Source of the DNA: Corallochytrium limacisporum Hawaii
Lineage: Eukaryota > Protista > Pluriformea
Reading direction: 5' to 3'
NCBI GenBank assembly: GCA_002811645.1
Contig: PDIP01000073.1
Coordinates: 105,524 to 169,523 of the forward strand
Length of the DNA stretch: 64,000 nucleotides
A program made the position numbers and the translations under genes. The notes under the pieces are model-generated. The model did not search any database, had not been told where the DNA came from, and was given only the letters and a program-made list of their open reading frames with translations. Shown one piece after another: positions 1 to 64,000 of this stretch; the first letter of the stretch is position 1; every line of letters begins with the position of its first letter.

Positions 1-549
1 AAAATGTTTCCCGCCACAGCGGTCGGGATTCGAATGAATGTGATTTGAATAGATTCGGCCTAATATTATGAGACAGAGGGTGGTACGCAATTTCCCCCGG
101 TCTCGGCTCGTCAGGCCCAGAAAAAGAAGTAAATCCGGGCCCGAAAATTTAATACCCTCCGTATATCATTTGTGAGTTTCCCAAGTTACGCAGTGGCTTT
201 TCGCGGTTCTGAGCCTTTCGATTGTGAAATCACTGTACGAAAGGAGAAACTTTATGGAGCCCGGCAAGAAAGATTTCTTAGCCGGTGAATCGCCAAAGGG
301 AAGCTGGTGGGCGGGCTGACTATGGAAACTTCTTGCGTTGATGATGTGGCGCGCACTTCGAGGTCAGCTCCACCTGAACTGCAGAAGAGTACCATCGCGA
401 TAATCTCCGTTATAAACTATCGCATTTGGCTGAGTCTGAATTCCGTTGATCATATTTAAGGACAGATATCTATGCAATCAACACGGGGACACGGGTTAGC
501 TTGTAGTATCTCCTGAAGGCAGGTCGCGGACACAGCTAATAGTGTTAAA

Positions 550-972
550 ATGGCACTTGGAATCACGAAAGACAATGCGCCCAGTTGGTGGGCCACAGTC
601 TGCATTGTGGGCCTCGGTATTTTTGGAATCTTTACCATTCTCAGTTTCTCTCCTTCCTGCTGGTTTGGAGGCATCTACATTTTCTGTATGGCAATTGTGA
701 TTGCTACCCTGGAAGGCCCTGCGTTCTGTACCAATTATAGTACAATCCTGCAGTACACTCGGGAAAAGAGTCAGCCTCTTCAGTCCTGGATGCGCACTAT
801 CTTGTACTACTTCTTGGCCGTGTGGTGCTTCTACCCTTGCACCGGGTTCTTTACCATCCTTGCCGGAATCTCGATTCTGGTTCTGGGCACCTTGCATTTG
901 TTCAAGGCTATCGGTGACCGGGGCTCTGGCTACTCTCACCAGACAGACGACCCAGAGGCTCAGTTCATGTAA
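550..972 (+). CDS. CACFD1: Calcium channel Flower / TVP18-like small membrane protein
   Basis: 140-aa hydrophobic ORF. LEGPAFC...LQSWMRTILY...GTLHLFKAIGDRG parallels Flower CEAPFCC...LRSWQKAVFY...GVLYGLSALGKKG. The true start could lie in an upstream exon. Confidence 0.7.
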   Translation: MALGITKDNAPSWWATVCIVGLGIFGIFTILSFSPSCWFGGIYIFCMAIVIATLEGPAFCTNYSTILQYTREKSQPLQSWMRTILYYFLAVWCFYPCTGFFTILAGISILVLGTLHLFKAIGDRGSGYSHQTDDPEAQFM

Positions 973-1085
973 AAAGACCATTCTGAGAAAAGGGGTAGGT
1001 ATAACCAATGTACATATTATCAAACATTATTCCATGTTAAACTATTACTATATTTGAACAGTTGTATTCTGCAAACTCTTATGCC

Positions 1086-2006
1086 TTAGGATAGAACTAA
1101 GGAAGCTGCTGCATAGCTCACGCTGCTGTCTCTTTTGTTCGTGACTGCATTGCTCTGTGCATATTTCAAGAATTTGATGTCGCAGTGTTCTTTGGCCTTT
1201 GCAGCCTCTACTATCGCCAGTAGAACAGCAATGGGGTGGCGGCCACAGATGGTGTTTTGCGAATCCTCAAGATATTGCTTAAAACTGTCGAGGTCCTTGC
1301 TTTCAATCAGCCGCATGCCTTCGCGGTCCATGTTCTCGATGGATTTGTGAATTCCTCTCTCACCCAAGGCCTCATCATATGGCGTATAGCGGAACCGCGG
1401 GCCCCAGTGGCAAAAGTCAGAAGAGATGACAAACACTGTCCCTGGATCAGCCCAATACTTGGCCAATGTTTGGCCGATAGAACGCTCTTTGGCCGTACTT
1501 ACACTACCAATCATGATGGGAACAATCTTGCATTTATGATCACCCATGACCTTGCGCAGATAGGGCAATTGCATTTCTATGCTGTGCTCATCAGTGTCGG
1601 TTGACCCAGAAATCGGTGTGAAGTGCTTCTGTTTCAGTAACTCCTCCATAATCTCAGTGTCCAACTTCAGATTACCCAATGGTGTTTCGTATTCCTTGAA
1701 CGGGCTGATACCAGCCCCATCGACGTAAACATGGTGAGAGGGACCCAGGATAAAGATTCGCTTGGTCTTGGTCGCATCAATCTGCTTGAAGCAGAACGCC
1801 GCGACGTGTCCTGAGTAGAAGTAGCCTGCGTGGGGGCTGATGATTGCTTTGGCTGGCATATGCATGTCGTGTTCGCTAACATCTTTGAGCCACCCAGTCA
1901 GCTCCTCGTCCAAGGTGCTGGGTGCGTGGCTGTACCACGAACCAGCCTTATCCGCAGGACGACAATCAAGAGCCGGCATCTTCTCAGAGGACTCCAATGC
2001 TCCCAT
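1086..2006 (-). CDS. MEMO1: MEMO1 (AmmeMemoRadiSam protein B family)
   Basis: Motifs AGSWY, ISPHAGYFYSG, LGPSHH, DEHSIEMQLPYL, ISSDFCHWG, NTICGRHPI and SSVSYAA. Confidence 0.95.
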   Translation of the reverse strand: MGALESSEKMPALDCRPADKAGSWYSHAPSTLDEELTGWLKDVSEHDMHMPAKAIISPHAGYFYSGHVAAFCFKQIDATKTKRIFILGPSHHVYVDGAGISPFKEYETPLGNLKLDTEIMEELLKQKHFTPISGSTDTDEHSIEMQLPYLRKVMGDHKCKIVPIMIGSVSTAKERSIGQTLAKYWADPGTVFVISSDFCHWGPRFRYTPYDEALGERGIHKSIENMDREGMRLIESKDLDSFKQYLEDSQNTICGRHPIAVLLAIVEAAKAKEHCDIKFLKYAQSNAVTNKRDSSVSYAAASLVLS

Positions 2007-2604
2007 TTTATGACTTGTAAGAAGATTTTCTTCTTATCGGATAAACTGAATTGGAATCTCTATCTGAAGTATCTGTCGATTGCACATCAATATTAGCTGT
2101 ATTTGTCCGTCTACTATGACACAACCCTATTGAACACATTCTACATCTGTTGTGCCAGGCCGGGAGCAAGCACTAAACCGGCTGGACGATCTCCCTCGTC
2201 CCGGTCCGAACCTTTTCACCCACCGGAGAAAGAGGGGAAGAACAAGGAAAGTTTGGCGGCGGAGTCGAATTTTCTGTTCGTGGGGTTTCGTACCGTTTTC
2301 CGACGCCTGAGCGAAGGGAGCAAGAGGAATGACAACGCAGCGGATAAGAAAGCCTGGACGGCGGAAAAGGGAGGAGCCTGATCGGAGCTGCGGGTGGGTT
2401 TCGCGACCTTACCGTGGGGAGTGTGGTGGGGAGTCGAGCTCCGGGAGAGAAAGCTGAGGGAAGTGAAAGGCGGCTGCAACGAGAAACGGGACACCCTCAG
2501 GAAGGCAGACGCCTGTTTTTTGCTTGGTATTTCATAGTCGACATGCATGTACTCTTCTATGTCTTCCAACATGCCCTGCGTAGGAACAGCCAGGAGCTAC
2601 AGCC

Positions 2605-3051
2605 ATGCAGCTCGACTACGAAACGCATCCTGGAGAAGAAGTTCCGGACCCGGAGGCACCTGACCACCATGGGTACTCTCTTCTCCCATCGGAACAGGAC
2701 CCGGGCAATGACTCTATTGTGGTAGCCATTGAAGACTATCAGGAGTTTGTTGAAGCCGATACTGAGGGTGAGGATGAAGACGAAACTGACGGCCAAGTAA
2801 ACCAGCGGTCTTTAAGTGAAGTGGCAAAGGATCTGCAGGACACGACTGCACTGCACTCCATGGATGACGAGAAGGCAGAAACGATCAAAAGCATTATGAG
2901 CCACATCAGTTTGGATGAGTCTGCCATCCCACCATGGGCCAAGAACTTGAACAGCAGGAACGTCGAAGTTGAGGAGGAAGGCACTCCAGAAGCCTGGCTA
3001 AAAGGAATGCTTAGCCACCGCCAAAGCACTCGGCCATCGTCCAAGTCATAG
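2605..3051 (+). CDS. MEA1: Male-enhanced antigen 1 (MEA1)-like acidic protein
   Basis: Acidic 148-aa ORF with MDDEKAETIKSIMSHISLDESAIPPWAK, matching the MEA1 C-terminal motif (MDPEHVELVKRTM...PAWA). A possible acceptor at about 2583 could add an upstream exon. Confidence 0.65.
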   Translation: MQLDYETHPGEEVPDPEAPDHHGYSLLPSEQDPGNDSIVVAIEDYQEFVEADTEGEDEDETDGQVNQRSLSEVAKDLQDTTALHSMDDEKAETIKSIMSHISLDESAIPPWAKNLNSRNVEVEEEGTPEAWLKGMLSHRQSTRPSSKS

Positions 3052-3252
3052 ATGAACCATCACCCTAATGATTACATATTTCACGCATAAGCCACGTAGC
3101 CAACACCCAAAGGCTATCCCATAATTAAAATGCTCCAGAGTCCCATAGTCTTGATGACAAAGACAACATGCGTTTGAGTGTGATGCAGACCCACTGGGCT
3201 CTCCTCCAAAGCAGCTCCCACCAAGGACGAGGGGGGTCGGGGCGCCCCCCCT

Positions 3253-3489
3253 NNNNNNNNNNNNNNNNNNNNNNNNNNNNNNNNNNNNNNNNNNNNNNNN
3301 NNNNNNNNNNNNNNNNNNNNNNNNNNNNNNNNNNNNNNNNNNNNNNNNNNNNNNNNNNNNNNNNNNNNNNNNNNNNNNNNNNNNNNNNNNNNNNNNNNNN
3401 NNNNNNNNNNNNNNNNNNNNNNNNNNNNNNNNNNNNNNNNNNNNNNNNNNNNNNNNNNNNNNNNNNNNNNNNNNNNNNNNNNNNNNNNN
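3253..3489. other. Assembly gap flanked by G/C-run sequence
   Basis: Run of N. Left flank is AGGGGGGTCGGGGCGCCCCCCCT and right flank is a G-run. Confidence 0.99.
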
Positions 3490-3879
3490 GGGGGGGGGGC
3501 GGTGGTCCGGATTTTGTCAATCGCCGACAGCAGTCTATGTTTTTTGTTTCCTATGTGCCTTCGCCGTTGACACCCTACCTGCAGTCCCGCTCTCCGGTTC
3601 GTTTGGTTTTTGGTTGGGAGGGGAGGCGGTGTACCTTCTCAACAGCGATCCGCGCCTAGCGTACAGCTCGGAGCGAGTGGCTAAGCGCAGTGCGACTTGG
3701 TCATTGGCTAGACAAGGATCAGGTACTTTGGCTTCTGTAAATAAATTGTTCTCTTTCACATAATCCATGAAACCCAGCGTGCAAAATCATATGCTAAACT
3801 AAAGAAAGTGAACAGTACACGGTTGCGATGTAGCTCGACGACGTCACACAAGAGTTCAATCGGTACAGGTGGAGCAAAG

Positions 3880-6800
3880 ATGGCGTCCCCACTTTCGCTA
3901 GACACACAAAAATTAAACAGTTTGCCGGAAGGCAAACAATTGCCATATGTATTACAATGGCTCGGCGATATTCAGGTTATGATTCCACAGCTTCCTGCGA
4001 TCTTACTCAAGGATTCTCAGTCAGAGGCACAGAAGCAACTCATCGACGAATTGAAGCGGTGTGATGGTCCAATTGTGCGAGCCAAGATTGGTAGGTCTTT
4101 ATCGCTCTTGTTGTCGAAGTCAGATACTTTCTCGATGCTGGAGGTTGTGACGGGACTACTGAATGTCTTAAAAGCGAAGGACGACGGAAGCGTTACAATG
4201 GGAGCGCGAAATGGAGCGGTCCAGTGCATGGGTATGGTCTTTGAGTCTTCGGGACATGGTCTTAAGGGAGAAGCACCAGAATGCTGCCAAGTGATCATGA
4301 AGGTTGTTCGTCAGTTTGATCGCGATGAAACTAGGCAGCTTGCGCTTGTAGCTCTTAGCAAAATTGTGGGTAACATTGACGAACTGTCGTCGAAAGTGCC
4401 CATCAAGGACGTCACAAAGCTTGGAAAAGCGTCCCTGGAGCCTTACAGGCCTCCAGGTGTCATTGCAGCGGGAGCAGATTTGCTGGTCACGTGCATGCAA
4501 ATGGATAAGCATATGGGCGTCTCAGAGTACGAGACTCTGCTGACCTTGGCCCTCCGCGCCACTGAGGTACACGACTACACTAGCCGCAACGCGGTTGCAC
4601 GCCTTTGTGCCGAGATAGCAGACAATGGAGACGCTGATTTGGAAGACCTTTCTTTCGGGAAAATGAAGCTGGTGTTCGAATCCAAGGGGCTGCACCGCAA
4701 TGCAACTGATCGAATCAATTTGCTAATTGTGTGCATGGCACGGCCGAACGTGTCTCGTGACATTCGCGCTGGGGCTGCCATGGGCCTCATTCAGTGGGCG
4801 AAGCGCAGAGGCCGTGCCTACATGATTCGAAACCATGTGAACTTTGTCAAGCGCATAATCTATGCCGTAGAATGGGGCACAGAGACCTCTACCGACGAAG
4901 AGTTTATCGGTGTTGCGGCCTATTCAGTTCTGAAGACTGTTGCGCAGGAAATGCTGGGCGAGAGTGCACGGGAGAATGTGATTCAGACCCTGAGGGAGGA
5001 AATGGAACGGTGCCGCGGTGAGCCATCAGGCGGATCACTGTATGTGGTGACCACTAGTTTACGTACCATAGTGTATGTCACCATGCTGATGGGCGCAATC
5101 CGTGACGACATCATGAACACGGTGAGTAGAGAAGGCAAGGCTTTGCTCACAAGCAAAATCGTAGATGTAAGGCTCATGGCAGCTACAGCGATTGCGGCGG
5201 TGTCCAGCATGGTGCCCTCTAGCATTTCGAGAAATCTGCGTGACTGCATCGGCCAGCTCACTACGAAAACCGCAGCGACTGACTACGACGGTCGACATGG
5301 TTTGTCATACGGCATTGCGAGCCTACTAAGTGCTGCAGGGAGGGGAGACTTTGGTGTGCCTGACGACCTGCCTTTGCAAGCCATGGAAATTGCGGAGAAC
5401 ATGCTCACGACGGCTACCCAATTAATGGCAACGGAGGTCGGCCCGGCATGCCAGTTGGCAGATGCGGCATGGGCCGTTATTGCTGCTCTCACTACCCTCG
5501 GACCCTCGTTCACCCGTGATCACATGAGAAAGTATTTCCGCCTGTGGAAGGACGTCTTTCCCTACGTCGCAAAGGAGTCTCCGGAGCGGATCCAGGAGTC
5601 TAGTAACCAGGCCCATTTCAACACTCAAACCCGCCTGGGTGGCCTACTGACCATTCAATTGTTTGTGAAGAACAACGCCGACTTGCTAAGCAACGAGGTT
5701 ACGGGTCGCATCTACCAGTTCATTGCCAGTGCAACCGTCTTGGTGTCATCACTGGGCAATCACAATGGCTTCCTGGAACTGCGGGGCATGTATCGTGCGA
5801 CACTTTATGAGACTATTGTTGCAGTGAAAGGCAACGTCAGTGCAGAAATTCCTTTACCAGTTCTGGTCCGTTTGATTGTAGCCGACCTCACCAACAAGGA
5901 AGGCCGATGTGTGGGTACAAACTTGGCAAGCGAGTATAGCTTGGCTGAGAACCATGTCCTGACCGATGCGTACTACCTTCACGACATCAACGAAGCAGAA
6001 CTCTATGGGTGCCTTGAACTGGGATACGACGTCGGCCCCATCCGAGAAGATCCAGCCGCGGTCATTGACTTTATCAGTGGCCCTGGACGCTGTGGGCGGG
6101 TAATCCGTTTGCCGGAACCATTGAATCTACGTCTGGTCAATTCGGCGATTCAGGCGTTCGCGGAGATATACTCATTCCTCAGTCAAAGGCATCGGCACCA
6201 ATTGTTTGATCACTTTGCGGCTATCATCGATGCCGCGAGCCGGCAAAGCAATGCGCAAGTGGCAGAGAACGTGCAAGGCAATCTGCTGTGCGCGGTTGTG
6301 GCGGCAGCCAAGGCATCAATCTCGCGTCATAAGGGCATCGGAAAAGAAGCCATCCTTGAAGCCATGTGCAATCTATCGCTCAAAGGCCTGGAGCATCCAG
6401 ATCCGTCCGTGCGAGTGCTGGCGGCAGAGGGTCTCCGCAGTGTTACACAGGTTGCCAGCGACAGCTTTGTATCGAATCTAGTTAACCAAATCATTGAGCG
6501 ACTCAAGGTGGACACCAATGCAATCACCCGCAGCACATACTGTCTGGCTCTGGGAGGCATTCTTCGCAACATCATGGGGGTTGTAATGGGCAGCAAACAG
6601 ATCAAAGGTATCATCGGCATCCTCCACGCTCTGGCCAGTGATCTCGTACCGACTGTGCAGAGCTGGGCTCTACACGCTCTATCCCTGACCTATGAAAGCG
6701 CCGGTCCTTCCGCCACAGGCTACGTAAACGACACCATCACCCTGCTCGGGTCGCTGATCACCAGTGACAACCACACCTCACCCGATACGTGGCGTGGCAT

Positions 6801-9800
6801 TGCCAACTCTCTGAATGGAGTCGTAACCGCAGTCGGCCCGGAGCTTCAAGCAATGGGAGACTTACGTAACTCTTGTGTGGCTTTTGCGAACGCAGCCCTG
6901 GATTATGAGGATCCTTTTGTAATGGCTGCTGGAATCAACTGTCTGCAAAAGTTATTGCTCTTTGCACCGAAGCAGATTGATATGCCTCTGCTGATCCCGT
7001 GCATGCGAGACTGCATGGACGGATCGCACAACACACTCACTCGGGTGAGTGTGAGCTGTCTGCAACACGTCATCAAGCGAGACTACAGCATTGTTATTCG
7101 CGTTTGTCCCGATCTGCCTCAGAGACTCCTGGCTCGCCTCAGTAGTGCACAGGATGAGAACCTCCGCACAGACATTCATGATGTCATGCTCATGCTCACA
7201 TCCCAGGATGGTGTGCATCGTGTGAATTATTACATCGAAATCTGTCGGCAGATTCTCAGCGGCGAGATCACGGACAACGCACTGGCTACAAAGAAAGGCG
7301 CTGCCGCAGCGGACAAACCTGGAGCGGACCGCAGTGATAGCGCTGCAGCCGGCGGCGGAGAAGACGACAACGATGCTGACGCGACCTTTGTTGCTTCTGG
7401 TGGCGGCGGAGGCAGCAAGAAGGCGCTACAGGATCCTCAGTGGTGGGTCCGGGCATTTGCGGTGGATTGCCTGAACCATTTGATCAGCACATGTGCCAAA
7501 CTGAGCCACCACACTCAAACTAGTGCCGCGGCAACCTTCCTTTCGGATCCGCACAACCGACGCAGCTCGATGACAGGAGATGCGGTGACGAAGAAGGATC
7601 TGCTGCTACACCGGATCCCTGACCTAATCCGCCTAGCTTTCTCTGCCGTCTCTGCGACGGTGGATTTGGTCTCCGCCAAGGGTCTGGAGACTCTAGATGC
7701 AGTCATCACAGCATTTGCAGGCACCACCGATTCTGAATTCGGGGGTTCGATTCTCGAACAGAACCAAGCCCAAGTCAGTGCGGCCTTGCGCCCTGCCTTT
7801 GACGAAAGTAGCAATCCTATCATCACGTCGACGGCTTGCCGTGTGTGCGCTGCGTGGATTACCTCAGGAGCCTCATCGGACATTGACGGCGTTCGTCGCA
7901 TCAAGGGATTACTCGTTGACAAACTGACCAACGTGCGGAAGGATATGTACACAGACCTGAATGAGAGTGCGGCAGTAATGTTTCGCCTCGCCTTGCTCGA
8001 AGCTTGGGCTGACATATACATTGCTGCGGTCACTGGGAAGGTTGGTGAAGACGATGTCCTCGACCCACCGGGTACAAAGCCAGTAATCAGCAATACTAGT
8101 ACCAGCAAGGTACCATCCTATCTCAATGAAGTTATCAAGCCGCACCTCGCTGAATTGCGCAATCACTGGCACGCCGTGCTGCGCGACTATGCGATGCTTC
8201 GACTGCCAGTACATTTGTGGACTACGTTCCGGAGCGGTACGTTCTTCAAGAAGCCTTCCGAACTAGTCTTGCGGCACTACCGTCATTGCTGGATACGCAT
8301 TCTCCATGGCGGCTGTCTGACGCTTTTTGGCCGCTATGGAGGAGCGGAGGACACCGAAGAGATCGCCGCGACTCGTAGCAAGAAGCGTGATACCTTCTAC
8401 TGCATCCTCGGACTCTGTGTGCAGAGCCTGGCAACCGATCGGAGCAATCAACACGTTCACGGTTGTCTGTTGGGCCTGTATTATGTCTTCAATCCGAAGA
8501 GGCTTGTTCTGCACATTATTTCGACCATGACCGACACAACGGCAGCCGAGACACCAGCCCAGACCACGGATCTGGACGAAATTGGCTTTCCAGGCGAGAT
8601 CTTCGTGGAGATTATGTCTCTGTTCCACCGTCTTTTACGTACTCAGGGACCTGTGATTCAAATGGAAGTGATGAAGGTCCTCCAGCGGTTCCTGGCCTGT
8701 CATCGGGAGGTTGACGGCAGCGGTGATGTCGACCCAGCAGTTGACGCTGAGAAATCGCAGGTATATGCTGCCCTGGAGGTTTGCACGTGCATTTTGCTGC
8801 GGGCAATTCCGACGATTGACCCAGCCTTCGCACCAGGCGGGAGCGATGGACCGTCCTCGTCCGCGGTCAATAACGAGGCTGCAGCCGAACTGAGCAAGAA
8901 CGTGGCGGCGATCCCTGCCTTTGATGAAGCAATCGCCGTGACTATGGATTGCATCGCCCGCATTGGGGCCTTAACGCCGTCTCCAATTCTACCGTCCGTG
9001 CTGCCGACGCTACAATACTTGCCGCTCATGGCTCTGAAAGCCGACCCGCGTACCGGCAGCAGTGATCCGTCCAGCGCTGACCGCTACGCGGCCGTCTCAT
9101 TGCGGGCATTGGCCGGACTGGCTCGGGTTATTGCAGCCCGGGACACGGATACAATCGAGCGGTGCCGTCCGACAATGATGGCGCTGTGTGAAAGTTTATT
9201 GGCGTACGCAGAGATCCGGGAGCAGAAGAAAGACAAAGGCACCCATCGCACCGTGATTGCATTGAGTGGTGTAATTGCCACCGCCGCGCCGTCCCAGCAG
9301 CAGGTGCTGAGCCGGAACCAGGTCGATCGATTAATGAAACTTGTGCTCAGTGTATGGAGAAGCGGTAGAGAAGGATCAGATGACACCGGCACCGGTCGCT
9401 CCGATGGCATGAAGCTCATCGCCTCCATGGTCCGTAGCACGAAGCCCCTGGCATTAGTTGCAGTCAACGAAGTCGTCCCCGAGGTCCTGGACTACGCCAA
9501 GAAGTCAGCTGCGTCCCTGACGCTGCCAGAAGTTCAGATGGCTCTTGCTGTCTTCGACGCGCTGCTCCACCTTTCGGCAGGCAATGCACAGCAGATTTTT
9601 GGCTGTCTATCGCTGATATTACCCGCTGTCTCGGCACTGATTGTGGATAACGCTACGCCAGGCTGTCCAGACCTGGCCATTGAATACCTTACGCGGACCG
9701 GTACGGCGAACCCGCAAGGCTTCAAGGACGCGCTAGCCACAATGCCCGCCGGCGATCGCGAGAAGATGCAAACCGTCATCAAAGCCAAGGCTCAGACGGC

Positions 9801-9954
9801 CGCCGTCGGCGATAGAAAATCTAGTACTAGCGGAGGACAGGCCAAGAAGAAATGGGAGGACGACGACGATTACCAGGGGGAGGACGTGGGTAGTGAACAG
9901 CCCAAGATTCCGCTCAAGATGGATTTCAGTAAGTTTACAGCCAAATCAAGCTAA
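3880..9954 (+). CDS. HEATR5: HEAT repeat-containing protein 5 (HEATR5/Laa1, AP-1 accessory factor)
   Basis: About 2024-aa HEAT-repeat ORF from the first ATG at 3880. Motifs VQSWALHAL, LQKLLLFAP, DLIRLAF, ILEQNQAQVSAALRPAF, TACRVCAAWI and C-terminal LKMDFS. Confidence 0.92.
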   Translation: MASPLSLDTQKLNSLPEGKQLPYVLQWLGDIQVMIPQLPAILLKDSQSEAQKQLIDELKRCDGPIVRAKIGRSLSLLLSKSDTFSMLEVVTGLLNVLKAKDDGSVTMGARNGAVQCMGMVFESSGHGLKGEAPECCQVIMKVVRQFDRDETRQLALVALSKIVGNIDELSSKVPIKDVTKLGKASLEPYRPPGVIAAGADLLVTCMQMDKHMGVSEYETLLTLALRATEVHDYTSRNAVARLCAEIADNGDADLEDLSFGKMKLVFESKGLHRNATDRINLLIVCMARPNVSRDIRAGAAMGLIQWAKRRGRAYMIRNHVNFVKRIIYAVEWGTETSTDEEFIGVAAYSVLKTVAQEMLGESARENVIQTLREEMERCRGEPSGGSLYVVTTSLRTIVYVTMLMGAIRDDIMNTVSREGKALLTSKIVDVRLMAATAIAAVSSMVPSSISRNLRDCIGQLTTKTAATDYDGRHGLSYGIASLLSAAGRGDFGVPDDLPLQAMEIAENMLTTATQLMATEVGPACQLADAAWAVIAALTTLGPSFTRDHMRKYFRLWKDVFPYVAKESPERIQESSNQAHFNTQTRLGGLLTIQLFVKNNADLLSNEVTGRIYQFIASATVLVSSLGNHNGFLELRGMYRATLYETIVAVKGNVSAEIPLPVLVRLIVADLTNKEGRCVGTNLASEYSLAENHVLTDAYYLHDINEAELYGCLELGYDVGPIREDPAAVIDFISGPGRCGRVIRLPEPLNLRLVNSAIQAFAEIYSFLSQRHRHQLFDHFAAIIDAASRQSNAQVAENVQGNLLCAVVAAAKASISRHKGIGKEAILEAMCNLSLKGLEHPDPSVRVLAAEGLRSVTQVASDSFVSNLVNQIIERLKVDTNAITRSTYCLALGGILRNIMGVVMGSKQIKGIIGILHALASDLVPTVQSWALHALSLTYESAGPSATGYVNDTITLLGSLITSDNHTSPDTWRGIANSLNGVVTAVGPELQAMGDLRNSCVAFANAALDYEDPFVMAAGINCLQKLLLFAPKQIDMPLLIPCMRDCMDGSHNTLTRVSVSCLQHVIKRDYSIVIRVCPDLPQRLLARLSSAQDENLRTDIHDVMLMLTSQDGVHRVNYYIEICRQILSGEITDNALATKKGAAAADKPGADRSDSAAAGGGEDDNDADATFVASGGGGGSKKALQDPQWWVRAFAVDCLNHLISTCAKLSHHTQTSAAATFLSDPHNRRSSMTGDAVTKKDLLLHRIPDLIRLAFSAVSATVDLVSAKGLETLDAVITAFAGTTDSEFGGSILEQNQAQVSAALRPAFDESSNPIITSTACRVCAAWITSGASSDIDGVRRIKGLLVDKLTNVRKDMYTDLNESAAVMFRLALLEAWADIYIAAVTGKVGEDDVLDPPGTKPVISNTSTSKVPSYLNEVIKPHLAELRNHWHAVLRDYAMLRLPVHLWTTFRSGTFFKKPSELVLRHYRHCWIRILHGGCLTLFGRYGGAEDTEEIAATRSKKRDTFYCILGLCVQSLATDRSNQHVHGCLLGLYYVFNPKRLVLHIISTMTDTTAAETPAQTTDLDEIGFPGEIFVEIMSLFHRLLRTQGPVIQMEVMKVLQRFLACHREVDGSGDVDPAVDAEKSQVYAALEVCTCILLRAIPTIDPAFAPGGSDGPSSSAVNNEAAAELSKNVAAIPAFDEAIAVTMDCIARIGALTPSPILPSVLPTLQYLPLMALKADPRTGSSDPSSADRYAAVSLRALAGLARVIAARDTDTIERCRPTMMALCESLLAYAEIREQKKDKGTHRTVIALSGVIATAAPSQQQVLSRNQVDRLMKLVLSVWRSGREGSDDTGTGRSDGMKLIASMVRSTKPLALVAVNEVVPEVLDYAKKSAASLTLPEVQMALAVFDALLHLSAGNAQQIFGCLSLILPAVSALIVDNATPGCPDLAIEYLTRTGTANPQGFKDALATMPAGDREKMQTVIKAKAQTAAVGDRKSSTSGGQAKKKWEDDDDYQGEDVGSEQPKIPLKMDFSKFTAKSS

Positions 9955-10114
9955 GATACAAAGAATAGATAAAATTGTCATGTTCAGTTTGATGTAGCCA
10001 CATAACGTGATATGGCGCATACAGCATATGTTTATTACGTGTGTGTGTGCTGGTTCATGTGGCCACTAATCGTGTGATGCAATCTTTGCATATGATGTCA
10101 TGAATGTAGACGGT

Positions 10115-10477
10115 TCAATTGTGTTTTGATGCCTCCAAACCCTGATCCTGCAGAACCTTCTTTATTTGCTCCTGCTCCGCGCTCAAACGGTACCGGCAAA
10201 TTTCCCAGCTGGCGAAACTGATGACTATAAATGAACCTATGGCCCAGTTACACCCCTGCAGGACATTGCGAGTCTGTAGAAACCTCCATGTCCCGAGCAT
10301 AGACCCACCACCGATGCCATACAGGTACGAATCACGGGCACAGGGTATACGTTCGACATCGTAGGTCGTGAAGAACTCGTACCAACTGTTGAACTTTTGG
10401 GGCTTGGAGCGAGCTAGTTTGGCATGCAGGTCAGACCGTTCCACAGGAGAGTCTGTGTCTTTGTTGGGATCAGCCAT
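10115..10477 (-). CDS. COX20: Cytochrome c oxidase assembly protein COX20
   Basis: IPCARDSYLYGIGGG...GCNWAIGSF...SWEICR signature. Confidence 0.9.
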   Translation of the reverse strand: MADPNKDTDSPVERSDLHAKLARSKPQKFNSWYEFFTTYDVERIPCARDSYLYGIGGGSMLGTWRFLQTRNVLQGCNWAIGSFIVISFASWEICRYRLSAEQEQIKKVLQDQGLEASKHN

Positions 10478-10882
10478 GGTGTGGTGTCTTTTGCCTCGAA
10501 ATATGTATCGAATCGGTGCGTTTCGCTTCTTTTGCTACTTCACGCTGATCCCATTGGCCGCGCAATGTTTGCTGCTGAAAAATGAAACTGAGTTTGGATA
10601 CTAATAAAGAAGTTATGCTAGGGATCCTTGAACATTTCTTCCATCTTTTTGATCAATTAGTGTGCCGTTTTCTCTCATTGAGATGTATGCTATAAATCTA
10701 CTAGTCCACGCCACTGCTCTTTTAAATACTGCCACAGACCGGGGACGTGGCTTTCTGCTGGCGGCTTTCGTCACCCTCTGTCCGTTGGGGGAAGGCCGGC
10801 CCACGCACTCGGTTCAAAAGCGGGGAGAAAAAAGGGGATTGTGCACAGCGGGAGAAAGTGAGGGAGGGGTTACTTCCACTGG

Positions 10883-13800
10883 TCAGAGGGTCAAGGTCAG
10901 ACACTGATCCAGGCCGAGGTAGCATGGACTCATTACCAGCAGACTGAGCTTGGCACCTTCTTTGACATATCCCAGTTCGTGTGCGACCTCCAGACTGATG
11001 AATATCTGCAACGAAGGTCGCAGAACGAATCGTTTCAGAGCCAGGACATCGTCCCGCTCTTGATCGCAGAGAAGGACCATCCACTGATCATCTGTGTCTT
11101 TGTGAACTCCGGGCGTAAATGCCATCCTCTTCGGCTTCTTAGCTCTGTTAGTGATGTACAGAGTGATGCCAGAAACGGAGGTGGGGTGTTTCCGGCTTTT
11201 GTTGCGACCTTTCATGCCCGGCCCTTTTGCACTAGCGGTATGGTTGTCATCAATGATCTCAGTCTTGATATCAAGATGTGGCAAGCATTCCAAACGCATC
11301 CGAATGGCCCGCCATTCGTTGCCGGAGAACAGTGATTGGAACGCAAAGATCTGTTTCTTTGCGGTATTATTGCCACCCTCTGCGGCATGGAAGGCCTGCA
11401 ACACTGTTGCGACGTGAAGCCAATTAATTCCTAGCTTTTGAAGGACAGCCCGGGTGTGGTGCTGGGTGATGCGCCTGCGCAGCAGCGTTGCAATGCTCGG
11501 AGTGGTCAGCCACTGACCCTGGTGAATCATCTGCAGGACATTGATGGCATGACAGGTTGCCTGAAGCCATCCCTGATCAGCCAGAATATCAATCATGGCT
11601 TGTAAAATGCGCACTGCTTGATCCATAACAGTCTTTGTGTCCGTGACGTAATCTGCAATCGGCAGTTCCACATCGCTGGAGAAATGCGCCTGGAGCAAGA
11701 GGTGTGTCTTCACGTACGGTGACTCCCACTCGATGTCGTTCTTGTCCTCGAAAGCCGGAGTCAACGGTAAGCTCTTCGAAAATTCTTCGTTTACGACATC
11801 CTCGTTATGCCGGACGGGTAGCTCGTCGAATTCGTAGCAATGGCTGAGCACCAGAAGCATGTCTGTGAGTCGACTGGACTGGTCAAGATCCTGCTCAAAC
11901 CGTCGCACACTCTGGTGACTGAGATAATAGTACGATGCAATCTGACCTAGGCTTAAAGGCGTAATCGCACCACGGTCAACTTCTCGGTTGATTTCAATGC
12001 ATCCACTCGTCTCCAGAGTGTCGATTATGTCGTCAGCCAGGTCGCTGAGGTATTCATTTACATTTTCTGTTGATGTCTCGTCCAAGCCATAGTATGAAGG
12101 ATTCTGGAGCAAACGTCGGAAAAAATAGGTCCAAGTTAGGTAGTGCATGATGTCAGCTGCAGACCGGATGGTACCCGCCACAATTTCGGCGTTAATGTGG
12201 TCCGGTAGATGCTCATGCAATGAGCTCTCAACCGGAAAGGGCTCGTAAAGGAACTTCTTGTAAAAGTTCTTCTTGACATCGTGAACAAAGATTACGGCCT
12301 TACCGCTAGTGTCGAACTGTGGTCGCCCGGCACGACCCATCATCTGTAGGACGTCGGTGATGGGATAGTCGACATAGCGCTTCTGCTTCCCATCGTAGTA
12401 CTCGGTACCCTTCACCACTACCAAATGTGCCGGGAAGTTCACACCCCACGCCAAAGTGGAAGTGGCAACCAGAATCTGAATCTTTCCTTCGAGGAACCAC
12501 TGTTCGACGAGCTTGCGGTCGCTCTCAACGAGACCAGCATGGTGCATGCCCACACCATACGTCAGACACACCCGAAGAGACTCATCTCTTGCGGTGGCTG
12601 CCACCTCCTCCGCGTACATTTCATCCGTGTGCAGGAAATGCCTCGGATTGTCCTGTGAAGCGCACAGAGAAATGATGTCCATGGCAGTCAAGCGCGTCTG
12701 CCGACGACTGCTCACGAAAATCAAAACTGGCTTCGTCGGTGAGTGTTCCATGATGGCATTGAAGGCAGGCTTGTTCATTGTAGCCATACGAGGGCAATAG
12801 TGTTTCCCTGGGAAGCCAGCAATGTGTACTTCCAATGGTACTGGGCGCACACTAGGCCGGAAGTTGTATAGACCAGACGCTCTGATGTTCAACCAATTGG
12901 CCAGATCATCGGCGTTTGCCAAGGCCGTACTGAGACCGATGATGCGCACGTTCGTCTTTGTGTGCTGGCTTATGTAGTTTGTTCTGCTGACAATGACTTC
13001 CAAGACTGGACCGCGATCGCCACCAAGCAGATGGATCTCATCAATGACCATCAGCGTTGCCTGTCGCACATAAGGCCTGTTCTGCCAACTACGACTAACC
13101 GCATCCCACTTTTCAGGGGTGGTGACGACCAGGTTTGCATTGTTGATTGCCCGAATATCAGGCGAAAAATTTCCAGTTAGCTCCACGACATTCTTTCCGT
13201 AGTCCTTCTTGAAGCGGGGCTTCCAGTCGTTTACACGCTCGCGTACCAGCGCTTTCAAAGGCGCAATGTATACAACCTTGTTTTTCGGGTACTTTTGAAA
13301 GCTGCGGTAGATGGCAATCTCCGCAGCTATGGTCTTTCCACTACCGGTAGGAGCACCCAGTAGTACGTTGTCATCGGTATGGTAGAGACGGTGAAAGAGC
13401 TGCGTCTGGATCGGATTGAAGTGAGAGAACTTGTAGCTGCTCTCGTAAATTGCGTTCTGCAAAGCAGAGATTGGTAGAGGTTCCAGATCAAGCAGTTCAG
13501 TGTGAGCAGTACCTGATTTAGGCAGTGTAAGGTTGTCGAACGTGATCGGCACCACATACTCCGCACCCAACCAACGATCGCTTACGGCCTTCACGTAATA
13601 CTGTGCGGGGGTGGGCTCAAAGATCGGAATGCTAAACACAAGGCTCTGCGATTCCGTTGCTTGTTCGCGATGGAGATGGAAGAGCTCGTAGTGGTAAATG
13701 TTATTGCTGTCGGGATCCTCGACCCAGATGTACCAGCTCTCCATTCTGCCGTGGATGCGCTCGTTCCATGTAAACTCTGCAGTCAGCTCCAGGTGCAGTC

Positions 13801-16800
13801 TCAGCACAGTTCGTGTAATTGGCTGAATGGTAGCCTCGATGCCTAATGCTGGGAACTGTTCCGCAGCGCGCTTCACCACTGTACCCATTTTCGGATGGTT
13901 GATCCAGTGTCCAATGTCCGCGGGTTCCATATCCAAAATTTCTTCAATGGAGATGCCTTTGTCCTCAATCTTGTTCACGAGTTCGGGTTTTAGCAGAGTG
14001 CCCAAAAACTGCTTCAGAGGGTGCGACATAACCCACTGTCTGCGTTCAACCATCTTGCAGAGTCGCAGTACCTGAGCCGTCAGAGATGCCCATCCTTTCT
14101 TCAGTGCGATCTCGAAGACGGCACGGAATATTCGCTGAGAATTCTGAGCAATGTATGACGTGTCAGACACAAGACTGAAAACCTCCAAGTAGTGTTGGCT
14201 GATATATGCCTGTAGAAGGGCGTTGACCTTGCCATGGGACGTCTCAATACCGCTCTTGTCTGGTAATGGCGATGACGTCTTCTTAAGCTTCTCCAGCTCC
14301 TTCAATTCCTCATCACGCACCTTGATCTGCTCAAACTCTTCAGATTGCGCTACACACTGGATGATCTCGGCGTACGACATTTGGGGCCTTAGGAGATTGT
14401 TAAACTTGGTGATCGTCTTCCACGAAATGTAGAAGTTGGATGCCGTGCGTCCTAGATCGGTGATGGCCAGGGAGCCCGTCCTTTGGTTGTAACGAATCAT
14501 CCGAGCCTGATCAAGTTCCACAGCAGCACGCTCGAGCAGCAGTCGACGATGGCCCAGCATAGTGGGGTCAGCCAAGAAGTCTTCATGAGTTACGCCGTAG
14601 GCAAGAGGATTCCTCTGCAGACGGACGTAGAAGTACGAATAACTGAGCCAGCGCACGGCATCATCAATAGTGTTTACAGTGCCAAGGGACACCTCTGCAT
14701 TCAAATTGTCCGCAATCTGTTTGTCAAACTGTGACTCAATGGCAGCCTGCCTGGAGATCAGGTTCAGGTACTTGAACAGTCGCTTGTGATCCGTGATGAT
14801 GATGCCGAGACCGGAGGTGTCAAACTGAGGACGGCCAGCGCGACCAAAGATTTGTAGGACATCTAGGATGCCTAGATCCACAAAGCTTGATGTCTTGCTA
14901 TCGTATATATCTGTGCCCTTGATCACAACGGCATGAGCTGGTAAATTCACACCCCAGGCCAGAGTGGCCGTACAACAGAGGACGCGAATCAGGCCCATAC
15001 CAAAGTACTTTTCCACCATGTTCCGATCGCTTCTCAGCATGCCGGCGTTGTGCATCGCAAATCCTGCTTCAAACAATTCCTTGAGTTGCTTGTTCTTGGA
15101 TTTTTGTATCGCTTTCACGGCGCGGTGCCATTCGGGATGGTCTTCGTCGCAGAACAATTCTGTGCATTGCTCCTGGTTGGCAAAATCTCGAAGCGCCATT
15201 GCCGTTTTGACCGTCTCATTTCGTGAGTGCACAAAGACCATCACTTGATGGCCGTCACGCACATTCTCAAGTACCTTGTCCCAGGCAATTTCGTTCATGT
15301 TCTTCTTCTGTTCAAACCTACTCTTGGCCTTCACACCGATGAACTCCTGAGATAGAGGGACTGGGCGGAACATACTGCCAAAATAGAACATGCCACGATG
15401 TGGATTGACCCGCAAGAATTGCGCTACATCAATATAGCCTGGTAATGTAGCGGACAGGCCGACGATACGAATCAGGGACTGTTTGCTTTCCACCTGCCGA
15501 AGAGTCCTTGCCACAATAGTTTCAATGACTGGACCTCTTTCGTCATGCAACAAATGAACCTCATCTATGATTAGAAGCTTGACAATCTCTGTTAGAGCAA
15601 CATCTCCTGTACCCTTTCGGCTGATCACGTCCCATTTCTCCGGAGTGCTCACAATCATCTGTGTACTACTGATCTCCGCTTTCGACAGTTGGGTATCTCC
15701 AGTGACCTCTTTGACTGTAATACCCAGTGGTGCCAGTCGTTTGCCAAAGTTCTCAGTCATTTCGGCGGCCAAAGCCTTCATAGGTGCAATGTACACGATC
15801 TTAAAGTTGTTCAGCTGCAGGATTCCGTCAGCATCCACATTTCGCTCAACCTCCCGCAATACCGTCATCAGAGCAACATTGGTCTTGCCCGCACCAGTTG
15901 GAGCACAAATCAGTAGATTCTCGTTGGTCAAGTAGGCAGCCGGAAACACAATACTTTGCATCCGGTTGAGCTTAGTGATCTTACGCTCGTTGGAAGCAAA
16001 GGCCATTTGGGCGAGTAGGCTAAAGCTTTCAGCGACATCTACTAGTGGAATCGCCGGAGGCCGCGTTGCCGTGGCCGGTAGAGAAAAGGATTCAAAAACC
16101 CGGTTGTTATCCTGCAACGTTCCTGCAGGTAGCATCAATTTGCCGAAGGCATTGCCTGCAGCAGACTGTGCGTATTCCTTTGCCCGGTCTTCGAACACGA
16201 ACGGATACTTTTCATCACTTTCCCGGGTTAGCTCTCTCAGCTGGGCAATGATCTTCGATGCCTTGGTCGGCTTCTCAGATTCGTCTTCGAGAGTCAGCAA
16301 GCCAAAAGATTGAAGCATTGACTCCATATCTCTGTTGCGTGCAAGTGCACCAGACTTCTTTAGCTTTGCAATCTGTTTCTGCTTCCGTTCCGCACGGTCG
16401 TCCTTTAGCAACATAGACTTGCTCTGTCCCCCACCACTACCTTTTTCGTGCTCGATACGCCAAAGGGCAACTTCTAGCTCCTCGTCTAGATTTTTTACTA
16501 TTTCTTCGTGATTGTCTAATAAGAATGACAATGTTTCGATATTTTCCGCACCAATCAGGTCGAACAACGCTGCCTGCAGGGTGTCCTCGTTTCCGACATG
16601 CGACTTCATGGTATCGAACACATTCCGAACCCAATCCTTAATTTGTGCTGACGTTGACGCGCCCTGCTGTCTTGCTAGTGACTCTAGTCTTGATCGAGCG
16701 TCCACAAGGATGTCCCATATACTCATACCGCCGTTGTCAGAATCCGAGACATCGTCCTTCGCAAGTAGAGGGCAGATTTCCAAGTAAGTTTTTGGTGTCC

Positions 16801-16957
16801 ACTTGGTTTGTTTGGGTGGATCATTGGCAAAATATGCATCGTACTCATCTGGAAGTCTAATTGGACTGTACGTGGACAATCGGTCCGGTGGCACAAGAGC
16901 CAACTCCGGGCCAAGCTCCGACCGTACCGTGTCCGTAAACCGTACTAATCGTGTCAT
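10883..16957 (-). CDS. ASCC3: Ski2-like tandem helicase ASCC3/Slh1
   Basis: Two DExH cassettes (APTGAGKT/DEVH and APTGSGKT/DEIH), each followed by a Sec63 domain. The ASCC3-type motif GFPGKHYCPRMATMNKP is present. Confidence 0.93.
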   Translation of the reverse strand: MTRLVRFTDTVRSELGPELALVPPDRLSTYSPIRLPDEYDAYFANDPPKQTKWTPKTYLEICPLLAKDDVSDSDNGGMSIWDILVDARSRLESLARQQGASTSAQIKDWVRNVFDTMKSHVGNEDTLQAALFDLIGAENIETLSFLLDNHEEIVKNLDEELEVALWRIEHEKGSGGGQSKSMLLKDDRAERKQKQIAKLKKSGALARNRDMESMLQSFGLLTLEDESEKPTKASKIIAQLRELTRESDEKYPFVFEDRAKEYAQSAAGNAFGKLMLPAGTLQDNNRVFESFSLPATATRPPAIPLVDVAESFSLLAQMAFASNERKITKLNRMQSIVFPAAYLTNENLLICAPTGAGKTNVALMTVLREVERNVDADGILQLNNFKIVYIAPMKALAAEMTENFGKRLAPLGITVKEVTGDTQLSKAEISSTQMIVSTPEKWDVISRKGTGDVALTEIVKLLIIDEVHLLHDERGPVIETIVARTLRQVESKQSLIRIVGLSATLPGYIDVAQFLRVNPHRGMFYFGSMFRPVPLSQEFIGVKAKSRFEQKKNMNEIAWDKVLENVRDGHQVMVFVHSRNETVKTAMALRDFANQEQCTELFCDEDHPEWHRAVKAIQKSKNKQLKELFEAGFAMHNAGMLRSDRNMVEKYFGMGLIRVLCCTATLAWGVNLPAHAVVIKGTDIYDSKTSSFVDLGILDVLQIFGRAGRPQFDTSGLGIIITDHKRLFKYLNLISRQAAIESQFDKQIADNLNAEVSLGTVNTIDDAVRWLSYSYFYVRLQRNPLAYGVTHEDFLADPTMLGHRRLLLERAAVELDQARMIRYNQRTGSLAITDLGRTASNFYISWKTITKFNNLLRPQMSYAEIIQCVAQSEEFEQIKVRDEELKELEKLKKTSSPLPDKSGIETSHGKVNALLQAYISQHYLEVFSLVSDTSYIAQNSQRIFRAVFEIALKKGWASLTAQVLRLCKMVERRQWVMSHPLKQFLGTLLKPELVNKIEDKGISIEEILDMEPADIGHWINHPKMGTVVKRAAEQFPALGIEATIQPITRTVLRLHLELTAEFTWNERIHGRMESWYIWVEDPDSNNIYHYELFHLHREQATESQSLVFSIPIFEPTPAQYYVKAVSDRWLGAEYVVPITFDNLTLPKSGTAHTELLDLEPLPISALQNAIYESSYKFSHFNPIQTQLFHRLYHTDDNVLLGAPTGSGKTIAAEIAIYRSFQKYPKNKVVYIAPLKALVRERVNDWKPRFKKDYGKNVVELTGNFSPDIRAINNANLVVTTPEKWDAVSRSWQNRPYVRQATLMVIDEIHLLGGDRGPVLEVIVSRTNYISQHTKTNVRIIGLSTALANADDLANWLNIRASGLYNFRPSVRPVPLEVHIAGFPGKHYCPRMATMNKPAFNAIMEHSPTKPVLIFVSSRRQTRLTAMDIISLCASQDNPRHFLHTDEMYAEEVAATARDESLRVCLTYGVGMHHAGLVESDRKLVEQWFLEGKIQILVATSTLAWGVNFPAHLVVVKGTEYYDGKQKRYVDYPITDVLQMMGRAGRPQFDTSGKAVIFVHDVKKNFYKKFLYEPFPVESSLHEHLPDHINAEIVAGTIRSAADIMHYLTWTYFFRRLLQNPSYYGLDETSTENVNEYLSDLADDIIDTLETSGCIEINREVDRGAITPLSLGQIASYYYLSHQSVRRFEQDLDQSSRLTDMLLVLSHCYEFDELPVRHNEDVVNEEFSKSLPLTPAFEDKNDIEWESPYVKTHLLLQAHFSSDVELPIADYVTDTKTVMDQAVRILQAMIDILADQGWLQATCHAINVLQMIHQGQWLTTPSIATLLRRRITQHHTRAVLQKLGINWLHVATVLQAFHAAEGGNNTAKKQIFAFQSLFSGNEWRAIRMRLECLPHLDIKTEIIDDNHTASAKGPGMKGRNKSRKHPTSVSGITLYITNRAKKPKRMAFTPGVHKDTDDQWMVLLCDQERDDVLALKRFVLRPSLQIFISLEVAHELGYVKEGAKLSLLVMSPCYLGLDQCLTLTL

Positions 16958-17245
16958 ATTTCTGTAATCTACGGCATGTTTGCAGTCCTATGCTGTACTA
17001 TGTTATTGATTTATGTATGTTGATGTAGATTTTATTCTTTAACATGTATGTATGCAACACGAGCGTCACATCTCAAGTAGGTGATGGATCAGGCCTGATG
17101 CGTTTTCACCCACTTTCTCCAACTCTGCGTGGCAGCCCCCCCCCCCCTTCCGCTCTCCCAGTGCCAAGAAGGGGCTTTACGAAAATGGACGTATAGCCAG
17201 GTGAAGCAGGCTCGCCGCCAGAAGTTTCATTTCCTTTCACCGAGC

Positions 17246-17947
17246 TTACAACACATTCCATTTCTCTTCGAATGCACCACAGATGCGATTGCAACAGATG
17301 GCGGCACTGAGTGGATAGTTGGAAATACTAATACTGTCCTCGCAGTAGCTCACGTCGACGTCTCCGCTCGCAAAGCAGCCGATCACAAAAGCGACGGGTT
17401 CCTCCTCTGGAAATTCCTGCACGATCTTGTTCACGGACCTGACGCCATCCGGGTCATACTCTAGCCTAATCTTCCGGCATCCAATGGGAAGATGGTCAGT
17501 AACGGGGTTCTTGATCACCTTCAGCAGCCGCTCGCTGCTCTCCACAGCCCGAATTGACCGCTTCAGCAGCAGCTGTACCATTAGGCCACAGAAACGCTTG
17601 AACGTACGCGGAATACGGGTGTGCGGATTGATTTCGATGAGTGTATTCTTCTGCGTGCGCACATAGACCTGTAGGAGGCCAGCCTTGTTTAGAGGGCTGT
17701 CTAGTAGAGCTAGGAGACACTGATGCGCGATGTCAGGGCGGTGGTCAGCAATGTTCATTCCATTCTTACGAAGAATCTGTTGGTGATCATCCGCGTTCAG
17801 CAACTGAAATTCATTTCCGACTTTCACACTTTCCAATCGTGCTCCCTCCAGAATGATGATCAGACGTTTTGCTTTTTGCGCCTCATGTTTGGTCTTGGGC
17901 AATTTTGTTGAATGATCCTCTTCTCCTGGTGCTGCTTTCCGCTTCAT
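17246..17947 (-). CDS. EMG1: 18S rRNA pseudouridine N1-methyltransferase Nep1
   Basis: Motifs RPDIAHQCLLALLDSPLNKAG, RIPRTFKRFCGLMVQLL and ISNYPLSAA. First ATG is at 17947. Confidence 0.96.
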   Translation of the reverse strand: MKRKAAPGEEDHSTKLPKTKHEAQKAKRLIIILEGARLESVKVGNEFQLLNADDHQQILRKNGMNIADHRPDIAHQCLLALLDSPLNKAGLLQVYVRTQKNTLIEINPHTRIPRTFKRFCGLMVQLLLKRSIRAVESSERLLKVIKNPVTDHLPIGCRKIRLEYDPDGVRSVNKIVQEFPEEEPVAFVIGCFASGDVDVSYCEDSISISNYPLSAAICCNRICGAFEEKWNVL

Positions 17948-18369
17948 TTTTGCTAAGCTCTGTCGTTCACAATCCACACAAGCGTATTACGAAACTTTAC
18001 AAAACTACGTTCACATGGCTTAAACACCATTTCTCCTCCATACAAACGCACACGCTGTCTAACTACCTCCTGCCCGCGCGGATCAATCGCGGGTCTGCAA
18101 GTTGGATTGGGCCGACACGCGGTGATTTGAAGGATTCCACAATATGTATATTAATTTCGCCAGTTTTCCGCATGTTCTCTATTTGGCACTTGTCCAGATG
18201 CGCAGATACTTAGCGTACTCACTGTATCAGCTGCGGGTCATGTTAGTCGTACAGCGCTTCATAACCACCCGAAGACCCAAACCGTCAACTGGTGCTTTGG
18301 AAAATTGCTTTGGCTTGCTGTCCCTGAAAACCCCTGTTGCTCATCGTACAAGAGCGCCATCTACCATCC

Positions 18370-18990
18370 GTTTCTGGCCGTTGATCGGGTGCTCGACTGC
18401 TGGTGCTCGACTACAACGCTTAACTCTCTTCTTTCTTGGTTCTCACTGTTAATTTTTCATAGAATCACAATACTTCCGTTGGGCACCCCGTGGGAAGCGG
18501 ACATAACTATCTTAACGCAGTGGAGAGGGGTCCGTTTTCTCGCATGTTGTTTTTGTGCGTGCGCTCTCCGGCCAGATAGCAGTGCCCTCTGTAACACTCA
18601 ATGAACCGCGCCAGGATAGATCTTGGGCTCATGGCTTCCTAGAATTCCAATGGCCTCGCCCTTATGAACTATGACCTACGCACACCTGTTGCTGGTGATA
18701 CGAACGGAGCAATTACATCCTACGCACTCTTTAGAACTTTCTCTCTGCATGCCTGGATGAAGCCCGAATGTTTCGTTGTTGATTGTTGGAGATGGTTATG
18801 GTGATGGCGGTACTATGTCCGGATTCGCCGTAAAGTGAAACGCAGAATTGTCCTTCAGCACAAGGGGAAGTGAAGGTCAAGCTTCTCATGTGCACGCTTA
18901 CACAGCTAAAGTGGCTTGTTTCTGTACCGCGCGTCGATCAAACTCTCATGCAAAGGGTTCCCACGCACTGGAACTCAGAAGACTCTCAAT
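18370..18990 (+). pseudogene. Possible decayed hAT/ZBED transposase fragment
   Basis: VLDCWCS (18389-18409) resembles hAT DxWTS, and LMQRVPTHWNS (18945-18977) resembles LIQDVPTRWNS. They are about 190 codons apart in different frames with stops between. No TIRs seen. Confidence 0.35.
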
Positions 18991-19307
18991 GTTGGGGCCG
19001 AGAAATTTGACACAACTGAAGAAAATTTCTCTGGTGCGTAGAACTAAAGTTGCTTCGGACAGGGCACGGCTCCGTTCCGAAGAGATCATTTTCAGTATTG
19101 AATGAACTGAATCTTTGCTGACCCAACACGGTGCAAAAATTAACGACACGGGTACCCATTAAACAACCCGCCTCGCCGCAGGAGCAAGTCGCTGTGGGAA
19201 AGGGGAAGCGGGCAAGTAAAGGTGCAGAACTCGCTACAATTTCACAGCACCTTTGAGATCAGACGGACGACCTCCATTATCTCCTCGAACAGTGCCGGAC
19301 TCTTTGG

Positions 19308-19483
19308 GTCAGTACTTGTGCATTGGCTGCCTTCTGATTCTCCCGAAACTTGTTGAGCACTGGTGCTGACGGAAGCCTACGTTGTGCGCGGAAGAGTGAA
19401 CAGCTCAATGGTATTTCATGTGGTGAGGGTAGCTAGAATAGCATTCTGAATTCATATACTAACTAATCTGTCGGGTATCATAG
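19308..19483 (+). other. Candidate spliceosomal intron in the BCAT 5' leader
   Basis: Donor GTCAGT at 19308, branch point TACTAAC at 19457-19463 and acceptor TAG at 19481-19483, 17 nt before the ATG. Confidence 0.55.
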
Positions 19484-19500
19484 TTCCAATTAGCAACAAT

Positions 19501-20706
19501 ATGCTGCTTACCCGCCATTCTCGCGCCGTTGTCGGCGCTGTGAACCGTCATGCGCTGCGCAAAAATGCCTGCGCTCTGAGTGTGTTCACCAACGAACGCT
19601 ACTACTCAACTCCACTGTCAAGTGCTGGTCTCACTGTTGAGCGGACCCAAAACCCGGGAAAGATGTTGCCTCTGGACCAGCTTGTTTTCGGCAAAACCTT
19701 CAGTGACCACATGCTGGAAGTCGAGTGGAGCAAGGAGAAGGGCTGGGAGAACCCCAAGATCGTCCCTTATCACAATCTGAACCTTGACCCTGCCACGGTT
19801 GTCTTCCACTACGCGGTTGAAATCTTCGAGGGTATGAAGGCGTATAAGGATGCCGACGGTCAAGTTCGTCTGTTCCGCCCTGACAAGAACATGGAGCGCA
19901 TGAACAATAGTGCCGCTCGTATGGCCCTGCCTACGTTTGACTCCAACGAAATGCAAACCCTCCTCAAAGAACTCGTCAAGGTCGAAAAGGACTGGGTGCC
20001 TGACCAACCGGGATACTCTCTGTACCTGCGCCCTACCATGATCTCCACCCAAGAGACTCTCGGTGTGGGAGAGAGCACCAAGGCTCTCTTCTACTGTATC
20101 TGCAGCCCTGTTGGCCCCTACTACAAGACCGGGTTTGCTCCAGTGAAGCTGTACGCGGACCGTAAGCACGTTCGGGCCTGGCCTGGCGGTGTCGGCTTCG
20201 CCAAGTGTGGTGGCAACTACGCTGCCACTATCCAGCCACAGCTTGAGGCTGCCAAGAAGGGATACAGCCAGGTGTTGTGGCTGTTCGGAGATCACGAGGA
20301 GGTCACTGAGGTCGGTACTATGAACTTCATGATGATTTGGAAGAACGAGCAGGGTGGGCACGAGCTGGTCACAGCTCCTCTGGACGACGGTACCATTCTG
20401 CCCGGTGTCACCCGCGACTCTGTTCTGTCGCTTGCTCGGGAATGGGGTACCAAGGTTACCGAGCGCAAGTTTACGATGAAGGAGGTATTGAAGGCTCTGG
20501 ACGACGGACGCGTGCAGGAGATGTTTGGCTGCGGTACGGCCTGCATCATCAGCCCCATCGAAGAGATCTTCTACAATGACAAGACATACAAGGTGCCTTG
20601 TGGAGATGGTGTTGCAGGACCCATGGCCATGAAGCTGCTTGATACCATCCAGGACATTCAGTATGGCCGCATGGAGCGCCCCGACTGGTCCATTGTCTGC
20701 GCCTAA
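19501..20706 (+). CDS. BCAT: Branched-chain amino acid aminotransferase, mitochondrial-type
   Basis: FEGMKAY, LYLRPT, PLP lysine in KCGGNY, EVGTMN, ILPGVTR and FGCGTAC. The Arg-rich N-terminus resembles a presequence. Confidence 0.96.
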   Translation: MLLTRHSRAVVGAVNRHALRKNACALSVFTNERYYSTPLSSAGLTVERTQNPGKMLPLDQLVFGKTFSDHMLEVEWSKEKGWENPKIVPYHNLNLDPATVVFHYAVEIFEGMKAYKDADGQVRLFRPDKNMERMNNSAARMALPTFDSNEMQTLLKELVKVEKDWVPDQPGYSLYLRPTMISTQETLGVGESTKALFYCICSPVGPYYKTGFAPVKLYADRKHVRAWPGGVGFAKCGGNYAATIQPQLEAAKKGYSQVLWLFGDHEEVTEVGTMNFMMIWKNEQGGHELVTAPLDDGTILPGVTRDSVLSLAREWGTKVTERKFTMKEVLKALDDGRVQEMFGCGTACIISPIEEIFYNDKTYKVPCGDGVAGPMAMKLLDTIQDIQYGRMERPDWSIVCA

Positions 20707-21319
20707 ATGACACCGTCGTATACTTCATACGCTCTCACATCATGATCACAACACCACATCACACTACCATACGAAAACCGCATTACATTGAATCTATCAT
20801 AGAATACTCATGGCATCGATGTTAACACAGGACTGGTTGTCAGAGGCCCCAAGGCAATGGTTTCTGCACGCTCCACTCTCCACTCTCTCAAGAGTCCCAC
20901 CATCATTTCTGCCTATTCTAGGGACTACCACCAACTGAACCCCTCCTATTCCACTAGCCATGAAAGCTCCACTATTCCCTCCATTATTTCACTATTGTCG
21001 CATAGTAAATGTACTCAATATGTGCGGGAGTCCCGTTCCCCTCCCCTTGCGAACCGCGCGGGTCAGAAAGGGCATCCGGCGAGGCCAGGGAGGAAGCTCG
21101 GGGAGTAGGTCAACGCGCCGCAAGTGTCGCACATTGATCGAGTGCGCAAGTTTGTACTATTTAGAGTGACGGCAAGCAGATCACACCCATGTGGCCTATG
21201 ACGTCTCTCTATACTTGTGATGTTCGGCGTGGTTACAAAATAAACCTTAAACAATGAGGGTGAGCAGACGGAAGAGTTAAAGGAAGAAATCTTCAATAGC
21301 GTACAGATTTGCTCATAAG

Positions 21320-23788
21320 ATGGCGGCGCAGGACTGTGAGGCGCTCATAATAGCAGCTCACTCTCTCGCAGAGGCTGTCAAGGAGCTGCCTGCTCCAGGC
21401 ATTGACTTCAACTTTTATGTCACTTTCCCAGAGGCCAGCAAAGCGTTTGCGTCGGGGTCCAAAAGGACAGGAGAACTTCTGCAAACCTTCCTTGGCCACG
21501 TTCAGGAGTTTGGCAGAAGAGAGAACCCGTTGCCGAACGAAGACATCGAATACGGGCTATACTCAGAGTACAATGACGCAGTCTTTGAACGAATAGACAC
21601 AGTCCTTGATCGACTGAGAAAGGGAACGTCTAATGCTGCTGTCAAGGCCGGACCGACAGCAAAGCAGAGCAGTGCATTGGGATCGTCGAACTTTGGACTG
21701 GGTAGGCCCCAGCTCTACTTCAAGGACAAAGTCGATAACTCGCCCGACTCCCCGTTTATACCGAAATTAAGAAGTAAACCGAACGCCGTGGTGCCATTGG
21801 ATGAGATCCTGGTAGAGTTCATCGATGCAGAAGAAAAGCTCAAGAATGATGCCCAAGGTAGCTACCGAGTGCCCAATGCGGGTACGGTGATTCCTGACAA
21901 GGTGCGAGAGCACATGGAAAACATGGGGATTATTCAAGAGGATGATGAGGTTAACAAACAGAACACAGATACAAGGCCGGGAGGTGTACACAGCGTCGTG
22001 GGGACCGGATTTCCCCATCCGTACCAGACCGAGCTGGAAACATTCAGTGCGAGCGAGGAGCAATTACAGCGACGGCCGGAGATCCATGCACCGTTACTGA
22101 AAGACACGACACCTGTCTGGATTGACAACGTTGAGGAACTAGAATCGCTACTGAAGACCCTGAAGGCTTGCAAAGAATTTGCCGTCGACTTGGAGCATCA
22201 CAGTTTCCGCTCATATCAAGGTTTTACGTGTCTAATGCAGATCTCAACGCGCAGCCAAGACTTTTTGGTGGACGCCATCGAACTGCGAGCTCACATGGAG
22301 CGCCTGAATGAAGTTTTCACGGATCCTGCGATTGTTAAGGTTCTGCATGGTGCCGATAGTGATGTGCTATGGTTACAAAAGGATTTTGGTCTGTATATGG
22401 TGAACATGTTCGACACAGGACAGGCAGCACGGGTCCTACAGTTGCCCCAGTACTCCCTAGCGTATCTTTTGCAGACTTTTGTCAAAATTCAAGCTGACAA
22501 ACAGTATCAACTGGCGGACTGGCGGATTCGTCCTATCCCCCCCGCCATGCTGCAATACGCTCAGCAGGACACGCATCACCTGCTTTTCATTTATGATCGC
22601 ATGGTGAACCTGCTCCTGGACATGGGCAATGCATCCCAGAACCTACTGCGGAGTGTCATTGATCGCAGCACCGAAGTTTGTCTACAAAAGTACGAGAAAC
22701 CCCAGTACAGTGAGGAGAGTTGGCAGAAAATGTATGCAAAGTACGATCGGCAGATGAGCGCGGTACAGAAGGTCGTGCTACGAGCACTGCACCAGTGGCG
22801 CGACAAAATTGCTCGGTTGGAGGACGAATCCCCAGTCTACGTCCTGCCTAACCACATGCTCTTGGCTATTGCTGAGAAACAACCAACCGAGATATCTGCA
22901 ATGCTCAGCTGTTGCTCCCCAGAGCCGCCGCTTCTGTGTGTGTACTGCGCTGATGTCATTCGGTTGGTCAAGGATGCGGCCCTCGATCTTGACGTGCTCG
23001 AAGCGGTGGAGAGTGCACAGGCTGCGATATCTACACGGCCTATTGAGGCAATGTTTTCCAGTGCAGGAGGATCCCAGGCAGTCCACGGTGCCGATGCGGT
23101 GCTCTCGCACTCGGCAATGACGGCCGAGGTGGAGGCATCACAATGGCTCAAAGCAGCCACAGGCCATAGCGCTCCTCTGAAACAGGCGCAGGTCAGTGAG
23201 GTGCTGGGTCAGATGCCCTGTAGTGTGTCCCGCACTACTCAGACCACACTGCAGGATATTGCAAATAGTTTTGATACTTGGTACGTCGCTGATGACGACA
23301 AGTATGAGCCTCCGACCGAGGGGTCAGGCACAGAACTAGGTGAAGCAGTTGCGCAGGAACGGAGTCAGACTATTGTGACCGTTGAAGAGGAAGAAATTGT
23401 GCCAGAAGAGATAGAAGCAGTCAACGAGCCCAAGACACCACAGGCTCTGCGCTACTTGCACAAGACACAGTCCACGAATAGCAAACGTGCCCGTGGCTTT
23501 TCCAATCGGCATGAGAGCACGAGCAAGAACAAGAAACCGAAACTGAAAGGGGGTTCTGCACAGCAGAACCAAGTAAAGACTTTTGAGTACTCCACTATAC
23601 CTTCGTTGATCGGGTCGACGAATGCGTCTGCGGAGGACAGCAAAGCCTTGAGTGTCAAGAGTGGCGGCCAGAGGAATCTCAAAGCCGGCGCCACAGGTTT
23701 CACACCAAAGGAAGTCGACTATGGCAAGGTCCCGCGCAGCCAGGTTGGCAACAAGCGTGGAGAACGCAGTCGAGTGTTCAAGAAGTAA
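21320..23788 (+). CDS. EXOSC10: Exosome 3'-5' exonuclease Rrp6/EXOSC10
   Basis: FAVDLEHHSFRSYQGFTCLMQISTR, HGADSD, YQLADWRIRP and HRDC motif WRDKIARLEDES. Confidence 0.96.
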   Translation: MAAQDCEALIIAAHSLAEAVKELPAPGIDFNFYVTFPEASKAFASGSKRTGELLQTFLGHVQEFGRRENPLPNEDIEYGLYSEYNDAVFERIDTVLDRLRKGTSNAAVKAGPTAKQSSALGSSNFGLGRPQLYFKDKVDNSPDSPFIPKLRSKPNAVVPLDEILVEFIDAEEKLKNDAQGSYRVPNAGTVIPDKVREHMENMGIIQEDDEVNKQNTDTRPGGVHSVVGTGFPHPYQTELETFSASEEQLQRRPEIHAPLLKDTTPVWIDNVEELESLLKTLKACKEFAVDLEHHSFRSYQGFTCLMQISTRSQDFLVDAIELRAHMERLNEVFTDPAIVKVLHGADSDVLWLQKDFGLYMVNMFDTGQAARVLQLPQYSLAYLLQTFVKIQADKQYQLADWRIRPIPPAMLQYAQQDTHHLLFIYDRMVNLLLDMGNASQNLLRSVIDRSTEVCLQKYEKPQYSEESWQKMYAKYDRQMSAVQKVVLRALHQWRDKIARLEDESPVYVLPNHMLLAIAEKQPTEISAMLSCCSPEPPLLCVYCADVIRLVKDAALDLDVLEAVESAQAAISTRPIEAMFSSAGGSQAVHGADAVLSHSAMTAEVEASQWLKAATGHSAPLKQAQVSEVLGQMPCSVSRTTQTTLQDIANSFDTWYVADDDKYEPPTEGSGTELGEAVAQERSQTIVTVEEEEIVPEEIEAVNEPKTPQALRYLHKTQSTNSKRARGFSNRHESTSKNKKPKLKGGSAQQNQVKTFEYSTIPSLIGSTNASAEDSKALSVKSGGQRNLKAGATGFTPKEVDYGKVPRSQVGNKRGERSRVFKK

Positions 23789-24857
23789 GACAGAAATCCT
23801 TGCAGCCCTTGACAAATGCTTGGAATAAATGGACATACAGCATGATGACTACTTTTCTGGATAACGGGACTATTGAGGTGGTGAAGACCACCGCAGTGCT
23901 GACCCCCATTCCCCACCCGTCCGTATCCGTTGTCGGCAACCTCGGATAACCGCGCCATCAGTTTCACAATACAGACCCGCCCCCTCCAACCAATCGTTGC
24001 GGCCCGTGATGGCGGCCTCCCCCGGTATTGAAGACCGAACCAACTGATGATTACCCCCCTGCCCCACCCCCAAAGGCCCCCTTTGCTGGCCTCGAAAAGG
24101 AAGGAAATAGAGTCCCATACATTTACTACAGAACCTGCGCCATGCTACACAACACAACAAGGGCAGTGGCTGTTCGTAGTGACACCATCCATCAGTCCCG
24201 GAAAGGGGGGTTTCAACAGTGCTTTTGCAGCTCCGATGCTTGTTTTATTTTTAGTATAGTTGTAGCCTGGAGCTCACGACCCGTACTAAGTCCTTGCCAT
24301 GTAGCTTACGTGACCCACACCACATGTCGACTGCTGTGTTGCTCTGTGCGCTGTGCACAGGGAAGAAACGGAGCTATGGGCGTCATAAATTCACCGCTTG
24401 CTAACGGACAGCTGTGGCTCCTATGAGTTTGGTTTGCACCGTCGATCACAATCTCACCCGCGAACATAGGAAGACAGTGTGCCAATCGATAAACTTTAAT
24501 CGTGATTCAATGGAAAGACCGCATCAAAACCCATATCCGCAAAACAGGCCCTGGCTACTGCCGTAGCAGTGGAGCCATCACAATATGTGATATGTGCCGA
24601 TCACTCATACGAGCAGAGAGAAGCGAAAGCTCAGATGGGACAAACGAAGGGGGCGTGCCAGCACCGGCACTCTACATGCTGTCCTTCGACTCTTTTCTAG
24701 TGTTGACAACCGAACGAACTTGTTTACCTCAGTGATAGCCCAGGTGTGCACTAGGTACTTGATCTGTTGTGGTTACCGTTCTTCCTGCTGTCATTGCAAT
24801 ACAGGATTGTATCATAGATCATGCACACAAAAACAATCAGACGCTAGCTGATTAACC

Positions 24858-26003
24858 ATGTCACTGATCGCCAACACTTCCCGACTCCTGTTCGGTGCCA
24901 ACAAGAGCACAGTCGCTCGCCCGCTTGGTTGTGCTCTTGCCAACCATACGCGCACGTACGTCACGGGCCCGTACCCATCGCAATGGGAGGACTATCCCCG
25001 CGACGACGTGGTCGCTGCGGTCGGTAAGACGCCCCTGATTAAACTGAGGCGGGCCTCCGAGCTGACGGGGTGCAACATCTACGGTAAGGCCGAATTCATG
25101 AATCCTGGTGGATCTGTGAAAGACCGGGCAGCCCTCTACCTCGTGAAGGATGCCGAAGAGAGGGGACAACTCAAACCCGGAGGTACCGTCGTGGAGGGCA
25201 CCGCAGGCAACACCGGTATTGGTCTGGCGCATATTTGCCGCGCTAAGGGCTATCACTGCGTGATCTACATGCCGAATACCCAGAGTCAAGAAAAGATTGA
25301 CACCCTTACCGTACTTGGAGCCGAAGTCCGTCCAGTGCCTGCCGTGCCGTTTAGCGATCCCAACAACTACAACCACCAGGCCAAGCGGTTTGCTGAAGGG
25401 CTGGAAAATGCGATCTGGACCAACCAATTTGACAACACAGCCAATCGTCGCAGCCACTACGAAACTACTGGTCCGGAGATCTGGGCACAGTTGGACGGTA
25501 AGATTGACGCCTTTACCTGCTCCACAGGCACTGGAGGCACGCTAGCGGGTGTAAGTCAGTTCATGAAAGAGAAGAATCCAGACGTGAAGATTGTATTGGC
25601 TGATCCGCCGGGCTCTGTGCTGTACAATCACTTCACCCACGGCAAGCTCGAACGTGAGGGTACTGGAAGTGTGACCGAGGGCATCGGGCAGGGCCGGGTA
25701 ACGGATAACTTGAATGGCGCAGCGGTGGACTGGGCTCTCCATGTTCCAGATGAACAATCGATTGAACAGGTTTACCATCTGATGTACGAGGAAGGCATGA
25801 TTCTGGGATCCTCCGCTGCCCTGAACGTGGCTGCCGCCACGGAGGTAGCCACGAAGCTCGGACCAGGACACACCGTTGTGACCATTCTATGTGACAGTGG
25901 TCTCCGTTACGCGCGCCGCCTTTTCAATCCGGAGTGGTTGAAGGCCAAGAAGCTCTGGGATTCTATTCCGGAACAGTATCATCAGTTTGCGCGTATGAAC
26001 TAA
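24858..26003 (+). CDS. Cysteine synthase (O-acetylserine sulfhydrylase), presequence-bearing
   Basis: [29 protein letters not shown] and TEGIGQGR. There is no CBS/heme extension, and the N-terminus is presequence-like. Confidence 0.92.
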
Positions 26004-26122
26004 GTTCACGGCTGGCAGCGGTAGGGAATTGAGAGTAGACAGTTCGGATTTCACCCGTGCTTTCATAAATTTCCATGTTTCCATCCCACTAGTAATTCAG
26101 AAGAAATGCATCGTGCCAATAT

Positions 26123-28870
26123 TCAAAACTTGTATGATTTCTGTATCAATTCATCCTGTGGTCCCGGAGATCTCATGTGTTGCGTGTCGGGTGCGGTGGG
26201 TTCTGAGGGGACCACACCACTAGCATAATCTTCTCTGCCTACGGACCGCTGGTACTCGCCACTGCCCATATCTTCTCCAGTCATGGCTCTGAGCGCCTGC
26301 AGACGACACTGATACTCCACGTATTGCTCCGCGCGCTGGACCTGGGCCGGCTTTTCGTCAATAATTTGCTTGCTAAGGTACCGTGCGAGCAGGTACAAAT
26401 GCTCCCCGACCATGGCTGCAATAATCATCTCTTTGATGGTGACTTCCAGGTTAATGAGATGAACGCCCTCTGTCATCAACAATGGGACGTGGAAGATTGC
26501 GATTTCGTTATAATAGACAACAAACAACACACTGAGTACAACGAACGCAGATGCCACGAGCAACTCCAGCACCGTGCGCCAGGGTCCAATACTGTTTACC
26601 AAGCGAGGGGTGGGCCTGCGGCACATCATCATGAGCTTCATGCTGTGGTGCCGCATAGCCAGCATGTTCACGATCCATGATGCCGTCGCACCCAATCCAT
26701 ACATCGGCAGAAACATTGTGCAGTATCCGATCTGTCGCAGAAGATTGGCATAATCTTTGAATGTCTCGTATTCGGGCATCTTGTACTCGCGATAGAGCTG
26801 TCGCAGGAGATGTTCAATGCGTTGTGCCTCCTCAAAAGTCTGTAGAGTTGTATCGCTGCCGCTGAGACCGCTCCCCGTACCATTGTCTAATTTTCTGTAG
26901 ACCGGAGTCGACAGTACCTGATTCAACGAGTGCTCCAACAAGCTCTGGAGATCGTCAACCTCTGTACTGGAGGCCCTGGCAATGAATTCGCGGATCCGGT
27001 GCGTGGAGACAAGTAATTTGCATTGTTTCTTCTCGAGGTGATTCCTCAGTTTGCCCGCTAGGGCCAGGATCCTGCCTTCTTGCTCCATGACGTTCTGTTT
27101 GACACGCAGGAACAGCAGGTCCTGTACCCGAAACCGCCGGTAGATGAAGGGCAAAAGGAACGTACTGACAAGGGAATTAAACTCTTGAACGATCAGTAAC
27201 ATTGCCAAATACTTTTGAAGCAGTTGCAATCGAGCCTCTTTGTCCTTTTCGTGGTCAATGCTCCCATCCGCCGCCCCAGCATTCTCACCCCACCGCAGCC
27301 AATCCCCCAACCAAGGAAGAGCCTTTTGGAACACAAAGGCTCGCTCGCCGAAAGGAATGTATATGAAGGCAATCAACATCAAGGGCACGAACGCATTGCT
27401 GAACGTAGATGCGATGAGCTTGATACCCAAATTGTACTCGTACTGGGACGCTTTCTGGTAGTTTTCCCAGTTGTTGCTCCATGTCGCGAATCTGCGATAG
27501 AGCATGTCACAGGCGTTTATCACACAACCATGGACAAATGTGGCAAGGTTGACTACGGCCCATTTGAATGGTCCGTTGTAGGCCGTCTCAGAGAATAAGC
27601 GGATGCTGAAGAAGACCACCATGATCACATTTAGGCCACAGCCCCAGATAACAAATACAGGAAGCAGCAGCAATGACTTCACTGTGCGTCTCCAACGGGG
27701 ATAGGTTTTGACCATCTTACCCTTGATTAGAAAGTGCGGCACAGTGCCTGTATGCCGAAACTCTGCACGATCCTCTTCAACACCGACAGCATCCCCGATG
27801 CCCCACTTTTCCACTAGGTAACAGGTGTAGCGATCCCAGAACAGAGGGAAAGCTGTACTCCAGATAAGCACAGCTATCCCGAGCGGGACTGCCGGGTAAA
27901 TAGAGCCATACCATGCACATAAGCCTAGAGCTGCCAGGATGGACAGCCATCGTGTGTAGAACGTGAGAAAGGCGAAGTAGAACCCCACCTGTGGCCCGAA
28001 GTGGTCGGTCAGCTCAGAGATATCGCTTTCCCTATAGAACCATGATTCAATCGTATTCCGCATCCACCGCCGGCTGAAGGCTTCGTCATGCTTCGGAAAT
28101 ACGGCCAGAACATCAATGGTGTTAATAGTTTGTCCATTGTGGGTGTACTTCATCCCTTCCATCACACCGGTGCGGATGCCCGCAGTGTCAATCAGTTTGT
28201 TTATCACACAGAGGGACTCGCTGGTGGTCAGATAGTCTGGCCCGAACTTGTCATTACTTTCGTCTTCACGAAGAGTTGTGATGGGACTGTAGCTTGACCG
28301 ATGTCCTAGGAGCCAGGCCGTCCTCCTCCATTTGTCAACTGAATGGACAATGACATGGATTGGCGCACTAACCAGGGTGAAGCAAATCCCTCCCTTACCA
28401 GTCTCCTCCATGCTGTAGGTTTCACTGGTCGCTCGCACACTTTCCAGTTGATGCACAATGTAACGTACTGCTGGATGTTGCTGTTCACGTCCTACATACT
28501 CTGCAGGAATTCGCACGGCAATGACGTAGACATTTCGCAGCCGCGGTTCCTCAGAGTCCAGTTGCTTCATGGTGAAACGCTCCTGAATCCCTCTACCGAT
28601 CTTTCCGAGTCCCTTTCTGACACTGCCACCACTCCCGGAGCCACAGGGACCACCTGGGGATCCGAAAGCGTGTGGCGTTTTCAGGCCATTCGAGCCTCCA
28701 ATTTGCTGTAATGAGTGTTGCAGAACCTTTTTGAGGTCATTAAATGTAAAGTTATGGGACAGTTTCGGGCCCATTCGACCCGGGCCTGTCCCCTCAGAGC
28801 CCTCGTCCAACGCAGCAGGATTGCTCCCAATCCGATGCCGGTGTGTTGGAAACTCTTTCCCACTCTGCAT
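26123..28870 (-). CDS. Anoctamin/TMEM16 family scramblase or channel
   Basis: VFPKH, HFGPQVGFYFAFLTFYTRWL, NWENYQKASQYE, YETFKDY...QIGY and RRPTPRLVNSIGPW, with multiple TM segments. Confidence 0.9.
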   Translation of the reverse strand: MQSGKEFPTHRHRIGSNPAALDEGSEGTGPGRMGPKLSHNFTFNDLKKVLQHSLQQIGGSNGLKTPHAFGSPGGPCGSGSGGSVRKGLGKIGRGIQERFTMKQLDSEEPRLRNVYVIAVRIPAEYVGREQQHPAVRYIVHQLESVRATSETYSMEETGKGGICFTLVSAPIHVIVHSVDKWRRTAWLLGHRSSYSPITTLREDESNDKFGPDYLTTSESLCVINKLIDTAGIRTGVMEGMKYTHNGQTINTIDVLAVFPKHDEAFSRRWMRNTIESWFYRESDISELTDHFGPQVGFYFAFLTFYTRWLSILAALGLCAWYGSIYPAVPLGIAVLIWSTAFPLFWDRYTCYLVEKWGIGDAVGVEEDRAEFRHTGTVPHFLIKGKMVKTYPRWRRTVKSLLLLPVFVIWGCGLNVIMVVFFSIRLFSETAYNGPFKWAVVNLATFVHGCVINACDMLYRRFATWSNNWENYQKASQYEYNLGIKLIASTFSNAFVPLMLIAFIYIPFGERAFVFQKALPWLGDWLRWGENAGAADGSIDHEKDKEARLQLLQKYLAMLLIVQEFNSLVSTFLLPFIYRRFRVQDLLFLRVKQNVMEQEGRILALAGKLRNHLEKKQCKLLVSTHRIREFIARASSTEVDDLQSLLEHSLNQVLSTPVYRKLDNGTGSGLSGSDTTLQTFEEAQRIEHLLRQLYREYKMPEYETFKDYANLLRQIGYCTMFLPMYGLGATASWIVNMLAMRHHSMKLMMMCRRPTPRLVNSIGPWRTVLELLVASAFVVLSVLFVVYYNEIAIFHVPLLMTEGVHLINLEVTIKEMIIAAMVGEHLYLLARYLSKQIIDEKPAQVQRAEQYVEYQCRLQALRAMTGEDMGSGEYQRSVGREDYASGVVPSEPTAPDTQHMRSPGPQDELIQKSYKF

Positions 28871-29559
28871 GGTGCTCTTTTGGGATGATTCCTATCTGAG
28901 AGAACGTATCATTGTGTAGTACTGCGTTTGCGTGTATGGTAGATACTGACTTCATTCGCCGCCAAAGATCTGTGACAAGTTCATAGACTCTGCTCCCTTT
29001 GATGTCTTTGGTTTCCCTTTGATGTCTTTGTTCAGTCTCATATACCGGTAAGTTTAGGGATAGGATTCGAACGAGTTCCTTGTATGCGATAAGAGGGATG
29101 GGATTGAGAGGAGTGTTCCTCAGCGCGTCAGGGCTCTGATACCCAACCGTCGAATCCCATCCATACTCACCCACCTAGATGCTGTCATCGCGGGTTGGCA
29201 ACCCACCAACCCGCCTCCATACATGGCTAGGGATTATTGAAAAGTAGAGATCGGATACGCAATACGCTAATCAATTTCCTATTGCGCGGCCACAACCGGC
29301 ATTTTCATAAGGGGAATTTCAGGCGACACTGGGGTTTTATGTATTCTCTATCTCTATGTTGCATTCTGTCTCGAACGGGCGTCGCTTTGCGTGTGAACTG
29401 CGAACTGTACTAGGCCGGAAAATTACTTTTTTAATGAACTCTCTCTTGAGTATCGGGAAGGCTATGATTAAATATGATCATCATATATCAGCTGATTTTA
29501 TCCAATTAAATCAATGATTTATAATCAAAGCAGGCTGCACAACAACCTATTTATTGCTT

Positions 29560-32500
29560 ACATCGCTTGAGTGCAGTTGGTCGATATGTCAACTTTTTGG
29601 GGGCCGAGGCCCCACTAGTTCAGTGTACCTGCGAATTCTCCTTTGCCCCAGCCGAGATATCGAAGCGTCAGGTATCCTTCTACTCAGAATCCAACACACA
29701 CAACCGTTCAGTGTCCAATTCCTAGTCAAAGCATAATCTTATCAAACCCCTTCTCGCGATAGCGGTGTATGTATAGTGGCGAGATATTCGTATGCTTGGT
29801 GCTCCCCAGCCTCCCCCAATCTCCTCCTTGCGCGTACCTGCGGAATGGCATTCCTGGAGGGATTTGTGAAGTAGCGGTGCTCGTCGGCTGCGCATTTCAT
29901 ATATTCGGCCCCTGCTGGCGTCCGGCAGTCTTTGGTAGTGGTGAACCTTTTGTGTTCAAAGGTGCGGGTTTCGCTCACCACCTTTCACGGGTTTAATATC
30001 CGCACAACTCATAAAAACAACCTTTCAGTACATACATACACCACACCCTACTTGCAACGTTTGCCGCTCCCCAGTCCCACCGTTAACGGCCGAGTCTGAG
30101 TTTTCACACCAAATGCGGCCATACACGGCTGCCGTAGAACACAGGAGGCTTGAGAACACCTTATGAAATGCTGCGCAACTGCGGAGAAGATGAAGCGATA
30201 GGATTGCTTATGCGTCTCACGCTCTGTATTGTACGACTGCGCAGGGGCCGCGGCCTTCATACAAACAGACTGTTTAGTATATAAACCAGAGGTCAGTAGT
30301 CGCATCAGGTGTGGCATGGCCGGGCTTTCGGTAGCACTGGGAGTGTGTGGAGCTTTTTCTTGGCAGGAGTGGTTAAGGGATTTACAACAAACAGAATTCA
30401 TCATTGGAAATTCGGCCCCGGTATAGGATATAGCAAGGACTTCATTGAATGTAAGAAATGGTTGGACCAATTGCTCCAACCGCAATACACGAGCTCCCCC
30501 AAGCGAGCAAACACTCAACAACCAGCCATCCCCGGATTGTGGCGCATCCATGGGTAGTAAAGAAATGTTGTTGTGGCGGCACTTGGTACTTGAACCTTTC
30601 TCCTGGTCCGCCCATAGTAGGTGCTAATGCTATTTATAACTCATTCTCCAGGCGTGATCCCGGGATATTGCAATGTGGGGGATGGCCTTACCTGAAGTTC
30701 GATGTGTTGGTGCCGTCCTTGTTTGCGTGAGCGTGTGCTGACCGAAGGCGGGTACTAGCAGACGCATTTTGAAGTACCGAAGCAAATGGTGCGTTCGTCG
30801 TCATAGCTAGGTTTACGCAGGTTCATCCGGCGACATACATACACAGCGCACACGCGTTTTATTACGGGTTTCCACTCATTAGCTAGGCTCAACTGCACCG
30901 AAGCATTTGGAACTGCAGGTGTGTTCATTCTGTTTGTGGACTGTGGAAGCCCATAGCACAACGAATCTCCTACCTCGCTCACCTCGTTCACACATCGCAG
31001 ACTCATGGGCAGAATGTTTCTATGCCTCACACTCACACACGGTCATACAGACCACAAGAACACCGTTCATATACCAAAACGGACAATGGAACTAAAATCA
31101 CAGAGCTGCACACTCGCCACCAAGCCAAATCCTGCCATTGCTATCAGTTAGTGTCCGATGCATCGTACTGTCACACCGCTCGCACCTCATTTTCTTCCAT
31201 GTACAATACATGCGTGTGTCTCATGCCAGGATACTGACCGCCAGCTGTCTCTAGTATTGACTAATCATGTCGCTTACTGAAACCAGAGGAACCCATCTGC
31301 GTTGCCAAAACTGGTCCGGAAAACATCCAGAGCTACTTGGAAGTCTGGTTTTGTGGCGTCCATCAGCCAATTAATACGTCGCTTTCATCCACCGAGTTGA
31401 CTCAATCCTCTAATGGCCCTCTAGGACTGCTCTGTGACCCAATGAGCTTGTCCAGCTAATTTGTCGGAGTGGTGCTCCAAGGGACAGTAGCGCTTCGAGT
31501 TCGCACACAAAATCTTACTAATACTGCTGCAAACCCAGCGGACCCCTACCCTACCTTGCAAGAATTTTCCCACACTACCCCTGTGCCATTCCTGTCTGGT
31601 GTGCGACTGTGGTGGTCGTTGTGGTGCAAACCGGTGGGAACCCCAGGCACGACATTGCGCAGAAAAGATTCGTCTCTGCCATTTATCTCTCCCACCAATA
31701 CACAATCCGGAGTATCATTGAGACGGAGGAATTTTGAGTTATATTTTTGCGGAGACGCGGGCAAATACCAGCTCTTCCATAGCCTTGATATTGCGCTTAG
31801 TATGTCCTGGACGTGTGGCTGCGGTCCGTTTCGATTTGTAGATAACCCAGATATTCCATTCAAGATGTGCAAAATATCTCTGACCAATTTGTTCCTCAGG
31901 AGAATATTTGTAAGGTGCCGTTCAGTGTCATTAGGGCAGCAATTGGGCAGAATTAAGGTATTCTCCTGAGGACTCTTTCACGGAAATTCCAATACGGGCA
32001 GGTCACCGAAAATGTGCCAAAATGAAAATAGCGACTAAACGATGATGCATTGCTGCAATGGGTACTGGCATACAAAACAGTAGCATATGACAGCTCCGAT
32101 CTTCCCCCGACACTAGTATCTCCGGTGTACGAGATTGCTAGACTGACAGTGTGAATGCGCCTAACCTAGGCGAGATGATAGGAGAATACAGAACAGAAGA
32201 GGCACACAGCGAATGTATGGTTGCGCAATCATCAGAGTAAGGTACCTCACTGTTGTCCTTCAGCGGTACCAACGCCAAACAGAATGTTTAGCTCAGGCTA
32301 AAGCACACAGCAGTGATGTATGCGGTATCCTTCATTTGTATGGAGAAGTTGCTCCCATTTCAGGTGCAGAAAGGGAAGCGCACTACTAACTCCCAAGTAC
32401 GCTAAATGCACATGGTCGCGGTACACCTCCGCCCAGCTATGCGGCTCTTCAGATGATATTAAAATGGAAGGAATGTTTGAACCCAGACCAGAGTCACGGC

Positions 32501-32960
32501 ACGACTGCTGAGTGTTTGACCATTGCATCCCGAATGGCCTGACCGAGCAAGGTTTGCAATGTGGAAGGGAGGAACCATGATTTCGCTTTCTTGCTCATAC
32601 AATACACTTAGAACCTTCGGATTCCGCATTGCGGGCCGAAGACAATACGAGTAAAGTCCGAACTGGCACAACAATGTCACCTCCGATGCAATTTGCACCT
32701 ATCTCGCAGCAACGAGCTGTTTGTACAACGCATGATGCAGTATTGAACACCGCAGTGAACAGGTGCTCCCCTATGGCGTTCGACATTGGGCCATGAGCAG
32801 ACGGGCAAAGTTTTTCTTCCGGAAATTGTCCTTGAGAAGTCGGACGCAGCTTTCTTGAGTCTACGCAGCCAATAAGAGCTGCCAACAATCCCACAAAAAT
32901 AGAACTCAATAGTTTTTCCACATGGCAGCCAAACTCCCTATTGAACAAACTGCACATTGC
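29560..32960 (-). pseudogene. Heavily decayed gamma-tubulin complex component, GCP5-like (Spc97/Spc98 family)
   Basis: Collinear minus-strand motifs across several frames: SNAIGEHLFTAVFN (32783-32742), TLLVLSS (about 32657), LVRDILHILNGISG (31887), NWLMD (31372), DQFWQRRW (31316), FHKVFSSLL...AVY (30168), M-x8-YF (29900) and HQAYEYLATI (29801-29772). Boundaries are approximate. Confidence 0.55.
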
Positions 32961-33919
32961 TCATCCACTACAGCTAAGACGGTAATTCTGTTACGGTTGA
33001 AATTTCCGACTGTTTACCTTTTGGAGCTTGGATCATTATGGCTGGTTGTCAGTGAAGAATAGTTTTCACAAGTGAAGCAGGGCAAAACACTTGCAACCAC
33101 GAGGGAGGGATGCCAGCCTCAGGATGCAGGTCAGAAAAATCAACAATACCATGATACTTCAATTCCTTTCAGAACATTCAGTATTCAGGACATCAACCTT
33201 GGAATTGTGGCATACTTCATTTACTATCGGTGTTGAGCACACAATATGTTTTGTCGCTCATCCCTTATAGTCTCTGACAATGTTCCTTATTTCACAAATT
33301 AGGCGGTTGCCCGGTGCCCTGAAGAATGAGAGACGATTTGGAACACTTTTCGACCGACGGCTACAATTACCTTCTCTTCTCCACTGACAATGACGATGAC
33401 GTTTTCACTAGTGAATGTGTAGGTTGGTATCTGAGAATTGCATATACTACCTTCTGAATTTCTCCCTAGGATGGGCGGAGGGGAGACTCTGATGAAATGG
33501 TCCCTCGATGACCAGTCACTGAGTGAGAACTTCGCCTCCGTTTCGCCCCTCTCATCTAAAGCTGACGTTCGCTCGGATCGGAAATCATTGAACAAGTCGC
33601 CCACTACCACATGTTTAGGTCAGATTGTGTCAATCCATGACATCCCTCGACAAGAGCTGCCTAATCTGGTGTGTTGGGAGATGGTGGTGGTGGGGTTCTG
33701 GTTTCTTGCGGCCAAATGAGTGTCTTCGCACTAGTCATTGCAAGGCACCGCCACCGTGTTAGTGTCGTTTACGAAGACGTGACGACGCATCATAAAACAT
33801 ATAGTATACTAAATTGTTGGAGCTGACCCATCAAACAATGCATTTCGTAGACGGGGCATATATAGTACATATTATCAATGTGTTTGACATACGCAAAACA
33901 AGCAAACAAAAGAATACTC

Positions 33920-34760
33920 TGACGGGGATAGATACAATTGAGTAAGGTGAGTATGGATACGGACAAGTGTCCAATCGAAGATTTGGAGCAGAGCTCACTC
34001 GCAAAGGGTCACAAATGACCCTCCCCCAACAAGTTGGCTTGAGAAGTTTCACATGAATACTGGCGACTCTGTCGGTGAGAACTACCCACAACGATTGAGT
34101 CAAGGACCTTACACAAACTGAGCCATTAATACAGATACAGGGTGTCCATTTTCCATTTTCGTCAGCCACCTATACACACTTTTTGCCGGGGATTCAAACC
34201 GTGCCTGTGGCTGTACTTGCCATTTCCAGAACGGGACGAAAGAGGGAATGATGCGGACCCCATCAGCGGTAAGGAAGTAGGCGTGCCTTTAGAAACTCGG
34301 GCTGCATCGATGATCACTAAAATTTTGGTGCCGCTTGACATGGTTGTTTCGGGGAAGCCAATACTGAGGAATGGTGGAGGGAAATGGGATTACTTCATCC
34401 ACAAACTGTTCCCGCACGGCCCTGGAAGGACAGCTACTACTACTACTACTGACCTGCACGAGGCAGTATCAGCACGCACAGTCCATGTAACTCGGGCAAT
34501 CGGTTGGTTTAGAATGGTTGCTGCTGCAGTAGTAGATTTCCGCGTCTCCAACCTCAATAGCCTATATACTGAAGTACAGACTCGACATGGTGTCAAAATT
34601 ATTCCGCTGGCTGGGACAAGGAGCAAGGAGATGAGTTGGGGAAGGAAAGTTTTGCTCGGGATAGTGGAAATGCATGGAATTGGGATGAGACATACGACAG
34701 AAGCAAAAAAACTCTTCTGAGTGTTAAGGAGAGATCGTAAAATATCGCTGCACGAGCAAA
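33920..34760 (+). pseudogene. Decayed protein kinase, family unresolved
   Basis: Ordered remnants: IDTIE*GEYGYGQV (33928-33969), PLIQIQGV...HFLPG (34123-34191), DYFIHKLFPHG (34388-34420), VVDFRVS (34529-34549; CGC is one change from GGC, giving DFG) and AGTR...VLLG (34610 onward). Confidence 0.4.
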
Positions 34761-37700
34761 CAAACATCAGTTAGCTTGGAAACACGGATCGTTTCTGATT
34801 GCTGTCGATGGAGTTGCAGTCCGAAGGTACGATACAGCCGCTCAGTCCGTTGAAACTAGGTACTTTTCAATATATTGACTGCGATTCTAGTTGTCTATGT
34901 TTGTGGGCTCGTATAGTGATCCAACTGCAATGAAAAAATTGGATTGAGACTGCTGAAAGGGGGGAAGTCCATCCGAATGAGGCACTCTCTGCACCTTGTT
35001 TGCTTGCCTTTTGCAGTGGATCCGGAAACGAGTGGAGGTCCTGGCACAGGAAAGGGAGTGGGTCTCACAACTGGTGCACCAGAAATAATGCGAGTGAGAG
35101 TGACTGACAAAGGGGAGAAAGGAAACAAAACCAGTGCCGCACCTTCTTGATTCAATTTAATATACTTCACATATTAGTGTCGCCCGAAATTTGTTTGTGT
35201 TTTGGGTTCAATTTCCACACAAATGGCGATTTTTTGCTTATCGATCAACATGCAATAGCCTGTGGTGTGGTATTGCCGAAGAGTGAGAAGAAAAAGGACG
35301 ACGAAGAAAGGAGAGGAGAAGAAAATGTATAAGAAAAAGTATACAAATTGTGGAAGGACAAACAGGAAGGGAAAATTATAGTTCTTCCCATGAAGACGGA
35401 GTCAGAGATAAGACTTGTTTTGATCAACAGCTGACTCTGTGCAAGGTCCTAGGGCCTGACAGTAACAGCAATTTTAAGTTCGCGCTTCCTTTCCCTTGCT
35501 GACCACACAGCTTTTGTGGTATGAATATACCTACGTCGCGGAATTGACTGTGTTGAGCAACTGCACCAAAACAGAGTCTCTGTCGGCAGTGTCAACGATA
35601 TGAAATACAACAGACACTCCCTTCCGCGCTCATCTCTATAGTTTCTATGCTTCACATAAGGCAGAAACAGACGACGGCGACGTAGCCGACACCGTAACCG
35701 TACTCCGATTCATCACACAGACCACACCGAATCTTGTGGTATTCCATGATCAGTGAACTACAGTCAGGCCCTTTTGCTGATCCGCTCTGCGTCGGATGGT
35801 GTACGCCGACCGCTTTTACTTTAAGCGGCGGCGCCCTCCCACCTCGCGGGCGGATCCCCCCCCGCACGCGGTGTTGCAATTCCCCTATCAAGTATTCTTT
35901 AGCAATTTTCTTCAGTCTAAGTGGGACACATCAGGTCGTCTCAGTTCATCGATGCAGTTGCTTAGTCTTGGTTTTCCTATTTGCTGCCCTCCGCCATGTG
36001 TGGCGCCGTGAGAAGGGGTTCCATCGCGTCTGGCACTCCCAATGCAACAACCACGAAACACCACTCTAGGTTTGTCCACATATTCACCACTTACCATAAG
36101 GGATTCTGTCTCCTTGTGTTCAAGGAGAGCTGATGCTGTGGCTTCACACTAAGCAGTCATGCCCTTTCAGCACCTCTGATGGAGCGGTTCGGGAGACCAC
36201 CCACCAGCTGTGAAATTACACGCTATCACGAAGATCCAATTGTTTCGACTGTTAATGCTTGTACTGATCGCAAGGTACGGTAGATCTGGCAGATTGTCCG
36301 GACCTACTACTTGTACAAGAGTGCTTTTTATTTCGATCGCTGGGCGCGATGATAGGTCTCCCAACGGCATTATCGTGCCCAGTCTTATGTCTCTGATGAG
36401 GAGCAGCATTTGTCCTAACCGCCTTGACCTTGTTCGAGTTTCCAATGCCCATTGGGTCCTGGGAAAGCCGCACCCGTTTGCTTGTCAGAGCCGACCGCCT
36501 CAAAATAGTCGCCGCCCAACACATAAGCGTCTGTGTGGGTGGGTGGGCCGACTGCCATTGTTGGCATGGGTGGAGGGGTGTCTATCCTCTTCCGTCCTAT
36601 AATCCCTACGATTGGGTTAGAAATACTCCTCTGTCATTGATTCATTGAAGGAGACCGTGGCCACCAGAGAACAATTGCCTAGCACAGCAGGCTCCGCCAC
36701 TCCACCCACTCTCAAATGTCTGTCTGGCTCCCTTCCCCCCCCCCTTCCCTCCTGTCTCTCTACCTGGGTATTTAGTGAATACCCTTTCGCTTGAGACCAA
36801 AATGGCAAGTTGCTCTTCACAGTAGCTTGGAATTTTCAGCTTCACCAAGCTTCTCGTGATTGGGATTTTTAGCTTCTTTTACCAAAGAAACTGTGTACGG
36901 GGACTTCTCAGGGAGATAAAGAGCACGGAGCCGAAGTAACGAGGCCGAGGACAGTCCAAGGCCGCTTGGAGGGGGCCGGAAGAACGGAAGGAACGGAAAG
37001 TGCGTGACTGCAGAATAGTGTCTGCTTCCTTGGTAGTGGTAGCTCCGCACCTTACGAGAACTGAAGAAAAATGGGCTGTGGTGGTGTTGTTTTGGACCAA
37101 ACACCAAAGATATCAAATATGTAATTATAGGATGGCCTGACACGGGAGACGGGTATATTCGTTTTGGTCTCGCCCACTCACATCCCTTCTGAAAGCTCTT
37201 GTTGATCACTGTTGAGGTGATCTGATATCTGTGTCTCTAGCACTGTCCATTGCCTGCGAAGTGTGGAAGGAAAAGGGTGCTGGGGACCTGCCGTCCCCCC
37301 CTCTCTCCCCCCTGCGCAGCCCCGCCCCGCGGAGGGGGAGGGGGAGGAGGAGGAGGAGGGGAACAGGGGATCAGATCGTCCAAGAGTTTGCACACTGAAA
37401 CCATTCCAGGTAGAAAGGGTGTCAAAAATAAAGGAAGAAAATTTCGACGCGGGAAGTATCTCCGTGCATTTCAAGTCACTTATATTCGCAGGGTCTCTCC
37501 CGTGTACTAAATTTCTTCACTGTTTTCTCGTCTCAAACACAAAGTTCTTCGGGCATGTAACGTCAGTAGTCAAATCTTCGATCCGCGGAGCACGCATTGG
37601 GAGGACGTCCTCCACATCACCCTGCACCTACTGAAAGAATTTTTCTTTTCAAGGTTCAATATCTCCGAAGCTACAGTAGTAGAAGTATGGATCTGACGAA

Positions 37701-38265
37701 ACAGAGTGAAGAGTGGATACCTCGGGAGAGTGCGAAAAAAAAATGGAAGGGGGAAAGGCAACAAACTGCTTCCCCCCCCCCCCCCAAAGTGGTGTTCACT
37801 ACGATTCTTCGGGGAGGGTGCACGGGTCTCCCTTTTTGCTTCCTCCCTTTTGCTTTCTATTGCTAATACGCCTGACTGTGTAGGATAGTGCCACTTTGCG
37901 CCTGCCATCTCATCTCCGCATATCAGCCAGCGAAGCCAGCGAGTGACTCCACTTTCCCCTTCTCTGTAGAACAATTATGGACCATTCAGTCTCTCCACTC
38001 CCTGAGCCTGGTACGCTGATGGTTAAAGTGTATCAAGGTCTGGGGCAAACCCTTTATGTTCACTTTCACTGCTAACCTGTTTTGGTACAAAAAGATCCAA
38101 ACATTAATAGAAATATAATCGTGTAAATGTATGAAACATAGCCGGGTATTTCATATAGAAAATTGAAAAGAATTACCAGACTTTATCGGAGAATGCAATA
38201 AGAAGACAGTTCAACCTGGGATAGTTCGTAGATCACAAAGAAATTAACACAGACACACAGGCAGC

Positions 38266-39477
38266 ATGAAGTCTATTCGTGCCGCATATAAGCGCCGTTC
38301 TCTGAACAGTAAGCGCAGCGCCGTGACTGGATCACCGGCTGAAAAGTTCAAGGCTGCTCGTTACTTTAACGTTTCTGCAACCGGATCGGCAGACGAGCTG
38401 GAAAGCCTTGAATTTTCCAGTGGGGCCCGAGGCATGGCCAACATGAGCCCCGTCATTGCTCACGGAGATATCACACAGATGAACTGTTGTCCTGCTAAGG
38501 ATAACTGGAACGAAGACCGCATTGTCTTTATTGGAAACACAGCACCTTATGTGCAGCGTTGCGATAATCGCAACCGTCTGTCCAGCACTGCCTCTACTGT
38601 ATCCAGCAACGATGAATGCAGTGAAATGTCAACAGACGTCATTCCATATCGTTTTGATGTTGACTACATGAGTGTTGTCATTGACGGACACGGAGGACAA
38701 GGATGTCCTAACTTCATTGTTCACCACTTGCAGCAGTACCTGTTGGAATCCATTCGCACTGTCTTCGGCCTTTTTGCCCACGGACAGGAGGTCTGGTCCC
38801 CACAGTCTTCACCCACTCTCACTGTGCAGGTTCTCGACGCTATGTTGCAGCGCCTGGACAATGAGTTCTTGAGCCATGCTCGCATGATGGGCGACGAGAG
38901 CGGCGCTTGTGTCCTGCTCACTGCCCTGAAGCATCGCACTCTTGTGACTGCCAGCGTCGGTGATTGCCGGACAACCATCCTGAGCTGGACGGGCAAGAAG
39001 TGGAAGCTCGTAACCGCCTCTGCCCTGCACGATGGCACCAACCCCATCGAGCGCAAGCGTGTCAAGGCAACTGGCAACTCCTTTGAAGGAACACATGTCA
39101 ATGGTGTCATCGAACCTACTCGTACCATTGGCGATTTGGATATGAAGCACCGCGAACTGAACGGTGCCATCATTGCCACCCCTGAGTGCTGGTTCTTCAA
39201 CTTTGAAGGCGAAGGTGCCCGGGTCATTCTGTCTGCCACTGATGGTCTCTACGACTATGTGCCAGATGAGATGATCCTGGCTGCCGCAAACCAGTTCTTC
39301 TCTTCTGTCATCGCCCCCGGCACCAGCGCTGAGGAGGCCACCGAGCTGATGAGGCCCCTGATGGGACATTTCTCTCAGCACCTGAAGGAACTTGCTTTGA
39401 ACCGCGGTTCCACCGATGACATTACCATCTCATCCACTCTCATCTATCACCCTGACGGAGAACAGGATTTGGTGTAA
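38266..39477 (+). CDS. PP2C/PPM family protein phosphatase
   Basis: NEDR, IDGHGG, SVGDCR, TRTIGD, ATDGLYD and GSTDDIT motifs are intact. Confidence 0.9.
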   Translation: MKSIRAAYKRRSLNSKRSAVTGSPAEKFKAARYFNVSATGSADELESLEFSSGARGMANMSPVIAHGDITQMNCCPAKDNWNEDRIVFIGNTAPYVQRCDNRNRLSSTASTVSSNDECSEMSTDVIPYRFDVDYMSVVIDGHGGQGCPNFIVHHLQQYLLESIRTVFGLFAHGQEVWSPQSSPTLTVQVLDAMLQRLDNEFLSHARMMGDESGACVLLTALKHRTLVTASVGDCRTTILSWTGKKWKLVTASALHDGTNPIERKRVKATGNSFEGTHVNGVIEPTRTIGDLDMKHRELNGAIIATPECWFFNFEGEGARVILSATDGLYDYVPDEMILAAANQFFSSVIAPGTSAEEATELMRPLMGHFSQHLKELALNRGSTDDITISSTLIYHPDGEQDLV

Positions 39478-39528
39478 GGCCTGCAGCGTCTTATTATCAG
39501 AAACATGAACTCCTCCCAGCATAGCATT

Positions 39529-39552
39529 CATCCATCCATCCATCCATCCATC
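39529..39552 (+). repeat. (CATC)6 microsatellite in the PP2C 3' region
   Basis: Directly visible tandem repeat. Confidence 0.9.
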
Positions 39553-40215
39553 CTGTACATAATATAGTTTCCATACATAGTTTCCATACATATCACACTT
39601 CAGGTTTTTGTAAGGTAAATGAGTTGGCAAAATGTTGAGAGAATTTTAAATCAATATGTGCCTCTCTCCCTCCAATCCCCCCCTCCCCCCTTATCTTCTT
39701 CTCCCCCTTTTCCTTCCTTCCCTTCTCTCGCAAGATATATGAATCTGTATGGACAAGTCGTCGTTGTCTACACTGGTGATGTGGCGCTCTACTCGCACCA
39801 CTAGTTGCAGAGTGATTCCAAAGTTTGGGAGGGAAAGGCCCACTTTTTGAGTTGACCCACCCTTGCATGTTGTACTTTCCATACTTTTAGTACTGTAACA
39901 TTTCTGCGAAACTAATCGACCCCGTCTTGCGGGCCTCCACAGAATGTTAGTTGGTCCTGCAACACCATTACTATACGAACAGAAACAAGCACAGTAAGTA
40001 CACACATTACTGCAGACTGGAAATACCGTTCATATCGTATCCGATTACCTGCGTCTCGTTTTAAATCATATCAAAATGATTTCTTTGATTAAATAAATCC
40101 TTTTCGAACAATTTTCCTCCCCAAAATCGAAAATGTGAGAGAGAGTGGAGGTTTCCTTATTTTTTTAAAAACTCTGCTCGATGAAGTCGTCGATCAGAGA
40201 TATTTGGGAGCCAGT

Positions 40216-40397
40216 GCGGGCCGGTTTATGTGTGTGAGTGTAGGGACACCTCCCCCCCCCTCCCGGGGGGGGGGGGNNNNNNNNNNNNNNNNNNNNNNNN
40301 NNNNNNNNNNNNNNNNNNNNNNNNNNNNNNNNNNNNGCGGGCCGGTTTATGTGTGTGAGTGTAGGGACCCCTCCCCCCCCCTCCCGGGGGGGGGGGT
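40216..40397. repeat. About 61-bp direct repeat on both sides of a 60-N gap (40277-40336), each copy ending in a C-run/CCCGGG/G-run hairpin
   Basis: 40216-40276 and 40337-40397 are nearly identical. This is probably one locus left unmerged by the assembler. Confidence 0.8.
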
Positions 40398-41067
40398 TGT
40401 CAATTGGAAGGCGAGGGGAGGGAGGCCGCTCTATGAATATTTGGTAAGAAAATTTTTCTTCGCAGGTGGGGAAGTGGGGGTCCCGCACAGCATTGGTACT
40501 ATACTACTAAATCTAAAACCATAAAGTTGGAAACCGGAGATAGATAAAGTAACAGCAAAGAGTGGCGTTGGCATCCCTGATGATAATAGCGGCACATAAA
40601 AGGGAAGAAAAAGATTTCCATTTCTATCCCCCCCCCCCCCCCTTCGGTGAGAACAACAGTGCGAGTAGTCTAGTTTATTGATGACTGCCATTGACTTCCA
40701 CAGCTAAGCCGCCCTAGCGATCGAAGGGACGGGTAGCAAGCCAACTGGAAGGAGAACTTGAGGGGGGGGCCTGGGTGGAGGGGGTTTGGGCCGGTGGCTA
40801 GTGAGTTTGACAGCCAGCAGCGCGCACTCTGAAGGGGTCGTGGCAGGCACCTGTGGACGACGTATTGTACAGACAGTAGGCTACTAGACGCATGAAAGGT
40901 TTTTGTGGCCATCAATGCAAGGACATTACAAATTTATGAGGTCTGCAAGTTTAGCAGGGATCCTTTGTGAACAACCGACTTTTCATCCTTCTGTACCAGC
41001 AGGAAGCTCTCATAGTATACGTCCGCACACATTGTCTGTATTAGCCTTCACAAGCATATATACGAAC

Positions 41068-41691
41068 ATGTTTAAGAAAAAGGACCCGAAGGAGGAGCTG
41101 CGTAAGCAGCAACGGGAAATCAAGTCATCTCAACGGCAGGTTGACAGGGACGTTCTGAAAGTGGAACGTGAGGAAAAAAAGATTGAAGCAGAAATCAAAA
41201 AGGCAGCAAAGCAAGGCAACGAAGCAGCCGTCCGGGCCTATGCAAAGCAATTAGTCTCTATTCGTAAACAGAAGCTGAAGCTGCAAGGCGTAAATGCCAA
41301 GATGACAGGCGTCAGCACACAGATGACCAGCATGCATGCCCAGCAGCAAATGGCTAAGTCTATGACCGGAACGACTAAGGCCATGAAAGCCATGAACAAA
41401 CAGATGGATGTCACCAAGATGCAACAGCAGCTTTCAGATTTTGAGAGACAGAATGCCATGATGGACATGAAGTCGGAGATGATGGACGAAGCCATGGAAA
41501 GCGCATTGGGAGAAGAAGGCGACGAAGAGGAGGGTGAACTGATCATGAACCAAGTGCTGGACGAAATCGGCATTGAGATCGCTGGACAGATGAGTAGTGC
41601 TCCTCAGAAGCGTTTGGAACAGGAGAATGCCGCGGAAGACCTCGAGCACGATGAGCTCATGAAACGCATGGAGCAGCTGCGGCAAATTTGA
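41068..41691 (+). CDS. CHMP2B: ESCRT-III subunit CHMP2/Vps2 (CHMP2B-like)
   Basis: Snf7-family coiled coil with EIKKAAKQGN, AKQLV and MNQVLDEIGIEIAG, plus a C-terminal MIM-like RMEQLR. ATG is at 41068. Confidence 0.85.
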   Translation: MFKKKDPKEELRKQQREIKSSQRQVDRDVLKVEREEKKIEAEIKKAAKQGNEAAVRAYAKQLVSIRKQKLKLQGVNAKMTGVSTQMTSMHAQQQMAKSMTGTTKAMKAMNKQMDVTKMQQQLSDFERQNAMMDMKSEMMDEAMESALGEEGDEEEGELIMNQVLDEIGIEIAGQMSSAPQKRLEQENAAEDLEHDELMKRMEQLRQI

Positions 41692-41843
41692 GACATGATC
41701 AGCTCGCAAGTTCATATTTTCCAAAGACCCTCCATCATTCTGCGTACACACAGTTATCATAAACATATCAGGTATAGTTCTCATATTACAATTCTCAGCC
41801 ACAAATCCTTGTCTGTTTGGCTGATGGATTCTGAAGCACTCTT

Positions 41844-43286
41844 TTAAAACAATCGCCTCAGTTGCGGCAGCTCCACACCAAAGTCAAATATCCTAATCAC
41901 TTCGTCGTTGCATCCGCAAATAATGGTGGACCAGTCCGCCTGCACGTTAAAGACGCGTTTCTCGATGTCCGTGATGCGCAGTCTGACTTTTTCGTCCCAC
42001 AGATCGTAAACTTGAATGGTCTTATCGTAGCTGCCAGAAACAATGTACCGCCCGTCAAACTTCAGACTACGCACCAATAATTGGTGTCCCTGAATCTTCT
42101 TAAGAATCCGACCCGTTGTCAGATCCCAAACAAAGATTTTCTGATCAGATGAGCCACTAACTATGATGCCGTCGCACATCTGCAGACATGCAATGCCCCG
42201 CTCATGTCCATGCAGAGTGTAGAGCAAAGTGCCACTCTCAAAGTCCCAGACGCGGATCGTGCGATCTCCTGAAGCGGTGACAATGTAGACGTCGTCAAAT
42301 TGAAGCACATTTACCGCAGAGTCGTGCGCGTGGATGACCCGCGGCCTTTCATTCTCCATGCCCTCCAGCTGTTGTGCCAGGGGCCGTGCCCTATCAATTG
42401 GCGGCAGTTTCCAGATCCGTACCGTACGATCCCTGCTGCAGCTTACAATGTGGCGTTCATCGAATTTAAGATGCAGCACAGGCTCTGTGTGGCCCCGCAA
42501 AACACACACCGTCTCACCCGTGCTGATGTCCCAGATGCGCAGTGTTGAATCACTGGATCCACTGACTATCTTATGGTCATCATACTGCAGACACAGGACG
42601 CTCATACTGTGTCCCCGCAAACATTTAAGTTCCCGGTCAGTGTGTAGATCCCATACACGAATAGTCCGGTCCTTAGATCCACTGATGGCCTTCTCACGGT
42701 CAAATTGGACGCAGTAGACACCGTGTTCATGACCTACCAGCTGTCGCTTTTTGTAGTTGTCATTGGCCCAGTTTCGGTTCACTGTTGTGTACATGGCACA
42801 CAGGGCTCTCCAGACCTCCGGGTCTTGCATCTCTTGCTCTGTTGGTGTGTAATTGTCCATCTCTGCCTTGGCTCGCTTCTCGTATATTTGGCGCCAGAGG
42901 TTGGGACTGGCTGTGATCTGGTACCACCGTTTGCAGACCCGCATGCATTCTAATAAACTTGCGAAGTCGAGGTGGCTTAAAACAAGGTGAGCCACTTCCA
43001 TGGGTAATACTTCGATGATGTTAACACTGCCCAGAGACTGCAAAGAATCGACTGCATCCTCAATTTGGCGCCGATTCCAACTGCTGGCCCAGTTGGTGAT
43101 TTGCTTCAGTTGTTGAGCAAAGTCATTGTCTGAAGTACTCTTGGCCGGTAATGAACTAAATGGAGTGACACGCGTAATGTGGTTATTGTCATGGCTGTTG
43201 TTCAGTGCATCAGCAAATTCTGAAAATATCGTGTCCCCATTACCGTTAGACGCCCCCTGGTCGATTTGCATGAAGTCCTCATCCAT
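41844..43286 (-). CDS. F-box/WD40 protein (beta-TrCP/FBXW-like)
   Basis: F-box LPMEVAHLVLSHLD...VCKRW followed by WD40 repeats (GVYCVQFD, SVLCLQYD, GHERGIACLQ). Confidence 0.9.
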   Translation of the reverse strand: MDEDFMQIDQGASNGNGDTIFSEFADALNNSHDNNHITRVTPFSSLPAKSTSDNDFAQQLKQITNWASSWNRRQIEDAVDSLQSLGSVNIIEVLPMEVAHLVLSHLDFASLLECMRVCKRWYQITASPNLWRQIYEKRAKAEMDNYTPTEQEMQDPEVWRALCAMYTTVNRNWANDNYKKRQLVGHEHGVYCVQFDREKAISGSKDRTIRVWDLHTDRELKCLRGHSMSVLCLQYDDHKIVSGSSDSTLRIWDISTGETVCVLRGHTEPVLHLKFDERHIVSCSRDRTVRIWKLPPIDRARPLAQQLEGMENERPRVIHAHDSAVNVLQFDDVYIVTASGDRTIRVWDFESGTLLYTLHGHERGIACLQMCDGIIVSGSSDQKIFVWDLTTGRILKKIQGHQLLVRSLKFDGRYIVSGSYDKTIQVYDLWDEKVRLRITDIEKRVFNVQADWSTIICGCNDEVIRIFDFGVELPQLRRLF

Positions 43287-44533
43287 GATTTCTGTTTTTA
43301 TCAGAAACTGTAAATCTCTTCCAATTCTTCTATAATACCATCAGTCTGCTTCTATCGCATACTGATAGGTTCTACAGTTCTATATACATTTCATGATCGC
43401 TTGGGTTGTCTCGAACATACGAAATATTACAATGTCGCTGTACGAATTGAAAGCAATTGAGTCAAAAAGAGTTCAACAAGTAGATCTTGCTTCTCATAGC
43501 TTACTTGTGCAACACAAGGCTGGAACTTCCTTGATAAACAAAGGTGGAACATTAGTTGCAAACGAAAATCCATTGTTTTCTAAAGCTTTTCTTAAGGCTC
43601 TGTCCTGTTAGTGGTACGTCCCGGCGTATGGCACACTGTCTCTCCCCGACCGGCAGCGAGAGCAGCAGCAATCGCACACCGCCCACCTCCCATCCCCCAC
43701 CGGGAAGTTCGGGAAGAGCAAAATTGGAAGACAAGGCCACCGCCTCCCCTTCCGCTGGCCCATGGGACGGGGTTTTGGTAGGGGACCCGACTGGGGCCGT
43801 CGCGGCCTTGCAAGTAGCAGACGTCCGCATACACCGGCGGGGACCACCCCGAAAGGTGTAGCCAGCACAGCCAGCCGCGTTCGAACGCGGTGCCCTTATG
43901 AAATTTCACAGGCCGCTAGCTCCCCTAGCAAAACGAAATTGAACGGATATCCCAGTCGCGAATCCCTATTCGTGCTCCAGCTTCATTTACAGGACCACAG
44001 CAAACTTAAGATCCCCTATACTCAACAAAGCCGCTGGAGAAGCTATCGAGGAGGGGAATTGAATGAGCGGGTGCCAAAAGTAGTCCAGTAAGAGACACAC
44101 AGCTGCTCTTGGGATTAGCGATGTCCCCTGGCCGAAGTAGACACGGCATATGTGGGTTTTGACTGAGAGATTCCAAGATACAAGCATCCAAGGAATACAT
44201 GATAAGTGCAAATGGGGCCAATGGCTGCAGTAGACTTCGTTTGAGATATTATCTACTTGGGCAGGCTGGACAATCCATACATTACTTAGTCTGCGGCTAT
44301 GGTCGCCACGGGATTTTCAGTGGGTACGTCACAGGCCGCCAGCGGGGACTTGAAAGGGCCGCACGATATGCTCCACCAGGACAGCAGATTTACCGACAGA
44401 TGTCGATGAGCTGAGACATTCACCGACGTTCTGATTCGCACAAAGGTACATGTTTAGGATCTGATACGCATCTCTTGTGGAGACTTGTTCACGACGACTG
44501 CCGTTCTGATGCGGGTGTGTTTTTGACGACACA

Positions 44534-44869
44534 ATGCAGCAGGTACAGAGGAATCTTTTGGGCGTGGCATTGTGCAGTGCCAATCCTGACACTGGCTTCT
44601 ACCGTACTGGTCACTGCCACTGAGGAGTTGAAGACTGTGGCAAGCACGTGATCTGTAGCAAGTTGACAAAGCAGGTCAGGGACTTCACTAGATACACGGG
44701 GGAACCTGCTCCCCTTCGAGGTAAGTGTCTCTGTGCAGACCGCTGGGCAGAGGCAGAGCGCGCCGCGGTTGCACCTCATGTTTTTCTGGAGGCATGCAAT
44801 GAGAAGGTGCTGGAAACCAACCGTTTGGATGTGCTCAGAAAGTATGCAGTCACTAAAGAACAGAAATGA
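44534..44869 (+). pseudogene. DUF2237 family gene with a single in-frame TGA (pseudogene or recoded)
   Basis: ATG at 44534 reads MQQVQRNLLGVALCSANPDTGFYRTGHCH*GVEDCGKHVIC...CLCADRWAEA...VAPHVFLEACNEKVL. The TGA is at 44621-44623. This matches DUF2237 NVLG...TGFYRDG.C.TG..D.G.H.VC...CLCA.RW.EA...VAP.V.L. Confidence 0.75.
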
Positions 44870-44936
44870 GTAAACGCTGGTACACAATAAAGAATCTAGC
44901 AAAAATCGTTATGTAGCAGACTAAATCAAGAGCATA

Positions 44937-46196
44937 TTACACGACAATCCGCTTTTCTTCCCCCGGGGACTCATCGATCTCAGCGTGTTCCTTGATCGCC
45001 GCGATCACGTGATGATGTGGGTGGTGGTGGTGGCTGCTATGATCTGTCTCCGTGAGGACGTGCTTGAAGTCAAGGTACCGATTGCGGTAGTACTCGTTCT
45101 CACTTATCTTTTTGTCGACCTCTGCCCACTGCTCCAGGGTCCACTGCGTGGCCTGGTAGGCCTCAATCCAACTGTACTCTTGACGGAGCTGGATCTCACC
45201 GTTCTTGTTGGCATCCGCAAGGTCTACGTAGTATTGCTCGTAGTTGGTGATCCACGGCAGAGAAGTCAAATGGTTGTACAAATAGACGCGAACACCCGGG
45301 TTGTAAACAGGAGCCATGGATGGAGCATAATTGAGCACACCTACGATCTCATGGTTCTTCTCAAGCAGGAAATACTCGTCTTTGTGCAGATGGCTGAATA
45401 CCTGCACCATCACTGTGTCTTTGTACTCAGCGATAATATCGATATACTCTCTGTGACAATTCGGATACCACAGATGGTGGGGCCCGAGATGACCCGAAAT
45501 GTAGACACCGCGTCCCTTCTCCTTCGCATCCTTGAGCACATCCCGCAGCCATTGCATCTGCAGATGACCGGCACTCTTCTTGTGATTGCAACCCTTGGTA
45601 GACTCATTGAAAGCAACAAAGTAGACAGTGTTCAGAGCCACGGCAGTGACTTTATCCGGCAATTCCCGGGCGTAGTAACCCCCCCGAATGAATTTGGTCA
45701 GCTCTTCCTTGCTAAGGAAGGGTGAAAAGATGTCGGCTAGCTCCAACAGCATCTCATTAGGGCCTTCGCCAAGCTGGTTCAGTGGCCACAAATCGTAGTT
45801 GCCAATGGACGGGATTACGGGAACACTTGGGAAGGCAGAGTGGATTTTTTTAGCCACCTTGCGGATCTCTTGCACGACTTCGTGGTGTTTCCTCGGCTTA
45901 GACTCATCCGTGTCGTGGCGAGAGCTGTCTCCGGTCCACATGATGAATTGGGGGGTCTCAAGCTCATCCGCAACAACGTCAAGAAGAGTGTCGATCAGTT
46001 TCCACGGCGCGTCGCAAGTGCGGCTTCCGAACTGGCCAGCCACTCCCTGCCCCCGGTGGCAGTCGCGTGAAATGCGGGAGGCTGGTTTGTAGTGCTTATC
46101 CAAATGTGCATCGCCGAGATGCAAGAAAGAATGCACTGTGCCGTGTCCAGCGACGAGCGGCAGAAGTGCGCTGAGGAAAATAATGGATACGTGCAT
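44937..46196 (-). CDS. Secreted metallophosphoesterase, acid sphingomyelinase-like / endopolyphosphatase PPN1 family
   Basis: Signal peptide, then DAHLD, CDAP, WTGDSSRHD, GNYD, GHLGP, FSHLHKD and PVYNPGVRVY. Confidence 0.85.
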   Translation of the reverse strand: MHVSIIFLSALLPLVAGHGTVHSFLHLGDAHLDKHYKPASRISRDCHRGQGVAGQFGSRTCDAPWKLIDTLLDVVADELETPQFIMWTGDSSRHDTDESKPRKHHEVVQEIRKVAKKIHSAFPSVPVIPSIGNYDLWPLNQLGEGPNEMLLELADIFSPFLSKEELTKFIRGGYYARELPDKVTAVALNTVYFVAFNESTKGCNHKKSAGHLQMQWLRDVLKDAKEKGRGVYISGHLGPHHLWYPNCHREYIDIIAEYKDTVMVQVFSHLHKDEYFLLEKNHEIVGVLNYAPSMAPVYNPGVRVYLYNHLTSLPWITNYEQYYVDLADANKNGEIQLRQEYSWIEAYQATQWTLEQWAEVDKKISENEYYRNRYLDFKHVLTETDHSSHHHHPHHHVIAAIKEHAEIDESPGEEKRIVV

Positions 46197-47170
46197 TGCG
46201 AACAGCGTGTTCTCGACGTGCCTGAGTACCTGTGCGACTAAGGCATCTCCCTTGATGTAGTTTCTAATTCAGACGAATCAGAAATACCTTTTCCGCCGGA
46301 GTGGCTGTCTATCCATGCGAATCGTCAACTGCGAATCGGCAGAGTGCCAGCTCTGCGTTCTGATTCATTCTGTCGCGCATTCACTCGTTCTCCAGTTTGT
46401 ACCCCTGTCGGCACACAGATGCGCAAGTGTTTTCCAATTCACATCCCCAGAACCCCAACTCCTTGATATCCTTGCGCGGTTGTGTACCACAAGTGCGAGG
46501 AGCTCCTCCTTGGGAGATTTCTTACACGGTGTTACAAATCCTATGGGTTGCGCATTGAGCATTTCACGGTGTTGCCGCATGATGAATGAAAACTTGGATG
46601 GTTTGGCGTGCGTTGACCATTCCTGTGTGAATATGGCTGGCTGGTATGATCCCGTCACCGGTACCGAGGGGTGAAGGGTACACAGAGAGCATGCGGTAAT
46701 TGCAGAACGTTCAGTATTGCAAAGCCCTGTTTTCACTTCGAGTCGGAGTCGTTGAGTACAAATAGTTTCATAGTGAGATTTCGTTCTTCTAGCTAACGTG
46801 TTTCACTTGGAAGGGACCATTTTCCATTTAATATACGGAGAGGACTTCCGCACTCTTGATTGAAATATTGTCTGGTACATTCACTATGGAAACGACGGCA
46901 GCAGCTATTGCATGGAGAGGGAAGCAGATTGCAGGGGGTCTCCGCGCCAGAATTTCAAAACCTGAGGACTTGGGGGGTGGGTTGGGCACAGAGGTCTTTA
47001 GGTCATTGGAGCCTCGGATGTCCTCCTTATGCGATGCCGTCGCGGAATTTGGCTACATGAGGACCCGCTTATATTTAGAAGGACGAACTAATATAAATAA
47101 TCCGCATTGTTCTTATAACGATCTGTCAATTTCCAGTGTTAATACCCGGTTCCTGTAACGTTTGCGAAGT

Positions 47171-49543
47171 ATGACAGCCCCGTCGTGTATAGCAGTGGCC
47201 GTACGAGTTCGGCCACTGAAGCCGAGTGATCCCGACGCAGGTCGGCACGTCTGGGATATTCAGGGCAGACAATTGAGCCTGATCTTGGAAGATTCTGGTG
47301 GGCGTAGCAATACCTTCCACGCAAATCACGTCTACGGTCCGGAGTCCCAGACTGACAAGATTTACCAGGAGCTAGCGTCTCCGATTGTAGAAGGATCTCT
47401 CGAGGGTTTCAACGGCACTATTTTTGCTTATGGTCAGACATCATCTGGTAAGACTCATACTATGCATGGTAACCCGGAATGCCCCGGTATCACGATCAAA
47501 GCTCTGCGTCATATATTTCAACTCACGGCCGCCTCTCAGGATAGGGAATATTTGCTCCGTGTGTCGTACATGGAAATTTATAATGAAAATATCCGCGATT
47601 TGCTAGAGCCTAGAAACAGCAGGAATCTAAAGATCAGCGAGAACTATCAGCGTGAAGTTCAGGTTTCAAATCTAACTGAACGCGTGGTTAGTAACCCTTT
47701 GGAAGCTATGGAGACCATTCGCGCAGGAGAGGTGAACCGGACCTTCGGAGAGACAAACATGAACGAGCGGTCCAGTCGTGCCCACACCATCTTCCGCATT
47801 GTTGTAGAGAGCAGAAAGGTGTCTGAAGGCACCACTGACAAAGGCGCTGTGCGAATGTCATCTTTGAGTTTGGTTGATCTTGCTGGTAGCGAACGTGTCA
47901 GTCTGACTGGTGCAGAGGGCGAGCGCTTGAAGGAAGGTCAGCATATTAACAAATCGCTCCTTGCGCTGGGTCGGGTTATTTCGAGGCTGGCTGAGAAGGC
48001 CTCTTTTATCCCTTACCGGGATTCTAAGATCACCCGTATCTTACAAAACTCTCTCGGCGGCAATGCTCGCACGGCCGTCATCTGCACCGTCAATCCAAAG
48101 CCATGCTTTGTCGACGAGAGTGTGTCGACACTCAAATTTGCGAGTCGGGCCATGAGCATTGAGAATAGACCGACCATCAATGAAGTCGAGACCGAGGGTG
48201 CAATGATCCGTCGGTACCGCAAGGAAATCGATGCACTCAAGAAGCGCATCAATGAACTGGAGGGAGGGTCCGTCATCGAGAGTGACAGCATCGACTGCGC
48301 AAGTGGGGAATCCAATACTGACAAAGATGCTGAAGTCCCAGACATGGATGCAGAGGAAGAGATTACCTTCAATAAGGAGCGACTCCGTCAACTCACCCGG
48401 GCCCTTGTGGGAGGCACCTTGGGCAACCGGTCGTGTGCTGGCGGCACCTCTGGTGACAAGGTCCTGGACCGACGAATTACCATTGGGCCCGGCACCCTTC
48501 CGCAGCTATCACCGAGTTTCTTCGAACCGAAACGTCTCCCGACAGCCGAAAACTTGGAGCATCTTGGTTCCATTGAACATTTTGAGCGCATGAAGCGTGA
48601 AAGCGATGAGCACATAAGCGATCTCCTTGCCAAGATAAGTGAACAAAAGGAGGACTTGTTGACGGCCTCCCAGCGCATCAACCAAGAGAAAAGTGAACGG
48701 AAACTACTGAAACAGAAGGTATCTGCTCTGGAGGCACGTTGCAGTGCACTGCACTCCGATCTGGAGGCTGTAAAGCAGCAGGGTGCCCCTATCGCCGCTG
48801 TTGTCGACGTACCGAAGGTGGAGGATGACTCTGCAGCCCTGAAGGTGGCACAGGCAGGTATGCAGCTGAAGCAAAACGAGCTGACGCATGAAGTCAACGT
48901 CTTGCGCGTGCGCTGCAGCGATCTCGAATCCAACCTGGCCAAGGCCAAAGAGAACGCTGCCTCCATGCACAGGAATGCTCAACAACAGGGCGAGGAGATG
49001 CTCAAACGTGAGGAACAGGTTCAAGAGCTCAAAGACATGATAACAGAGTGGAAGAAAGGATATGCAGATCTCAAAAGCGAGCTCGAAGAAAGGACTGCAA
49101 TTTCCGAAAAGACAATTTCTGTTCTTAAGTCTGAGGTTAAGCATAAGGAGGACAAGCTCACGGAACACCGCGGATTTCTAGAGCTGGGTCGGGACCGGAT
49201 TCTTGAACTGGAATCCACCATCAATGAACTTGAACAGAAAGCTCCGGCGGAGACGCCGACCCTCATAACGGAGGAACGGGCTATCCAGACCGAAGGAACT
49301 GCGGCAGAGATGCGAGAAATGCACACGCAAACAGATCAGCAAGAGAAGACAACCGAAAATGACCCTGTGGTCCAACAGCTGAAGGCTGAGAATGCCGAGC
49401 TCCTGTCGGAGACTCATCGACTGCAGAAGGTACAGAAGAGCCTGAGTACAAAGGTTACCAATCTGAAAGTAAAGCTGCAGAATCGCCAAAATGGTGAGAC
49501 CGCGCTTTCAAGGGGACCTCTGTCCGAAGTTCAACAAAACTGA
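47171..49543 (+). CDS. Kinesin-7 (CENP-E-like) motor
   Basis: AVRVRP, FAYGQTSSGKTHTM, NERSSRAH, DLAGSE, IPYRDSKITRILQNSLGGNA and IRRYRKEI neck, with a coiled-coil tail. ATG is at 47171. Confidence 0.88.
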   Translation: MTAPSCIAVAVRVRPLKPSDPDAGRHVWDIQGRQLSLILEDSGGRSNTFHANHVYGPESQTDKIYQELASPIVEGSLEGFNGTIFAYGQTSSGKTHTMHGNPECPGITIKALRHIFQLTAASQDREYLLRVSYMEIYNENIRDLLEPRNSRNLKISENYQREVQVSNLTERVVSNPLEAMETIRAGEVNRTFGETNMNERSSRAHTIFRIVVESRKVSEGTTDKGAVRMSSLSLVDLAGSERVSLTGAEGERLKEGQHINKSLLALGRVISRLAEKASFIPYRDSKITRILQNSLGGNARTAVICTVNPKPCFVDESVSTLKFASRAMSIENRPTINEVETEGAMIRRYRKEIDALKKRINELEGGSVIESDSIDCASGESNTDKDAEVPDMDAEEEITFNKERLRQLTRALVGGTLGNRSCAGGTSGDKVLDRRITIGPGTLPQLSPSFFEPKRLPTAENLEHLGSIEHFERMKRESDEHISDLLAKISEQKEDLLTASQRINQEKSERKLLKQKVSALEARCSALHSDLEAVKQQGAPIAAVVDVPKVEDDSAALKVAQAGMQLKQNELTHEVNVLRVRCSDLESNLAKAKENAASMHRNAQQQGEEMLKREEQVQELKDMITEWKKGYADLKSELEERTAISEKTISVLKSEVKHKEDKLTEHRGFLELGRDRILELESTINELEQKAPAETPTLITEERAIQTEGTAAEMREMHTQTDQQEKTTENDPVVQQLKAENAELLSETHRLQKVQKSLSTKVTNLKVKLQNRQNGETALSRGPLSEVQQN

Positions 49544-49649
49544 GGTCACTTCTCTATTTCACATCCATATCATGACGTTCATATAATTCAAAAACAACCA
49601 TCTGACAAAACGCTTCCGTCACTTGTAAACGACTATTCATTGATTGAAC

Positions 49650-51461
49650 TCATTCGCCATCTATCTTGCGGCGCTTACTCTCAGCATCATCGTCAATCGC
49701 CAATGCACCCTCAGGACCCATGCCCTTCATGAGCGCAATTACCGCCGTCATATTGTCACAGCCAGATCCGTCTCCGTGTGTGTTTGGAGCCATGCACTTC
49801 AAGAATAACTGCTCACAAACGTCAACAAGATCCTGATTACCCACCTTGCGTTCCTTTGCGAGCTCTTTCAGTTTCTCCGACACATAGTCCACGGTTTCCT
49901 GACTTGTGAGTGAGTTCCATATTCCGTCACATGCAATGATAAGGAACTCATCTTCATCAGTTAGTGTTTTGATCTCGACATCCGGTAGAGCGGTAATCAT
50001 TTGTTCCTCTGGAGGTAGTTCGGCATTCTTCTTGTACATCATGTCACCAATGGCACGACTCAGGTTGAGATTGTTATTTACCCTGCCATCCAAGCTCACC
50101 TTACCACCAGCCCTCTCGATTCGACGAGTCTCTTCCTCGCTTTCCGGTTTGTGATCAAAACTTAAGTCAATTGCAGTTCCTCCTCGGCATAGCACTGCTC
50201 GTGAATCTCCTGCATTGGCCACATATATCACACCCTCACGTATAATCGCTGCAACCGCAGTGGTGCCGCTCTCGTAGCCTGGCCCAGTCTCGTCTTCACT
50301 GCCCACGGGAAACAGATGAATGTCCTCCTCTTCCTCACTGGAACTGGTCTCGTGGTCCGGGTCTCCCTTGGCCTCCAATTCAGCATCCTCTGCACTAACA
50401 TTGGGTCCTTCCTTCTCCGCACTTTCCTGATCTGCGCTTCCCTTCTCTAAGTTTCCCTGATCTGCATTTTCCTGTTCTGCATTTTCCTGTTCTGCATTTT
50501 CCTGTTCTGCATTTTCCTGTTCTGCATTTTCCTGTTCTGCATTTTCCTGTTCTGCATTTTCCTGTTCTGCATTTTCCTGTTCTGCATTTTCCTGTTCTGC
50601 ATTTTCCTGTTCTGCATTTTCCTGTTCTGCATTTTCCTGTTCTGCATTTTCCTGTTCTGCATTTTCCTGTTCTGCATTTTCCTGTTCTGCATTTTCCTGA
50701 TCCGCACTTCCCTGATCCGCACCTCCCTTGCCCTCGTTTTCCTTCTCTGCCACATTCTGGACCTCGCTGGAAGCAGTGACCTCCCCTTCAGCATTCACTG
50801 CTCTTTCGTCGCCCTGGCCATCGGGGGAGTCAGTGTTCATTTCCTCACCCGAGTGGTTCGGTTCGTTGGTGCCTCCGTGGACGCCCAATTCGTCTTCGTC
50901 GAACGCAATCTTCAAGCCTGTCTGTGCTTCAATCTCACGGAGCAAAGATTGCGTCCGTTGCATCATACGTCGCCGGTTGTCTTCCGGTGACGAGGAATCG
51001 TCTTGATCATTGCTGCCAAAACGGATCCTGAAGGCACGACCGCTGCCGGAGCCGCCACCTTCACTGTCCTTTTCATCGTCTTCGTCTTCGTCCTCTCCTG
51101 GGAATTTGAAGTCCTTGAGCTGATCCAATTCTTTCTTACCCTCCGGAGCATCCAAGAGTACATCCAGTTTCAAGAATGCGCGCTTCATTGCCGCATCTAT
51201 TGTGGCGTCCTCTTTGCCCAATTCCTCATCAATAATGTCAGCCATGTGCTTTGCACAATACTGTGCTACTTCCTTGCCTCCATGACCATCGAATACAGCC
51301 AAGAGGGCGTCCTTTCCACCACAGAGGGTCTTCACGCAGTGCGCATCTTCCATGCCCTTTCTCCATCCTTGCATGCCAGCTGCACCATACTGGTAATTTG
51401 TGATTACTCCCTTATCGATCTCAACAAGATCCCTCGCGGGCTTCGATCGGAAAGCGCCCAT
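49650..51461 (-). CDS. PPM1G: PP2C phosphatase, PPM1G-like (myristoylation-type MG start, acidic insert)
   Basis: MGAF, MQGWRKGMEDAH, FDGHGG, long acidic insertion, NAGDSR, NLSRAIGD, ACDGIWN and GDGSGCDNMT. Confidence 0.88.
   Translation of the reverse strand: MGAFRSKPARDLVEIDKGVITNYQYGAAGMQGWRKGMEDAHCVKTLCGGKDALLAVFDGHGGKEVAQYCAKHMADIIDEELGKEDATIDAAMKRAFLKLDVLLDAPEGKKELDQLKDFKFPGEDEDEDDEKDSEGGGSGSGRAFRIRFGSNDQDDSSSPEDNRRRMMQRTQSLLREIEAQTGLKIAFDEDELGVHGGTNEPNHSGEEMNTDSPDGQGDERAVNAEGEVTASSEVQNVAEKENEGKGGADQGSADQENAEQENAEQENAEQENAEQENAEQENAEQENAEQENAEQENAEQENAEQENAEQENAEQENAEQENAEQENAEQENADQGNLEKGSADQESAEKEGPNVSAEDAELEAKGDPDHETSSSEEEEDIHLFPVGSEDETGPGYESGTTAVAAIIREGVIYVANAGDSRAVLCRGGTAIDLSFDHKPESEEETRRIERAGGKVSLDGRVNNNLNLSRAIGDMMYKKNAELPPEEQMITALPDVEIKTLTDEDEFLIIACDGIWNSLTSQETVDYVSEKLKELAKERKVGNQDLVDVCEQLFLKCMAPNTHGDGSGCDNMTAVIALMKGMGPEGALAIDDDAESKRRKIDGE
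50461..50700 (-). repeat. Coding minisatellite: 16 x 15 bp encoding QENAE repeats
   Basis: Plus-strand unit TCTGCATTTTCCTGT repeated over 240 bp, identical except the final base, with degenerate copies on both sides. Confidence 0.97.
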
Positions 51462-53019
51462 CTTGGTTTTGTGTCTAATGTGTTCTCTTATTAATTAAGT
51501 AACGATTTCACTGCCTTCCATGGCGGTCGAATTTCGAACTGCTTTCAGAACCTTTAAGAACTATTAACCTTAAGTCATTATTGAGAAAAGAACCTCCCAT
51601 TTCTTGTAATCTTCGTACCCCTTTGGAAATACGTATGCTCTGATCTTAACAAATTGCATACTGCGATGACTTCAGATGATACAGAGCGCTCCATCGAGGA
51701 ATCTGGGGTGAAACTTATGAAAGTTCGGTAAATTCAAACCAGGACCAGCAGCACTAGGTACATTTCTGACTTTCTAGGAAAAACAACCGCCAAACCCACC
51801 ACCCACACACAAAATGATGCTGAGACCGGGTGCTGCCGGCCATAGCTTTGGAATAGTCCCGCGCTCAAGGGATGCCAGGACAGTCAGGAGGGGCGAGGTG
51901 ACACATCGCATAGTGAATGTGCTGCGCTTACTCCGCCATAGAGAATAACAATGGGAAAAAAAAACAAAAAGTGTTCTCAGAGGGGCCTCCCAGGATGGAA
52001 TAAGCACAGCGAGGTGTATGGAATATGGCTGCAAACACGAACTCTCTCGGTAGACCTACCTACCACGCACTGTGCAAGTGGAGGCTTCCTCCTGCTTAAC
52101 CAACTGCCGATCAAATTGGTGTCGGCTCTTCTTGCGTTCGTTCGGTGAGGCCTTCCGGTATGGTCACGAACTGGTCATGCGCAGTCCTGCGCGTTCGGAG
52201 CTCTGCCGAAACAAGAGCACATACGGATGTAGATCGTTCTGCAGTTGCCCGCCTACTTTGGTACGCAACTGTACACATTCCTCCTTGGTAGTCAGCCGGT
52301 TCACCATTATTTCAATTGGTTGTCCACTAGGACTGCGGAAAATGGCAAAGGCGCCAGACCTACTGCACATGCTCAAATAAATGATTGAAAAAAATTTGCA
52401 AATAGAGGGCAACTGTCGGCCGGCCAAAGGAATACATGTGCCGCTGTCGAGGTGCGTGTCGTAAGAAGTGGTATTTCGCCGTTTGACCGCGCTGAAGAAT
52501 AAGACTGCCGTGTGGGTGATCTGGACGCAGCAAGTCTTGTTCTGATGGAGCCATGCCAGACAAAAAGAAATCCAACACTGAGGTGGTAAAATATCAGGTT
52601 CTTGGCCACATGCTCCTAAAGGAATGTGATAGCGAAATGCGTCCAGATGTCCACTTTGGCCAGGCCGTTGCGGAATGGCCGACGTGCGCAATTCAACTCA
52701 ATGCTGGGTGCAGGATCGTCTTGCGTCTGAATAAACCTAGGTTGGGACCTCCCGGAGTCTGCGTATTGGTGACCCTCCGAGTTGGGGCAAAATTGAAAAA
52801 GTGTATGCGTCCAACATCCGTATTTCCAAAAGCGAGTGATTGCTGAGCTCTGTCTATTGGAGAACGGACGGATCCCAACCAACCCTCGTGATTGGCAGGT
52901 CCTCAGTATGTGACTAGCTGGAGTGTCGAGGCTTTCCTACGAGAGCCAAGTGGATCCGAGTCTAATCAATCAATACAATTCCGCATGGAAATTGCCCACC
53001 AACACAGCCAGGAGTCGCC

Positions 53020-54689
53020 CACACCTACTTGATTCAAGAGTTTGGGATCCCGGTGCCCTTCTTTGAAGTATGGTGGTGGTTGGAGAGAAGCGGAGGTGGC
53101 AATAGGCCCCTGCAGCGTTGGCCCTTGCCGGGACTCTGCCGATCACCCTCGCAACAAGCCACGCAAGCGCTGGAAAGGGCTGCCGGCTCGGTATCTCATG
53201 AGTCCGGTCCGCCAAAAAAAAAAAGGGTGGGTACCCAACAAAGGGAAACAAGCAAGACTTCGATTGCCGGCGGTTCAGAAAGTCCGGAGAAAATGAGAAG
53301 TCTGCGACATATCAGGAGGGTACTTGCAGCTGGTTGGGCAAGTTGTGGATCGCTCGGCGAGCGGGTCAAAAGGGGGAAAAGGAGGTGGGCCATCCAATGC
53401 GATGGGGCACAATATCAATTAACGGAGGTTGCAATGGGTATGCGCGACCCAGGAATTAGAAGGACAGATCAGGCACATGCTTGAACAGTCTGATATTCTG
53501 AAAATAGGAATTGCCACAGCGTTGCACGACATGACCAGTATTCTCAATGTATGGAGTGACGAGATTCTGCTGTCCCTGATGAATCAACTGTTGCAAGATC
53601 CGACCCCAGAAGTGGTCAACGCCGTCGTCCGCAATCTTGACAATACTCTGACAACAATTAATCACAACTTCCCACTCACCTGGGCAGAGGAGAGCCATCG
53701 TACCCTGTCCAGGATTGTTACCGCAAGCATGACACTTAAAGTAAAGTAGCGGTATCTGGGTACTCTAGTGAAGCAGCTTGTGCACATTATGCCCCTTAAC
53801 ACCAGTAGTGACCAAAAATTTTACCGTCACTGTCCCATGCTTTTGTCATCCTTCATGACAAGAATGTTTTCAAGGCGGTCAAGAGAAGCACTGCCATCAC
53901 CTGGCTCACCTTTTGCGCAACACCAAGGAGGCTGATCATCGACGAGACCTAGTGGATCGTATTGTGGAGGACTTTGCTTATGCGCGGTCATGATACGATC
54001 ATGTTGTGTACATTTGGATCTGTGAAGACTGCCTGAAGATCTTCTCCAGGAAGTTCTTCAAGCGCAACTTCATCACAATTTACTTGTACATGGGAAAGGA
54101 TCCGGTCGAGTCCATTGTAGTACAGATGCTGTTGCTTATTATGCCTCCAGTTAGGAAGACACTGGCTCTTCCTGGTGATGGACATCTACTGAATCAGATC
54201 GCGGATGTGAGCGTTGTCATCGCCAATCAGCTGAAGTCGCCATGGGCCTGCAATGAGTTGAGCTCGATTCTAACCAATTTGTCGGACTACTCACGAAAGG
54301 GTAGGCGGGACTTGTTTCTATCGGGAGAGGCTGTGAAAGCCGATGAGAGAAAAAAGCATGCAGAGACCAATTTCTTTGAATCCGTTGTTCCAAAACCTGT
54401 ACCAACAAACAAATGGGTGCTACTAGTAGACATGAAGGAGGCTATTTCTGCCACCAAGCGCCCCTTTCTAGCGGCACTTGGTACAGTCTGCACGAAAAAA
54501 ACGCTAGCGCCACTAAGTGAACGCGTTCGTAGCGTGCCGATCACACAAACAAGCAGAAGTAAATCGAATGCTTCAGCGAAAAACGGGAACAAGGAGGCCA
54601 GCATCTTCCACAAAGCCTTCTCAAATTTGAGGCTAGAGATGAATCCTCTATCTCACTCTACGCCTTCGCAAATAAAGAAAATCAGATAG
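53020..54689 (+). pseudogene. PPP4R4: PP4 regulatory subunit 4 (PPP4R4/CFAP14) pseudogene
   Basis: Stitched reading WLGKLW...LLQDPTPEVVNAVV...K*RY...SSDQKFYR...RS*YD...CEDCLKIFSRKFFK...DPV...RKTLALPGDGHLLNQI parallels human HLGKLC...LLQDESLEVLDALI...KWRT...SSDQIYYR...KSYWN...CEFIIEIFSKSFFC...DPV...KSTLKIPADKHLLQQL. Stops are at 53747 (TAG) and 53991 (TGA), with frameshifts near 53448, 53834 and 53911. The 5' limit is uncertain. Confidence 0.82.
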
Positions 54690-54764
54690 AAAGTGTATCA
54701 ATTTTAATTGAATTGTACTTTCTAAAAGGATTTATATTGTATGGTATTGAATTCAGTTCCTAAT

Positions 54765-57323
54765 TCATCCATATAATTCGGACGACTGCACATTCAACAA
54801 TTCACCTTCTAGTTCCATAAGACGTCGTTCTAGACCGATATTCACAGCAACTAGGCCGGAGATCCTATCTTGAAGACTTCCGATTTCCGCTTGAGACTTA
54901 CCAACAGTCTCTTTGAGCAAGTCATTTGCAATTTGCACAGCCCTGTCAGTTTCCGTGATGCGATCCCGATATTCTGCAATCACTTTCTTTTGACTCACAT
55001 ACTTCGCTCGACATGAATCCAGTTGGCTACGCAAGTCCACAATCTCTTGATGGATAGTTTGTTGTTCGAGATCTCTCGGGAGACCAACAAGAAGGCTCTG
55101 TCCTTGTCCAGACGATGAAATAGAGGCGATTTCTTGGTTGTACTTCCTTGCTGCAAAGAGCTCATCATTCTTCTTGGTCAGCGCACCACACTGCTGCCTG
55201 AATGTTTCAGATTCTTCTAATGCCTTCTGCAACTTCATATCCAATTCGGCAATACGAATTTGCAAATGATGAATCTTGCTTGATCTTTTTGCATTTTCCT
55301 GCTTTAGACCAGCATTCTCACTTCTCAAATTCTCTAGGGCGGTCATGAGTATTTCCTGCTTCTGGTCGCACAGCCGTCTCACCTCTTCTGTTTCCAACCT
55401 TTGGGCCTTCAATGACTCACTAAGGGTAGCGAGCTCAGAATCCTTTAGTTGCCACAGGTCGTCCAGGTAGGACACCTTGGCATCAAACTCTCGGGCGTCA
55501 GCCAGAGCAACTTGACAGGTATCTAATTGTTCCCTCGTCCGCGCATGGAATACCTGTTCCAAAAGAAGGCGATTCTGTAGCAAGAGAATGCAGTGCTTCA
55601 GTGTCTTCTCATCCCTTAAAGTGGCGAGACTGTATGGATTGGCCATTGCTGGATTAATAACCCTGGCCAGATGGGATTGCGGGGCAAAGGACTCGATCAA
55701 GCAACTCTCATGATGGTGAATTGTATCGATAATGCTGTCATTCAATCGGCCTTCAGCAGAAAAGAGGTTGCACAACATATTCCCATGGTCTCCATCACCA
55801 CGGCTTGGAAGGGTGACCAGGTCCGATGGCTCTGGCTCTCCAATGAATGATTCACCGCCACCGTGGAGAGATGGAGACTTGGCCAGCATGCTAAACAGAT
55901 CACTGTCATCAACTACTGCGTGTTTGGCACTCGTTGTATCGTCCGACACTGTTTGTTGGCGACGCCGGTCCACCGTGGACGCACGTGGCAGAACGGGTAG
56001 CTTGATTACCTTGAAAGGGTCGAATGAGGGAGCCTTTGGGGTTTTCCGCAAGAGGTTTTGATGGAATTGGAATGAATTCGTTCGTTCTTCAATGCTAGTG
56101 CGCAGGTGTTGCAGTACAACCCCTGTGTCATCAGGCACACAGTCCGTCAGGGCGGGTCCTCCAGTTTCTGTCCCAAAGACCTCTGCGCGCAGAAAAGCAA
56201 TCAGTTCCAATGGGAACAAGATGTACAGCTGTGCAAAGTACATGGTAAGGCTATGCGAATAGGATTGTAGAATTGTGGACAGAGTTGTGTTTGCCTTTGC
56301 CTCGCCTTTCATATCTTCTGCGGGTGCTTTAGCGGCGGCTTTGCGTGCTTTCGCGTTGGTCGTTATCGAGCCGGCAGCACCGATGACTTGCCAGGATGAG
56401 TCCTGATTTCCAACAGATGATCCACTGCCCGTGACAGTGATGGGTGTCCCAGTTGTGTCACCGCTTTGGTAGTGTCCCTCAAATGCCAGTTTTTGGCACC
56501 TTATTTCCCAACAAAGGTTCCGCAGCAGCACAGTAAAGAGCAGGTCAGTCTGGCGATACAAGAGCTTCACGACTGTTGGGACAACGAGTGATAGACAATT
56601 CAATGCCCCAGTGATGGTGGTGAGATCCCGATCAAATTTTGCACTCTTGCACACAGCACTCAAAAGATTGAAGTCCATGACTTGACCAACCTCCTCTGTA
56701 TATGCTTTACGAGAAGTCTCGTGCAACAGCATCTCGTAGCACAGTGACAACGCCAACAGGCGGGTCTTCGGATCGGCGACGAAGTCAGCCAGCCTCTGCA
56801 GCCCCCATGGACTTGGTGCGACGGTGGCAAAGAACTTCGTAAGGCTTTGGCAGTCGCCAAACGGATCTTGTTGAAACTCAGTCACACGCTGAGGCGGTAT
56901 TCCCAGATTCTTTAGAGTGGATCCGGTTTGCAGGCATAGCTCGACCATGGTGGTCGAATAGACCCTGGATTTTCCGGCCAAAATTCGCAGGACCTCACCA
57001 GCCAAGCATTTCAATTCATTATTTCCAGGATATTCCGCTGCACTGATAAGAAATACTAAAAGTATGGTGAAATCTCGACTCCAAGGTGTTTCTTCGACAA
57101 ACACTTTGACAATGCGCAACAGGCTTGCATATTTGCTAGGATTTCCGTCCACAGCATCCCGATAGGTAAAGTTAAACTTAGGAAGAACGGCATCGCGAAG
57201 TGAAATTAAAGCCTCTGGACTCAACTCACTCAGTTGCACAGCAACTTCTGGTGTAATGACATAGTCATTGCGCAACTGTGTTAGCACTAAGCGCTCTATT
57301 CGCCCGAGATCGTCATTATCCAT
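54765..57323 (-). CDS. TSC1: Hamartin (TSC1)-like protein
   Basis: FAQLYILFPLELIAFLR resembles FHRLYGMYPCNFVSFLR, ILLLQNRLLLEQ resembles LLLLHNQLLYER, and there is a long C-terminal coiled coil. First in-frame ATG is at 57323. Confidence 0.75.
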   Translation of the reverse strand: MDNDDLGRIERLVLTQLRNDYVITPEVAVQLSELSPEALISLRDAVLPKFNFTYRDAVDGNPSKYASLLRIVKVFVEETPWSRDFTILLVFLISAAEYPGNNELKCLAGEVLRILAGKSRVYSTTMVELCLQTGSTLKNLGIPPQRVTEFQQDPFGDCQSLTKFFATVAPSPWGLQRLADFVADPKTRLLALSLCYEMLLHETSRKAYTEEVGQVMDFNLLSAVCKSAKFDRDLTTITGALNCLSLVVPTVVKLLYRQTDLLFTVLLRNLCWEIRCQKLAFEGHYQSGDTTGTPITVTGSGSSVGNQDSSWQVIGAAGSITTNAKARKAAAKAPAEDMKGEAKANTTLSTILQSYSHSLTMYFAQLYILFPLELIAFLRAEVFGTETGGPALTDCVPDDTGVVLQHLRTSIEERTNSFQFHQNLLRKTPKAPSFDPFKVIKLPVLPRASTVDRRRQQTVSDDTTSAKHAVVDDSDLFSMLAKSPSLHGGGESFIGEPEPSDLVTLPSRGDGDHGNMLCNLFSAEGRLNDSIIDTIHHHESCLIESFAPQSHLARVINPAMANPYSLATLRDEKTLKHCILLLQNRLLLEQVFHARTREQLDTCQVALADAREFDAKVSYLDDLWQLKDSELATLSESLKAQRLETEEVRRLCDQKQEILMTALENLRSENAGLKQENAKRSSKIHHLQIRIAELDMKLQKALEESETFRQQCGALTKKNDELFAARKYNQEIASISSSGQGQSLLVGLPRDLEQQTIHQEIVDLRSQLDSCRAKYVSQKKVIAEYRDRITETDRAVQIANDLLKETVGKSQAEIGSLQDRISGLVAVNIGLERRLMELEGELLNVQSSELYG

Positions 57324-57689
57324 AGTGTAGTTTTTCACATTGTCTCCTTGTGCACACGCTCATTCAGCTGTTGAATGATAACCAGTTGCTGCTTTCACTC
57401 TGCTGCAATGACACCTTTTATTACATACCTTTGTGTTCCTCGTGCATCAGCAAACCGTAAACTCCGAACCACTACCCGGTTCCTACGCGCTCCCCTTACC
57501 CACCCGACAGACGGATGTGACTTATGTCCGTTCTTGAGTGCGGTCGATTTCCAGTGCCTAATCAAGTATACAAAATTAATAAGAAATCAGCCAACAGGTG
57601 TACATTTCTTGATCATTAAACATTCCATATATAGATTGTTATTTTCATATAAAAATAATCATATTGATTGAGAAAGGATTCATTTGAAT

Positions 57690-60230
57690 TTGAAGTGTCG
57701 TCCGCTTCGGATACCCAACACTCATCCCATCCCTTGTCTTGGGTACCTTTGGCATATTGGCCGTTGTTCTGAGTGCCCACTGAGGAGCTGGAATCACGGA
57801 TGTACCGGGAGAGATCGTCATCCAGCAGGGCATGGTACTGTAATGTTTTAGTCTGCTGGGATCCACAGAGTAAATGTGTGACCATGTACAAGGTTTAACC
57901 CCCTGGATTCGGAAGGATCACCTCGGAACACAGGTGAAGTGGCGCCCCGTGCACACAGCACATCTACTAACCCACCCTGCCCACAAAACTGACCTTACAT
58001 GCCACAGTGCCATTCTTGACCGTCTGGACAGAGATCACTGCGGGCATTGTCAAATATGGAAAAAAATGGTGCAGAACAAAGCAGTTCACTGAGAGAAACT
58101 GTTGGACCTCCCTCCACACTGTATTTCCCCGCTGTACCGCACTCCTGTTCCCCTCATAAGCCCCCTCTTTTTTCCCTTCTTTAACCTGGGTGCGGATGAG
58201 TGGGGAAGTCATTGGCGCTTAACAAGAAACCACAGACAATTGGGAGGGCTTAGGGCAATTCGCTCAGTACAAATTGAATGGGGATTTTAGAGAGCAACAT
58301 ATTTGGCGGCGCAAGTAGAATGCACAATTCCTGCAGAAAGTCGCGGTGGTATGGGACAATGCATTCGCGACAGAGTTGATAACAACTGAAGGACCATACT
58401 CAACGAGCAACACGTGAGTGAGAGGTGTTTGGATCCCTCGGTGCATTGTGACTGCTGATCTATGGGCGCCATAATATCAAATATTGCATTGCATTTATAC
58501 CAAAGGGGTACGGGTTGCTGTGTGACCGAGGGATATATACCCCTTGGTCTAACAATTCCTTCGCATCCTCTTTCGGGTGAAGATGGGGTTGGCACCCAAC
58601 TGCAGCGCTGGCAAACACACTGCGAAATATACGAACGGGGAGATCTGGAATTGAATTTTAATTTGTTTGACATCTAATAAAAACAAAGACTACTACCAAT
58701 TTTCGACTTCGCCACCTGATGAACATGTTCACTCCTCCACACATCACACTGCACAGGGGATTGACTTCCGTCGCATATCGGGCTCAAAGGCTCGAAACTC
58801 ATCCTGGTTACAATGTGTTTAGTCATGTCTACTTTTTATGTTATGAATTTATGTTGCGAGAGAGCAAAAGTGTCGTGAATGCAGCTGACATGCCTATGAT
58901 GCAGTCGGTGCGCAGCCTTCCAATCGAGTTTGCACACAAGTTCTAGTCATATGGGGGGAACCTTTCCAGTTCAGCCTCCTATGTTATCAATACTGGTCAC
59001 CATCTGAAACCATCCCATGCCCGTCTGGAGAATTACACAAATTGTGTTGGGGACAGGGACGAAGTGCTCCCATTGTGCGCAGTATTAGTTTTGAAGCAGA
59101 CGGAAGTGAACAGTAGAGAGTGGCACTTAGCACGTCATACAATCTCAAGCGCACATGTTCTCATAGGGCATTGCACCCCTGGACTGAGAGACGGACCTGC
59201 GCTAATTGATGTCACACAGGGACACATTCTTGGTTCAACACTACTGACAGCTCTTGTTGTCACACTATGCACCACCGCAAAGAAGGGTCGCAAAGGAACA
59301 TCAAGGCAACACTCGGCACCTGCCGAAAAGGACCTCTGGAATAACATTACACCTTGTGATCACTCCCTGAAATAGCACAGAGCCGCAAGGTGAGATAGAA
59401 TACTGTACAATTCATCCTCGTGGTCGAAGTTATTGTAAGTGAAAGTTTGCTGCGATTCTATCCAAGCAAGCACAAGGGTCGGCGTCCAACCATTACAAGT
59501 CCAGGTTTCATTGTCTACATGTAGCGAATGCATTTACCCACAGGAGACTAAATACATAGAAAGTATGTACCTGTTCACGTACACAAGGAAATACAAATTC
59601 ACTTTGAGCACGGCTCAACCCGTCTTGGCCACTGAAGTCCTCATTCAACAAGCGAATCGTTGATTGCAGCACCATCTAGTTGTAGGGTACGTACCATGGG
59701 CGTTTGATATACTTTGCTCTGATTACAAACGATGGAGTTTGATAGATTTCGAGAGGAGCTGGCAAGATTTGCGATTTGCATTGCTCTTTCCTTTTTTTGG
59801 TGGGCAAAAAGGGCTGTCCTGTCACAATCTGCAGCTGTGAGCTCTATTGGTCAGATGGATCTATTTGTTCAGAGAGTTGATCCTGTAAATTGACTCGGAT
59901 CATTTTCTTATCACCGGACATCCTGCGATTATGAACAAAGGAGTACGAGACGCAGCTACAACCATAGTAGCAGAACGCTACCACTAAGAGAGGCACAGGC
60001 ACCACCAGTTCCCGCAGAGGAGAGTTTTGTTCGAGCCTCCGCTGTTTATTAGACGGGAGTGGGGACGGAAGCCGACAACAAAGAACACATAGATATATCA
60101 CTTCTCGGCATATTCCCATATTTAATCAAAGTCAGAAGGCATTTTCGTAGTCTGAATCCCCATAGTGAGAATACTGGAACAATAAGGGTTCGACGCCCTC
60201 TGCCTTGGGAGGAGGAAGGGCTGCCATCCG
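57690..60230 (-). pseudogene. Decayed Argonaute (L1-PAZ-L2-MID-PIWI remnants)
   Basis: Collinear minus-strand motifs: TLQLDGAA, ESQQTF (59458), YFRE/HKV*CYSRGPFRQV (59374), VPL, SQC (58451), KPSQLSVVSC (58251), KEGAYEGNRSAV (58170), LYMVTH...QYHALLDDD (57891-57814) and SVIPAP (57800-57783). The span of about 2.5 kb fits an Ago CDS. Confidence 0.75.
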
Positions 60231-61777
60231 AGACTGAGACTGTGGCTGTTCAATGGTAGAGAAGTGAAAGTAGAACCACGTATTCAACGTATCTCACAAA
60301 TTAATCGTTTATGGCATTGGTATTCACTGTGTGCACGCGTGGCATCAACCCTTAGAATGTGAACTGATGATAGAAGCCCGGCAATATCTCGAGAGAACGC
60401 ATCTAAATGACCTTGACCATATTCCTGGCTCAAGTGCGTAACACACTAACTGTAAGACCGGGCATGAGGTTGTCGTATAGCTTTTGAGTTCCATAATCGG
60501 GCTCTTTGGATTGCGTCGTCAGAGAATGGGTCACTCGGAGCGCCCCGGGGGGCGGGGGGTTACCAACAAAGTTTGCCCTCCACGTATTTGATTGAACAAG
60601 ACTGGGAACACTGGGACTGCCCCTTCCAATCAACCAGGTGCTGGAATTACGGAACATGAGGAGGCACGAATGACGACTATCGTTCGAGGGTTTGGTCTTT
60701 GCGTTTCGGTGGGCTATGTCCTGTTAACAAGTGATTGTGTGGGCGGTGTGTGTACATGGAGGTGGCAGACTTTGCTACTGAACGAGTGTGCTGAATGTAT
60801 GGCATACATATTGTCGTTTTATTGCACAGAACTAAAGAGGTGCACACTTTCACCCTCCCGCAACGATTGTGGATGCAAGTCGAGTCTTGACCGGAGGGGA
60901 AAGCACAAAACTGATTCCAGAAAACGGGGATTTAAAGACCAAGGGAGTGGTGACTCTCGCAAACTATTTATGGCGGAATTGTGGACCCAGTGCCCATGAA
61001 TGTGATAGAATGGCTAAGGAACTTCGATCATCTTTCCCCTGGGTGTGTGTTGGAGGGGGGAGGGGAGCGGACGCGGAGTGGGGGGATTTGAGTCGTGACC
61101 AAACTCGTGGTCCGTTAATCGAACTTTCATTTTCGATCCCGGTAGGAGAGAGGGCGGAACATCCCTCCCCTTCCTCCCCGCCTCCCTAACATACGCGCAT
61201 CTTTTTAGAAACATTAATGGTTCACTATGTATATGAATAGTACGGGAGAGAATATGGAGGACGTATAACGACGGCGAAGATGTGCGTCCAACCCATCGAT
61301 CGCTCAAGCCCATGCCAATTCGTCTTAGTTTCCCCCACCCTCGAAGGGGGACCTTGCAGGCCACAGGAACACGGGTCGATAGTACAGTGTTTAAGTCTAT
61401 GATACGGAATGTTGAGCGCGCGTTGAAATGAAAGTACTGTTGTAAGTGTTTTGTACGCAGGCTGTTCTATCTGATATCAAAATCATCAAACCACATCTCA
61501 TTTGCTATGGTTTATTCCCGCGCCTATTGAGTGTGGCATGGTTTGAGGGAGATCCCCTTTTCGTATTTGAATGGGTTTAGTTTTGAGCGAGGGTTCAATG
61601 CAGCGCCTTATTCGTATGGCACAATCAAGCTTACAACGTTGGTCCATTTGGCTACCCTTGTTTAATAGACCTCTTCACTCCATCTTTGAGGAGTACCTGA
61701 AAGAATACAGGCTCCACTTTTAGTTTTGTGACACGGTAGTTGGTGATCGTTTGTATAGGGGAGATAAACGCGACACA

Positions 61778-62821
61778 ATGTCTGTGAAGGCAATGATGAC
61801 TCGGATAAGCACCCGCTCTAGTACCGGGCCCATTGACACTGGATTCGGGTTGAGACAGTCGGCAAAGCTACCCTGGACGATCGATGGTCTGCATGCTTAC
61901 TACCAGAAGAGGGAGGAAGTACTCACCCTTCCTGAAGCATATCTGCTCCTCATCAGCAGAAGTGACTCCAGTGGGCAAATTATGGAGGACAAGCGCGGCC
62001 TATTCTTTGCTGTCCTGATGGAACTTGTGCTCGACGGTCACCTTGAGTATGGAATTTCTAGGGTTATGGTTGACGAAGCTAAGGCCAGAGCTCGGGAGAA
62101 CGAGGAAAAGATGCAGCTACAGGATGAATACGGTATGATGAGCAGAGATAGCGCAGCCAGTCAATCAACTAGGGGCAGTCTGGACACACAAGGAACTGTA
62201 TCTGAAGCCACAGATTGCGGATATACTCCGAAGGCAGTTGCCGAGCCATCTCTTCTGCAGTACCGCATCCGTGCCCTCCATAAGATCCCCACTGGTGTAG
62301 AGATCCTGGACGAGGCCGTAAATCACGTCGCGCGCCTCAAGAACCCTCACACGTTTGCTGGATGGGTGGACCATTTCTCCACTCGCGGTGATGGTATTGG
62401 GGTCCGTATCCGTGATCCTCATTACAAGACTGCCAGGTCTCTGCGCGAGAAACATATAATTACTCGCTACCAACGCACTATCACTAGGTCTCGTATCGAG
62501 TATGACGAGAGTGTCCGCGAATCTCTGGTTCAACAGATGTCCCTTCTGGTGCACGCTCCTGAGAAGATAGACTGTGCTGGTGATGATCGCATTCGCCTGG
62601 AGTTCTTGCTTTGCATTGCCAAGTACAATGACTTGTTGTATGTCGAACTGACTGGCAACGACAAGAAGGGTAAGGCTGCTTTTGATGCTAGTGTTGACAA
62701 TCTGGTTCAGAAACACGAGCTATGCCGCATCATGAACCACAGCTTGGAATATCTCAAGTTTACTCGCAAGAGTGAGCGGTTCTTGCCTGGGGCAGGACTG
62801 ATCCGAGAGTTTGCATGGTAA
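61778..62821 (+). CDS. GPP34/GOLPH3/Vps74-family protein, divergent
   Basis: LTLPEAYLLL...GLFFAVLMELVLDGHL and PTGVEILDEAVNHV parallel GOLPH3 LTLMEEVLLL...GLRGCMLIELALRGRL and PTGDVLLDEALKHV. ATG is at 61778. Confidence 0.75.
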   Translation: MSVKAMMTRISTRSSTGPIDTGFGLRQSAKLPWTIDGLHAYYQKREEVLTLPEAYLLLISRSDSSGQIMEDKRGLFFAVLMELVLDGHLEYGISRVMVDEAKARARENEEKMQLQDEYGMMSRDSAASQSTRGSLDTQGTVSEATDCGYTPKAVAEPSLLQYRIRALHKIPTGVEILDEAVNHVARLKNPHTFAGWVDHFSTRGDGIGVRIRDPHYKTARSLREKHIITRYQRTITRSRIEYDESVRESLVQQMSLLVHAPEKIDCAGDDRIRLEFLLCIAKYNDLLYVELTGNDKKGKAAFDASVDNLVQKHELCRIMNHSLEYLKFTRKSERFLPGAGLIREFAW

Positions 62822-63073
62822 CAACATCGCAATTGGCATCAAAAGTTTTAATCCTTTGTGATTTTCGTGTGATGATATATCGTTCACGCACCGCAATGGC
62901 ATGGGGAGATTTCTGCTGGCAAGAATAGTTACCCATGCAACAACTACACATTTTCATCTTTCCAACCTTAGTGTACATTATCTTGCCACAATTCTACGAA
63001 TACAGCATAACATACACTCATGAGCACCGGAAACCTTTGTTACGAGTTATGAACGAAAGCTAGTTGACTTTAA

Positions 63074-64000
63074 TTATGCCATGGAGATTCCTGCTGGGCC
63101 ATAGATATCGTCCGCCTCGACACTGCCCTTGACGCAACTGTTGTGCTTGCCATTTGAAAACGTCGGCGGGTTCGTGACAATGGCCTCTCCCGGCTTGGAA
63201 ATGGAAGTTCCATATTCATCCTCCTCATCTGCGCGATCGGGGAACATAGAGACCAACCACTGCTCCCTCGCATATTCTGTGGGCAGTGGTTTGATGCGAA
63301 TTCTCAGATACCTGATGGTGAAGTTGGGAAGGATACAGATGACAATGCAACAAAACAACGAGAACCAGAAGGAGGCCAGGGAGGCAGTCTCAGCGAACAC
63401 ACCGGCAGCCTCTGGGGCCAGACTGGGCAGTGCAGAGTAGACTGGAGCAAACACGTAAATGGCAATCACGGACAGGAAGATGCCCAAGGAAGTGATCCAG
63501 TTCCATGTGTATATCATGGAAGCATTCTGAAGATTCACTACAGTGGTGGTGATCGCACCATAAACAAATCCAATTGAAGCTACCCCAATATCAGACTCGT
63601 AGAATGCTCCAAAGGTTATGAAATAGATGACTGCACCCTGATAAATGCCATCGACCAGCGACAGCAAGAAGATACGATTGTTGTAGAACGCGTCCACCTG
63701 TCCTCCACGGTACAATTCAGGGTAGGCAATAAGGGTTTCACGCTGGACGTGTTGCTCGAAGATGCCCATAAATAGAGGAGGCAAGGCAGTGAGCACAGAA
63801 TTGTAAATAAGGATCCAGAGCTGATCGACGTTATACTGACCACTAAAACCATTGAAAAATTGGTAGTAAAACAGAACAAAGACCAAGACGACATTCTTGT
63901 AGAAGAAGAAAGACAGCATGCGTGCCAAGCGAGCATACGCCCAGGCACCATTGACCAGCAACAGTCCCTGTAGGTGTCGGAACTTGGCTATAGCAAAATC
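63074..64000 (-). CDS. P4-ATPase phospholipid flippase, C-terminal part (gene continues beyond the window)
   Basis: DFAIAKFRHL..LLLVNGAWAYARL, FFYKN, GFSGQ, TALPP...GIFEQ and YPELY. Confidence 0.93.
   Translation of the reverse strand, partial: DFAIAKFRHLQGLLLVNGAWAYARLARMLSFFFYKNVVLVFVLFYYQFFNGFSGQYNVDQLWILIYNSVLTALPPLFMGIFEQHVQRETLIAYPELYRGGQVDAFYNNRIFLLSLVDGIYQGAVIYFITFGAFYESDIGVASIGFVYGAITTTVVNLQNASMIYTWNWITSLGIFLSVIAIYVFAPVYSALPSLAPEAAGVFAETASLASFWFSLFCCIVICILPNFTIRYLRIRIKPLPTEYAREQWLVSMFPDRADEEDEYGTSISKPGEAIVTNPPTFSNGKHNSCVKGSVEADDIYGPAGISMA

Follow-up and report, generated by a model that had tools for sequence, protein, structure and literature searches.

Corallochytrium limacisporum is a single-celled relative of animals with a compact, almost intron-free genome (PMC5560861). 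The published genome measures 24.1 Mb with 0.0 introns per CDS kb, transposable elements and repeats account for 1.8% of it, and secondary streamlining has been inferred (Grau-Bove et al. 2017, PMC5560861). That paper reported no pseudogenes, and a full-text literature search for "Corallochytrium" together with "pseudogene" returned unrelated work only. The closest described systems for the present locus are the unitary pseudogenes that follow the loss of a cell structure, for example those of flagellar genes, and two protein families. One comprises the PPP4R4 / PP2A-A-like HEAT-repeat subunits, in which full-length PPP4R4-like members carry PPP2R1A-like HEAT repeats (Pfam PPP2R1A-like_HEAT and HEAT, at approximately positions 190-280). 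The other is the DUF2237 family (PF09996), with solved bacterial members (PDB 3USH, 4IOH, 2LQ3). Ppp4r4 is listed among 40 candidate cilia genes (PMC3069013), and a cryptic flagellated stage of Corallochytrium is still assumed in the literature (PMC7147346).

Here, we examine a 64,000-nucleotide stretch of this genome (the window; contig PDIP01000073.1), with searches covering all 24,109,830 bases of the assembly. A sequence-only reading had described the window as a gene graveyard, with gene-sized spacers filled by six relics. We find this observation to be partly confirmed and its interpretation partly supported: the PPP4R4-like and DUF2237 relics score against their families, while the Argonaute, GCP5, kinase and hAT relics fail every family test. 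In our view the window is probably an ordinary chromosome segment with two genuine single-copy genes that are dead or nearly dead, the other three large spacers being the upstream regions of divergent gene pairs. The two relics directly record genes being lost from a streamlined genome; the window gives no ground for taking its spacers, or spacers at large, to be dead genes as a rule.

The layout had been described correctly. Convergent pairs of intact genes are only 106-252 nt apart, the large spacers lie where they had been placed (17978-19500, 28871-38265, 43287-44936, 51462-54764 and 57339-61750), and the adjoining ORFs of about 6 kb are indeed unbroken (2048 and 2024 aa). The density of relics, on the other hand, was overestimated at one per 3-4 intact genes; we count two per approximately 19, and three of the five large spacers have no detectable gene trace. 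The features are collected in Table 1.

Table 1. Coordinates of the features discussed (window numbering; a point marks features given no strand)
Feature	Position	Strand	Basis or remark
1.5 kb spacer, EMG1 (-)/aminotransferase (+), claimed hAT relic	17978..19500	.	ordinary divergent-pair length
9.4 kb spacer, anoctamin (-)/PP2C (+), claimed GCP5 and kinase relics	28871..38265	.	no detectable coding remnant
Isolated 17-aa match RNKLVRDILHILNGISG to start of GCP GRIP1 domain	31846..31896	-	4.6 bits, E 0.13
Assembly gap	40216..40397, N at 40277-40336	.	duplicated flanks; outside all relics
DUF2237 ORF (29 aa, TGA, 81 aa)	44534..44869	+	PF09996, 74.1 bits, 1 TGA
Sole in-frame TGA of DUF2237 ORF	44621..44623	+	context GHCH*GVEDCGKH
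PPP4R4-like HEAT-repeat pseudogene, recognisable part	53423..54689	+	phmmer, tblastn, local profile
Frame-2 relic segment, profile positions 383-440	53486..53659	+	hmmsearch E 1.9e-7 among 111 pieces
GT-AG "intron" of annotated model Clim_evm47s225	53741..54038	+	P0001 mapping
In-frame TAG ending frame-2 segment	53747..53749	+	sequence and translations
In-frame TGA within conserved colinear relic part	53991..53993	+	homolog alignments pass straight through
Best-preserved relic segment, frame 0, profile positions 556-713	54003..54473	+	hmmsearch E 1.7e-21
4.4 kb spacer, divergent genes, claimed Argonaute relic at 57690-60230	57339..61750	.	no detectable coding remnant

A DUF2237 reading frame with one TGA

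The DUF2237 ORF matches PF09996 over profile positions 8-115, far above the cut-off of 25 bits, and is the sole match in the genome; its 81-aa piece alone reaches 53.7 bits. The claim of a DUF2237 relic with a single stop is thus borne out. PDB 3USH and 4IOH align colinearly with both pieces, the codon-bias score is 14.7, and the TGA falls in the column of residue 29 in 3USH, with no insertion or deletion on either side. The ORF differs from these structures in that its frame is interrupted once, by this TGA, and in being shorter by about 13 residues in the loop that carries their GNDLSTP...GDRW motifs. It is either a unitary pseudogene of very young age or a gene that is read through or decoded at the TGA.

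We consider it unlikely that the ORF is no pseudogene but a functional gene, with the TGA encoding selenocysteine in a C-x-U motif or being read through. The possibility draws on a frame with no other damage, which matches solved homologs colinearly before and after the TGA, on a strong codon bias, and on a shortfall relative to the PDB homologs that preserves the frame. This genome also uses selenocysteine: in a gene of the deiodinase family, a TGA occupies precisely the catalytic FGSYT*PP site. There is also a tRNA-Sec candidate above threshold whose anticodon is UCA, and the TGA of the DUF2237 ORF stands two residues past a conserved Cys. However, the annotated proteome apparently lacks the ORF (a word search with a DUF2237 piece returned nothing from it), and only 67 nt separate its stop from that of the convergent neighbour. 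In the family consensus, to our knowledge, the column aligned to the TGA is not a conserved Cys. No SECIS-like element was found 3' of the ORF, a weak test in view of the positive control: Rfam's SECIS models run genome-wide and two custom scripts found nothing, and they missed the deiodinase-like gene as well. The narrower proposal, in which DUF2237 is a living selenoprotein gene with the TGA as Sec in a Cys-x-Sec motif, is less likely still; if true, this close relative of animals would have provided a new family of selenoproteins.

Long spacers between divergent genes

The 1.5, 9.4 and 4.4 kb spacers make up 15.3 kb of the 20.3 kb large-spacer total, and the flanking genes are divergently transcribed at all three. 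In a 200 kb control region of the same genome, the median spacer is 159 nt for convergent, 868 nt for tandem and 1236 nt for divergent pairs, the last with a tail to 6.9 kb. Spacers longer than 2.5 kb in the window and control are divergent in 8 of 11 cases, tandem in three and convergent in none; against the 25% expected from random whole-gene death, this divergent excess has P ~0.001 (binomial, calculated by hand). The large spacers may well be regulatory. Transposons or repeats were rejected as the origin of the 9.4 and 4.4 kb spacers, both being single-copy in the genome; no tandem repeats were found, and the window contains no tRNA genes or Rfam families.

None of the relics claimed here could be matched to a family. 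In the 9.4 kb spacer, the 33 ORF pieces gave no credible Pfam match, codon bias is at background, and none of three ATG-to-stop ORFs tested occurs in the annotated proteome; when six spacer ORFs were looked up there exactly, none was found, and two control genes were. What suggested "GCP5" was probably the isolated 17-aa match of Table 1, which was obtained when 314 pieces were searched with a profile of the four GCPs of this genome and is not significant. It has no Pfam match and no colinear chain of further GCP matches around it, and its Atlas recognition value of 1011 is like that of non-protein sequence. The domains GCP_N_terminal (PF17681) and GCP_C_terminal (PF04130) are absent from this contig even at E<=10; four intact GCP genes are kept elsewhere in the genome, and the loss of the gamma-TuRC read from the window is without support. 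Likewise, the supposed kinase yielded no Pkinase or other Pfam match at E<=10 for a 196-aa ORF and three other pieces of 33850-34770.

The results for Argonaute and hAT are similar. None of the 20 ORF pieces of at least 57 aa in the 4.4 kb spacer has an Argonaute-related match (hmmscan), neither codon bias nor ORF counts rise above background, and no RNA contig lies on 57361-58299. A six-frame search through stops gave no PIWI (PF02171) candidate genome-wide and matched in the control genomes; for PAZ (PF02170) neither the search nor its control matched, and the hmmscan of the spacer pieces was negative. With the claimed Argonaute stretch matching no family, an RNAi loss cannot be read from the window. 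The 10 pieces of the 1.5 kb spacer match no hAT or transposase domain, and its ORF lengths are those of shuffled sequence. The hAT dimerisation domain PF05699 is absent from the window, with one sub-threshold match (E 0.23) in the genome.

The appearance of relics can be traced to base composition. Stop triplets are 25% below the mononucleotide expectation and over-dispersed, and the non-coding DNA is TA-poor; because of this depletion, the large spacers, those over 2.5 kb of the control region among them, hold about twice the ORFs of >=100 aa expected from shuffled sequence, without codon bias, and this excess of long ORFs leads to false relic calls. The excess was considered as a sign of old coding sequence and rejected, since it occurs in almost every large spacer tested, lacks codon bias and follows from the TA and stop depletion. 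A crude scan of the control for young relics (broken frames with positive codon bias), which detects only Pfam-covered pieces, found no Pfam-supported pseudogene and one missed RRM gene. Long open frames in the spacers of this genome are no evidence of former genes.

It is quite improbable that the graveyard is real but old, with the three spacers being former genes (Argonaute, GCP5) eroded below the reach of profiles. Relics worn down past recognition would escape Pfam and profile searches, no control spacer is as long as the 9.4 kb one, the GRIP1-like motif lies within the claimed GCP5 stretch, streamlining has been inferred in published work, and the lack of a Piwi match suggests that RNAi was probably lost at some time. 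Yet there are no family matches among the 63 tested pieces of the three spacers and no colinear match chains, and their codon bias (they are the first, second and fifth of the large spacers) equals that of short intergenic DNA. The preference for divergent pairs is unlike random gene death, the genome-wide excess of long ORFs in spacers is explained by composition, and the four GCP genes remain intact.

The PPP4R4-like relic and its annotated gene model

We turn to the better documented of the two dead genes. With a 231-aa piece of the relic, phmmer found 25 relatives at E<=0.001 besides the local gene model, including a chytrid armadillo-type protein (E 1.6e-8) and an annotated PPP4R4-like insect protein (E 2.8e-5), the one annotated sequence on which orthology to animal PPP4R4 rests. 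The named relatives come from flagellated lineages, namely chytrids, a blastoclad and an insect. In tblastn searches, homologs match the relic with E down to 8e-17. A local profile of 919 positions, built from 9 full-length homologs (860-1150 aa) and searched against 111 pieces with hmmsearch, detects three colinear segments (E 1.7e-21, 1.9e-7 and 0.038), and the relic is colinear with positions 383-713.

The lesions can be followed along this alignment. The frame-2 segment, which has a codon-bias score of 14-16 and is HEAT-like by language-model features, runs into the TAG; beyond it, frame 2 still matches weakly and colinearly as far as ~53845 (profile positions 486-503 at 53792-53845). Between ~53846 and 53894 the frame changes from 2 to 0, in which profile positions 520-551 follow at 53895-53990. 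Then comes the TGA, which tblastn reads through in a single frame over 53901-54293, and the best-preserved segment, with 24-38% identity to at least 20 homologs (tblastn). Profile positions 440 and 520 are 235 nt apart where 240 nt are expected, and the sequence between them was therefore once coding and not an intron. Of the damage originally claimed (two stops and three frameshifts), at least two stops are seen and one frame change is found. The relic thus differs from the PPP4R4 / PP2A-A-like subunits, with which it aligns colinearly, by its broken reading frame.

Neither end of the protein can be detected in the relic. Profile positions 1-382 are undetectable, and of the family positions some 380 are missing at the N-terminus and 200 at the C-terminus. 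The PPP2R1A-like HEAT repeats of the N-terminal half could not be detected either, the best Pfam match being HEAT with E 0.15 in a 108-aa piece; this is consistent with decay and does not agree with an intact family member. The genome contains no close intact paralog, only a distant HEAT-repeat paralog on C15; an origin of the relic by recent duplication of the C15 protein was rejected, as tblastn gave no match.

The RNA data consist of assembled contigs of two 2015 runs, where a hole in contig cover proves nothing. Within 52300-58299, the contigs of the two samples cover only 54756-57360, which is the adjoining gene in full length, and neither a contig nor a joint was found on the relic. The suggestion of cryptic genes repaired at the RNA level finds no support in this result.

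The published annotation describes the relic as a 304-aa spliced gene, Clim_evm47s225 (EukProt; P0001), mapping to 53477-53740 and 54039-54686. It is very unlikely that this is a working, shortened gene from which a recently created intron removes the damage. In its favour are the existence of the EVM model with GT-AG borders at 53741 and 54038, and the clear codon bias kept in both exons. However, the skipped stretch 53741-54038 is similar to and colinear with the homologs, including conserved sequence at 53895-54038, and the genome is essentially intron-free (PMC5560861). The N- and C-terminal family positions are missing, the 304-aa protein has no Pfam domain, and no RNA contig or joint was found although both RNA runs cover the neighbour, which is convergent and lies at a distance of only 78 nt. 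For the breaks of the relic generally, introns were rejected as the cause on account of the published intron density, the colinear sequence in between and the absence of an RNA joint. Most likely, the "intron" is a gene-prediction device that skips the lesions. By inventing an intron, the model appears to conceal a pseudogene, which calls for caution in gene-content studies that use this proteome.

That the lesions are sequencing or assembly artefacts is extremely unlikely: the assembly does have N gaps with at least one mis-joined overlap at 40277-40336, and the lesion in DUF2237 consists of one base triplet outside the read-compared stretch, but Logan contigs of two DNA runs, both from the assembly's own sample and not an independent strain, reproduce 52300-58299 with 0 differences at a word depth of 172-831, the data are Illumina reads assembled with SPAdes in careful mode (PMC5560861), and the adjoining 6 kb ORFs are unbroken. 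Since the read-derived contigs are identical to the assembly there, the lesions within 52300-58299 are not assembly noise, as the sequence-only reading had held. The assembly gap lies within the PP2C/Snf7 spacer, clear of every claimed relic. Its 61-nt flanks are identical at 59 of 61 positions; they represent either overlapping ends of contigs or copies of a repeat, and no long open or coding frame touches or spans the gap.

Gene loss and the flagellum

Taken along the chromosome, the probable reading is as follows. A PPP4R4-like HEAT-repeat gene is broken by two or more stops and a change of frame, with N- and C-terminal thirds that can no longer be recognised, and a DUF2237 gene carries one TGA; both loci are presumably non-functional. 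Each occupies a normal gene place, convergent with its neighbour at 67-78 nt, and supplies the extra length of its own spacer. The 1.5, 9.4 and 4.4 kb spacers are probably long shared upstream regions of divergent pairs, with no detectable gene remains, and the TA-poor, stop-depleted non-coding DNA yields roughly twice the expected number of 100-190-aa open frames, which passed for relics. Ongoing gene loss, one of the explanations originally offered, fits the two relics, both unitary, but does not extend to RNAi, to the gamma-TuRC or to relics throughout the spacers. Fractionation after duplication is not borne out: the spacers of 9.4 and 4.4 kb each occur once in the genome, and the relics have no sister copies that could be found. 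It follows that losses of RNAi, of the gamma-TuRC or of a life stage should not be cited from the spacers of this window, where the broad dead-gene claim fails.

The PPP4R4-like relic resembles the unitary pseudogenes that follow the loss of a cell structure, such as those of flagellar genes, in being single-copy and broken by stops and a frame change, in being unseen in the RNA contigs, and in keeping codon bias and 24-38% identity to its homologs. It differs from flagellar-gene pseudogenes in that the ciliary role of PPP4R4 is only a candidate one, and DUF2237 has no link to flagella. We infer that the loss of the PPP4R4-like gene belongs with that of the flagellum. The relic, as a further well-documented unitary pseudogene from a candidate cilium gene, would add weight towards a recent flagellar loss in Corallochytrium, and not towards a hidden flagellated stage.

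Gene packing and the nature of the large spacers

The genome of Corallochytrium limacisporum has been described as 24.1 Mb with 7,535 genes, 1.8% transposable elements and repeats and 0.0 introns per kb of CDS, and its authors, who assembled Illumina reads with SPAdes, inferred "a secondary streamlining process" (PMC5560861). Our genome-wide searches were performed on an assembly of 24,109,830 bases in 286 contigs, in which the window is C257:105524-169523. By ORF listing and Pfam scans, the window contains about 19 intact genes, including EMG1, a class IV aminotransferase, an Rrp6-like exonuclease, a PALP enzyme, an anoctamin, two PP2C phosphatases, Snf7, an F-box/WD40 protein and a kinesin. 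Between neighbours that converge there are 106-252 nt, or 928 nt in one pair, and three small intact genes were found in apparent spacers (COX20, MEA1-like and CG6151-P, see table). The tight packing and the positions of five large spacers are thus as the sequence-only reading had placed them.

Two local features can be mentioned here. Within the PP2C gene at 49650-51461, 17.5 copies of a 15-bp unit follow one another at 97% identity (50452-50714). The run of N at 40277-40336, outside all claimed relics, is an assembly gap between PP2C and Snf7 genes. Its flanks (40216-40276 and 40337-40397) share 59 of 61 bases, with C9...G12 runs at the ends, and no open frame of more than 61 codons touches it; the two sides are probably overlapping contig ends or unresolved short repeat copies.

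The sequence-only reading proposed that the large spacers are filled with six decayed genes. In the spacers lacking family support for such relics, the codon score (best of six frames, stops neutral) is at the level of short intergenic DNA, with 0-2% of the scored windows above 10, compared to 39-60% inside genes. The spacers of 9.4 kb (28871-38265) and 4.4 kb (57339-61750) are single-copy, and these two, as well as the one of 1.5 kb, all separate divergently transcribed genes. As control we used 200 kb of contig C242 (100001-300000), with genes called from ORFs and codon bias, a procedure that finds all intact genes of the window. In this control, the median length is 159 nt for convergent spacers (longest 838 nt), 868 nt for tandem ones (longest 3432 nt) and 1236 nt for divergent ones (longest 6851 nt). 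Of 11 spacers longer than 2.5 kb in window and control together, eight are divergent, three are tandem, one of these being the spacer with the PPP4R4-like relic discussed below, and none is convergent. If whole genes had died at random places, 25% would be expected to be divergent (P about 0.001, binomial, calculated by hand). This bias indicates that the long spacers are mainly long shared upstream regions, which we infer to be regulatory.

Features located in the window and, for the last two rows, on other contigs of the genome (G000), with the label of the extract given first
Feature	Position	Strand	Evidence or remark
CG6151-P family protein	517-969	+	E 1e-10; small intact gene in apparent spacer
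MEA1-like	2584-3048	+	E 8e-9; small intact gene in apparent spacer
COX20	10118-10534	-	E 1e-20; small intact gene in apparent spacer
DUF2237 ORF	44534-44869	+	PF09996, 74.1 bits; one in-frame TGA
PPP4R4-like relic	53423-54686	+	codon usage, protein homology, profile map
Relic segment	53486-53659	+	frame 2, profile positions 383-440, E 1.9e-7
Relic segment	53895-53990	+	frame 0, profile positions 520-551, E 0.038
Relic segment	54003-54473	+	frame 0, profile positions 556-713, E 1.7e-21
Lesion, TAG	53747-53749	+	in recognisable part of PPP4R4-like relic
Lesion, frame change 2 to 0	between about 53846 and 53894	+	profile map
Lesion, TGA	53991-53993	+	homolog alignments continue uninterrupted across it
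tRNA-Sec candidate	L006:1501-1587 = C110:371719-371805	+	Rfam, 48.8 bits (threshold 47)
Deiodinase-family gene	L017:6872-7693 = C242:176872-177693	+	PF00837, E 1.6e-19

Claimed relics without family support

Four of the proposed relics could not be upheld. For the Argonaute relic (57690-60230), a Piwi model gave zero candidates in the whole genome, searched across stops in all six frames, and did match control genomes; PAZ was matched neither in this genome nor in the controls. The 20 open pieces of at least 57 aa in this region returned just chance-level matches to unrelated families. For the GCP5 relic (29560-32960), two GCP domain models recover four intact GCP genes, all on other contigs, and nothing in this region even at E<=10, and tblastn matches of the genome's four GCP proteins are not enriched here. 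When these four proteins are made into a profile, its sole match is a stretch of 17 aa, RNKLVRDILHILNGISG, at 31846-31896 on the minus strand (4.6 bits, E 0.13 among 314 pieces). This match looks like the beginning of the GRIP1 domain and probably gave rise to the "GCP5" label, but no further colinear GCP match accompanies it, and in a language-model search the piece containing it resembles non-protein sequence. At the proposed kinase (33920-34760), a 196-aa ORF and its neighbours have no Pfam match at E<=10. For the proposed hAT element (18370-18990), ten pieces gave no hAT or transposase match, and the only match to the hAT dimerisation domain genome-wide is below threshold and on another contig. 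Another 29 pieces across the 9.4 kb spacer have no credible Pfam match, and none of six spacer ORFs (ATG to stop) is present in the annotated proteome, which contains both of two control genes.

The composition of the non-coding DNA accounts for the relic-like appearance of these spacers. In nearly all large spacers tested in window and control, open frames of at least 100 aa occur at about twice the frequency found in block-shuffled sequence, and these spacers show no codon bias. Over 49 kb of pooled spacer DNA, stop triplets counted on the two strands fall short of the mononucleotide expectation by 25% and of the dinucleotide expectation by 14%, owing to TA depletion, with TAA, TAG, CTA and TTA at about 60% of expectation. 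They are also over-dispersed (variance-to-mean ratio 1.55). As a result, open frames of 100-190 aa are common in the non-coding DNA of this genome, and they do not testify to former genes.

The DUF2237 ORF and selenocysteine

The DUF2237 relic with one stop is, on the other hand, real, and it is the only PF09996 match in the genome. It reads M...GFYRTGHCH, TGA, GVEDCGKHVIC...CLCADRW..., and both halves are colinear with bacterial homologs of known structure (3USH and 4IOH) and meet at the stop without an indel; one loop is about 13 residues shorter than in these structures, with the frame kept. We consider a young nonsense pseudogene or nonsense allele the probable explanation, with moderate confidence. 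That the TGA is instead decoded as selenocysteine (Sec) or read through appears rather unlikely, and the remaining probability falls to another explanation or an error.

The Sec reading draws on two other loci. A deiodinase-family gene on C242 has as its sole in-frame stop a TGA exactly at the catalytic position (NFGSYT*PPY), and is a probable selenoprotein gene. A tRNA-Sec candidate shows a UCA anticodon, a D-stem of 6 bp and a long variable arm; little of its acceptor stem is paired, and ARAGORN makes no call on it. Taken together, the two loci indicate that some TGAs are decoded as Sec in Corallochytrium. Rfam models and custom scripts found no SECIS downstream of DUF2237, which carries no weight, since these methods likewise detect none at the deiodinase gene or elsewhere in the genome.

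In the red alga Cyanidioschyzon and in a number of green algae, tRNA genes can occur in permuted form. Close to the deiodinase gene, at L017 about 7985-8110 (C242:177985-178110, minus strand), there is a candidate circularly permuted tRNA-Ala(CGC) gene, in the order D-loop to 3' acceptor strand, a 26-nt linker, 5' acceptor strand with D-stem, and nine T. Rfam labels it "tmRNA_permuted" (37.7 bits), and ARAGORN calls tRNA-Ala once the two parts are joined in silico.

The PPP4R4-like relic and the extent of gene loss

The PPP4R4-like relic is well supported. When codon usage is scored after the pattern of the window's intact genes, with stops neutral, frame 2 over 53450-53700 and frame 0 over 53850-54450 are clearly positive. 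A search of 1.84 billion representatives with the open piece 53994-54686 (231 aa) gave 25 relatives at E<=0.001, the local gene model excluded. Those named are armadillo-type proteins from two chytrids, Phlyctochytrium and Homolaphlyctis, and one from the blastoclad Paraphysoderma, together with an insect "phosphatase 4 regulatory subunit 4-like" protein, and PPP2R1A-like HEAT repeats are present in the homologs. A profile of 919 positions built from nine full-length homologs maps three pieces of the relic in family order (see table); positions 1-382 and 714-919 are undetectable at the locus. Between profile positions 440 and 520 the genome has 235 nt, compared to 240 nt expected, which means that this DNA was once coding and not an intron. 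The earlier count of two stops plus three frameshifts comes close: both stops are there, and at least one frame change is demonstrable.

In the published annotation, the locus is modelled as Clim_evm47s225 (EukProt, 304 aa), with the lesions bridged by a GT-AG intron of 298 nt (53741-54038) that takes out conserved sequence colinear with homologs. In an essentially intron-free genome, this intron is most likely a prediction artefact.

Over 52300-58299 there are zero differences between the assembly and contigs of two DNA runs, which come from the same sample and thus check the assembly alone. In two probable RNA runs of 2015 (X3 and X4), contigs cover solely the neighbouring 857-aa gene (54756-57360), with none on the relic or on 57361-58299, which is weakly consistent with silence. 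The X3 contig is identical to the assembly over the neighbouring gene, and that of X4 differs at five of 2595 bases within 54766-57360 (55308, 55722, 56187, 56799 and 57031). X4 is thus probably from a second strain, which would be useful for dating the lesions.

The nearest other match in the genome lies on contig C15, in a HEAT protein of 930 aa that is intact and resembles the homologs in another, more N-terminal region. A recent duplicate as source of the relic was rejected, as tblastn gives no match at all between this protein and the relic. With its closest paralog this distant, the relic is a unitary pseudogene.

Ongoing reductive loss is supported for the PPP4R4-like and DUF2237 loci, and for no further locus. 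Fractionation after duplication is unsupported, with relics that are unitary and tested spacers that are single-copy, and so is repair at the RNA level, with no transcript seen. The picture of a gene graveyard is partly right as observation and largely overstated as interpretation: there are two real unitary relics in 64 kb, and no detectable graveyard. A coarse scan for young pseudogenes in the 200 kb control gave none with Pfam support, so the density of relics in the window is not obviously high. In the same control, L010:668-1509 (C242:100668-101509, plus strand) holds two open pieces, 188 and 137 aa long, that overlap in different frames and have positive codon bias, their sole Pfam match being a weak one to Gasdermin_C (E 0.003); it is possibly a frameshifted gene without known family.

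Ppp4r4 is one of 40 candidate cilia genes listed in a functional screen (PMC3069013), and the named relatives of the relic belong to flagellated lineages. The PPP4R4-like relic may thus be tied to the loss of the flagellum. The other relic, DUF2237, may be a selenoprotein gene. Studies of gene content based on this proteome may score some pseudogenes as genes.
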